Virus record (IMG/VR): IMGVR_UViG_3300048856_000125
Location: 1 to 42,725 of that record
Reading direction: 5' to 3' (one strand)
Origin: a virus
Taxonomy: Duplodnaviria; Caudoviricetes
DNA: 42,725 nucleotides
Of the stretch, positions 1-42,725 are shown one piece after another. Within the stretch, counting starts at the first letter, position 1. Every line of letters starts with the position of its first letter. Position numbers and translations under genes: made by a program. The notes beneath the pieces are model-generated. The model had not been told where the DNA came from. It saw only the letters and a program-made list of their open reading frames with translations, and did not search any database.

Positions 1-1059
1 TCACAGAAGTCGTATGTCCGAAATACGCTGCCAAGCATCAGCAGCGCCAGATGGGGTCTCCTTGCCGCTTACGGAGAGTATTTGCACGACGGCGCTCGAG
101 ATTGCGCGAAACGCAAAAACTGCCTTGGGTGACGATCCAAACTGACCTGAGATCACGCCCCAGCCAATCGCGGCAGTCGAGAAGGTCCTCGAATAGACCG
201 CATCATCGGATATCGTCACCAGATCATGCGTTTGACGGCTCACGTCATTTCGTCGCCATGGAAACGGCCAACTGGTGGCTCCGGTGACGTTCGTGAGCCG
301 CGTCCATATCTCATCTCCCGCGTAGAACGTTTGATAGTAGCCGTTCTGAGTTGATCGCGCCGTGACCTCCAGAATGCCAGCGTAGCTCGTTAGCGATGGC
401 CCAGACGGTCCGTTCAGCCAATCGCCGCTGATGGTGTAAGTACCCGGTACGATGATGGTGTTGAAGTCGCCGTCCGTCAGCCCGACGTCGGCGAGTGCCG
501 GTCGCGGCGCCCTGCTTCCACCATTGACTGGACCAAGCTTGCCGAGCAAGTCCATCGTGGTGCCAGAGGCAAGGACATCCTTGCCCTTTATACCCGGCGT
601 TCCGAGACCGAGAGCCTCCAACGTCTCCGCATCGTCAGCGGCCGCGAGGAGCGAACGTGCGAATTCTGACAGATCAGTAAGAGCGGCCGAGTTCTCACCG
701 GAAAAATATGGGAGCTTGTTTGCCTCCGGCGATAGGACCGCAAGCGCGGACATCGCGCCCGACCTCAACTCAGAGAGAATGAGGGCAAGATTGCGGCTGT
801 TGTCGTCGAGCGACTTCAGATAGGCAGTGTCGCGCTGAATCCGGTACTCGTATGTACCGGTTGCACCGGTCCAAACCAGTTCCGCCGTGATCTGATCCTC
901 GGCGTCTACCGAAGCAATCGGCATCGGGTTTCCAGGCGCCTGTACGAACAGGTTTCCGCCGGCGATGAGCGCAGTCTGCCAAGCCGTGCCATTGCCTTGA
1001 ACCACGGCGCTGCCGTTCGTCAGGGTGACTGTCCCTGTCGAGTAGTAAGAAGTAGCCAT
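1..1059 (-). CDS. Tail fibre / receptor-binding protein with pyocin-knob-like segment
   Basis: N-terminal [20 protein letters not shown] typical of alphaproteobacterial phage fibres; ANKLPYFSG repeat; [11 protein letters not shown] knob-like motif; follows the tail-tip gene. Confidence 0.75.
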
Positions 1060-1099
1060 TTCGGAGCGTGTCCTTGGAATAGAGTGGAAGCGCAGAACC

Positions 1100-4057
1100 T
1101 CAGCGCTTCCACCAAAGCATTTTCACATTGAAGCTGGCAGTTGGTATGCTGCCGGCGGATTTGTTGATCTGCACCCGATAGGTGTTGGTTCCTCGGACAT
1201 CGTCGACACCGAGAGCCATGCTATTGACAGACCGACTGCGTTCTTCGTTTTCGCCACCCGTCGAGAACGAGAAAGAGTCGCTGTAGACGACTTCACCCGT
1301 CGTAGTGTTGACGAGGCGCATGCGGAATGTGCCCTCACTGTCACTTCCGAGCCTGCCGTTGTAGCTGCCGACAATGTATGCGAGGACGGCGGTGGGGTTC
1401 GGGTTCTGGATGTTGAGCGTGCCGATCGTGGTCCATGTGTTGGGAGGGTCAAACGTCCCGATAGTTCCAGACGCGTTGAACTCGCCCTGCGCGGATACAG
1501 AGTTGTAATCCAGATTGGTGGTTCCAAAGACCGCGTTGTTGATCACGGCATTGTCGATGTCGGCCCATTCAATATCGACGTTGGTGATCGATGCCCAACT
1601 GACCTGCACGTTCTGAAGTTTGAGGACGCCTCCTTCAAACACCAGGGGCAGGAAGCCGGTGGTGCCGTTCGTGACCACGAATTGGTCAGCCATGACAGAG
1701 AAACGAGACCGCTGGACGCCGCCGCTTGTGTAGAGTTCGAGGAAGAAGCCGGTTTCCTTGTAGGCTTGTCCGGTCGTGCCTCGGATCAGCACCGCAAACC
1801 GTGCATCGACGCCACTTTGGTTGGCAGCGACGGCGAACTTGATCAGGCCTTGCGCGGTGATATCTCCGACGGTAGCCGTGAGGGTCTGGGCGGTCTGCGC
1901 GAGTGCGTCTACTTCCGTCGCAACCGACGCCAGTTCCGCCGTCACCGTAGCCTTGTTCTGCTCGAACTCCGCGTCGAGTTCCGTCACCGCCGTTACCGCC
2001 GCAGCAACATCACTGACCACGATGGAAATTTCTTCGGTGAAGCTCGCCTTTGCGTCTCCGAGTTCCTTTGAGAGCGACCGCCGCATGACTTCCGTCGTGG
2101 CGCCCTGAAGCTGCACATCCGTAAGGAGCCGTTCCAGCAGTGGCCGGGTGTCGTCAAGCTCTTCGAACAGCCTTTCGAAGACGTCGAGCACTTCCTTGTT
2201 GAGGTTGTCGAGGTAGACCTCCAGATCGCCACCCCCGCCATCGAGCGAGGTGGCTGTCTTCTCCGGCGACCAGACAGTGACGCGACCCGGCGCGATCGGC
2301 TTGTGCCGGAAGGTATATTCCTGCTCGCTGACGATCCCTTCCTGAATGAAGGTAATGGTCTCATCCGCTTCGACCTGGCGACTGAAGACGTTGTCGGGCT
2401 CTTCGCTCTTCCACCACTGGAATGTGATGCCGGTGACCGACACATCATCGAACGGCGACCAGGACATCCGGAATGCTGGATAGGTCCGACCATCAGGGCC
2501 CACCGTCAGAACCGGAATCGGTAGCCAGTCCGGCAGTTCGTTCAGGTAGACAGGCTCGCCGCTCGGGATCGGAACGACGGGCGGGAGAACGCCCGCACCG
2601 GCATAGATATCGCCATCACGCTCCTGGAGCGAGAGAACCACATTGCGCGGTCCGTCACTCGTCAATGCACGGATTGAACGGCTCTGCACGATGTAGACGC
2701 GGTTGCCGTAGCGCTCCGAGTTCCAGCGAACCCAGTCCCCTACCCGCACATCCTGGAAGCGCGGCCGCAGAACGATGTCGGCCGTCGCCTCATAGCGGTT
2801 CTCGTTGTAGTAGATCGAGGCGAGCTGGTTGGCCTGTCGCTTGGAAGGCACCGTGTCGAAGTCGATCGACATATCGCGCGTGCGACGATCCAATGCCACC
2901 TGGCTCGAATTCGTCTGTGTGTCGTAGCCTGCCGGGCTCCACATGTTGGAGGGCTCCGGATAAGTGCCACCAACCGAGTTGACGAGATCGGCCATGGAGC
3001 GGCGGCGCTGAAAACGCACCGGCTCGCTCGTCACCAGATCCTGGTCCGTGAAGGTTGCAACAATCGGCTGGTCTGTCCCGATCAATGGCCAGGAGCCGTC
3101 GACACTGTCGATGACCATGCCACCGCAAGCCTGCATCAGGGCATCGATGTTATTGCCGTGATCAACGTCGCAATCGAGCAGGATGGAGCAGCGATAGCGC
3201 TTCTCACCCGATACAGTCTCATCGCAGATGTTGGCGGCGATCGCATACTTGTCGATCGGCAGGTCTTCCGCGTCCATACCCATGCCGCAGAACAGATCTG
3301 GCCGACCGGAGGCATCCTGACCCCAGATGAAGCCTCGCCGGTAGTTGTAATCCACCACAACCGGGTTTTCCGTAAACTCATAGGTCGAGTAGACGCCCCA
3401 GCGATGCGAACCGGAGCCACCTGCGGTGCTATCCTTTCGGAAGTCATAAAGACGGGCACCGCGGATCTCGAAAAAGAACTCCGGAAAGCTGTTGAGCTTC
3501 TCCTGGTTATAGGTGAGCCGGGCAATCAGGTAGCATTCACCAGGGCCGAGATGCTCTTCGGTCCAGCGGCCTGATGGATTGGCATTGTTCACCAAATCAT
3601 CATCGGCCGATGTCTGGGTGCCGTCATAGAAGACGAAACTCATCCGCCCTTCGTAATTGCCACCAACGACCGTAAACGTCTTTCCATCGTCGGTTTCGAG
3701 GTCGAGCTGCTTGCCTCCCGCCCAGATTTTCGACAACCCGTCGCAAGGGAAATCCGAAAACACATAGAGCTGCTCGAGGTATTTGTTCGATCTGCCATAG
3801 GTGTTCACGTAAACATCGTGCCCGGCAATGCCGACATACCCGCAGGCAACCTTGCGGCTGATATTCTCGCCATATTCACGATCGAACTGAGTGCCGGATG
3901 CCTGCTTGGCCGCCTTCTTCGCGCTGTTCGTCTGGATCTTGCCAACGACGAAATTGATCCCGGCGCCGATCGCCGCAGTGGCAAGAGCAGCACCGATCGT
4001 GCCGGCACCGAAGACGACGCCGGTTATGGCCCCAATGGCCGCTGAGATGAATGGCAT
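1100..4057 (-). CDS. Tail tip / host-specificity protein (gpJ-like)
   Basis: 985 aa; [12 protein letters not shown] motif, coiled-coil region, [11 protein letters not shown] (DUF1983-like) C-terminal segment; position in tail module. Confidence 0.85.
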
Positions 4058-4516
4058 CTATCGAACCTGATATGCTCGCTTGACCGCCGTCACCGGCAGG
4101 AACTGGAAATCGTAGCCGGTGATTATCTCCACCCGCCTATTCCCTTGCCGCTCGACACGTCCGTAGATGGTGCGCACGGCAAAGCCGGCCGACGTGAAGA
4201 CACCGCACGAGATGCGGCCCTCGCGCTCGATCACACCGACATCGCCACGTTGTGCCGACAAGGGGGCGACAGGCTCGCCGAGGGCACCCGCGAGAGCCTC
4301 CTCCACGGTTTCCTTGTATCCCGCCTTGCGGAAGACCCTGTAGCCTTCTGCCTCAGTTGAATACCCGCGCAGGTGCGACAAGACAGTCTCGCCGGTAACC
4401 GCCTCGATCGCATCGAGAGCCATGATCCAGCAGTCGGACCTGCCCCACTCACCGGGCAGCGCCTGATGCTTCGCCACAACCGCGTTGAGGCGCTTCTCCC
4501 ACTCAGGATGTCTCAT
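4058..4516 (-). CDS. Tail assembly protein, NlpC/P60-like (DUF6950-type)
   Basis: Start at MRHPEWEKRL; WGRSDC and AQRGDVG motifs; lies just upstream of the tail-tip gene. Confidence 0.75.
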   Translation of the reverse strand: MRHPEWEKRLNAVVAKHQALPGEWGRSDCWIMALDAIEAVTGETVLSHLRGYSTEAEGYRVFRKAGYKETVEEALAGALGEPVAPLSAQRGDVGVIEREGRISCGVFTSAGFAVRTIYGRVERQGNRRVEIITGYDFQFLPVTAVKRAYQVR

Positions 4517-4529
4517 CGGAATGCCTTGG

Positions 4530-5171
4530 CTATCGAACAAACTTCTTGAAGGGATCGCCCAGACTGACGCCGCCTCGCTTGGAGGGCGTAGCATTGCTGT
4601 CCTTGCGACCCCAGTAGACTTCGACGCGCCCCGCCTTGCCGGCGTGTTCGAAGAACTTGTCCCCCGGAGCCCGTCGGCGCTGGTCTGCTGTCGATCGAAC
4701 CCTGCCGTTCTTGCGGCTGTAGTCGAGCTGCCGCCCCTCGCACTGTGCCGTAAGGGTATAGCCGTGATCCGGATCCATCGAGTGCTCGATGACGTCGAGG
4801 TAACCGCGGGCGACCGTCTCGACCTGGAGCAGCTCGCCAGTGTCTGGATGGAAATGGGCATCCATCACCCTGACGGGACGATCCCGATAGTCTTCGCTCT
4901 CGATCTGTAGGAGAACGTCCGGCGTCAGCCCGTCATCGGGACTTTCTGCCAGTGTCAGCGTAAACCCGCCCTCGGCGGTTGTTCCCGAGCCGCCGCCGAG
5001 GTCAGACACCTCAATCAGGCCGAACGGCTTGTATTCCACCCCCTGCCATGTGAGCGGCTCGCTGCGGGCGATGAAGCCATAGATGCCGGAACCGAACTGA
5101 AAACGGATCATCTGGCGCGTGGAAATGCGGCCCTCATCGTAGAGGGCGCGGACTTCTGCAGAAAGGCTCAT
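4530..5171 (-). CDS. Minor tail protein (gpL-like / DUF2163-like)
   Basis: 213 aa; QRRRAPGDKFF motif; coupled to neighbours. Confidence 0.7.
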   Translation of the reverse strand: MSLSAEVRALYDEGRISTRQMIRFQFGSGIYGFIARSEPLTWQGVEYKPFGLIEVSDLGGGSGTTAEGGFTLTLAESPDDGLTPDVLLQIESEDYRDRPVRVMDAHFHPDTGELLQVETVARGYLDVIEHSMDPDHGYTLTAQCEGRQLDYSRKNGRVRSTADQRRRAPGDKFFEHAGKAGRVEVYWGRKDSNATPSKRGGVSLGDPFKKFVR

Positions 5172-5806
5172 CGCAGCACCTGATAGGCATCGAAACTAGC
5201 AGGAGTAAGATCGGCAGTTTCGGAGAGGCTCCAGCTTTTCCAGTCAATGACGAAAAGTGCTCGCGGACGCCAAAGACGCGCCACCGCACCTGATGAGAAG
5301 TAGCTTGCGTGCGGGAACGGCGTCACCGTCAGGCTTATGACCCCGGAGCTATTCGCCGTCGCCGGGTTGAGCACCTTGTAATAGCCATATCGGCTATTCT
5401 GCTCTATCCCCACCCTGTCATCAGGCAGAGCCTGATAGCCGGACGGAATGCCGGAAATCGTCAGGGCGCCAGCAGTTCCCAGGGAACTGACGATGCCGGC
5501 GCCCGACCAACCCGAAAATATCTCAGCGGCTGATTTCGCATAGCGGTAGGCGAGCGGCGCCGCTCGGGCAATGTCATAGGTCCGGATTCTGTTTAGACCG
5601 CCCCGTAGGGAATCCTTCCAAGCGCTCCATGTCTGCTTCTGCGGCCGATCAAGGCCCCAAGTCTCGACGTGAACTTTCCACACCGGGTCACTTACTTGGG
5701 TTAGGTTGAATGACATGCCACGACCGAACGGCGAGGATGTCACGCCGTCCAAAAGATTGAATGTGCATTCTACGAGCTTGGAAGATGGCAGATCAAAAAC
5801 GGCCAT
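5168..5806 (-). CDS. Distal tail protein (putative)
   Basis: 212 aa directly downstream of the tape measure gene, with overlapping stop/start. Confidence 0.65.
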   Translation of the reverse strand: MAVFDLPSSKLVECTFNLLDGVTSSPFGRGMSFNLTQVSDPVWKVHVETWGLDRPQKQTWSAWKDSLRGGLNRIRTYDIARAAPLAYRYAKSAAEIFSGWSGAGIVSSLGTAGALTISGIPSGYQALPDDRVGIEQNSRYGYYKVLNPATANSSGVISLTVTPFPHASYFSSGAVARLWRPRALFVIDWKSWSLSETADLTPASFDAYQVLR

Positions 5807-7890
5807 CAGATCTTTCTCCGCTTCTGAGCGTCCCGGACACCATCGACAATCTTCCCAGGCAGTTCCTTCCGGAGGTTCTCCAACTCTCGACGCACACGCG
5901 CGAGCTCGACGGCATCTGCTCCGGTGGCGTCGATGTTAATCGGAACAGATACACTCACATCCCCGGGGCCCGATTGCTGGCCGCTGCCGTTCTGGTTGGC
6001 AGCACTCAAGATCCGATGATTGGGAATGACCTCTTCGCCGCCCTTGAAGCGCACGAGTTCCGGCCCCTTCTCGCCAACCCAGGCAAGGCCAGGACGTGCG
6101 GCAGGCGTTCCTGCTGCGTAGAGGCCTATGCCCGGCTTTGAAAGGAAACCGCCGGTCCCGCTGCCCCCAAATAGACTGCCGAGGAAGCCAAAGAGACTGC
6201 CTCCGCCGCTTGAGCCGGCGCTGTTGACTTGGAACAGCGCGTCTAGGACGTCGTCGAGCAGTTTGTCCGTAATCCGATCTAAGACGCCGAGTGCGGCATC
6301 GCCGAAGGATTTCCAGACGCTTTCACCATTCTTGAGCCCGTCGCGGAAGTCATCGAGGAACCCACGCGTGGTATCCTTCGCGAATTCCATCTGCTCCTTG
6401 ATGGCTTTCGTGCCGACTTCCAGTGAAGCCATCCGCTCTGCAAGACCGGAGAGCTCTGCCCGCTGGGAAGCTGTAAGGGTTATGCCGCGCTGCTGGGCCT
6501 GATTGAGCGAGTCCGTTTCATATCGCAGCTTTGCCGAAGCCTGCTCAGTCAGTCCGAGGGCCTCTCGCTCAGCCTGTAGGGAGGAGATGCGGCGGTTCGC
6601 GCCATTGACGATGTCATCGTACCTTTCGCCTTCGGTCTTGCCGCGCGAGCTCTTTGCCTTCCCGTCTGTCGTTTCCAGCCACATGGCCAGTTCCTTGAGC
6701 TTCTCGGATACAGCAGATGCTCCCCGGCTAATTCCCTCTCCGAACTCACCGAGGTAATCGCGGCTGAGTGCGTCCTGCACTGCTCTATTGCGAGCGTCGA
6801 TCGCGCCGCCGAGGTCACCAAAACCGCCGTCCCAAGGAGCAATGACGTCGCCAACATCGCCGATGGTTTTCATCTGAAGAGATTCCGGAAGAGCGCTATT
6901 GGCGTAACTGATCAGGGCATCAATGCCGGTGGCCGCCTGCTTGACCATCTCATTAACGCCCCGGATCACAGCATTGACGGCACCTTCGATGGCTTTGCCG
7001 ATGATGTTCCCAAAGTTGTTCCATACGAACTTGATGTCTTCGTAGGCAGCCACGAATGACCCGATGACGAGGTTTGCACCACGCTTTGCGTTCGCAACAA
7101 TGTCTCTCCCGAAGATGTTGGCCAGCTCATCCCTGAAGATGATTGCGGCGGCGACAGCCGCTGTGATGCCCGCAATGAATGCAAGTGCTGGGTTTGCGAG
7201 CGCGAAGGCGACAGTCAGCATTCCAAGCTGCGTGACCAACCGACCGAGCCAGGCAATCAAGCCGATGACTCCACCGATGATCGTTGGCGCGTACAGCAAA
7301 GCCAACGCAGCCGCCACAGCAACCGCATAAGGAGCTATCTCATCAAGGATGTCGGCGAGTCCGCGAAGGGCAGAGGCGGCAAGCTTGGGCCAATCAACCA
7401 TCTGAAGACCAGCAGCAACAAGCGCAACGAAGCCGATCGTGACGAGCGAGAGCGGAGACAGCAACGAAAGGAATGCACTTCCGAGCGCCCGAACCGGGTT
7501 CTCCATCGTACTCATAACGCCGACAAGCTGCGTACCCTGCTGGAGCGCGATCTGCAGCGGGCTCATAGCCATCGCAGCCGAGACGGCGACGTCCTGAAAC
7601 TGCGCAGCGATGTTCGCAACGTTGGCGCGATTGCCGGCTCCCCGCGCATTCTGGTTGCCCGCGCGGTTCATCATTTCAATCTGCTTCGATGCATAAGCCG
7701 CAGCAGCGCCCTCGCGAGCGTATGCCTGCGCGGCCGACGAAGCCGCACCGCTGGCGCCCCTATTCGCTGCGGCCAATCCTTCTGTTGAGGCGCCAGCTCG
7801 AGCGGCAGCGCCGGAGAGATTGTTCAGGCCATCCGTATTCTCCTTGATCCTGCGGTTAGTCACCTCGATGCCGAGCTTTGCGACGTCCAT
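5806..7890 (-). CDS. Tail tape measure protein
   Basis: Start MDVAKLGIEV; NIAAQFQDV...ALQQGTQL lambda-type TMP motif; Ala/Gly-rich; C-terminal VGEKGPEL; about 694 aa. Confidence 0.9.
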   Translation of the reverse strand: MDVAKLGIEVTNRRIKENTDGLNNLSGAAARAGASTEGLAAANRGASGAASSAAQAYAREGAAAAYASKQIEMMNRAGNQNARGAGNRANVANIAAQFQDVAVSAAMAMSPLQIALQQGTQLVGVMSTMENPVRALGSAFLSLLSPLSLVTIGFVALVAAGLQMVDWPKLAASALRGLADILDEIAPYAVAVAAALALLYAPTIIGGVIGLIAWLGRLVTQLGMLTVAFALANPALAFIAGITAAVAAAIIFRDELANIFGRDIVANAKRGANLVIGSFVAAYEDIKFVWNNFGNIIGKAIEGAVNAVIRGVNEMVKQAATGIDALISYANSALPESLQMKTIGDVGDVIAPWDGGFGDLGGAIDARNRAVQDALSRDYLGEFGEGISRGASAVSEKLKELAMWLETTDGKAKSSRGKTEGERYDDIVNGANRRISSLQAEREALGLTEQASAKLRYETDSLNQAQQRGITLTASQRAELSGLAERMASLEVGTKAIKEQMEFAKDTTRGFLDDFRDGLKNGESVWKSFGDAALGVLDRITDKLLDDVLDALFQVNSAGSSGGGSLFGFLGSLFGGSGTGGFLSKPGIGLYAAGTPAARPGLAWVGEKGPELVRFKGGEEVIPNHRILSAANQNGSGQQSGPGDVSVSVPINIDATGADAVELARVRRELENLRKELPGKIVDGVRDAQKRRKI

Positions 7891-7948
7891 GCTCTTTACC
7901 TTTCGGGCGAACGGAAGCATCGGCCCGGCTTTTACCCGGGAGGAGTCG

Positions 7949-8262
7949 ATGCGCTCAATTTTGATTTTGTTGCTAACATCTGGAGCGGTCTGGGCTGACG
8001 ACAAAGGGAAGGCCGTGCAGACCGCCGCTTTCTGCATTCGACAGCTTTCCACTGCCAGAGAGTGATCTCATCGGAGCCTGATTATCAGCAGGCAATCACT
8101 ACCGGAAAATTGAACCTGGTACGGGCCTACTACTCAGAGAAGGAGGCAATAGACGTAATTGCCTCGATCACCTCGAAATCGGATTAAACACCGGACCCAG
8201 ACGGCAAACTCACCGAAGGGCTTTGCCGCGATATGCTAAAGCGCCTGAAACCGACGAAATGA
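7949..8262 (+). pseudogene. Decayed exported-protein moron (signal peptide, frameshift near 8062, internal TAA near 8185)
   Basis: GGAGGAG RBS; MRSILILLLTSGAVWA signal peptide; a protein-like continuation in another frame (VISSEPDYQQAITTGK...SD*TPDPDGKLTEGLCRDMLKRLKPTK*), then a hairpin. Confidence 0.5.
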
Positions 8263-8310
8263 AAAGCCCAAAACGGGCTAAACAATCAGATGGAACAATT
8301 CAACGCGCTG

Positions 8311-8339
8311 TTGATTTATACACACCGGATGTGTATATC
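8311..8339 (+). promoter_or_regulatory. hicAB promoter with inverted-repeat operator
   Basis: TTGATT-N17-TATATC overlapping the perfect repeat TATACACA-N5-TGTGTATA (8317-8337). Confidence 0.7.
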
Positions 8340-8345
8340 TATGGC

Positions 8346-8534
8346 ATGAAGAGCGGCGACATTATCTCGGCATTGAAAGCAGATGGTTGGTACGAAGTAG
8401 CCACCAAAGGTAGCCACGTTCAATTCAAACACCCTGAAAAATCAGGTCGAGTGACTGTCCCTCACCCAAAGCGGGATATCCCGATCGGGACGCTAAAGAG
8501 CATAGAACAGCAATCCGGCATGAAAATGAGGTGA
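8346..8534 (+). CDS. hicA: HicA family toxin (mRNA interferase)
   Basis: 62 aa; KGSHVQFKHP...RVTVPHPKRDIPIGTLKSI signature. Confidence 0.95.
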   Translation: MKSGDIISALKADGWYEVATKGSHVQFKHPEKSGRVTVPHPKRDIPIGTLKSIEQQSGMKMR

Positions 8535-8539
8535 AACCC

Positions 8540-8980
8540 ATGCGCAACTATATCGGACTTATCCATAAGGACGCTGATAGCGACTACGGCGTTTCCTTTC
8601 CTGATTTTCCTGGCGTCGTCACCGCCGGCACCGATCTGGATGACGCTCGCCGTATGGCTGAGGAAGCGTTGGCTCTTCACGTCGAAGGTATGATCGAGGA
8701 TGGCGAAGCCATTCCAGAACCTTCAAGCCTTGAAACTGTCATGGCTGATTCAGACAATAAGGACGGAGTCGCAGTCCTCATCCCGCTCAAGGCCGAAAGC
8801 AAGAAGTCTGTCCGCCTCAACATCACTCTGCCTGAGGAGGTATTGAAGGAGATCGATGCCTTCGCAGAAGCGCATGGCTTTACGAGATCCGGGTTCCTCG
8901 CCCTCGCGGCGAAACGCGAAATCAGCTCCGCAAACGATCAGAACGAGGGGAATGCGCGAGGATACGCCCTCTCAGCGTGA
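8540..8980 (+). CDS. hicB: HicB family antitoxin
   Basis: YGVSFPDFPG...A..AL..H N-terminal domain plus RLNITLP...ID ribbon-helix-helix; downstream of hicA. Confidence 0.95.
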   Translation: MRNYIGLIHKDADSDYGVSFPDFPGVVTAGTDLDDARRMAEEALALHVEGMIEDGEAIPEPSSLETVMADSDNKDGVAVLIPLKAESKKSVRLNITLPEEVLKEIDAFAEAHGFTRSGFLALAAKREISSANDQNEGNARGYALSA

Positions 8981-8986
8981 ACAGTG

Positions 8987-9011
8987 ACCCGAGGTAACCC
9001 CTCGGGTTTTT
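8987..9011 (+). terminator. Intrinsic terminator of hicAB
   Basis: ACCCGAGG-loop-CCTCGGGT followed by a T-run. Confidence 0.8.
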
Positions 9012-9022
9012 CATTTGCGCGA

Positions 9023-9394
9023 TCACCCGCTCTCGCGCTCTCTGATAGCTTCTGCCTCCCGATCGATTTCCACACAATACCGGCAGTCCATCGCGCGGAG
9101 AACCGATATTTCCTCCCGCCTCAGGATGTTGCCTGTGATCTGCAGCCAAGCCAACAGTTCGGCATTCGAGACAGGATTGGCGCCATTGAAGCCGGACGCC
9201 TGCCCTGCCCTGATCTCCCAGAACCAGTCCCAGAGGAAGGCGCCGGCATCCGGAACGTCAGCCTCTGGGCTGTCAGTACAGAAGCTTTCGTTCCTTTCGC
9301 GCCGGGTCTCGCCTTCCTTGTCCTTGATGCAGTCGTACCGGGCAACGACTGCTACGGCTTCACAGAGCCTTTCTCCGAGCTCTTCGTAAAATTT
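9023..9394 (-). CDS. Tail assembly chaperone gpT part, reached by -1 frameshift (not in the ORF track)
   Basis: Open -1 frame after the slippery site A AAT TTT: YEELGERLCEAV...FLWDWFWEIR...ELLAWLQITG...RESG*. Confidence 0.85.
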   Translation of the reverse strand, partial: KFYEELGERLCEAVAVVARYDCIKDKEGETRRERNESFCTDSPEADVPDAGAFLWDWFWEIRAGQASGFNGANPVSNAELLAWLQITGNILRREEISVLRAMDCRYCVEIDREAEAIRERESG

Positions 9395-9753
9395 GCGCGG
9401 TCCTCGGAGGCTGCTGCGACCTGGTCGTAAATCCAGCCCGCTTCGGAAACCACTTCACGCGCAGCCTCAAAGGAAAGCTCTGGCTTCGAACCCTTCCAGT
9501 TGTGATCACCCCAGTCCCAGGACGCAATGGAAGCCGCTGCCCGGTCGAGATATTCCGCCTCGACTTTATCCGTCGTCAGTTTCTTCTTCCGGCTGGAGAG
9601 GAACTTGTCGGAGTGCTGCCGCACCACCTTCTTGACGGCATCACTTTCGGATGACCGGATCGTGAGGCGTATGCCGAGCGGCTCCTCGCTCTTCGGATCG
9701 ACAAGGTTGAGCTCGAAAAGGTCTTCCGAGTTGACGAGTTGGGAGATGTCCAT
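9352..9753 (-). CDS. Tail assembly chaperone gpG
   Basis: 133 aa after the major tail protein; ends DRANFTK at a slippery heptamer. Confidence 0.85.
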   Translation of the reverse strand: MDISQLVNSEDLFELNLVDPKSEEPLGIRLTIRSSESDAVKKVVRQHSDKFLSSRKKKLTTDKVEAEYLDRAAASIASWDWGDHNWKGSKPELSFEAAREVVSEAGWIYDQVAAASEDRANFTKSSEKGSVKP

Positions 9754-9762
9754 GGTGCCCTC

Positions 9763-10254
9763 TTACGGCGTGGTGTCTTCAGGATTGACGCGGATGGGAA
9801 GTTGATTGAGCCCGATCGTGTAGCGGGCCAACTCGAAATCATCGGAGCCACCGCCGGGATAAAGCGGGCCAGACACGACGCCGCGGCTGTAAAGGATCGT
9901 GTTCGACCAGCCCTCTTGCGGCTTGTCGTTCCGCTCGATCTTGATTGCGATGTTGTTCTGGTTGAGAGGATCGCCAAAGGTCCGGAGGATGGTCTGGCCA
10001 GCGTCATCTGCGATGTCAGCAACCTCGATCTGCGGGTCGCCAGCATTCGCCGTACCCTTCTGCTTCTGCGTCACAGCCTCATCCAGCGTGTTGTAACTGT
10101 TCATCGTGGAGTCGGCGCCAAAGTCTCCGATATTGCCGACCTTACCCACCTGGACCCAGGTCAGTCCCTCGAATGCCGTTTGGGTCACGTCGCTGTTCTG
10201 GGGATCGGCACAGACAAAGACCTTGCTGCCCTTCTTCGTTGATTTGTTCGCCAT
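9763..10254 (-). CDS. Major tail tube protein
   Basis: WVQVGKVGNIGDFG and KQKGTANAGD motifs; position. Confidence 0.85.
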   Translation of the reverse strand: MANKSTKKGSKVFVCADPQNSDVTQTAFEGLTWVQVGKVGNIGDFGADSTMNSYNTLDEAVTQKQKGTANAGDPQIEVADIADDAGQTILRTFGDPLNQNNIAIKIERNDKPQEGWSNTILYSRGVVSGPLYPGGGSDDFELARYTIGLNQLPIRVNPEDTTP

Positions 10255-10257
10255 GGC

Positions 10258-10683
10258 TCATGTCTCCGATTCGAAGGCGATGTACGGGATGGAGACGGGA
10301 ACCCTCATGCGGTCCACGTCTTTGAGTGGGCTTGCTGCCCAAGGCTCGCTGCTGATCGTGATCTTCACGCCAGTGGCGAATAAAGTCTGGTTCTTGAAGC
10401 GCTCGATGATCTGACCGGCGACGTCGAGGGCTTCGGTGAGCCCGATGCCAAGCGGCCACATCACCGACACCTGCATGATCCCCCGCTTCTGCTGCGGGTC
10501 GTCACCGATTGTGATCTGCCGGGTTTGGTTGGGCAGGAATGTGAGCTCGATGAACTTGCCGGGTTTCGCCTGGCCGGCGGCGGGGAACGTGACGTTCGGA
10601 CCGGCGATCGGCAGGATGTTCGGCATGGTGCGCAAATGCGTTGCCAGCGCACTGAAGATGATTGCCTCTGTTCCCGTCGCCAT
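10258..10683 (-). CDS. Tail terminator-like protein (DUF4128-type)
   Basis: Start MATGTEA; RGIMQVSV.WP motif; precedes the major tail gene. Confidence 0.75.
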   Translation of the reverse strand: MATGTEAIIFSALATHLRTMPNILPIAGPNVTFPAAGQAKPGKFIELTFLPNQTRQITIGDDPQQKRGIMQVSVMWPLGIGLTEALDVAGQIIERFKNQTLFATGVKITISSEPWAASPLKDVDRMRVPVSIPYIAFESET

Positions 10684-10696
10684 GTACCGATTGCCC

Positions 10697-10915
10697 ATGT
10701 CTGAAAAGCCGCCACTCACCGACAGCGAAGTTTACGAGCGCCTGCATCAGGCATTTCTCGGATTGTTAGGTGCCAGCGGCGAGACGAAGCATGGGGACAC
10801 GGCTATACGAACCGCCCGCCATATCCTGACGACGCTTCAAGCCGCACTGCTCAAGAAGATGGACGCTACAGCCCAAGGCGACGCTTCAGATCAGCAGCCT
10901 TTCGATCCACGATGA
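10697..10915 (+). CDS. Small antisense moron, hypothetical (72 aa)
   Basis: MSEKPPLTDSEVYERLHQAFL... fills the gap between the gp10-like and terminator genes; helical composition. Confidence 0.6.
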   Translation: MSEKPPLTDSEVYERLHQAFLGLLGASGETKHGDTAIRTARHILTTLQAALLKKMDATAQGDASDQQPFDPR

Positions 10916-11312
10916 TGGGCCAATTCTGAGCCGCTATGCGGACGAATGCGTCTGGCGGCTGTCCATTGGCTCCATATTCGCGATAGGCAGCATACGAAGC
11001 CGTGTAGCCGAAGTAGAGCGTGTCCCCGATGTCCGCGCCGGCAATCACCGCTTCGATCTGAGCGAAGTCCGGCGAATAGCTTTCGCCTTCCACTGGATTC
11101 GCGTTTGCTTTGATAGTTGGCATCATTGTGGTCGAAGCCATCAGCGAGGCGCGGAGGAAGCCGGTGTCCACTCGGATGCGCCCGCCCTGCCCGGTCGGCT
11201 TCTGCATCTCCTCGACTACTTCTTGCGCTGCTTCCTTAAAAATGACCTCGAACGCGCCTTCCACCTTGTCGGCCCAGGCGGCAACGGAGGCAGAGAACGA
11301 AAGCTTCGCCAT
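10866..11312 (-). CDS. HK97 gp10 family neck/tail-completion protein
   Basis: RVDTGFLRAS and YAAYREYG motifs. Confidence 0.85.
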   Translation of the reverse strand: MAKLSFSASVAAWADKVEGAFEVIFKEAAQEVVEEMQKPTGQGGRIRVDTGFLRASLMASTTMMPTIKANANPVEGESYSPDFAQIEAVIAGADIGDTLYFGYTASYAAYREYGANGQPPDAFVRIAAQNWPIIVDRKAADLKRRLGL

Positions 11313-12346
11313 CAGACAACCTCGGCGCGATACCGCCGCACGAGAGGCCCGGCGTAATTGATCTTGTATTGCAGCCGGCACCGGCAGCCGGATATCTCGC
11401 TAATCGGCGCCTGCGGGTCGCCTGGGTAGCGCAACAGAGCACCGGACCGGCTTTGGAACGCCTCATCCACTCCCACGCTCTTGCCGTTCAGCACGCGGTG
11501 GGTATGGCGCACGCGATTATCGCCAGCCGATCGCCAAATCTTCGTCACGTCCTGGGCTTCGATCTTTCCGGCGGCGATCTGCTGCCGAATGGCATTGTCC
11601 CGCGCCGAGCTGAGCGCCATCATGGTTTCGGTGCGAGCGAGCATTTCACCGCGGAGCATCAGGTTCCGGTCGTTCAGCCGAGCGATGATCTTCTGCAGCA
11701 TGTCCGGGGAGACCGGTCGCTCGTCTCCGATGGCGGCCAACACAGTCCGGTCAAAGCGCCGGTCCCGCGTCTTCAGCTCCAGGTACTGCCGCATCAGCTT
11801 CGGGTCGCCGGAGGAAAGGTTCACCCTCGCCCGCTCGATGAACTCGATCTGATGGGCCGTAAGCCCTATGACACCGCCTTCTCTCCGACTGGTGACACGG
11901 TTCTGCCTGCCAATGACATCGAGGGCCGTCGTGCGCGGGTTCAAACCTCGGGCAAGCCCTTGCTCCAGTGCAGATCGGATGCCCTGCCGCTGATCCTTGG
12001 TGATGTGCGTCACCATCGTGGAGGAGAGGTCTCGAAGGATACGCTCTGCCTCCGGATTTCGGACGCCGAAGCGCCAAACGACGCGGGCACCGTCCGGCCC
12101 CTTCGTCGGAAGCTCCTCGACAAAGTTGATGCCGCCGGCGTTGAAGGCCTCCTGAAGTGCAATCTCCAAGGTGGAGAAGGCCTCCCGGTCAAGCTCCATA
12201 GCTTCGACAGCGCCGAGTATGTCGCCGCGCTCCAGGCGCTCGATCACTCTAGCGAGAACGATGCTCGACTTGATGGCTTCGATGCTCCCGCGGAATGCGG
12301 CTGCAAGCTTTGGCTCGTAGAGGTCGAGCAGTTCATCGAAGGTCAT
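11312..12346 (-). CDS. Phage minor head protein (Mu gpF / SPP1 gp7 family)
   Basis: LARTET, KIWRSAGDNRVRHTH and YPGDP...GCRC motifs. Confidence 0.88.
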   Translation of the reverse strand: MTFDELLDLYEPKLAAAFRGSIEAIKSSIVLARVIERLERGDILGAVEAMELDREAFSTLEIALQEAFNAGGINFVEELPTKGPDGARVVWRFGVRNPEAERILRDLSSTMVTHITKDQRQGIRSALEQGLARGLNPRTTALDVIGRQNRVTSRREGGVIGLTAHQIEFIERARVNLSSGDPKLMRQYLELKTRDRRFDRTVLAAIGDERPVSPDMLQKIIARLNDRNLMLRGEMLARTETMMALSSARDNAIRQQIAAGKIEAQDVTKIWRSAGDNRVRHTHRVLNGKSVGVDEAFQSRSGALLRYPGDPQAPISEISGCRCRLQYKINYAGPLVRRYRAEVV

Positions 12347-12369
12347 GTCAGCTTTCCTAACGCTCGCAA

Positions 12370-12440
12370 TGTACGTACAAAAATAATTTTCGTACGCACA
12401 AATAACCTTTGCCTTCGACCTCATTTATCGTACATACATT
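12370..12440 (+). promoter_or_regulatory. brnTA promoter region with three GTAC.YACA repeats (putative BrnA operators)
   Basis: TGTACGTACAAA 12370, CGTACGCACAAA 12391, CGTACATACATT 12429; TTGCCT at 12409. Confidence 0.55.
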
Positions 12441-12442
12441 TT

Positions 12443-12697
12443 ATGAAGATCATTTGGGACGAACCGAAGCGCGAAACAAACGTTGCCAAGCACGGCATGG
12501 ACTTCGCTGACCTAACGCTTGAGTTCTTCCTAACTGCTCGCATTGAGGCAAGCCGTGAAGGACGCTTTCTTGCCATCGGCCAGATCAACGGCGAAATCAT
12601 CATCGCCGTAATCTTTCGCCCCCTCGGCTCTGAAGCGCTTTCAGTCATCTCGATGAGGCGAGCAAGCTCAACGGAAAGGAGCCGGATTAATGGCTAA
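12443..12697 (+). CDS. brnT: BrnT family toxin
   Basis: MKIIWDEPKRETNVAKHGMDF...SVISMRRAS..ER signature. Confidence 0.93.
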   Translation: MKIIWDEPKRETNVAKHGMDFADLTLEFFLTARIEASREGRFLAIGQINGEIIIAVIFRPLGSEALSVISMRRASSTERSRING

Positions 12698-13124
12698 TAA
12701 GTGGCCCAGTTTTGTTACCAAGGACCTCGGCAATACCCCTGACGACGATGCCGAGATGCAGCGCCGATGGGAAAACTATAACCGAGAAATGAAGGCATTG
12801 ATCGCGGCCGGCGGGGTCCACCAGGACGCCGACGGATGGTGGGTTGACGACAAGACAGGCGAATTGATCGGACCCGATCCTGAGATAGAACGTCCCACCA
12901 CCGACGACGAGTTAAGGCAAGCAAAGCCGTTTCGCGAGGTTTTCCCCGATCTAGCCGCGAGCATCGATCGGGAGCTTGCCAAGCGAGGGCGCCCCAAGGC
13001 GGAACAGACGAAACAGCCCGTAACGATCCGGCTCGACCCTGACATCGTGGATCACTACAAGGCCACCGGCAAAGGCTGGCAATCTCGCATGAACGATGAT
13101 CTCAGGAAGATGGCAGGCCTCTAA
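12690..13124 (+). CDS. brnA: BrnA family antitoxin with N-terminal extension
   Basis: RGRPK...KQPVTIRLDPDIVDHYKATGKGWQSRMNDDLR C-terminus. Confidence 0.92.
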   Translation: MANKWPSFVTKDLGNTPDDDAEMQRRWENYNREMKALIAAGGVHQDADGWWVDDKTGELIGPDPEIERPTTDDELRQAKPFREVFPDLAASIDRELAKRGRPKAEQTKQPVTIRLDPDIVDHYKATGKGWQSRMNDDLRKMAGL

Positions 13125-13483
13125 GCAATCCTTCCCTGAACGATGAGGACAACGTTCGTGATGCCGTCGTAGTTGTTCGGATCAGCGTTGATGATGCGGA
13201 ACGTGTTGCCGTGGACCTGCACGAGGTCCCCCGGCTTGGGCTCGATCGCAAGGCCGGCAGACGAGATGTAAATCTGCGTATCCCCCGCGAGGATCACGGT
13301 GCCGTCGATCTCGTGCGCCTGGTAGGCCATCGGCACGAGCGTGGCGGGGTATGAGGTTTCGGTTGGCTCCCCGCCTTCGACAGTATCAGGAGCGCTGATG
13401 CGCGTAACCGTGCCCGCTTGGCCGTAGGATTTGATCAGACGGTGCGCAGTCGCCTGCAGGCGGGCGTAGACGGGGTTAGGCAT
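13121..13483 (-). CDS. Head closure / head-tail joining protein
   Basis: A.RLIK.YGQ...IDGTVI..GD motif; position. Confidence 0.7.
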   Translation of the reverse strand: MPNPVYARLQATAHRLIKSYGQAGTVTRISAPDTVEGGEPTETSYPATLVPMAYQAHEIDGTVILAGDTQIYISSAGLAIEPKPGDLVQVHGNTFRIINADPNNYDGITNVVLIVQGRIA

Positions 13484-13977
13484 CAAACCACCATGATGCC
13501 CGGGAGGACCGGCATCAGGAACGGCCAGAGCAGTCCTTCGATTGCCGTCACCACCGGCGTTGCAAGCGCCACGACATCGTCGATGTCTGTTGACGTTGAG
13601 CTTGAATACTCCACCTCAAGCTGTCCCACCTTCTCGCGTTTCACCGTTGAGGAGCCTGTCACCACCGGTGACAAGCTGCCGGGATTGGTGAGCTCGAGGA
13701 ATGCAGCCTCGTAGGAAGCGTTGACGATCGCGGCCGGGATATCGGTTTCGCCGATCGCCTCTCCCCACTGTGTGACGGCGCCGGTACGTGGCCATGCACG
13801 CTCTTGGGAGAAGCCGGTCGTTCTGCGGCCGGTGAAGCGGGGTTCGTACCGATCGATCACCAGAGCGCCCCGCTGACGTGCCGCGGCAATCTGGGCATCG
13901 TTCGTTCCCTCAGGGATCACATAGCCAGCAGCAGCCCAGTAATCCTGTGCAGCTTCGTTCGTACCATAGCCGGCCAT
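13483..13977 (-). CDS. Head-tail connector (DnaT-like ssDNA-binding family)
   Basis: F.G.R....Q.RAWPR and VKREKVGQLEVEY motifs. Confidence 0.8.
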   Translation of the reverse strand: MAGYGTNEAAQDYWAAAGYVIPEGTNDAQIAAARQRGALVIDRYEPRFTGRRTTGFSQERAWPRTGAVTQWGEAIGETDIPAAIVNASYEAAFLELTNPGSLSPVVTGSSTVKREKVGQLEVEYSSSTSTDIDDVVALATPVVTAIEGLLWPFLMPVLPGIMVV

Positions 13978-14001
13978 GTCTGTTTCTCCTGGAGGAAGTG
14001 A

Positions 14002-14023
14002 CCCCGGCAGTTGCCCGCCGGGG
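14002..14023 (-). terminator. GC hairpin after the capsid genes (terminator or attenuator)
   Basis: CCCCGGC-N8-GCCGGGG; weak U-tract. Confidence 0.5.
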
Positions 14024-14029
14024 CCATGA

Positions 14030-14530
14030 TTATTTTGCGAGGAGCTGTTCCTGCTCGACCTGGCTCATGGCCTTGAAGGCTTCGGCATCATCGGAACGCA
14101 TCTTGTTACCGACCTGCTCGCCTCTCAGATCAAACGCCGCATACCAGCCGGGTGAGGTTTCCCTGACCTCGAACGGTCCGCTCGGTCCTCCCGCGCCGCC
14201 ACCGGAGGCTGCCTCCTCCTTCAACCTCTCTATCTCGGCGTCCCGTTCTGCTACCAAATTGGCCAGCCGCTCAATCTCGGCGTCTTTCGCTTCGATCTGC
14301 TGGCGCAACTGGTCGACTTCATTTGGCGGGATTTCTAATGCCGCCAAGCTTATGGCCGCTAGCGGTGCTTCCGACGGTGTTCCCGTGATCTCTAGGAATT
14401 TGAGGCGAGCGGCAAGTTTTGCCTGGACCTCATTCAGATCAAGATCTCTGGTTTCGCCCGGTTTGATGAAAGCGACGCCGCGGAGCGTTTGCACGCCCTG
14501 AGGTGCTTTGCTGTTGTTGGTGACCTTCAT
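14030..14530 (-). CDS. Hypothetical virion-module protein with coiled coil
   Basis: 166 aa directly after the capsid gene; repeated DAEIERL. Confidence 0.7.
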   Translation of the reverse strand: MKVTNNSKAPQGVQTLRGVAFIKPGETRDLDLNEVQAKLAARLKFLEITGTPSEAPLAAISLAALEIPPNEVDQLRQQIEAKDAEIERLANLVAERDAEIERLKEEAASGGGAGGPSGPFEVRETSPGWYAAFDLRGEQVGNKMRSDDAEAFKAMSQVEQEQLLAK

Positions 14531-14545
14531 GGATCAGTTCTCCTC

Positions 14546-15520
14546 TCAGGCCGGCGGCGCGGTGATTTCGTCACCGTATGCCATGGCCCCCGGCAGCCGG
14601 ATTTCGGTACCGCCGGTACGGGCGATTACGCCCTGCTCGAAGCCCATGATGGACTTCTGGCGGGGCTGGAGGACGCGACGGGGCATAGGAAGATGGAAGC
14701 GAAGGACTTCCTCGTCCCGGCGATACGCCACCATGCGGCCGCCGCCGTCCTGCGATGCCGTTGCCAGTTCGCGAAGCGGCTGGATATCGAGCTGCTGGCC
14801 TGTTTCCGCCGTGTAGACGTTGTTCTTCCGGAGGTAGTCGAGAAGGTTCAGCACGCCGTCACCTGCTCCGAGGCGGCGGTTGTTGAGCAGACGGAAAGCT
14901 TCCGGTGGAAGCCTAAGGCTGTCGGCCCATTCGACCTCCAGGGTATTGTCGCGGATGCTGCCGAGCAGATCGTTGATGTCTTGGAGGATCTGATCATTGG
15001 TCTTGGCAGACCAGTAGGTAGAAGAACCGCTGCCAGTGGCTGCGACGTCGACGCGAGCCACGGACGGGCTGTTGATGAGCCCGGTCCAGTTCTTCTCGGT
15101 CGAGCCGACCATTGCGATGGAGTTCAGCAGACGCTCGATCGACTGCGACGAACTCATGGCCTTCACGTCATTCAGCGGAATGCCATAAAGGGCGGCCTGG
15201 TTGACCTCCTCGAGGTTCCATTCCCAGCCGGCGCCGATCATCGCAAAGTCATGCGCCGCCTGGTCGCGGGTGGCAGAGCTGAACGGCAGGTCATTCGCAG
15301 CGCCGGAGATGAACTTGGCCTCGCCGGCGATGTCTACGGTGAAGAACATGGTGCCAATCGACCATGCGTTCCCCTCGGTAACTACGGGAACGTGTGCCCC
15401 GTAGTTGAAGGTCGGATAACGCCGCTGATAAATGCGGGCCTCGATATTGCGCCCCTGCGAGATCACGAAGGGGAATGCAGCCTGCGCGTCCGCGAAAGGC
15501 TGACGAATGATCTGGTTCAT
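14546..15520 (-). CDS. Major capsid protein (DUF2184 family)
   Basis: 324 aa; TGLINSP, RMVAY and RTGGTEIRLP motifs; position. Confidence 0.88.
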   Translation of the reverse strand: MNQIIRQPFADAQAAFPFVISQGRNIEARIYQRRYPTFNYGAHVPVVTEGNAWSIGTMFFTVDIAGEAKFISGAANDLPFSSATRDQAAHDFAMIGAGWEWNLEEVNQAALYGIPLNDVKAMSSSQSIERLLNSIAMVGSTEKNWTGLINSPSVARVDVAATGSGSSTYWSAKTNDQILQDINDLLGSIRDNTLEVEWADSLRLPPEAFRLLNNRRLGAGDGVLNLLDYLRKNNVYTAETGQQLDIQPLRELATASQDGGGRMVAYRRDEEVLRFHLPMPRRVLQPRQKSIMGFEQGVIARTGGTEIRLPGAMAYGDEITAPPA

Positions 15521-15544
15521 GGTGCTTGATCCTTTCGTGATCGG

Positions 15545-16039
15545 TTAGGCGGCGGGTGCCGGCGTCATCGGTCGGAGACGGACGGAGATTTCGACGATGT
15601 CGCCGTTGGCGCCGGAGCTTTCGAAGAACGAATCCGGCAGCGGGCCGATGATGTTCGTGCCCGCCGCGGCGACGTACCGTTTGGTGGAGGTGTTGTAGAA
15701 AACCTCCCCGCCATCGGTGACAGCACCGCCGGCAGTGACATACATCGTGCCCATGGTCATGAAGGCGCCGGTGAAATACTGCGGATAGCCATCCACGAGA
15801 GTGGAACCTGCAGCAACCGGCGGGACAGCCGGGTTGAGCACTGCGATGCCCAGGAAGTCACCGGAGGACATGGCAGCAACGCCATGATCGCCAGCACCGC
15901 GCTGGACCGGCGTGCCGAAGGAGATGCCAGCAGCATCCTCCACCGTGCGGCTGATCTTGTTGCACTTCTCCTCGGACGCGATCTGGCCGTGCAGACCCTT
16001 TGGAGGAGCGTTGGTGTAGGTGGTCTGGTAAGTCGCCAT
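15545..16039 (-). CDS. Head decoration / cement protein
   Basis: ISFGTPV...MTMGTMYV motif; between scaffold and capsid genes. Confidence 0.75.
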   Translation of the reverse strand: MATYQTTYTNAPPKGLHGQIASEEKCNKISRTVEDAAGISFGTPVQRGAGDHGVAAMSSGDFLGIAVLNPAVPPVAAGSTLVDGYPQYFTGAFMTMGTMYVTAGGAVTDGGEVFYNTSTKRYVAAAGTNIIGPLPDSFFESSGANGDIVEISVRLRPMTPAPAA

Positions 16040-16051
16040 CGAGCGTCCTCC

Positions 16052-17233
16052 TTAGTTGACCGTTGCGGAAGTCTTGCCGGCCTTCATGTCGGCGATCATT
16101 TGCGTGTAAGCGTCGGTAGCTCCCTTGTCGGCGTCACCCGTCGTTGTGAGGCCGTCGCGAACCACGTTGGCGAAGGGGTCCATGTCGGTGGTCTTCTTGG
16201 CCTCTTCGGCCAGGATGTCGAAACGAGCATCGATATAGGCCTGGGCCTTATCCTTCACCGCGGCATCGCCGAGCTTGGCGACGACGGTAGCCTTGCGAAT
16301 CTCGGCGTCGGTCATTCCCTCGGTCTTCACATCTTTGGCTATGGCCTTTGCCGTTGCGAGAAGATCGGCGCGATCGGCGACGAGCTTGTCCAGCGCGGGG
16401 CCATCGACGATCTTGCCCTTCAGGGCATCGATCTCCGCATCCTTCTTGGCAAGGTCGGCATCCTTCGTGGCAAGCGCCTTGTCCTTTTCATCGATCGCCG
16501 CGGCGTGGAGCTTTTCGACGTCGGTAAGCTTGGCCTGGTGTGCCGTCTCTGCATCGACGAGTTTCTTCCCGGCATCGACAAGCCGCGTCTGCAGCGTGGC
16601 GATGACAGTGGCGCCCTGGTCGGTCACCTCGACCGGGATTCCATCGACGGTTACCGTCTTCAGGGTCATGTCCTTCTCCTTTGGTTGGGACTTGTCTCCA
16701 ATTTTCAAATGCGAACCGCCTCTGGCTGCGGAGACTACCGCCAGGTGATTCATCCTGAGATGCGTCTGGATTGCGTCGTACTGCTCGCCTGAGGGCGTGA
16801 CGCCGTCCTGAAACTTGAGCTCGGTCGAGTAGCCCATGGAGAGCTCGCGCTTGCCGCCCTCGGCCTTGGCGATGGCGCTCTTGTCCATGAGGACCAGAGG
16901 CACGCGGACGAACTCGCCATCCCGTGCCACTTCGCCGCCAGTCTGGCCAACAGAGTGCTGCTTCCAGTTCTCAGCAGTGACCTGCTCGGACGGGTGATCG
17001 TCAGTCACCGGCCGGTAGGCGTAGGAGTGCATCGCGTCCTTGGCGAAGACCTCTTCCTCCGGCCGGTAGACGCGCACCACTGCCTTGTCGCGGAGGCCGT
17101 GCGTGTTCTCGGGGTCGACCTCCGGCCCGGTGTAAAGCTGGATGCCTGTACGGGCCACGCGGGCGTCGGCAACGAGGTATCCATCCTGGGTACGGCGGAG
17201 GCCGTCCAGGGTCACAGTGTCGAAGAGTTGCAT
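16052..17233 (-). CDS. DUF2213 head maturation protease / scaffold
   Basis: DGYL...VARTGIQLY, VYRPEEEVF, PVTDDHP, ELSMGY and NHLAVV..ARGG motifs; coiled-coil scaffold tail. Confidence 0.88.
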   Translation of the reverse strand: MQLFDTVTLDGLRRTQDGYLVADARVARTGIQLYTGPEVDPENTHGLRDKAVVRVYRPEEEVFAKDAMHSYAYRPVTDDHPSEQVTAENWKQHSVGQTGGEVARDGEFVRVPLVLMDKSAIAKAEGGKRELSMGYSTELKFQDGVTPSGEQYDAIQTHLRMNHLAVVSAARGGSHLKIGDKSQPKEKDMTLKTVTVDGIPVEVTDQGATVIATLQTRLVDAGKKLVDAETAHQAKLTDVEKLHAAAIDEKDKALATKDADLAKKDAEIDALKGKIVDGPALDKLVADRADLLATAKAIAKDVKTEGMTDAEIRKATVVAKLGDAAVKDKAQAYIDARFDILAEEAKKTTDMDPFANVVRDGLTTTGDADKGATDAYTQMIADMKAGKTSATVN

Positions 17234-17388
17234 GGGAAATGCCTCGTAAGAGTTCAGCTGATTGAGGCGCAACGAGAACGGCTGGAGATGGATAGTTCAG
17301 AAGCCACTAAAACAGCAGGTGCCGTGCTATTAACCATGCCGGCTCGCCTTGCGTTGCTCGAAATAAGGCACGCGCTAGCTCCCGCTTC

Positions 17389-17604
17389 ATGACTGAAAGA
17401 AGCTTTGCGCATTGCCACAATGTCCCCCCCGACGCGTTGCCCAAACTCTTAAGCGCTTACAAGCGGATAGCAGCAGCACGGGGTCTCATCCCAGACACCG
17501 GGAAAGCGGCCAATCTGGCCACGGACTTGGTCAACCTCTACCTTGAGCATCCCAAATCATTGAGCAAGTTCGTAATGCTCTATACCCAGTCTCCGCACCG
17601 ATGA
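17389..17604 (+). CDS. Small antisense moron, hypothetical (71 aa)
   Basis: Fills the gap between portal and protease genes; partial AAC-N17-CGTT upstream. Confidence 0.5.
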   Translation: MTERSFAHCHNVPPDALPKLLSAYKRIAAARGLIPDTGKAANLATDLVNLYLEHPKSLSKFVMLYTQSPHR

Positions 17605-17607
17605 GCT

Positions 17608-19470
17608 TCACTCCTCGCTGACGCCCGATTTCCAGTCGTCGTTTACTTCCTCGAACACCTCCGGCCCGAGTTCGATCTTGCCGCGGTACGGCTCGACCTT
17701 GTCGATAGCCACGCCGCCGGGCTCATAGGTGATCGTGATGTGCGGGGCATACTCTGGGTAGCTAGTCTCGGCGCCGATGCGCTTCAGTTCCTCATGGCGC
17801 CACGACAGGGCCGACGAGGAGAACTCCAGCACGATCGCACCTCCGTCGAAGCGAGACACGACGCGCGGGCCACCCGGCGGGATGATAAGCGTGCCATCCT
17901 CGTTCCAGAAGTCCTGGCCGGCCTTCATCCAATCGACCGGCGTGCGGGAAAAGATCACCGTCACGTGGAGGTCATCTGCCGGCAGTGTGGTCGAGAACCC
18001 CTGCCCCTTGGCCCATGCGATGATATCGGCCGCGTTGAGCACGTCCCTACGGACATACAGCGATCGTGGAGCGGCATCGTTGGCTGCACGCTGCATCCGG
18101 GCCGGCTGCGGGGCTGTCGCTGCCTGCGCGGCTGCTGCGGCGGCAAGCTCCTCCTCGGAGGGCTCCTGCTCGCTTAGTTTACCATATTCCTCGATCGCTG
18201 CGTCAAGGCCCGGCAGCACGCCATCCTCAACGAGGCGATTGACCAAGGCATCGGAAACAGCCTCCCTCGGCACGATCTCCTGCCCGGTCCCTGTGCCAAC
18301 AAGCTGACGAGCTGCATCCGCCGTGGTCTTGAAGATGTCGGCCCGCTCCTTCTCGCTCATCTGCTTGAGAGGGGCCCACCTGTAATAGACGTCTGGGTCA
18401 ACCACACCGGCGGAGCGCTCAATGCATTCGTCGAGGCGGCGCATGGCCGGCTGCATCTCCAGTTCCTGCATCGACTGGATGCGGTCGTGGTAGTTGTTCA
18501 TGTCGGATTCGCCGGTGGCATTCATTCCGGCCGGCGACTGCCCCAGGAGGCGCGTCACGGGAATATCAGCGGCGCCCGAGACGATCTGCATGAACGCCAT
18601 GAGCACATCCGTCAGGCCGGCAAGCTGAGCGCTTTTGCTGTCATATTCCTCCTCGGCGTCGAGGATCAGCGTGCCATTGATCCCTTTGATGGTATTCGCC
18701 AATGAATAGCGCCGAAGCACCGCGTCCTCGTATGCCGAGTTGCCGATGTTCGCCGAGAAGTTCGGAACCTTGACGACGTCTACCTTGGCCTCAAAGATCA
18801 GCGAAGCGATGTTGCCAGCCGTGCTGTCGGCGTTCTTGATCGCGTCGAGCGTCGATTGCAGGACGCTATCACCCCAGCCCTGATATGGATTGCCCGTGAT
18901 CTCGTCATCTGCCGGCATCGCTCCGGTAAAGAGCACCAGGCGCGAGGGATGGATGCCCATCTGCAGGCCGTTTGCTCCGCTGAGCCTGTAGGAAGCGGGC
19001 CGCCCGTACCATTCCGATTCCGGATTGCGGTCGATCTCGCCAGCAGCCAACTGGCGGCGCGTCATGACATTCAGATAGCGTATGCCGCCCTTGCCGATGC
19101 GTTCCACCTCTAGCGGCTGCATCGGGTCGCTGTCACCGGTGCCTATATAGACCGCGGCGCCACCAAACAGCCTGCCCTTCTTCGCCGCCTCGAGTATCTT
19201 ACCCTTGATGTTCAGGCGCCTCTCTTCCTCCTCGATTGCCTCGATCTGCGGCTTCTTCGCCTGCCAGTCGCGCCACTTACGGCAAGCGTCCAGCGCCGGG
19301 ATGTCCACGATCTTCCGCGGCAGCCATGACGTGCTGTATGCCGCGATCAGCTGCTCATCGGACAGGATCGTGCGGGCATAGAACGTCGTCGCTGCTTTGT
19401 CCCGATCGGTGCCCATGCGGGACGCAAGGCTCATCAGCCCATCCCTGAGCATGGAGACGACATTTTCCAT
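17608..19470 (-). CDS. Portal protein (DUF1073-type) fused to a C-terminal 2H phosphoesterase (Acb1 / T4 gp57B-like)
   Basis: Portal motifs IVDIPA.D..R.WR and DIPVTRLLGQSPAGMNATGESD; Ala-rich linker; then LHVTV and PHITI (two HxT motifs). Confidence 0.88.
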   Translation of the reverse strand: MENVVSMLRDGLMSLASRMGTDRDKAATTFYARTILSDEQLIAAYSTSWLPRKIVDIPALDACRKWRDWQAKKPQIEAIEEEERRLNIKGKILEAAKKGRLFGGAAVYIGTGDSDPMQPLEVERIGKGGIRYLNVMTRRQLAAGEIDRNPESEWYGRPASYRLSGANGLQMGIHPSRLVLFTGAMPADDEITGNPYQGWGDSVLQSTLDAIKNADSTAGNIASLIFEAKVDVVKVPNFSANIGNSAYEDAVLRRYSLANTIKGINGTLILDAEEEYDSKSAQLAGLTDVLMAFMQIVSGAADIPVTRLLGQSPAGMNATGESDMNNYHDRIQSMQELEMQPAMRRLDECIERSAGVVDPDVYYRWAPLKQMSEKERADIFKTTADAARQLVGTGTGQEIVPREAVSDALVNRLVEDGVLPGLDAAIEEYGKLSEQEPSEEELAAAAAAQAATAPQPARMQRAANDAAPRSLYVRRDVLNAADIIAWAKGQGFSTTLPADDLHVTVIFSRTPVDWMKAGQDFWNEDGTLIIPPGGPRVVSRFDGGAIVLEFSSSALSWRHEELKRIGAETSYPEYAPHITITYEPGGVAIDKVEPYRGKIELGPEVFEEVNDDWKSGVSEE

Positions 19471-19478
19471 CAGGATCC

Positions 19479-20993
19479 TCAGAAGTTGTCGAATGTGAAT
19501 GACGAGCCGAGCGCCAGCTCATTGAGAGCATCGGCGAAGGCGTCCACCTGGTCATCAAACTGACCGTTTGGGAACGAGCACACCTCGTCTAGAAAGGCCT
19601 TGTTCCAATCCCCCCGCACGAGCTTGACGTTGCCGGCCTCTGCCTGGGCGGACGCTGGTGTTGCTCGGGTGGCTTTGTCACCTGTCGGGGGTACGGCTTT
19701 CACCGCATATCCAGCCAGCAGCTTGATCTTCGTCTCGGCGTCTGCCTTGCCGGCGGCACCGGGATCTTGCGGCATGCGGATTGAGACCGACGCCCCGTCC
19801 TGCGATGCCTTGTTCTTCAAGGTCTTCTCGACCTCGGCGGGAGACCAGCGACCGCGCTCCACGTCCTCGATGTAGAAGGCGCCCTTGTGCCAGGCCATCC
19901 TAAGGCCGACGGTCCAGTCCGGCTGTTTGCCGGGCTTCTCCTTCGACGCTGCAAAGTCCCATGCCCTCACCCGCTTGGCTCCGGCCGGTACAGCATCGAC
20001 GACCTCGAAGTCGCCACGCTGGAACATGCCGCCAGAGCGAGGTGCTGGGCGCTGCTGATACTGTCCGGCATAGGCATAGCTACCCATGTCGCGTTTGAGC
20101 TTCTTGACGGCTTCCTGCGGGAACCTGACAGGGTCGAGGAGTTCTCCCTCCTCCTTGCGAGGATCAGAGAAACCAATCTCGGTCGAGCAAGCCCGCTCCG
20201 GCTCGAACTCCATAGGCAGCATGAGGTGGACGTATTCCATCCCGACCTCATGGATCACGCCGGAGACGTCCTCTTCGTGCAGGCGCTGCATGATGACGAC
20301 GATCGCCGACCGCTCCTGGTCGTTCAATCGGTTCTGCGCACCCTCGCGGAACTTGCGGGTGGTTGCCAATCGATCTGCAGCGGATTCCGCCGTCTCGGTC
20401 GAGTGCGGATCGTCGATAACCAGCCTGTCACCGCGCTGGGACGTCAGCGATCCGAATGGCACGCCCTCGCGCGTCCCGGTCTTCGTGTTCGAGAACGATG
20501 TCTCGCCGGTACGGTTGAGCTCTACCTCGGGCCATAGCGACCGATACCAGTCCGACAGCATCAGGTCGCGGCACTTACGGGTGTCGCGTTTGACGGGCCC
20601 ATCGTTAAACGACGTGGTCAGGTAGCGCATAGACGGGAGACCACGCGGCCCCCATTCCCAAGCCTGCCACATGACCGAGACGAGGAGTGACTTGGACGAG
20701 CCTGGTGGGACGTTGATCAGTAGCCGGTTGATCCGGCCGTCGGTCACTGCCTCCAGGTGGACGCAGATCGCATCGATATGCCAGCCATGGGTATATTTCG
20801 CCGTAGGCTCCAGCACATGCCACGCCTCACGAACGAAACCAGCCAGGGTTTGGCAGCGCGCCCGTATACGCTCCGCATCCTTGGCAATGGCTTCACGCTC
20901 AGCCTCAGCCTTCCGCCTCGCCCTCTCCGCCCGGATAGCCTTCATCATCTCCGCCGGCGCCGGCAAGCGGGCCAAAGATGGCTTCGAGTGCAT
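19479..20993 (-). CDS. terL: Terminase large subunit (exact start uncertain, 20945-20993)
   Basis: INVPPGSSKS Walker A, LVIDDPH Walker B, MQRLHEED, C-terminal DDQVDA nuclease motif. Confidence 0.93.
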   Translation of the reverse strand: MHSKPSLARLPAPAEMMKAIRAERARRKAEAEREAIAKDAERIRARCQTLAGFVREAWHVLEPTAKYTHGWHIDAICVHLEAVTDGRINRLLINVPPGSSKSLLVSVMWQAWEWGPRGLPSMRYLTTSFNDGPVKRDTRKCRDLMLSDWYRSLWPEVELNRTGETSFSNTKTGTREGVPFGSLTSQRGDRLVIDDPHSTETAESAADRLATTRKFREGAQNRLNDQERSAIVVIMQRLHEEDVSGVIHEVGMEYVHLMLPMEFEPERACSTEIGFSDPRKEEGELLDPVRFPQEAVKKLKRDMGSYAYAGQYQQRPAPRSGGMFQRGDFEVVDAVPAGAKRVRAWDFAASKEKPGKQPDWTVGLRMAWHKGAFYIEDVERGRWSPAEVEKTLKNKASQDGASVSIRMPQDPGAAGKADAETKIKLLAGYAVKAVPPTGDKATRATPASAQAEAGNVKLVRGDWNKAFLDEVCSFPNGQFDDQVDAFADALNELALGSSFTFDNF

Positions 20994-21282
20994 TGAGCTG
21001 CTCTTCCGTCATGTTGGTGAGGTCGACAGTCTGGATTGGGCCGCCACCGGGACCGCTGATGCCCTGCGTTACCTTGCCATCGAGACGATCAGCAATTTCC
21101 TTTATTGCCGGCACTTCACCCATCTCCAGCAGCTTCCGAGCGTTCCACCTGAGGGAACCCTTCTTGGCAACGCACTTCTCACCGCGCTCCGCCGCAAGGG
21201 CCTCCATCATGAGGGCTTCCTTGAAGGGTTTCGACTTCGGCCGTCCGCCCGGATTGCCGCTTTTGCCAGGCTGAAAAGTCAT
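20905..21282 (-). CDS. terS: Terminase small subunit (DUF5681-type)
   Basis: FQPGKSGNPGGRPK N-terminus; directly upstream of terL. Confidence 0.75.
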   Translation of the reverse strand: MTFQPGKSGNPGGRPKSKPFKEALMMEALAAERGEKCVAKKGSLRWNARKLLEMGEVPAIKEIADRLDGKVTQGISGPGGGPIQTVDLTNMTEEQLNALEAIFGPLAGAGGDDEGYPGGEGEAEG

Positions 21283-21541
21283 GCCTTGTTCTCAATCGCT
21301 AGGGCCACTGATTTTAAACGTTTTTGCGATCCGATTTCGCGGAGAGTGAAATATCATTTCTACTGGCCGATGAGGCTCTGTCATTTCGCGATATGAATTT
21401 TCTACCGGCTTGCACCATTCACGCCGTTAGAATGAGGGCCAAACGTACCCCGAGCGGCGGCTCGGCTTCTACAGCCAAGATGGAATGCCATGGCCTTCTC
21501 GCCGGTGAGAAGTTGAAATGTCCGCTCCATGCAGAAACGAG

Positions 21542-21566
21542 AAAACCCCGCCATTGCTGACGGGGT
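21542..21566 (-). terminator. Intrinsic terminator after the BA14K / 69-aa genes
   Basis: Minus strand ACCCCGTCAGCAATGGCGGGGTTTTC. Confidence 0.7.
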
Positions 21567-21595
21567 CGTACTTGCGGAAGACTTGAACTTCCAAG

Positions 21596-21805
21596 TTATG
21601 AATTGATCGTCTTCAAGTTGCTAACGATCTCAGCCTGCTCTTTGTCGTCCAACCCTTCAACGTTTGCCTGCCAGAAGGCTGATGCCTCAGGAGGCTCATC
21701 CTCCCATTGACGTGTGCTGATCAGGTTGTCGTCCATTTTCGCGAGGCGCTTCCCGCCCAGCCGCTGATATTCTTGTGCGATTTCCGCTGCGTTGGTTCTG
21801 GCCAC
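21596..21805 (-). CDS. Hypothetical protein (69 aa)
   Basis: GGAGG RBS, GTG start, followed by a terminator. Confidence 0.7.
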   Translation of the reverse strand: MARTNAAEIAQEYQRLGGKRLAKMDDNLISTRQWEDEPPEASAFWQANVEGLDDKEQAEIVSNLKTINS

Positions 21806-21824
21806 TTCGGCCTCCGTTTTTTGC

Positions 21825-22259
21825 TCAGTTATACGGTGAATTGCAGTGTGCCCTTACACCAGATCGCACAACGAAGGTGTTGTCGTATGCCCGGTATGTC
21901 CGATATCGATCCGCACACCACTGCGCATGTCCAGAACTACCCGAAGCCCGCGGCTGACTGGCTAAAGCGCCACCTATGATCGCGCCAGCGGCAAGCCCAC
22001 CGATGATCGCACCGGTATTGTTTCGACGCCGATTATCGTGCCGGTCGCGGCGATCGTAACGATCCCTGCGATCATATCGGTTATCGTAGCGTCTGTCGTC
22101 TCTGCGACTGTATCTCCTGTCGGATCCGCCATATTGGATCTGCATGACGTCAGTCACCCTAGCTGGCGTTGTTTGGGGAATACCTTGGAATGCATGAGCA
22201 GATCCGTAGCTGCCGAACGCTGTCATCATGGAAACCAGCGCGATTGTTATCTTCTTCAT
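21825..22259 (-). CDS. BA14K family lectin-like exported protein
   Basis: Signal peptide, Arg/Asp/Tyr repeats, [18 protein letters not shown]-terminal [17 protein letters not shown]......CNSPY. Confidence 0.92.
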
Positions 22260-22434
22260 ATCTATCTCCATTGCCCTGAGACAGATATGGTGATGCTTTC
22301 CCTTTTTGGTAGCGGCAAACAGTCGAGACACGCGAAAGTGTTGCGCAGAGATGAATTTGATCCTACTCATTCGCTGCACGGGCCTCATCTAAACAACTGA
22401 GCCTCCGCCTTCCTGAAAGACGACCGCACGAGCC

Positions 22435-22460
22435 GGAACTTTATCTGCCCCCCAAAGGTT
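22435..22460 (+). promoter_or_regulatory. Putative sigma-EcfG/RpoE2 promoter
   Basis: GGAAC-N17-GGTT upstream of the 43-aa ORF. Confidence 0.55.
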
Positions 22461-22502
22461 CGCACCGGCATGAGAAGCACGGATAGAAGCGACAGGAGCG
22501 GG

Positions 22503-22634
22503 ATGATGAAATTCGTCGCGATAATTTTCGCGGTCGCCCTCGTGATTGCTGGCGTCTATTTCATCTTTTTTACTCCGGGCGGGGATCCTGGAGGGCAGCC
22601 CTCGCCGCACGCGATTGACCAGGATAGCCAGTGA
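22503..22634 (+). CDS. Small single-pass membrane protein (43 aa; not in the ORF track)
   Basis: AGGAG RBS; MMKFVAIIFAVALVIAGVYFIFFTPGGDPGGQPSPHAIDQDSQ; alternative in-frame start at 22470. Confidence 0.65.
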   Translation: MMKFVAIIFAVALVIAGVYFIFFTPGGDPGGQPSPHAIDQDSQ

Positions 22635-22655
22635 TCTAGTACCGGTGGCCTGCGC

Positions 22656-22680
22656 GGAACTCTCCCGAAGCATGTCCGTT
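22656..22680 (+). promoter_or_regulatory. Sigma-EcfG/RpoE2 promoter (exact consensus)
   Basis: GGAAC-N16-CGTT upstream of the lipoprotein gene. Confidence 0.7.
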
Positions 22681-22714
22681 AAACTCTGCACAAAATCACA
22701 CAGGAAACGATCCC

Positions 22715-23053
22715 ATGACCGCTAAAACCATCAGCGCAGCCGCTGCAGTAGGCTTCGCATGCTTCACCCTTGTCGGCTGCGTCAGCGAGGGTGGCTCATA
22801 TGCCGGCTATCGCAGCTACGATCGCTATGACCGATCGGACTGGTATCGCGAAAGCCGCGATCGTGACCGCGATCACCGGCGCCATCATCATAGACATGAC
22901 CGCGATGGCAGGGCCGCTAACGATCCTCGGCCCCGTGATAATGACCGGTTCAGCATGGGTGATCTTCGCAGGATGGAAAGAGAGCGGAGTGACAGGAGCG
23001 AACGATCAGACAGGGACATCATCTTGCCCGAACGCCGAGGCGGCAGACGGTAA
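22715..23053 (+). CDS. Putative lipoprotein, Arg/Asp/His-rich and low complexity
   Basis: Signal peptide ending in an LVGC lipobox. Confidence 0.75.
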   Translation: MTAKTISAAAAVGFACFTLVGCVSEGGSYAGYRSYDRYDRSDWYRESRDRDRDHRRHHHRHDRDGRAANDPRPRDNDRFSMGDLRRMERERSDRSERSDRDIILPERRGGRR

Positions 23054-23118
23054 ATTCTGCTTGCTATTAAACGCCGAACAACGACTAGGTCAGATCAACC
23101 AGCGAAGAGGAGAGGGCA

Positions 23119-23250
23119 ATGGCCAAGGGGCAGGTTCGTGGAAATAAAGAGGCCAGAAAGCCTAAGAAGGACAAGGCTGTCGCCAAAAGTGCTCCGCCCT
23201 TCTTGGGCGCGCAGGTGAAAAACAGCGAGGGCACCGTCAAGAAGAAGTAA
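23119..23250 (+). CDS. Small basic protein (43 aa; not in the ORF track)
   Basis: AGGAG RBS; MAKGQVRGNKEARKPKKDKAVAKSAPPFLGAQVKNSEGTVKKK. Confidence 0.7.
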   Translation: MAKGQVRGNKEARKPKKDKAVAKSAPPFLGAQVKNSEGTVKKK

Positions 23251-23494
23251 CCATGCAGTCCCATCGGTCTTTCCGCTGCCGGAGAGGCCGATGCTGAGGG
23301 CCGGTGTGAGAAACAAAAAAGGCGGGGACGAAATCCGTCGATCTGCGTTTCAGCCATTGAGCCTCCTTGCTGCAGCCGGAGAGTGGAACTGGACGACCTT
23401 GTGCAAAGGCAATAACCTCAACCCATCGCCATTCCCTACGTGAGCAAGTGGCGACTGAGAGACGCTTGTGCTCTCGCTCGATCGAGGGAAGCTT

Positions 23495-23734
23495 ATGCAT
23501 CCAGACGAAATTCGTCCTCGTCTCACCAGTATCCTTATAGAAATCCTGGGAGCCGACCCGGACAAAATCAGCGATACTACGCTCATCGAAGATATCGCCG
23601 CTGATTCACTTGAGATTACTCAAGTCGTGATGGAAGTCGAAGCGGTATTCGGCATCGAAATCGCGGACAAAGACGCTGATACGCTTAAGACGGTGGGGGA
23701 CGTCGTTGCGTTGGTTGGCGCCTCAAAACCCTGA
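23495..23734 (+). CDS. Acyl carrier protein (AcpP-like)
   Basis: 79 aa, acidic; DIAADSLE phosphopantetheine-Ser motif; EAVFGIEI.D.DA..LKTVGD. Confidence 0.9.
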   Translation: MHPDEIRPRLTSILIEILGADPDKISDTTLIEDIAADSLEITQVVMEVEAVFGIEIADKDADTLKTVGDVVALVGASKP

Positions 23735-23767
23735 ACCTTTGAGGTTCACTTTGGGACTTAGGTCTGG

Positions 23768-23792
23768 TGAACCTTTGCGCGCCCTGCGGGTT
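23768..23792 (+). promoter_or_regulatory. Putative sigma-EcfG/RpoE2 promoter
   Basis: TGAAC-N16-GGTT. Confidence 0.5.
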
Positions 23793-23818
23793 TGGGTGTC
23801 GCAACCAGGGAGATACAA

Positions 23819-24043
23819 ATGCACAAACTTCTTGTCGCTCTAGGTACCACGTGCCTTATTACCTGCGCCGCGCCAGCCGTGGCTCAGACGCCGGCGACCC
23901 CGGACGTCACGACCAACAACACGGCAGAGGCCGACGATGACGATGGTTTTGACCTCGGATGGATTGGATTGCTCGGCTTGGCGGGCCTGGCAGGTCTCAG
24001 GGGGCGTCATCGCGACGACCGAACCACTACAGTGCACCGTTGA
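23819..24043 (+). CDS. WGxxGxxG-CTERM-type small exported/membrane protein
   Basis: Signal peptide, then DDDDGFDLGWIGLLGLAGLAGLRGR. Confidence 0.8.
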   Translation: MHKLLVALGTTCLITCAAPAVAQTPATPDVTTNNTAEADDDDGFDLGWIGLLGLAGLAGLRGRHRDDRTTTVHR

Positions 24044-24094
24044 TCGGTAAGCGCGCTCCGCTGACGAGCTGCGGCGCCTCCTCCGATATGGATC

Positions 24095-24128
24095 AACCCT
24101 CGACCTTTCGCATGAAGGTTGAGGGTTT
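24095..24128 (+). terminator. Hairpin terminator between convergent genes
   Basis: AACCCTCGACCTT-N7-AAGGTTGAGGGTT. Confidence 0.65.
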
Positions 24129-24153
24129 CCCTTGTTCCACTTAAACCAACGGG

Positions 24154-24252
24154 TCAAAACACACCAAGAACACCCAAAACCAGCAAGGTCAACACGACCG
24201 ATATGACAAGCGATCCAAGACAACCCAGACGGTTCGAAAAGAAAAAGAACAT
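24154..24252 (-). CDS. Small membrane peptide (32 aa; not in the ORF track)
   Basis: CAGGAG RBS; MFFFFSNRLGCLGSLVISVVLTLLVLGVLGVF; TGAAC-N16-CATT upstream (24284-24308). Confidence 0.65.
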   Translation of the reverse strand: MFFFFSNRLGCLGSLVISVVLTLLVLGVLGVF

Positions 24253-24333
24253 GAAAGGCTCCTGCTCCAGTCTATTGACCAGTAATGCGGCAGGTCGCAG
24301 TTTGTTCATCCTCAGACACAAAAGGCGCTTAAC

Positions 24334-24406
24334 TGGTCGCGGGCAGGAATTGAACCTACTATCTCGTGGTTATGAGCCGCGTGGCTTACCGTTTGCCCTG
24401 CCTGCG
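24334..24406 (-). tRNA. Degenerate tRNA-Met(CAT), probably a pseudogene
   Basis: D-arm GGC-AAACGGTAA-GCC, anticodon loop CT-CAT-AA, GGTTCAATTCC T-loop, 3' ACCA; 2 nt short at the T/acceptor junction, with stem mismatches. Confidence 0.75.
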
Positions 24407-24423
24407 TAAAGTGATGAGGCCAC

Positions 24424-24672
24424 TTAGGCCCAGCGACCGGTTTCCCGCTCGCGGTCGTCAACAGCGCGGCGCATTGCCTCTTCTCGGCTGCACTCGTGCT
24501 TTTCCATGTAGAACCGGATCAGCGATTGTCGGCGGGTCTCGTCCATAATGGCGAAGACGTTCCGGAATTGCCTCTCGCTATCCGCTGACGATTTCACTGC
24601 GCCAGGCTCGCGATCAAACCACCGGGTAAGACCGAAATAAACGGCCACCCCGACGACGATGGCAACGATCAC
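24424..24672 (-). CDS. Membrane-anchored hypothetical protein
   Basis: N-terminal hydrophobic helix; GGGAG RBS. Confidence 0.6.
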   Translation of the reverse strand: MIVAIVVGVAVYFGLTRWFDREPGAVKSSADSERQFRNVFAIMDETRRQSLIRFYMEKHECSREEAMRRAVDDRERETGRWA

Positions 24673-24690
24673 GCCGACGAGGATCTCCCT

Positions 24691-25314
24691 CTATGCCGCC
24701 TGCTTCCGCTTTGCCTCGCGCTGCCGGCGTCGTTCGGCCTGTGCCATCGCCCAAGAGAAGTCCCTCAAGTCTTCATCGAACCCGCAGACTGGCTTGCTTT
24801 CCTCTGGGCGCCAAACTCTGATGTTGGAGCTTTTATCCCCGATTTCCGGCTGGTTTGTCAAAGGCTTATGATCGTCCAAATCGTTATGCTGCAATGGCTT
24901 GCGGGCGAAAGCTCGCGCGATTTGTAAAATAGCCGCATTTTTCCGGTAGTTGCCAACCTGTCGGCTCACACCTTCAACGGTCTTGCACCACTTGGCGAAG
25001 GCCTGACCACCTGCCTCACCCCGAGCCCACGCCCATAGCGCCCGCCGGTGCTGTTCATTCGGCACCAGCTTGATAACCTCCATGGCCGCTTGCCAGATGC
25101 CGATGTCATTGCGGGAGTTGCGGATCTTGTTGGGATCCAGCCATGCCCAGTTGGCATCGTGCTTGTCCTCAGCAAACCAGCCGTTCATATCGGCCGTGTC
25201 GTGGACATAGCCGTGGTTGATTGCCCGAAGTGCTGCCGGCCGTGCCGTGTCTGGAAGCTTGCGATCGACCTCGGCCGCGCGGATGAATAGCTCTTTGATC
25301 TGCTCTTCCGTCAT
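24691..25314 (-). CDS. Hypothetical protein, candidate late-gene regulator
   Basis: Start MTEEQIKELF; last large gene of the early operon, followed by a tRNA (Q-like position); HTH-like VSRQVG segment. Confidence 0.6.
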   Translation of the reverse strand: MTEEQIKELFIRAAEVDRKLPDTARPAALRAINHGYVHDTADMNGWFAEDKHDANWAWLDPNKIRNSRNDIGIWQAAMEVIKLVPNEQHRRALWAWARGEAGGQAFAKWCKTVEGVSRQVGNYRKNAAILQIARAFARKPLQHNDLDDHKPLTNQPEIGDKSSNIRVWRPEESKPVCGFDEDLRDFSWAMAQAERRRQREAKRKQAA

Positions 25315-25763
25315 GCTGCATTCCTTCCGTCGAAGAGTTCGCCTTGCGGCTCGCCGAAGACGCGGCAAGCTCTTTCCCAGATAAGCCCCACGAGGGCCGC
25401 GCGCTTGTTTGTGATGCCGTCCAGGCCGAAGCACCAGTATTGTAGCTTCCCGACCGGGATCGCGTCAAAGAAGCTCAGGAAGCGCGTCACGTCGTTCTCC
25501 ATGATCTCGGGATAGTTCTTCCGGAACGCCAAGACGATATCAGAGGTCGCCCATATACCGGTCTCATCGAGCGCCGCTCGGTTGTTGGCGCAGTCAGCTA
25601 AAGCCATGACGACAAACCGCGCATGGTCGGCTCCGTATTTACGGATGATGCGATGGAGGGTAGCAACCGCGCGAGTTTCGCCGACGGCCGGAACAACATT
25701 AGCCGGCACGACACGAATGTCGAACTCCGCAAAGATTCCCTCGGCCTCGGGGTGGTCGGTCAA
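25311..25763 (-). CDS. Hypothetical phage protein
   Basis: TTG start with GGAGGGG RBS; ETRAVATL motif; coupled to neighbours. Confidence 0.7.
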   Translation of the reverse strand: MTDHPEAEGIFAEFDIRVVPANVVPAVGETRAVATLHRIIRKYGADHARFVVMALADCANNRAALDETGIWATSDIVLAFRKNYPEIMENDVTRFLSFFDAIPVGKLQYWCFGLDGITNKRAALVGLIWERACRVFGEPQGELFDGRNAA

Positions 25764-25861
25764 TCCACACCCCTCCACACCCTGCCATGGGCGATGTTGC
25801 TGACCGTCAAAGGCTTGTTGTCCCCTCGCAGAGCCCTCACTAATGATTGTGCGGCACACGC

Positions 25862-25886
25862 GGAACGTTCTGGTTGCGACGCTGTT
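25862..25886 (+). promoter_or_regulatory. Putative sigma-EcfG/RpoE2 promoter
   Basis: GGAAC-N16-TGTT. Confidence 0.65.
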
Positions 25887-25918
25887 GGGAGCAGACGCAA
25901 ATCTTGATGGAGAAACAA

Positions 25919-26158
25919 ATGCGCGCGCTGAACCTTATCACCCTGCTTCTGGTCATCGTCGGTGGCCTCAACTGGCTGCTCGTCGGCCTTTTTCAATTCG
26001 ATCTCGTCGCAACCCTTTTCGGCGGCCAAGACGCAATGCTGTCGAGGATCGTCTACGTCCTGGTGGGCCTCTCTGCCATTTGGCAGTTGATCCCGTTCGC
26101 CAAGGCCATGTCGATCGGCGAGACGGCTGCAGAAGCTAACCTCCGCCATCACCACTGA
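25919..26158 (+). CDS. DUF378 small membrane protein
   Basis: LVIVGGLNWLLVGLFQFDLVA.LFG....LSRIVYVLVGLSA signature. Confidence 0.92.
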   Translation: MRALNLITLLLVIVGGLNWLLVGLFQFDLVATLFGGQDAMLSRIVYVLVGLSAIWQLIPFAKAMSIGETAAEANLRHHH

Positions 26159-26223
26159 ACGCCGGTGTTGCTTGATCTCGACCGCCGGCGCGATGGTGCC
26201 GGCGGACGCGTTGTCTATCGTGC

Positions 26224-26544
26224 TCATGCCTCCACCCTCACCCTCTCGACCTCGACGACCTTCCCGCCACCTCGGAATAGCTTCCGCTCCGCAGCCGCGA
26301 ACTTGGCCTGCCTTACGGTAACAGTACCATCCTCGAACTTCTCGCCCCTTATCTCGCGACCGTTCATGAATGCCACCAGGTGCTTGAGGCACTCCTCCGC
26401 CGCCTCGCCCTTGGTTTGGAAGACCTTGGGTTTTTTCCCCTTATCCATGACAGGCTCGGGGTGGCTATTGCGGCAAAGCCTGATCATCGCCCAGAAGCCA
26501 AACCCGCCGGGGATGCGGTGAGGATAGGCACTGTACTTGTTCAT
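26224..26544 (-). CDS. Hypothetical phage protein (MNKYSAYPH...)
   Basis: 106 aa; ATGA-coupled at both ends. Confidence 0.75.
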   Translation of the reverse strand: MNKYSAYPHRIPGGFGFWAMIRLCRNSHPEPVMDKGKKPKVFQTKGEAAEECLKHLVAFMNGREIRGEKFEDGTVTVRQAKFAAAERKLFRGGGKVVEVERVRVEA

Positions 26545-26574
26545 GCTGCGGCTCCCGTCGAAACGAGGAGCCAG

Positions 26575-26600
26575 GGAACTATGACAGCGCTGCGGGAATT
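26575..26600 (+). promoter_or_regulatory. Putative sigma-EcfG/RpoE2 promoter
   Basis: GGAAC-N17-AATT. Confidence 0.55.
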
Positions 26601-26636
26601 GAATAGCATCGGTGAACACTCGTAAGGCTGTCGAAC

Positions 26637-26861
26637 ATGCTTGCAAACCGTTGGAAGGAACCCGTGGTCATCCAAGATGGCCGTATCCGGATTACGCTCA
26701 CGTCGCCTGAAGAGGCCATCAATTGGCTGGCTCATGAACGCGACCAGAGGAGCGACAGATGGCGCCACGCTTGGCAGACATGCAGGGCCGTTCACGAGGG
26801 GCGCCTTCCTGCCGAAGAAGCAAGGTCCGCTGTTCAACTGGCTGCGCAGGGGAGACACTGA
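26637..26861 (+). CDS. DUF982 family protein no. 1
   Basis: WKEPVVI...TSPEEAINWL...A...C......AEEARSA pattern. Confidence 0.75.
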   Translation: MLANRWKEPVVIQDGRIRITLTSPEEAINWLAHERDQRSDRWRHAWQTCRAVHEGRLPAEEARSAVQLAAQGRH

Positions 26862-26914
26862 TAGCGCCCACCAGCGGCGGCCGGGGATCGGGTGTGCATA
26901 CCCGGAATACTTGT

Positions 26915-27808
26915 TCATTCGCTCCTCCAGCCTGACGCAATCGTCGCCGGCTCTAGTGGATGTGGGTCGAAGATGGGGGAAATCTGATGCCCTTGGGATT
27001 TGAGAGAGGCAGTGCCTACAACCGTCGCCAAGACATTCACGCGCGGTTCGGCGGCCAACAGCAGAGTGGCATCATCACACCGACGGGCGCCCCTGTGATC
27101 TTCATCATCAGCGGCAAGCGCGGCCTCGAGTATGGCTACGACGATCGCCAACATGCAGACGGCTTGATTGAATACTTCGGCGAAGGTCAGAAAGGCGACA
27201 TGACCCTCACCGGCGGCAACAAAGCGATTGCTGATCACCTCGCCAACGGCAAAACCCTGCTGTTCTTCGAGAAGGAATACCCGGCGCGGCACATCATCTT
27301 CAAAGATGAGATGATCTGCCAGGGCTGGCATTTCGAAGACGGACCGGACATCGCTGGGACGACGCGTAAGGCCATCGTTTTCGAGCTGCGCCCGCTCGAT
27401 TCCGTCGTGCATATAGCTGATGAGAACGTTTCTCCAGCGATCGGCAGTCTCGACGTCCTTCGCGCCCGCGCATTTGCCGCGGCTAAACCGTCGGTGTCCA
27501 GCACGACCGTCACAAGAAGCGTCTACGAGCGATCGGCCGATGTGCGCGATTACGTCCTGGCCAGATCGAAGGGCAGCTGTGAGGGCTGCGGGGTCGCTGC
27601 ACCTTTTTTGCGGACCAACGGTACACCCTACCTCGAGCCGCATCACATTCGCCGTGTCTCTGACGGCGGCCCCGATGACCCGCGGTTCGTGATTGCGCTT
27701 TGCCCGAACTGCCACCGGCGCGTCCACTTCGGCACCGACGGCGTTGGGTACAACACGACCCTGCTCTCGAAGATGAAGGCTGTCGAGGTCAATTAGCTGA
27801 GCTCTCAT
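26915..27808 (-). other. Bridge ORF C (297 aa) spanning the antisense SRA-HNH gene
   Basis: ATGA overlaps at 27805-27808 and 26915-26918; 894 nt without a stop. Confidence 0.55.
26987..27796 (+). CDS. SRA-HNH modification-dependent (McrA-like, type IV) restriction endonuclease
   Basis: N-terminal GGQQQSGI...YGY.D...YFGEGQKGDM...GNKAI SRA-like domain; C-terminal CEGC...YLEPHH...GGPD...LCPNCHRRVH. Confidence 0.85.
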   Translation: MPLGFERGSAYNRRQDIHARFGGQQQSGIITPTGAPVIFIISGKRGLEYGYDDRQHADGLIEYFGEGQKGDMTLTGGNKAIADHLANGKTLLFFEKEYPARHIIFKDEMICQGWHFEDGPDIAGTTRKAIVFELRPLDSVVHIADENVSPAIGSLDVLRARAFAAAKPSVSSTTVTRSVYERSADVRDYVLARSKGSCEGCGVAAPFLRTNGTPYLEPHHIRRVSDGGPDDPRFVIALCPNCHRRVHFGTDGVGYNTTLLSKMKAVEVN

Positions 27809-28635
27809 TTTCCGCACGCTCCAGCACAATCAGTCCCCATGAAGTCGAATTCCTGTTCGGCATCCTCGAGCTCAACGGCGCCCTCAACCGGCACCGGCGG
27901 GACGTACTGCCCCTTCTCGCTTTGGGCCCACTTCTTCACTTCATCGGCGCCAGCAGCCCCCATGTGGCGATGCGGTCGATACATCGTTTTCCCGACCTCG
28001 GCTTCCAAATCGCGGATCGCCTTCCAGTCATTGTCGGTGAACTGCCGCATGTCGTGCCGATTGCTGTTGATGCACCGGCATTCTCTGGATCGCGTAGGAA
28101 GCACCTCGAAGCCAGCACGCCGGATCAGAGCATTGCGGTCCTCGGCCGTGTATGTCGCGAAGGGCGCGAGCATGAAGCGCCCGCCATGGTTTTCGCTCTT
28201 GGCCAAATATTCCGGGAAGTTACGGCGATCTTCACTCTCTTCCCGCCGGACGCCTACGATACAGATTGCCCTCGCGTCTGGGTCATGCTGCTCAAGCCAC
28301 TGTTTGCCTGGCAGTATCTTGAGGATGTAACTGCACCACTGAAATTGCTGCGTAGGGAAGCCCTGCTTCTCGTGCGCCAGCTTCCGAAAGCCGATGCTCT
28401 TCGCCCTGTACGGGGTGAACATGAGCGAGCGCACCCACGCCTCGCATCGCTCAACCCGCTCTGCCCATCCATCGGCCATCCAGCCGGTATCGGTGAAGAC
28501 GCATGCCACGCCGTGCAGGTTGTTCTCGTGAGCCCACTGGACGAGAGCGATGCTGTCATTGCCGTAGCTGACGAAGATAACGAACCGGATCGGCGCATTC
28601 GCCCCTTGGTTGCGGAGGAGTTCGAGCTGCTGCAT
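27805..28635 (-). CDS. PAPS-reductase family (PP-loop) protein
   Basis: FVSYGNDS, DTGW, QWCS..LK..P, VGVRREES..R and RSREC.C motifs. Confidence 0.85.
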   Translation of the reverse strand: MQQLELLRNQGANAPIRFVIFVSYGNDSIALVQWAHENNLHGVACVFTDTGWMADGWAERVERCEAWVRSLMFTPYRAKSIGFRKLAHEKQGFPTQQFQWCSYILKILPGKQWLEQHDPDARAICIVGVRREESEDRRNFPEYLAKSENHGGRFMLAPFATYTAEDRNALIRRAGFEVLPTRSRECRCINSNRHDMRQFTDNDWKAIRDLEAEVGKTMYRPHRHMGAAGADEVKKWAQSEKGQYVPPVPVEGAVELEDAEQEFDFMGTDCAGACGK

Positions 28636-29015
28636 CAGAACAGCTCCTCTTTCACTGCCGGCGAAATAAAACGGACTCGTCTGCATCGGTCATGGTAGTG
28701 GTGATGGTCGCGGAGGCTTTCTCTCGACATGGCCGAGAGGAACATACCTTGGGCTCCATCATTGCTGTCGGCTTCGCCCTCGAATGGGAGCACCCGGTCT
28801 GCGTCCGAGACGGCGATATTCAGGACCGGTTGATCTTTGGCCCCCGAGCGGCTCTTAGATACCTTCAGGTTGATCTCACTGTGCGTTCCGGCCAAACCTA
28901 CTGGAACGCAGTTGCGGCCTGCACCTCGGCTTTGGTTTATGAAGCCGACCCGGACCACGCCCGAGACCTTTTCATCGCGGCCTACGCGGAATACATGGTC
29001 AACACTCGTCCGCAT
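28635..29015 (-). other. Bridge ORF D (126 aa) spanning antisense DUF982 no. 2
   Basis: TAATG overlap with the dnaB stop and TGATG overlap with the PAPS-reductase start. Confidence 0.55.
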
Positions 29016-29018
29016 TAG
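28692..29018 (+). CDS. DUF982 family protein no. 2 (start uncertain; TTG at 28749 possible)
   Basis: WEHPVCV...IFGPRAALRYL...YWNAVAAC..AL......ARDLFIAA pattern. Confidence 0.7.
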   Translation: MVVVMVAEAFSRHGREEHTLGSIIAVGFALEWEHPVCVRDGDIQDRLIFGPRAALRYLQVDLTVRSGQTYWNAVAACTSALVYEADPDHARDLFIAAYAEYMVNTRPH

Positions 29019-30460
29019 AACATCTCCTCTTGCGCCTTCTTAGGCTTCATGGATCGGTAGCGGGTGTATTCAGCCTCGAATTGAAGCGTCTCGCGGATAG
29101 TGGGATCGCCGAAGCGGACCTTCGCGGAGCCGATCTCGGCTATCCCCTCGATGTCGCCAACGAAGACTTTGTTGATCTTCTTCCAGTCGGAATCGCTGGC
29201 GGCGGTGGCTACGCGCTCGGCCTTGTATTTCTCGGGCCGGTAGAGCCACAGAATGGCGTCATAGTCGGCCTTGGCGCCCTCCCCGCCGTACAGGTCGGCG
29301 GCGATCGGCCGGGGATTGTCGCGACGGGTGCCGAAGCTGTTGCGCTGGTTCAGGATGAGGATCGACGACTGTGTCTCGTCGGCGAGCGCCTTGAGCTCGA
29401 CCGTTACCTCACCGGATATGCGGTCGGCCGAGAGCTTCGGATCGCGCGGCTTCACCTTGCCGATGTGGTCGATGACGATGAACGGCGTCTTGCCGTTGGC
29501 GCGCTTCTTGATGAACCGCCGGGCATAGGCGACGAGCTGCGACACCCCCTCCCGCTGGCAGCGGATGATGTCGAACGGCTGCTGGCCGATCCCGTGCGCG
29601 AACATCACGCACCGGTCCCGCTCGCTGTCGCTCATGAGCCGCATGGGCTCTCTCTGCTGCCGCACGCTGATCTCATGGACCTGGGCGATCATCTGCCGGA
29701 CGCACTGAGCCGCCGATTGGTCGTAGGAGAGGAATAGGACCGGGTGCCCCTCTTCCACCGCATGGTAGATGAGCTGCATCGTGAGGCTGGACTTGCCCTC
29801 GCCAGAGGATGACAGAAGGCCATATAGGTTGCCGGCCTCGAACACCGGCTCCGAAAGCACCTTGGCGATCTCCGGCAGTGCGATCGGCACGCCGATGACA
29901 CCCTGGCGCCGAGCCGATGCCTCGAACATGGAGAGATAGGAAGCGCCGGGCGAAGCGATCGACGTGGTCTCCCGGAAGCGGGCTTTCAGCTCCTTCAGAC
30001 GAGATTCCATGTGCTCGATCTCATCGGACAGCGTGAGGAGCGTATGGCCTTCCTGGGCTATCTCCGCGGCGATCTGAGCCTCTTTGGCAAGGTACCGGCC
30101 GAGAGAAACGCTCTTGATGATCTGGATCGCTCCCTCCAGCCCCCGCCGAGCAGTTGGATCAGTGCCCATCACCATCAGGCGAGACAGGTATTGGGCCGGC
30201 GAGACCACCAGCCTGTCGATCTGCTTTGGAACGAACGGCTTCAGCGATACCGCATTGACGTTCTGACCGCCGCGCCAGAGTTCGACCGACTCCTTAAAAA
30301 CGATCTGGTGAATAGGCTCGGCGAAATCCTCGGGCTCTAGGCCGCAATCCGTCAGGACTAAGTTGTCGGCCAGCATGCAGGCGAGGAAGAGCTCGGCAGC
30401 TTCGAAGGCATCGTCTTCCGTGATCCGGTCGAATGCATCTCTTTGGGAGTGGGCGTTCAT
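29015..30460 (-). CDS. dnaB: DnaB-like replicative helicase
   Basis: LEPEDF.EPIHQ N-terminal domain, SSSGEGKS Walker A, IVIDH, ELKALA, LNQ and YRPE.Y motifs. Confidence 0.9.
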   Translation of the reverse strand: MNAHSQRDAFDRITEDDAFEAAELFLACMLADNLVLTDCGLEPEDFAEPIHQIVFKESVELWRGGQNVNAVSLKPFVPKQIDRLVVSPAQYLSRLMVMGTDPTARRGLEGAIQIIKSVSLGRYLAKEAQIAAEIAQEGHTLLTLSDEIEHMESRLKELKARFRETTSIASPGASYLSMFEASARRQGVIGVPIALPEIAKVLSEPVFEAGNLYGLLSSSGEGKSSLTMQLIYHAVEEGHPVLFLSYDQSAAQCVRQMIAQVHEISVRQQREPMRLMSDSERDRCVMFAHGIGQQPFDIIRCQREGVSQLVAYARRFIKKRANGKTPFIVIDHIGKVKPRDPKLSADRISGEVTVELKALADETQSSILILNQRNSFGTRRDNPRPIAADLYGGEGAKADYDAILWLYRPEKYKAERVATAASDSDWKKINKVFVGDIEGIAEIGSAKVRFGDPTIRETLQFEAEYTRYRSMKPKKAQEEMF

Positions 30461-30591
30461 ATTGCGACCTCCCAAGACTGAACCTGTACCTGCCCCCTCT
30501 TGAACCGGAAAACGAGGCACCACAAATCAATTACGGGCGCTGAACCACAGCGCCTTCCTTGTTGATCACCAACGTTTTCAGTGAGGTAGAA

Positions 30592-30894
30592 ATGATCGCG
30601 AAGATGTTCGACAGACCCGTCTACTTGAAAGAGCGACGAGATCTGGTTCGAGAGATAAACTGCGTCGAAGACGCCATCGACTTTCTGGAGGATTGGCCGG
30701 AGCGTGACAAAGACCTCGACCATGAGGCCGCGCTGCGAACCTGCTACATGGCCCAAGACGGCCTGAAGCCGCTGCGCGTTGCTCGTGACGCGGTCCGGAG
30801 CTTCGGAGCCAAGAAGGGAATCCTCATGAAGGCGCCGGCGGTCCGGCCGTGGATGATCAACCGCCAGGCCGGCGGTGGCCACGTCATCTTCTGA
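30592..30894 (+). CDS. DUF982 family protein no. 3
   Basis: FDRPVYL...EI..VEDAIDFLEDWP...HEAALRTC...ARDA...F..KKGIL; GAGG RBS. Confidence 0.88.
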   Translation: MIAKMFDRPVYLKERRDLVREINCVEDAIDFLEDWPERDKDLDHEAALRTCYMAQDGLKPLRVARDAVRSFGAKKGILMKAPAVRPWMINRQAGGGHVIF

Positions 30895-30910
30895 GCGATC
30901 AAGCCAGTTG

Positions 30911-30939
30911 GAGAGGCTGCGAAAGCGGCCTCTCTTTTT
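30911..30939 (+). terminator. Strong intrinsic terminator of DUF982 no. 3
   Basis: GAGAGGCTGC-GAAA-GCGGCCTCTC-TTTTT. Confidence 0.88.
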
Positions 30940-31433
30940 GCGAGCGCTTAAGTTTCTGACCATCGCAACGCGTTCGCAGAACTGCAGAACGAGCGCTGGC
31001 GAGTTGTCGCGGAAAAGCTGCTCGTATCGGCCGATGCCTTCGAGAAAAGCTGACCGAACAATGATAGCGCACCCTATACGGCTCGTCTCCAATGCGCGCT
31101 CCACAAAGCGGTCGGCGAGCGTGAACGGCGGGTTTGTGATCGTCCAACCGACTTGCTCGATTTGGTAAGGGAACAAGAAGTCCTCAATCGCCCAGCCATA
31201 GCCGTAGTCCGCGATATCGCTGGCCTTCACATCGGCAAAGTATTCTTGGAGCGGACGGACCATGAAACCCCGATTGGCCGCAGGCTCACGCACAGTCGCC
31301 GCCAAAAGGTCATGTCCATGCTGCTGCAGCGCCTCGCAGAGAGCACGCGTAGCCCATGGAGGCGTGGGGAAGTCGTCAAGCGAACGCTTCGGCTCGCTGC
31401 GTTGCTGCATCACGGCTGAGGAAGTGTTCTGCC

Positions 31434-32111
31434 TCATGCCGCGCTCCTCTTCTGCTCGTAGGCACCGGTGCGCAGGTCGAGGAACCGCCGCTGCATCCAG
31501 TCGATTTTGGGAACGTCGCATTTGTGCCAGCAGGTGCAGATGCCAACGGCTTCGGCTGCGTCTCTCTGTTCTGCCTTGGTACGGGGAAGCTGGATGCCCT
31601 CGCGCTCGCAGGATTCGATCGCAGCGGCCTTCCAATCATCCTTCCAAACGAGGTTGCCGCGTTTGTCCCGAACCTGCTGGCCTTTGTTCATCACCGGTAT
31701 CCGAGGGGGTACAAATCCCTTACCGAAGAAAACAGGCCTCCAAGAATTTGCCGCGACAGTTCCAAAGGGAACCTTCATCATCATGCAGATGGCGGTAATG
31801 GCGCCGGCAATACCAGTGAGTTGAAGGGCTGCCGGGTTGATGGTGGAAACCACCTGCTCTTCCCCGGTCAGGTCCGCCTTGCCCTTCTTTCGGAACTGCC
31901 GGACGCCATGTTCAGGACGCTCGATCGCGACGAAGTCGGGAGCGTGTTCCTTCACTAATCGATAGAAGAGATTCGCCGCAACGGGGTATTTTTCTTCCCA
32001 AACGTACTCTTTGACGGAAAAGATTCCGCAGCGGATGGAGGAGCGATGGCGGGCACTATCGCGGACAGCCCAGCCGGAAGTGGTTGCGAGGTCGAGACCC
32101 ATGATGATCAT
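31434..32111 (-). CDS. RuvC-like Holliday junction resolvase
   Basis: IMGLDLATTSGWA, PDFVAIE and DAAEAVGI acidic catalytic motifs. Confidence 0.78.
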   Translation of the reverse strand: MIIMGLDLATTSGWAVRDSARHRSSIRCGIFSVKEYVWEEKYPVAANLFYRLVKEHAPDFVAIERPEHGVRQFRKKGKADLTGEEQVVSTINPAALQLTGIAGAITAICMMMKVPFGTVAANSWRPVFFGKGFVPPRIPVMNKGQQVRDKRGNLVWKDDWKAAAIESCEREGIQLPRTKAEQRDAAEAVGICTCWHKCDVPKIDWMQRRFLDLRTGAYEQKRSAA

Positions 32112-32461
32112 TGCCGCGCCTCCGTCGGGATGAGACGCCATTGGGCGAGTTCTCCGGAGCCGCCTTTCGAGCCGGTCACGGTCCAGCCGAAGGGCTCGAT
32201 CTTCCGGCGAAGCTGGCTCACCATCACCTTGATGACCGTATCGCCCTGCTCCGGCCCGCCATCCTGACGGCCGCCGTACATGCGGTGCATGATGCTATCC
32301 CGCCGGATAGGCGCCCGGACCTTCTTGGAGAGCATGTCGAGAATGAGCCGCTGACCGGGTGCCGTGACGTACTCGCGAACTTGATCGATCGGCGCGGCTT
32401 CTCCGATGAAGCCACCGCAACAAGGGCAAGTGAATGTCTGGATTTTTGGAATGACGTTCAT
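32108..32461 (-). CDS. Winged-helix (OmpR/PhoB-type) DNA-binding protein with a CPCC knuckle
   Basis: MYGG..DGGPE....IKVMVSQLRRKI motif. Confidence 0.75.
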   Translation of the reverse strand: MNVIPKIQTFTCPCCGGFIGEAAPIDQVREYVTAPGQRLILDMLSKKVRAPIRRDSIMHRMYGGRQDGGPEQGDTVIKVMVSQLRRKIEPFGWTVTGSKGGSGELAQWRLIPTEARQ

Positions 32462-32545
32462 TGCTTCACCAGGGGAAAGAAAGACCCGAGCATTCGCGCT
32501 CGGTAGTTTGGCGGCCCAAGGGAGGAGGATGGCCGCCGCGGTGGA

Positions 32546-33106
32546 TCAGTGGGCGGTGTCGCCAGCGTCGGCGAAGGGATCGCCGTCCGAGGGCGGTTCT
32601 TCCTTCGAGTTTGCGGCTTCGATCCGCGCCATGATGTCGGGGATTTCCGTCTCGTATTCCTTCTTCCCGGCGTCGTAAGACTCGAGCCAGAGCGTATCGT
32701 CGGAGGAGCCTGCGTCGTATCCGGAGACGCGATCGAGGTTCAGGAGACCTGCCTTGTAGCCCTTGGCCTGGATGAGTTGCTCGCCATCGACGCGGTCAGC
32801 TTGCATAAGCAGATCGCCGCCGCTGGTCGCCGGGATGAAGCCGAGCCACTCCAGGTTTTCACGGTCGGACTTGAGCCGATCTACCGGCTTCTGCTCGTCC
32901 TCTCCGAAATGGGCTTGGAGATAGTGATCAAACTTCTGGCCGGTGAAGGTGGGGTCAGCGGCTTTGGCTACCTTGCGGTTCGCCGTCTTCTCTGCCGCTG
33001 CCTCCCGGCGCTTTGTTTCGGCTGCCAGTTCCTTCCGGAAGTGGTAGGCGAACAGCTTCTGCCGTTCGGCATCCGAGAGCTTGGTGTTGCTTCCTGCGGT
33101 GGGCAT
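32546..33106 (-). CDS. Hypothetical phage protein with a C-terminal RMF-like GY.AG...WL..Y..G motif
   Basis: Start MPTAGSN; KGYKAGL...WLESYDAG. Confidence 0.65.
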   Translation of the reverse strand: MPTAGSNTKLSDAERQKLFAYHFRKELAAETKRREAAAEKTANRKVAKAADPTFTGQKFDHYLQAHFGEDEQKPVDRLKSDRENLEWLGFIPATSGGDLLMQADRVDGEQLIQAKGYKAGLLNLDRVSGYDAGSSDDTLWLESYDAGKKEYETEIPDIMARIEAANSKEEPPSDGDPFADAGDTAH

Positions 33107-33184
33107 TGTTGTTCCCTGGTTGTCGGAAAAATCCGAAGGTTTCGGACACAAAAACGGACGCCCGTTGAGGCGCCCTATTTCAGC

Positions 33185-33559
33185 TCAGGCGCGATCCAGA
33201 GCGCGAATGAACGCGCGGAAGCCATCAACCAGCGGGCGATAGAAATCCGCTTCCGGGCCGTCCAGGAGAGCGTCCGCTTTTGCGATGAGTTCATCGATTG
33301 TGTTGATTTCGATACGGCCATATTTGACACCTGCTATTTCCTCGATTGCCCGCAACTCGTCGGCGTCGATCGATACGCGCGGGTCGGCGTACCAGACGTC
33401 TTTGGTTCGCGAGAAAGACCAGTTCAGCCGCCTTGCCGCGAGGCGGATGCGATCCTTCACGTTGTGGCCTTCTGTCTTCGGCGCCACGTACCGTTGAAGA
33501 GCTTGTGCTGCGAAATCGACGCTAGACATTTCGGAATTTCCCAACCGTTTTTCGGACAT
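33185..33559 (-). CDS. Hypothetical regulator (CII-like position, HTH-like)
   Basis: AARRLNWSFSRTKDVWY HTH-like motif. Confidence 0.7.
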   Translation of the reverse strand: MSEKRLGNSEMSSVDFAAQALQRYVAPKTEGHNVKDRIRLAARRLNWSFSRTKDVWYADPRVSIDADELRAIEEIAGVKYGRIEINTIDELIAKADALLDGPEADFYRPLVDGFRAFIRALDRA

Positions 33560-33616
33560 TTTCGAATTTCCCTGTGCAACTAATCCGGCGTGGCCAGGGT
33601 CAAGGTTTGAAAGGAA

Positions 33617-33835
33617 CTAGTCGCCGGCCGAGACCGAAGACTGATGCTGACGGAGAGCGGCGCGAAGTTTGCGAGACCGATGCGCCCTGCTCTGCTTCTT
33701 GATGACCGGCTCGAAAGGAGCCGAATTAGATGAGTAGTCCTGGGAGACAGCGCGAAGGCGCTGGCCGATCAGGCAGCCGAGAGGCGATAGGATGAAAAGC
33801 CCACCGGCGATGCCGACGATGAGAGCGTTGCTCAT
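33617..33835 (-). CDS. Small membrane-anchored hypothetical protein
   Basis: ATGA-coupled start; hydrophobic N-terminus. Confidence 0.55.
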   Translation of the reverse strand: MSNALIVGIAGGLFILSPLGCLIGQRLRAVSQDYSSNSAPFEPVIKKQSRAHRSRKLRAALRQHQSSVSAGD

Positions 33836-34098
33836 GCAAGCTCCTCGACCCACGAGGGGTTCAGCATGGAGGTGAAGATGGAGATGTCCGACTTGCGATC
33901 GACGACGGGACGGAAGCGCGTTGCCAACCAGTGAAGCGGCCCAGGTGAGACCGCGATCGTTTCCTCAAGACCGAGGTAAAGTTCGCCAAAATCGACGCCG
34001 ACGTCGGAGACCGTGTAGATCGCTCCCTCCATCAGGCGATCCTCAAAGCCAGATGCGTTGATGCAAACGACCTTCTGCCCAACATGAAAGCTAGTCAT
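33832..34098 (-). CDS. Hypothetical phage protein
   Basis: FHVGQKVVCI...RFRPVV..KSDISIF; coupled at both ends. Confidence 0.75.
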   Translation of the reverse strand: MTSFHVGQKVVCINASGFEDRLMEGAIYTVSDVGVDFGELYLGLEETIAVSPGPLHWLATRFRPVVDRKSDISIFTSMLNPSWVEELA

Positions 34099-34367
34099 GC
34101 CACACCCCCTATGATCGAGATGGCACGCGTCTTGTTCGGCAGTCGGCGAATAACACCGCGCTGTTCAAGCTCGCCGATCAGGTGATGAACCGTCGTCTTC
34201 CCGACGCCGAGGAATTCCTTCATCTCCTCGTAGTTGGGCGCAACGCCCTCATTCTCGGAAAGGTACTTGCGGATGAAGCCGAGAAGATTGCTCTGGCGTT
34301 CGGTCAAACCGACGGTCGCTGGAGCATCTGGCGTGAACGTGTGGTTGCAGCATGGGCAGGTGATCAT
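34095..34367 (-). CDS. LexA-like DNA-binding-domain-only protein with a CPCC knuckle
   Basis: GLTERQ..LL.FI.......GVAPNYEEM...LG...TVHHLI.ELEQRGVIRRLPNKTRAI; no peptidase domain. Confidence 0.82.
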   Translation of the reverse strand: MITCPCCNHTFTPDAPATVGLTERQSNLLGFIRKYLSENEGVAPNYEEMKEFLGVGKTTVHHLIGELEQRGVIRRLPNKTRAISIIGGVA

Positions 34368-34474
34368 GCCCGCCTCCCCGGTCTCGCGACCTGTTTGCGA
34401 TCCAACCCGACGCCGCGTTCTATCGCCCTCTGCGCCATTGCGTCTGTGGAGCTTGGACGAAGGATCGGGGTCAT
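34364..34474 (-). CDS. 36-aa coupled mini-ORF (possible in-frame deletion remnant)
   Basis: MTPILRPSSTDAMAQRAIERGVGLDRKQVARPGRRA; ATGA overlaps at both ends. Confidence 0.5.
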   Translation of the reverse strand: MTPILRPSSTDAMAQRAIERGVGLDRKQVARPGRRA

Positions 34475-34794
34475 GCCGCCTCACTTTCAGCGCGAACTAT
34501 GGCGCGGTCGAAAAGGGCGAGGACTTCGGCGTGGGTGTGGGTATCGCTGAAACTGACAATGGAATGCCCGCCGGTCAGGCACTCTCTGAGGCAGTCGCGA
34601 GCGCGGGCTGGATCACCATAAGGATCGCGCCATCCTACGCGAACGAGCGCTCCTATGGAGCAGAAGCGAGAAGCTTCCTCCGACATCGGGCTCACGTCGT
34701 TGCCAGAAGCATCGATAGCGTTGCAGCACTGCGCCCAGTTCTTCTCGTCCGAGATCAGCTCGCGGGCAGCCTTGAGGATTTCGACGATGTTCAT
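34471..34794 (-). CDS. Hypothetical phage protein (DUF6197-like)
   Basis: ILKAARELI...W...FCSIGA...D...HAEVLALFDRAI. Confidence 0.75.
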   Translation of the reverse strand: MNIVEILKAARELISDEKNWAQCCNAIDASGNDVSPMSEEASRFCSIGALVRVGWRDPYGDPARARDCLRECLTGGHSIVSFSDTHTHAEVLALFDRAIVRAESEAA

Positions 34795-35021
34795 GCCGCC
34801 GTCTCCGGCTGGGGCAGAAAGTCGTCCGCGGAAAGCTCGACCGCGCGTTCCTTGGCTGCAGCCAGCAAAGCGGGCGCATACCTGAAGGGGATAAGCCCGC
34901 CGGTGCCGCCGTCTTCCTTTCGGCGCATCCAGTTGGAAACTCGCGTGCGATGCGCCCCGGTGATCCGGGACACTTCCGATGGGCCTCCGAGGGCGTAGAT
35001 GATGTGCTTTGCAGGTTCCAT
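34791..35021 (-). CDS. cro: Cro-like repressor
   Basis: 76-aa HTH (II..LGG..EV......RVSNW...GGTGGLIP), divergent from cI. Confidence 0.8.
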   Translation of the reverse strand: MEPAKHIIYALGGPSEVSRITGAHRTRVSNWMRRKEDGGTGGLIPFRYAPALLAAAKERAVELSADDFLPQPETAA

Positions 35022-35028
35022 GCCTTTT

Positions 35029-35105
35029 TGTATCGATTATAGATACACAAAGCAAGAGGCTTGTATCGATAACAGAAACAGACGTGCGTATCGATTATCG
35101 CTACA
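35029..35105. promoter_or_regulatory. OR-like operator triplet between cro and cI
   Basis: 19-bp imperfect palindromes (consensus TGTATCGATwATCGATACA) at 35029, 35062 and 35087. Confidence 0.85.
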
Positions 35106-35114
35106 TTCAAGCAC

Positions 35115-35756
35115 ATGAAAGATTGGGTAATTTCAGCGCTGCAGTACTCGGGCATGAGCCAAGCCGACTTGGCTCGCGAGCTGGCGGAAAATTTTAAGTG
35201 GTCGGATAACCGGTCGATCCTGAACAAGATCGTGAAGGGAGACCGTGACCTGAAGGCGGACGAGATGTTCGATATCTCGCGCGCCACAGGATATCCGATC
35301 CCGGCCGGCATCGTAGCGGAGGCCTCGGTACCTCTTGTCGGCTATATCGGCGCTGGCGCTGAGATCATGCCAGAGTTTGAGCAGGTACCGCCGGAAGGCT
35401 TGGACCAGATCCATGTACCGTTTCCCCTTCCTGGCGACATGATCGCTTTCGAGGTCCGGGGCGATTCCATGCTCCCGGTCTACAAGGACGGCCATGTCGT
35501 GATCGTTTATCGCGAGCAGAAAAAGCCGGTGACGTCGTTCTATGGCGAGGATGCCGCAGTCCGCACCAGTGATGGGCGGCGGTTCTTGAAGACAATCATG
35601 AAGGGCACGCCCGTTACCCTAATGTCGTTCAACGCGGCGCCAATCGAGAACGTCGCCTTGGAGTGGATCGGGGAAATTTTCGCTGTGATGCCGAGGACGC
35701 AGCTCAAGAAGGTTGAGCGTTCCGGAGGCCTACAAGGGAGCTTGAAGCTGGCGTGA
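35115..35756 (+). CDS. cI: CI-like repressor (HTH plus S24 autopeptidase)
   Basis: MSQADLAREL HTH; VGYIGAG cleavage region; EVRGDSM catalytic Ser; RFLK catalytic Lys. Confidence 0.92.
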   Translation: MKDWVISALQYSGMSQADLARELAENFKWSDNRSILNKIVKGDRDLKADEMFDISRATGYPIPAGIVAEASVPLVGYIGAGAEIMPEFEQVPPEGLDQIHVPFPLPGDMIAFEVRGDSMLPVYKDGHVVIVYREQKKPVTSFYGEDAAVRTSDGRRFLKTIMKGTPVTLMSFNAAPIENVALEWIGEIFAVMPRTQLKKVERSGGLQGSLKLA

Positions 35757-35971
35757 CACCTGAACGCTTCAACCAGTGCCTTCGCGTGATCCGGTGGACG
35801 CCGATCAACATTGCGTCGGCGCTCCAATGCGAGCTGTCGTGGATCGAGGCGCTTGAGGCGGGGAACGAGGAAGTGCCGACGGGTCTCGCTGCCTGGCTCG
35901 AAGTTCTGGCGCAAGTTCATGAGGCCGCACCGCCGCCGAAGACGTACCGCAGCAAGAGGGCAACTGAATGA
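35753..35971 (+). CDS. Small HTH-like hypothetical protein co-transcribed with cI
   Basis: GTGA overlap with the cI stop; 72 aa. Confidence 0.7.
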   Translation: MTPERFNQCLRVIRWTPINIASALQCELSWIEALEAGNEEVPTGLAAWLEVLAQVHEAAPPPKTYRSKRATE

Positions 35972-36721
35972 AAGACGGCCCACCGGGTGACCGACCGAAA
36001 TCGGTAGCAATCAGCATAGATGGTGCCTCGGATGTTACCATTTCGAACGTTGCCGTCCGGGGTTTTGATGTTGCTATCTCCGCGAGAAAAGTTAGGAATC
36101 TCAAAGTCAATGACCTCTCTTATCAGGGCTCCGGACGGGCCTATGACATAACTGGTGAGTCTGCCGAGATCACCGGAACGAGAGCGACATCGGTTGGAAC
36201 GTCACGCGGGAGAAGCCAAGTCGGCTACTTCAAGCCGAATGGGCCACCGCTCCCCGCCCAGTGCCCAAACTGCAAGAGCGTTTTCCCATCTCGCCATAGG
36301 CGCGGCAGTTTCTGCCCTGCCGGCTAGTGGGAACAAGGAAAATATCGACGCGGCAATCAATAAGATTGCTGAGGTATCCCCTGGCGCTGGAAAAGTTTTA
36401 AAAGCTAATGCGTGGACGACTGTCGCCGCTTTTCTGGTCGGGTTCGCTGCGGTTCTAGCAGGCTTGAATGATGGCTATGATGTCTACGAAAAATATGAGG
36501 TCCGCGACAAGCTATCTCTGCTCTACCAGGCGATGTCAAAGATAATCGTGAAGCCGGTTAGCAGCCATGAGTATCATGTCGATCACCCCAAGGGCGACGA
36601 ACATCCTAGGACAAGTCAAGACCGCAGCGGGAATTTGAGAACGTATCGCGACCGTCTCAACAATTCGACGTCGATACCATCTAATATTCCCGTGCCGATC
36701 CCGAGACCGCGCCGCCCATGA
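35968..36721 (+). pseudogene. Apparently split/frameshifted immunity-region gene (beta-rich N-terminus with CPNC; C-part with a TM helix)
   Basis: Overlapping ORFs 35968-36327 and 36155-36721; protein-like sequence changes frame near 36295. Confidence 0.45.
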
Positions 36722-36885
36722 GGCGACCGGTAACACGATAGCGACCGGAACTCTTGCAGAGCGTTCACTCATGAGCCTTACTGTAAGCGCTCTTCGTAGA
36801 TCTTCCACCCTTCTAACAACTCCCCTCAGCGCAAGAATCTCTGAGAGAAGATAACTCTTTCCGTATTTCAGCCTTTCCGTATCTC

Positions 36886-36931
36886 GTATGACAGCCATGT
36901 CATAGGTGGGTATGACAGCCATGTCATAGGT
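36886..36931. repeat. Tandem pair of palindromic 22-mers with a 24-bp period
   Basis: GTATGACAGCCATGTCATAGGT at 36886 and 36910; each contains TATGACA-N4-TGTCATA. Confidence 0.9.
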
Positions 36932-37220
36932 CAAGGCTGTAGACGCTGGATCGCCCCGGCTGCCGGCGCACCCTCACCCACTCCTCGTCCTCAAGCTCTT
37001 TCAGTGCCCTGGCAACATGCCGGGTAGATATGCCGAGCGCTTTACCGATCGTGTTCATTGCCGGATAGCAATAAGGCTTCTTCGCGCTCAGCCGCAGCGC
37101 CAGATGGAAGCCGACGAGCTTGGCGTTTCTGCTAACAAACTCATTCGCGACAAGCATCCTCATCCACGCATCTCTGCGCTTCAGCCACCGGCCTGTTTCC
37201 AACTTAACTTGCTGATCCAT
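36924..37220 (-). CDS. Winged-HTH protein (replication-initiator-type HTH_36)
   Basis: AKLVG..L......CYPAMNTIGKALGISTRHVARALKELEDEEWV.....G....Y.L. Confidence 0.8.
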   Translation of the reverse strand: MDQQVKLETGRWLKRRDAWMRMLVANEFVSRNAKLVGFHLALRLSAKKPYCYPAMNTIGKALGISTRHVARALKELEDEEWVRVRRQPGRSSVYSLDL

Positions 37221-37238
37221 GCCACAGGCATAAACCTC

Positions 37239-37315
37239 CGTATCGGAAACCGCAACAGATTTGTATCGATTTTCGCTACAGTACTCTTGCGCGTGATTTC
37301 GATTTTCGATACAAC
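37239..37315. promoter_or_regulatory. OL-like operator triplet with PL-like promoter
   Basis: 19-mers at 37239, 37262 and 37295 matching the OR consensus; TTGCGC-N17-TACAAC at 37287-37315. Confidence 0.8.
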
Positions 37316-37409
37316 ATCCTCATTAGCCGCCCCGAACACCTCGCAAGAGAAGCTCCGACGGGACGGCGCCAGCGGGCCGAGTACCCGCGCAGAGTTGAGG
37401 ATGGGGAAA

Positions 37410-37631
37410 ATGGCATTCGTTACGCGCTACCACATCACTGACGATCAGGGCCGCATGTGGAACGGCGAAGACTTCTCCTGGGATCGAGACATGGCGGATG
37501 AATACCGCGAGCTCGACGAGGCAGAAGAGGATGCGGCCAAACTCGGCGGCTTCGTCGAGGAATTCACCCGCGCCAATCGCTTCGGCGACCTTCCCCGCCT
37601 TGCGAACCAATTCCAGATCGCGGCGGAGTGA
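37410..37631 (+). CDS. Acidic hypothetical protein, first gene of the PL-like operon
   Basis: MAFVTRYHITDDQG...; RBS present; alternative start at 37401. Confidence 0.7.
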   Translation: MAFVTRYHITDDQGRMWNGEDFSWDRDMADEYRELDEAEEDAAKLGGFVEEFTRANRFGDLPRLANQFQIAAE

Positions 37632-37852
37632 CGGCAATGAAGCAGCCCGAAATGACCACGGCCGCTATGCAGGCCCACGAAATCGGCAGGCAGTTCGAAG
37701 CTGCACGCCTTTTCGCAGACAAGCACGACGATGCTCTGGCTTGGGACGTGAAATACCACGAGGCAGCAGCCCGCCAGACGTTTGAAAGCCTTGCCGATCT
37801 TCTCGGATACCGCGTCGAGCGCATCGAGCTGGTACAGAGGGCCTCGTTATGA
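37628..37852 (+). CDS. Hypothetical protein
   Basis: Coupled to neighbours. Confidence 0.65.
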   Translation: MTAMKQPEMTTAAMQAHEIGRQFEAARLFADKHDDALAWDVKYHEAAARQTFESLADLLGYRVERIELVQRASL

Positions 37853-37983
37853 GCAAGCACACTCCCGGCCCTTGGACTTTCCGCACCGGCGCCCGCATCG
37901 CCTTCTCATTCCTCGCCTTCGGGCTTCCAGAACAGCAGCGGCTCGACCGCGAAAATCAGGAGATTGTCTATCATGGCCGTTGA
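37849..37983 (+). CDS. 44-aa mini-ORF starting MSKHTPGPW (possible in-frame deletion chimera; not in the ORF track)
   Basis: ATGA-coupled start; common phage N-terminal HTPGPW motif; stop overlaps the next gene. Confidence 0.55.
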   Translation: MSKHTPGPWTFRTGARIAFSFLAFGLPEQQRLDRENQEIVYHGR

Positions 37984-39046
37984 AGCCCAGCAGCTCGCAA
38001 CGATCGTCGACCCTGCCATCATTGAACGTTGGGAATGGTGGCGCACGGCGCTGAAGAAGCCGTCGACGATCGGCTCGAACGATCTTCCGGTTCACCCGAA
38101 CGAATACCAGCTCGGATACTACCGCACCCGCCGCAAGGATGGCGATTGGGAGCCGGTGGGCATCTACCCCGACGAGGATGGCAGGGTGCTCGGCTTCCGC
38201 AATGGAAAGCCTGTCGACGACCTGGTGAACCTCTTTCAGTGGTCGTGCCGGGATCCAATCGAGTATCAGGCCTATGTCGACGCGTTGGATGGCAAGGGCT
38301 GGGCTGATGAGCCTGCTCGCGGAACGATCGGCCATAACCTGCCCGACGATGCCGATCCCTTCGACGCCTTGAACCTTGAGTTCCTTGGCGAAAAGGAACA
38401 GGCGGAAGCCTTCCTCAAGGAGAAAGTCACCACCCAGGCACAAGCCGATAAGGTTGGCATCTGGGCGAAGCGCCTCACCTCGATCAAGTCGAAGGCCGAA
38501 GGGCTTCATAAGGTCGAAAAGCAGCCGCATCTCGACGCCGGCCGCGCCGTCGACAACAAGTGGCGGGAACTCAAGGAAGAGCCCGACGCCCTAGCCAAGA
38601 AGCTCAAGGCGCACATTCAGCCGTTCCTTTCGGCCAAGCTTCGCGAGGAGCAGGAACGCGCGCGGAAGGCAGCAGAGGAAGCCGAGCGCCTCCGCCGGGA
38701 AGCAGCAGCAGCCGGCGCCGAGGCCGCTAAGGCCAAGTCAGAAGAGCAATCAGTCGAGGAGTTCAACAAGGCGCAGGAACAGCGTGCCGAGCTCCTCCGC
38801 CAGGCGCAGGAGGCAGAAAAGGCCGCTGAAGTCCGTAATGCAACCGCCGGCCGAACCGGCTCGCGTGTCGGTATCCGGACTGAAAAGGTGGGCCTCGTCA
38901 CCGACTACCAGAAGGCCGCAGCGGCTCTCGTGACCATGCGGAACAAGGACATCATCGAAATCATCGACAAGCTTGCACAGCGGGCCGCTAAGGCCGGCAT
39001 GCCCTTCGACGGCATGGAAGTGCGCGAAGAGGAGAAGGTCGTCTAA
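37973..39046 (+). CDS. Hypothetical coiled-coil protein of the recombination module
   Basis: 357 aa; IGHN and EKQPHLDAGRAVD motifs; upstream of bet. Confidence 0.8.
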   Translation: MAVEAQQLATIVDPAIIERWEWWRTALKKPSTIGSNDLPVHPNEYQLGYYRTRRKDGDWEPVGIYPDEDGRVLGFRNGKPVDDLVNLFQWSCRDPIEYQAYVDALDGKGWADEPARGTIGHNLPDDADPFDALNLEFLGEKEQAEAFLKEKVTTQAQADKVGIWAKRLTSIKSKAEGLHKVEKQPHLDAGRAVDNKWRELKEEPDALAKKLKAHIQPFLSAKLREEQERARKAAEEAERLRREAAAAGAEAAKAKSEEQSVEEFNKAQEQRAELLRQAQEAEKAAEVRNATAGRTGSRVGIRTEKVGLVTDYQKAAAALVTMRNKDIIEIIDKLAQRAAKAGMPFDGMEVREEEKVV

Positions 39047-39909
39047 TGAACGCGATCGCAAAGACCGAAGCCGCCCCGCGTCAGTCGCTCATCGCGACGA
39101 TGGCTGCCAAGTTCAACATGGAGCCGAAGGCCTTTGAGGCAACTGTACGCTCCACCGTTATGCCGGCGAACCACACCAATGAGCAGTTTGCGGCTCTGAT
39201 GATGGTAGCCAAGGAGTACGACCTCAACCCGCTGCTGAAGGAAATCTATGCCTTCCCAGCTAAGGGCGGCGGCATTGTGCCGATCGTGTCAATCGACGGT
39301 TGGGTTAACCTCGTCAACTCGCACCCAGCTTGCGATGGCTTCGAGTTCGAATTCGAGCATGCAGAGGATGGAACGCTCATCTCCTGCACCTGCCGGATGT
39401 TTCGTAAGGATCGCGGCAGGCCGGTGACCGTCACCGAATACCTCGTCGAATGCATTCGCAATACCGATCCGTGGAAGATGAAGCACCGGATGCTTCGGCA
39501 CAAGGCGATGATCCAGGCAGCGCGCTATGCATTCGGCTTTTCTGGCATCTACGATGAGGATGAAGGATCCAAAATCGCGGAGATGAAGGACGTCACGCCT
39601 CCGAAGCCGCCGGCACCTCCTGCCCCACCGGCTCCTCCGAGCGAAGCCGCGCCCGAGCCCGCCACATCGAACGAACCTGAGAACGTCATTGAGGGCGAGA
39701 TCGTCGAGACCGCCGGTGGCGAAGAGGACTTCAATCCCACTGAGTTCTTCGAGGCCCTGGAAGCAGAAATGGCTCAGGCGAACACCATGGAAGATGTGGA
39801 GGAGGTTTGGACCGCTCGCGATCCACTCGCCGTCTTTGATGGTGACGACCAGAACCAAGCCATTGCGAAGGCGATCAAGAACCGTCGCCTGAAGGAAATC
39901 GGAGGCTGA
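39046..39909 (+). CDS. bet: Red-beta / Bet single-strand annealing protein
   Basis: YDLNPLLKEIYAFP, IVSIDGW and PW...RMLRHKAMIQAARYAFGFSGIYDEDE motifs. Confidence 0.93.
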   Translation: MNAIAKTEAAPRQSLIATMAAKFNMEPKAFEATVRSTVMPANHTNEQFAALMMVAKEYDLNPLLKEIYAFPAKGGGIVPIVSIDGWVNLVNSHPACDGFEFEFEHAEDGTLISCTCRMFRKDRGRPVTVTEYLVECIRNTDPWKMKHRMLRHKAMIQAARYAFGFSGIYDEDEGSKIAEMKDVTPPKPPAPPAPPAPPSEAAPEPATSNEPENVIEGEIVETAGGEEDFNPTEFFEALEAEMAQANTMEDVEEVWTARDPLAVFDGDDQNQAIAKAIKNRRLKEIGG

Positions 39910-39910
39910 T

Positions 39911-40741
39911 ATGTCGAAGGGCGATTTCCCCGCACTCCGCATGGTAGTTGATGGAGGCCGGCTCACCCCGGCCACCCCGTTCGACGCCGAGCGCTTGAAC
40001 AGCTACCGCCGCGGCACCGTCGTGTTCTGCAAGTTCACCGAAGAGAGAGACCGCGTTCTCGTCCGCAAGTGGTTTGCCGTTCTTGGGCTTGTCATCAAGC
40101 AGTGCGACACTCCATGGAAGAACAAGGAAGAGGCCCACGAGGCCATCAAGCTCGCACTCGGCATCGTGAACCTGTCTAAGACAGTGAGCGGCCAGTGGAT
40201 GCAATATCCGAAGAGCCTGACCGAGCTTGCCGATCCAGAATTGCAGGAAGCGCTCGAGCAGATGATCGAGTTGCTCAGCCGTATGACAGGCGTTGACGTC
40301 GAGACGCTCCGGAAGGAAGCCGCCGATGTCGGCCGTGAAATCGAACAACCCAATTCCGACGAGCAGTCCCCTCCCTCGTCGGATACCGTCGAAGATGTTT
40401 CCCCGTCTTCGACCGCAGCGGGCGAGAAAGCTGATCCCCCTCCGTCCTCGCCCGCTGCCACCCTTTCCGACGCCCATTGGCTGAATATCGCCGCACGGAT
40501 GCTCTGGGCAGCGACGCACGTCACCGGCGACACCGACACCGACCTGCAGGTCCTCAACAACCAGAGGCTCGCTGTGGGCGATCTGGATGCGAACCCGTCA
40601 CAGCCTGCCAAGGACAAGGCCGGCTCGATCTATCGCCAGTGCAAGGCCGTGGTCATGTCAGAGGTTGAACGGCCGATCGCACTCAAGTTCATCGCGAACA
40701 TGGCCGGCATGGAAAAGAAGGATTTGGAGGTGTCAGCATGA
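39911..40741 (+). CDS. Hypothetical protein of the recombination module
   Basis: 276 aa; GGAGG RBS. Confidence 0.75.
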   Translation: MSKGDFPALRMVVDGGRLTPATPFDAERLNSYRRGTVVFCKFTEERDRVLVRKWFAVLGLVIKQCDTPWKNKEEAHEAIKLALGIVNLSKTVSGQWMQYPKSLTELADPELQEALEQMIELLSRMTGVDVETLRKEAADVGREIEQPNSDEQSPPSSDTVEDVSPSSTAAGEKADPPPSSPAATLSDAHWLNIAARMLWAATHVTGDTDTDLQVLNNQRLAVGDLDANPSQPAKDKAGSIYRQCKAVVMSEVERPIALKFIANMAGMEKKDLEVSA

Positions 40742-40971
40742 GCCGCTTTGAAGACACTATGTCCCAGAGCCGCTCGATGGCAGCCGTCAACATGATGCGG
40801 GATACGGATAAGTTCGTCCGCCGGCTCTACCAGTCGCGCCAGCCGCTCGGCACCGCCAGCGAAGCGTTGGAGCGGCACATGCTCGCGGAAGGGCTCGTCT
40901 ACCGGAAGGAAGGGCCGTTGCTCCGCCTAACGCCGAAGGGCAAGGAACACGCGCGGGAGATCGGAGCATGA
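40738..40971 (+). CDS. Small hypothetical protein (winged-helix-like)
   Basis: ATGA-coupled; LRLTPKG wing motif. Confidence 0.65.
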   Translation: MSRFEDTMSQSRSMAAVNMMRDTDKFVRRLYQSRQPLGTASEALERHMLAEGLVYRKEGPLLRLTPKGKEHAREIGA

Positions 40972-41363
40972 GCCGTTCCGTTCCAGAGTGGCGCGGCAAG
41001 ACCGACGACGCCAAAATCCCCGATCGCGTCAAGGTCCGGATTCTCGAACGCGAGAACTTCACCTGCTACCTCACTGGCCAGAAGATCGACCCTCTGCGGG
41101 ATGAATTCGACTTTGATCACAAGGTGGCTCTGATCCTTGGCGGAGAGCACCGAGAGTTCAACCTGTTCCCTGCTCTTCGATCTGCCCACCGCAAGAAAAC
41201 GGCCGTCGAGATGGGCGTAAAATCCAAGATCGCTCGGGTGAAGAAAAAGCATCTGCTCGGCAGGCCGAAGTCCTCACTCTCTCATCCGAAGCTGAAGCGC
41301 CTGATGGATGGCACAGTCGTGAACCGTGACACGGGCGAAATCATAGGAGGCCGCAGGCCATGA
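40968..41363 (+). CDS. HNH endonuclease
   Basis: FDHKVALILGGEHREFNL......H..KT. Confidence 0.8.
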   Translation: MSRSVPEWRGKTDDAKIPDRVKVRILERENFTCYLTGQKIDPLRDEFDFDHKVALILGGEHREFNLFPALRSAHRKKTAVEMGVKSKIARVKKKHLLGRPKSSLSHPKLKRLMDGTVVNRDTGEIIGGRRP

Positions 41364-41698
41364 CCACTACCGCTATTGCAGTGACGGATGAGATGGTGGA
41401 GGCAGCGCAGACTGAGTTTACCAAATTCGGGTACACTGCCTCAAACGAGAAGGCCCTTCGCCACGCCCTCTCCGCCGCCCTACAGGTAGCAGAGAAGGCA
41501 GAGGCCCCACCGCCCCAGACACATTTGGCGGGGAGAGGCGATACCTCCATCCTCCGCGAGCGTATCTCGCGAGCCATCTTCGATCCTGGACAGACTGGAT
41601 ATAAGGACGACCGGACCCTTACGGACTGGCAAACAGATGCCGTCATGCGCGTTCTTGGGTTTCCCGCCCTCGCCACCACGGAGGGCTCGGCAAAATGA
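41360..41698 (+). CDS. Hypothetical phage protein
   Basis: VTDEMVEAA motif; coupled at both ends. Confidence 0.65.
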   Translation: MTTTAIAVTDEMVEAAQTEFTKFGYTASNEKALRHALSAALQVAEKAEAPPPQTHLAGRGDTSILRERISRAIFDPGQTGYKDDRTLTDWQTDAVMRVLGFPALATTEGSAK

Positions 41699-41703
41699 GC
41701 AAC

Positions 41704-42012
41704 TTAAGCCGTACCCCCAGCACTCCCCTGGCCGCCTTCATCGACCCATCGGTCGAGGGCTCCCATTCGCACCTGGGCAGGAGTATCACCTCCTTCCTCA
41801 GCACCTTTCCCTCGTGCATTGAGGGCGGCGATGAGGTCACTTTCAGAGTCTTTCCCGTTTCGGAACAACCTCATGAGAAACGTTGCCGCTTCCTCTGTCT
41901 CGCTGTCACCTACCTGAGATGCAGGACCATAGTAGCCTGCTCGCTCGAGCACGCGCTCCAGCATATCGATGTCGGCTATTTCGAGATATTCGTGAACAAT
42001 GTTGGAAGACAT
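41704..42012 (-). CDS. Antisense moron, hypothetical with an ALDRWVDEGG motif
   Basis: AGGAGGA RBS; 102 aa. Confidence 0.75.
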   Translation of the reverse strand: MSSNIVHEYLEIADIDMLERVLERAGYYGPASQVGDSETEEAATFLMRLFRNGKDSESDLIAALNARGKGAEEGGDTPAQVRMGALDRWVDEGGQGSAGGTA

Positions 42013-42138
42013 GATCGTCCTCCTTTCGTTGGGGCGAAGGCATTTAGCCCTTACGCGATGGCGCCCGCTTCAAATGCCATCGACAGTTTGACTGTGCGCC
42101 TTAAGCTACCACTAAGCAAGATGTATTACGGGCTCCAG

Positions 42139-42291
42139 CTAACGCCTGGCTGGCTCCCCTTCGCTAGGTTCAGTCGCCGACTTGTTGGCCGCCCTATCAC
42201 CCGGATGGTCCTTGTCCTTTCCCGGGTTTTCATAGGGCTTCTGAACAGGCTTATTTTCGTCCTGCCGCTCTTGGTTCTGATTGTCTGGCAT
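42139..42291 (-). CDS. Antisense moron, 50-aa hydrophilic protein
   Basis: GAGGAGG RBS; MPDNQNQERQDENKPVQKPYENPGKDKDHPGD... Confidence 0.7.
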   Translation of the reverse strand: MPDNQNQERQDENKPVQKPYENPGKDKDHPGDRAANKSATEPSEGEPARR

Positions 42292-42327
42292 GTACTGCCT
42301 CCTCGCCGCGGAGTGCGACATAGAGCC

Positions 42328-42352
42328 AACACGCGAGACATCGGATCGTTCC
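42328..42352 (-). promoter_or_regulatory. Putative sigma-EcfG/RpoE2 promoter
   Basis: Minus strand GGAAC-N16-TGTT. Confidence 0.65.
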
Positions 42353-42440
42353 GCGATTACCATGCGCCCCAACCGAGGGAGGTGGGTAGCGCCGCTGTGG
42401 ACAATACCGCCGCGGATAGTGGGGAAAGCGGTGGAAGCCG

Positions 42441-42725
42441 ATGAGCATCAGACGGCCATCAATAATTCCATCAGGCAGTTGGCCGCCTCGCATGATGGCC
42501 GACCTGGCTGCCGCCTATTGCGGGGAGAGGCATGTGGAAGACTTCCTCGAGCGGGTTGGCTCAACGTATCCGCTGCCGCGGGTGATTGACACAACCCGTC
42601 GAAAGTTTTGGTATCGGGACGATCTGGACCGCGCGATGAATATCGGCGGGACAGAGCGTCCCTCGGGAATGGGAGCAGCCTTCCGTGACAAGGTCAGGGA
42701 AAAGCGGAACGGTAGAATTGCCTAA
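42441..42725 (+). CDS. Excisionase-like protein
   Basis: WPPRM.ADLAAAYCGE...YP.P.......WYRDDLD; last gene of the PL-like operon. Confidence 0.7.
   Translation: MSIRRPSIIPSGSWPPRMMADLAAAYCGERHVEDFLERVGSTYPLPRVIDTTRRKFWYRDDLDRAMNIGGTERPSGMGAAFRDKVREKRNGRIA

Follow-up and report, generated by a model that had tools for sequence, protein, structure and literature searches.

In the early operons of a rhizobial prophage, backward accessory genes (morons) are each crossed on the phage strand by a stop-free open reading frame (ORF), here called a bridge, that is coupled to the genes on both sides, and selection probably keeps these frames open so as to let translation of the early lytic mRNA proceed without a break to the genes beyond the cargo. 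We consider it likely, from comparison of this prophage with many relatives, that the frame is held open and in register by selection. The most likely benefit is that uninterrupted translation would carry expression to the downstream genes, via coupled re-initiation and protection from Rho. The window (the whole 42,725-nt stretch that was analysed) carries terminase, portal-type and helicase genes and comes from a DNA phage, for which the annotated phage collection yielded no close cultured relative, the best helicase matches being <30% identical.

All six bridge ORFs listed in Table 1 are stop-free and overlap both neighbors, and the seven morons that they cross show a codon-aligned reverse ORF in 7/7 cases, as the original prediction had claimed. 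The frame also stays open through the hairpin behind DUF982 no. 3, which from its sequence is likely the terminator of that moron. One detail of the prediction needed correction: bridge 4, which was said to span DUF982 no. 2, covers nearly the whole gene but leaves the moron stop codon (29016-29018) just outside, since the bridge starts at 29015. The minus strand from 32461 to 24691 is an unbroken chain with 12 junctions, each at -4 or -1; these spacings are found at 249 of 278 junctions across the chains that were traced, and most apparent gaps hold doubly coupled mini-ORFs of 6-29 codons. C/G of the bridges is slightly raised (1.09 vs 0.98), C-richness being absent from 3/6 bridges in the window.

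Table 1. Bridges, morons, native genes and regulatory elements in the early operons of the window
Feature	Position	Strand	Remarks
Q-like regulator candidate	24691..25314	-	Sigma-region-4-like helix-turn-helix protein; last gene of coupled chain
Native gene phrog_22699	25311..25763	-	TTG start overlaps bridge 1 stop
Bridge 1	25760..26227	-	155 codons; junctions 5' ATGA, 3' TTGA
GGAAC...GTT promoter-like motif of DUF378 moron	25862..25886	+	ECF-sigma type
DUF378 moron	25907..26158	+	Pfam PF04070, E 4e-26
Conserved native gene	26224..26544	-	Between bridges 2 and 1
Bridge 2	26541..26918	-	125 codons; junctions 5' ATGA, 3' ATGA
GGAAC promoter-like motif of DUF982 no. 1	26575..26601	+	Motif scan
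DUF982 moron no. 1	26637..26861	+	PF06169, E 2e-8
Bridge 3	26915..27808	-	297 codons; junctions 5' ATGA, 3' ATGA
Putative SRA-HNH moron	26960..27796	+	PF01844, phrog_15103, PADLOC mREase_IV E 8e-20; SRA label from original prediction
Native PAPS-reductase-family gene	27805..28635	-	Between bridges 3 and 4
Bridge 4	28635..29015	-	126 codons; junctions 5' TAATG, 3' TGATG
DUF982 moron no. 2	28692..29018	+	PF06169, E 2e-7; true start uncertain; stop overlaps helicase stop/bridge ATG
DnaB-like helicase	29015..30460	-	Between bridges 4 and 5
Bridge 5	30457..31437	-	326 codons; junctions 5' ATGA, 3' ATGA
DUF982 moron no. 3	30592..30894	+	Pfam DUF982
Hairpin and T-run after DUF982 no. 3	30911..30939	+	Read from sequence; not listed by terminator scan
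RuvC-like resolvase	31434..32111	-	phrog_159
Terminator-like hairpin	32486..32503	-	In 84-nt untranslated gap directly before unbroken chain
Native gene upstream of bridge 6	41360..41698	+	Coupled to bridge 6
Bridge 6	41695..42444	+	249 codons; junctions 5' ATGA, 3' ATGA
Moron	41704..42012	-	102 aa; same-length relatives at 65-89% identity
Moron	42139..42291	-	50 aa; same-length relatives at 72-94% identity
GGAAC...GTT promoter-like motif of 42139..42291 moron	42328..42352	-	Motif scan
Last gene of left early chain	42441..42725	+	No family match; likely excisionase-type from its position

The cargo genes, five of the seven with Pfam matches, lie between phage genes, are variably present and, as expected of morons, show gene-like conservation. 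They are arranged backwards, often behind their own promoter-like motif. The GGAAC motif, whose GGAAC...GTT form we take to be of the RpoE2 type, occurs in 12/28 moron upstream regions vs 0.8 in shuffles, with a pattern that was tuned after the data had been seen, and a scan for sigma-70 promoters found sites no more frequent than in shuffles. Two RNA runs are unstranded contigs, and the higher read depth over the DUF378 region in one of them was rejected as a sign of expression. The HNH part of the SRA-HNH moron resembles type IV methyl-directed restriction enzymes, and its role is likely anti-phage. The DUF378 moron has a bridged homolog in L259 (relatives are denoted by L numbers), and the DNA of DUF982 no. 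3 is 92-93% identical in L028 and L071 and 92% in L284, with different junctions.

Evidence comes also from relatives. Backward DUF982 genes in their intact early operons lie in an open frame in 26/26 cases, with coupling at both ends and a codon-aligned reverse ORF each in 25/26, and hold-out loci fetched via the portal gene added nine new backward copies, all doubly coupled (9/9). Junction register among homologous insertions, proposed at the outset as a check, is thus non-random. Coupling at both ends was found in 0/44 non-prophage DUF982 genes, although 26/44 have some open antisense frame, so openness alone was rejected as evidence. The aligned frame is stop-free in 24/25 phage copies vs 25/44 non-prophage copies (Fisher p 3e-4), at matched GC (0.59 vs 0.60). 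With these 44 genes as the null and flank lengths matched, an open and in-register frame is expected in ~0.03 of cassettes, which is below the 1/9 per cassette of the original prediction; the independence on which its estimate for six was conditional holds only in part, as bridges 2 and 3 are coupled to each other, and in the survey, too, cassette counts exceed independent events because some cassettes share ancestry. The pattern is not due to chance.

One DUF982 gene occurs with several junction pairs, in frame in every case, and tandem DUF982 pairs share a common register (5/5). Unrelated cargo at the same sites is spanned by unrelated bridges. In the non-coding parts of 20 cassettes there are 0 stops in 953 bridge-frame codons vs 58/1,823 in the other frames; stops are thus missing from one frame only. 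In L043, whose prophage is intact, the frame across the 9317 cassette is open even though it is not codon-aligned. Real genes were told apart from shadow ORFs by anchors, a codon model and Pfam, all-against-all ORF clustering being too noisy. DUF378 controls, which are short and mostly open, were uninformative, and where alignments of the non-coding parts were poor, indel lengths gave no reliable test. An apparent double join in L314 was rejected as an ordinary operon gene.

Codon usage in the cargo bears a matching trace. The original prediction of a depletion in TTA, CTA and TCA, meant to be judged against chromosomal homologs, was borne out against the codon rates of native phage genes, which were used because all 3 SRA-HNH copies in 300 genomes sat in phage contexts: nine diverged SRA-HNH morons have none of these codons in 2,467 vs 17.6 expected, while the share of other codons ending in A exceeds that in native genes (19% vs 13%). 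The 26 aligned DUF982 genes, which were selected as aligned, likewise have 0 vs 19.4 expected.

How might bridges work? Recombination between gene junctions would bring cargo in, and alleles would be retained only if open and in register. At the bridge start a ribosome would initiate anew, read through the antisense cargo and terminate over the next gene's start codon. Its arrival there would free an occluded initiation site, and its passage would spare the transcript any long naked stretch accessible to Rho. As described in the available part of one account, translating ribosomes bar Rho from intragenic sites, downstream genes are silenced when translation is lost, and phages have the antiterminators N, Q and Psu, lambda Q suppressing polarity (PMC12360218). 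Known phages thus counter Rho polarity by protein, as far as that account goes, whereas bridges would use continuous translation over foreign DNA. The codon-aligned frame would be used because, according to the part of the narnavirus work available, it is the sole one in which silent changes can remove all stops (PMC6884476). Predicted occlusion is greater for starts behind bridges (13.0 kcal/mol, n = 42) than for uncoupled ones (9.7 kcal/mol, n = 10, the 10 being related), but genes downstream of bridges have strong Shine-Dalgarno sites of their own (median -8.0 kcal/mol), which counts against this scheme. The early operon of the window has three untranslated gaps of 57-84 nt, two of which hold terminator-like hairpins, at 33175 and 32503, so that an antiterminator may exist, which would weaken the Rho step; a PHROG search of the early genes recognised no N-like gene, a result bounded by what such a search can recognise and excluding none.

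We advance only tentatively a bolder proposal, that there is no early antiterminator protein and that genome design would replace it. Early mRNA would have to be translated without a break, backward cargo would be accepted only with an open, coupled antisense frame, and cargo families, SRA-HNH and DUF982 among them, would become ambigrammatic. Peptides and fusions (bridge 5, for example), expressed by the thousand and under no constraint, would then supply raw material for new genes.

The late operon fits the proposed scheme. Gene 24691..25314 may encode a Q-like late regulator, judging from the middling scores of its fold against sigma region 4 (Z 6-7.2) and against Q in 6jnx (Z 6.0, with 97 aligned and rmsd 3.5), and Foldseek gave no match at E 0.001. 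This regulator would protect the late transcript, and late morons therefore likely need no bridge. None of the six late morons of the window has a single bridge, the four short ORFs (17-45 aa) that cross the 17389 moron being probably due to chance. The contrast between early and late operons that had been predicted holds in this phage group, where 0/25 late morons are bridged between genes, but it is not universal, since L304 has a bridge among head/neck genes and L296 one inside a head gene. Similarly, the claim that every early insertion is bridged stands in the window (6/6) but not throughout the relatives: the backward gene of L029 is frameshifted and its bridge broken, the 4670 cassette of L043 lacks the 5' join, and L303 and L305 have the 3' join only. 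Two joins are at -8 and -14.

Bridge ribosomes might instead serve mainly to keep the lytic mRNA from being degraded or paired to the antisense transcript of the moron (RNase E/RNase III type cleavage), with coupling and Rho secondary. This is unlikely, although the moron stop is <=30 nt from the bridge start in 20/31 cassettes, leaving scant room for a terminator, so that moron and lytic transcripts likely overlap, and although the morons bear promoter-like motifs. There is also a precedent, in so far as the sources are available: sieB of P22/lambda and other backward morons are independently transcribed, antisense to lytic genes (PMC12197685, PMC7067206), P22 sieB being under antisense RNA control (PMC12197685). 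These accounts, in the parts available, describe independent promoters but no coupled open frame. Protection of mRNA does not account for the almost invariable overlap of the bridge stop with the start of the following gene, or for coupled mini-ORFs in cargo-free gaps.

Less likely still, the frames might be open for their product, as functional overprinted proteins. Bridge starts do have strong ribosome-binding sites (median -8.5 kcal/mol vs -2.2 for internal ATGs), some bridges reach 300-540 codons and bridge 5 retains most of a methyltransferase domain. However, Pfam and PHROG searches of the bridges matched only this methyltransferase part, bridge 3 has a single database homolog (45%), and the same sites with unrelated cargo have unrelated bridges. 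Comparison of bridge peptides among relatives revealed no sign of conservation: substitutions track the silent third positions of the morons, and bridge identity is 27-44% where moron identity is 47-78%. The embedded antisense overlapping genes and shadow ORFs of bacteria, which are long ORFs lying antisense inside annotated genes (PMC8850804, PMC9927249), differ on this point, since functional products under purifying selection are proposed for them in the available parts of these sources, whereas bridges are defined by their junctions. Finally, a by-product of recombination at junction look-alikes (giving free starts and stops) and of GC-rich codon bias opening the aligned antisense frame would agree with the native-like bridge ends and the open frames in controls, but is highly improbable and largely refuted, since GC is matched, only ~3/100 open and in-register frames are expected given start and stop, the ends fall on neighbors' starts and stops rather than at random, exactly the three stop-making codons are absent and the frame is open through promoters and intergenic DNA.

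Each ingredient of the preferred reading, translation kept unbroken over backward cargo, has a parallel. ORF-11 of integrons is an upstream relay ORF whose translation is needed for the next gene. Bridges resemble such relays in that the start overlaps the upstream stop, the stop overlaps the downstream start and a ribosome-binding site lies at the start. In Gifsy-1, likewise, translation of the upstream ORF of orf45-anrP is needed for the next gene, according to the available part of the report (PMC4825925). Both relays are single loci and, as far as these descriptions go, are not antisense to a functional gene, whereas bridges are dual-coding DNA of 100-540 codons recurring as a cargo rule. 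Ambigrammatic narnaviruses have a long, codon-aligned, stop-free reverse ORF without homologs that must be intact, and their authors suggest that its translation itself may matter, as far as the accessible text goes (PMC6884476, PMC8316113). They share with bridges the codon-aligned reverse ORF and the absence of TTA, CTA and TCA beyond codon bias. However, in these accounts they are eukaryotic RNA viruses with one genome-long ORF over nearly the whole RdRp segment, whereas the DNA phage has many short bridges, each new over unrelated cargo, running through promoters and doubly coupled. Bridges would thus work like narnavirus ambigrammatic coding without belonging to it.

Coupling, polarity and ambigrammatic coding are already known, but their combination as a cargo rule, and bridged morons as such, were not found in the literature searched, where coverage of subscription papers and older phage work is thin. 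It appears to be a general, so far unnamed constraint on accessory-gene uptake by temperate phages, in which silent codon positions of the cargo appear shaped by ribosome traffic on the opposite strand. With bridges it can be tested cleanly, in bacteria, whether selection can favor the translation of an ORF instead of its product, which also addresses how translation guards transcription in alphaproteobacteria. They are a warning for annotation as well, since long coupled bridge ORFs resemble genes and can mask a real gene on the other strand.

Bridge ends are often heads or tails of native genes. In L028 the tail of a native HTH/HNH-type gene matches the final 44 nt of bridge 1 at 91% identity, the opening ~20 codons of bridge 2 are similar to the beginning of the next native gene, the tail of bridge 4 repeats that of the helicase (EELF vs EEMF, then stop-ATG), and the tail of bridge 6 is similar to same-position tails in L177 and L158. 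Junction starts and stops thus seem largely inherited, and selection would act on register and openness instead of making junctions. The N-terminal ~160 codons of bridge 5 are a DNA methyltransferase (phrog_799, aa 5-162); compared with L284, a 170-nt deletion removed the junction and restored the frame. On this alignment, bridge 5 is a truncated methyltransferase joined in frame to a bridge, an instance of the chimeric ORFs that had been foreseen and a concrete route to new proteins, with the fusion caught midway.

Rechecking the coordinates on the sequence upheld the original observation that each backward moron in the early operons lies inside a bridge: all six bridge ORFs are stop-free, with starts overlapping upstream stops and stops overlapping downstream starts, and 7/7 window morons are in codon alignment with their own bridge. 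These morons are real genes, with Pfam identifying one DUF378, three DUF982 and one HNH protein, and relatives of equal length existing for the two small ones. The phage is temperate, and its closest relatives lie within Rhizobium, Neorhizobium and Pseudorhizobium genomes. Its early right operon displays 12 junctions at -4 or -1 with no break. Three untranslated gaps (57, 78 and 84 nt) lie 5′ of this unbroken run, two of them with terminator-like hairpins (Table), which may reflect an as yet unrecognised system of early antitermination.

Coordinates of features in the window and in fetched relatives (L numbers)
Locus	Position	Strand	Feature
Window	32461 to 24691		Unbroken run of 12 junctions in the early right operon
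Window	33156-33175	(-)	Terminator-like hairpin
Window	32486-32503	(-)	Terminator-like hairpin
Window	17389-17604		Late moron
Window	17254-17611	(-)	Four short ORFs across that moron (26, 25, 45, 17 aa)
Window	21400-24600		Small-gene cluster, both directions
Window	23468-23734		Acyl-carrier-protein-like gene (phrog_5934)
Window	36884-36932		Short direct repeat
Window	36924-37220		HTH gene, immunity region
L009	11437-13050		Bridge, 537 codons, over SRA-HNH plus second gene
L009	14209		Gene 3′ of bridge; apparent CTG start, CTGA overlap
L028	11446-12771		Bridge, 441 codons; weak AbiZ match in cargo
L029	8910-10004		Backward gene, frameshifted; weak pentapeptide-repeat match
L264	5104-5415	(+)	Bridge-like ORF across backward 99-aa gene, directly 3′ of Q-like gene
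L296	15978-18077	(+)	699-aa ORF, head-morphogenesis-like
L296	16983-18023	(-)	346-aa HTH/nuclease gene

Such continuity recurs in relatives. We retrieved 45 related loci by their helicase, removed 8 duplicates, and traced the chain of coupled ORFs that begins at the resolvase and finishes with the last early gene. In the traced chains (window included; two decayed prophages, L040 and L045, and one near-duplicate omitted), 249/278 junctions are at -4 or -1. Apparent gaps are mostly occupied by mini-ORFs that are 6 to 29 codons long and coupled at either end. These fill gaps of 16-85 nt in L005, L008, L013, L015, L016, L023, L029 and L030, mostly directly 3′ or 5′ of the helicase, and one of 28 codons is common to four phages. 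True gaps are left in L023 (113 nt, 5′ of a forward gene), L025 (a frameshifted gene) and L029, where a bridge is broken along with its frameshifted moron through either decay or assembly error. Left early chains are bridged too (L177, L198 and L158). Cargo under the two very long bridges, in L009 and L028, likely consists of defence genes.

We chose DUF982 as a test family because rhizobial genomes hold many copies, which a profile made from Pfam-confirmed members detects irrespective of bridges. All matches within early right operons run backward. In prophages with an intact helicase, a frame stays open across the gene for 26/26 copies, and 25/26 have a join at each end (with two of the joins at -8 and -14); the sole exception, L043 4670, abuts a rearranged region. 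In two decayed prophages, 8/9 copies are still open, their neighbours being mostly broken and coupling not cleanly scorable. Loci retrieved by the portal gene gave 13 matches, 4 of them already known, and all of the new ones (9/9) have both joins. Junction register is not random among these insertions. Some copies share ancestry, and independent events are fewer, ~20 to 25. As controls, we retrieved 60 of 159 matches from ten host genomes and kept 44 after dropping duplicates and copies within the same or similar prophages. Some antisense frame is open in 26/44 and the aligned one in 22/44, so openness alone means little, as had been cautioned. None of the 44, however, has a join at each end, and a cassette would be both open and in register with a chance of ~0.03 (flank lengths matched). 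Aligned stops are absent from 24/25 phage copies vs 25/44 controls (p 3e-4, GC equal). This test is conservative, since prophage remnants may be present among the controls (L307). In 20 cassettes, the sequence lying outside moron coding regions contains 0 stops in 953 codons of the bridge frame, vs 58 in 1,823 for the other two frames. Host genomes also contain DUF982 and DUF378 clusters accompanied by residual bridges and pieces of phage (L307 (G001:C3), L064, L067, L072 (G005:C92)), and part of the abundant rhizobial DUF982 complement may be left over from prophages.

The predicted depletion of TTA, CTA and TCA was borne out in SRA-HNH: nine full-length homologues sharing 32-77% identity with the window's (L035, a broken tenth, was omitted) have 0 in 2,467 codons, whereas native phage rates predict 17.6. 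Their other codons ending in A are more frequent than those of native genes. Seven of these homologues have both joins; L303 and L305 have the 3′ one alone. When homologous cassettes are compared, most substitutions are at moron third codon positions, and identity is 27-44% for the bridge peptides vs 47-78% for the corresponding morons. The frame is kept open, with no sign of peptide conservation.

Bridge ends are often fragments of native genes. Bridge 1 shares its final 44 nt with a native gene tail in L028 (91%), the end of bridge 4 resembles that of the helicase, the beginning of bridge 2 resembles that of the next gene, and one L009 bridge has a resolvase-like end. Recombination would therefore supply start and stop, with selection acting on register and openness. 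DUF982 no. 3 shows 92-93% DNA identity across the window, L028, L071 and L284, with differing junctions that are all in frame. In L284, an intact methyltransferase precedes a bridge that is a distinct ORF; relative to it, the window has a 170-nt deletion that includes this junction and sets the methyltransferase, minus ~50 C-terminal residues, in frame with the bridge. Bridge 5 is thus a secondary fusion.

The proposed contrast with late operons held only in part. None of six late window morons has a single bridge; the four short ORFs crossing one of them are probably there by chance. We scanned 147 of 181 candidate late clusters with Pfam, and the 24 that matched, minus 5 weak or doubtful, plus the 6 window genes, gave 25 late morons, with an open aligned frame in 4/25 and a bridge between genes in 0/25. 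Bridging is nevertheless not exclusively early: in another phage, L304, an SRA-HNH gene among head/neck-type genes is bridged, indicating that the rule tracks the transcript's needs rather than the label. The L296 case, one of these late morons, lies within a head gene whose frame is preserved across it, and is either a dual-coding insert or an intron-like element. The last early gene has a predicted sigma-region-4-like fold (a middling match to Q), which would fit an antiterminated late transcript.

The bridges, in their geometry, recurrence and purge of stops, are a real feature under selection, and we infer that they are translated. Their ribosome-binding sites match those of native coupled starts in strength. 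Predicted occlusion is greater for starts 3′ of bridges than for uncoupled starts. This favours a requirement that re-initiation be coupled, though the control set is small. Coupled re-initiation would carry translation from the bridge into the downstream gene, and ribosomes on the bridge would shield early mRNA from Rho; we consider it quite probable that both act. Ribosomes block Rho at intragenic sites, according to passages of PMC12360218. Bridges are slightly C-rich, and most of the natural gaps within these operons measure about 80-90 nt. The early hairpins may be a sign of an antiterminator, which counts against the Rho step. The main rival explanation is that bridge translation protects against antisense pairing. 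A GGAAC...GTT motif, which we take to be of RpoE2 type, lies 23-39 nt 5′ of the start in 12/28 moron upstream regions vs 0.8 in shuffles, the pattern having been tuned after seeing the data. Morons with this motif are likely under stress-sigma control and expressed in the lysogen. Passages of PMC2651895 do not give the motif. The moron stop lies <=30 nt from the bridge start in 20/31 cassettes, and moron transcripts may thus extend antisense into the upstream lytic gene.

Relay by coupling at a single locus is known from integron ORF-11. Excerpts of PMC4825925 describe it for Gifsy-1 orf45-anrP, and backward morons are already well known (parts of PMC7067206 and PMC12197685). The closest parallel, going by the abstracts of PMC6884476 and PMC8316113, is found in ambigrammatic narnaviruses with their reverse ORF, a group to which the bridged phage does not belong. 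We found no description of bridged morons in literature whose coverage mostly excluded subscription and older papers, and regard bridges as a novel variation on established principles that comes near to forming its own class. Elsewhere in the window, the small-gene cluster between the last early gene and terminase, which contains the acyl-carrier-protein-like gene, is outside any coupled chain, and the direct repeat adjoining the HTH gene is possibly an operator.
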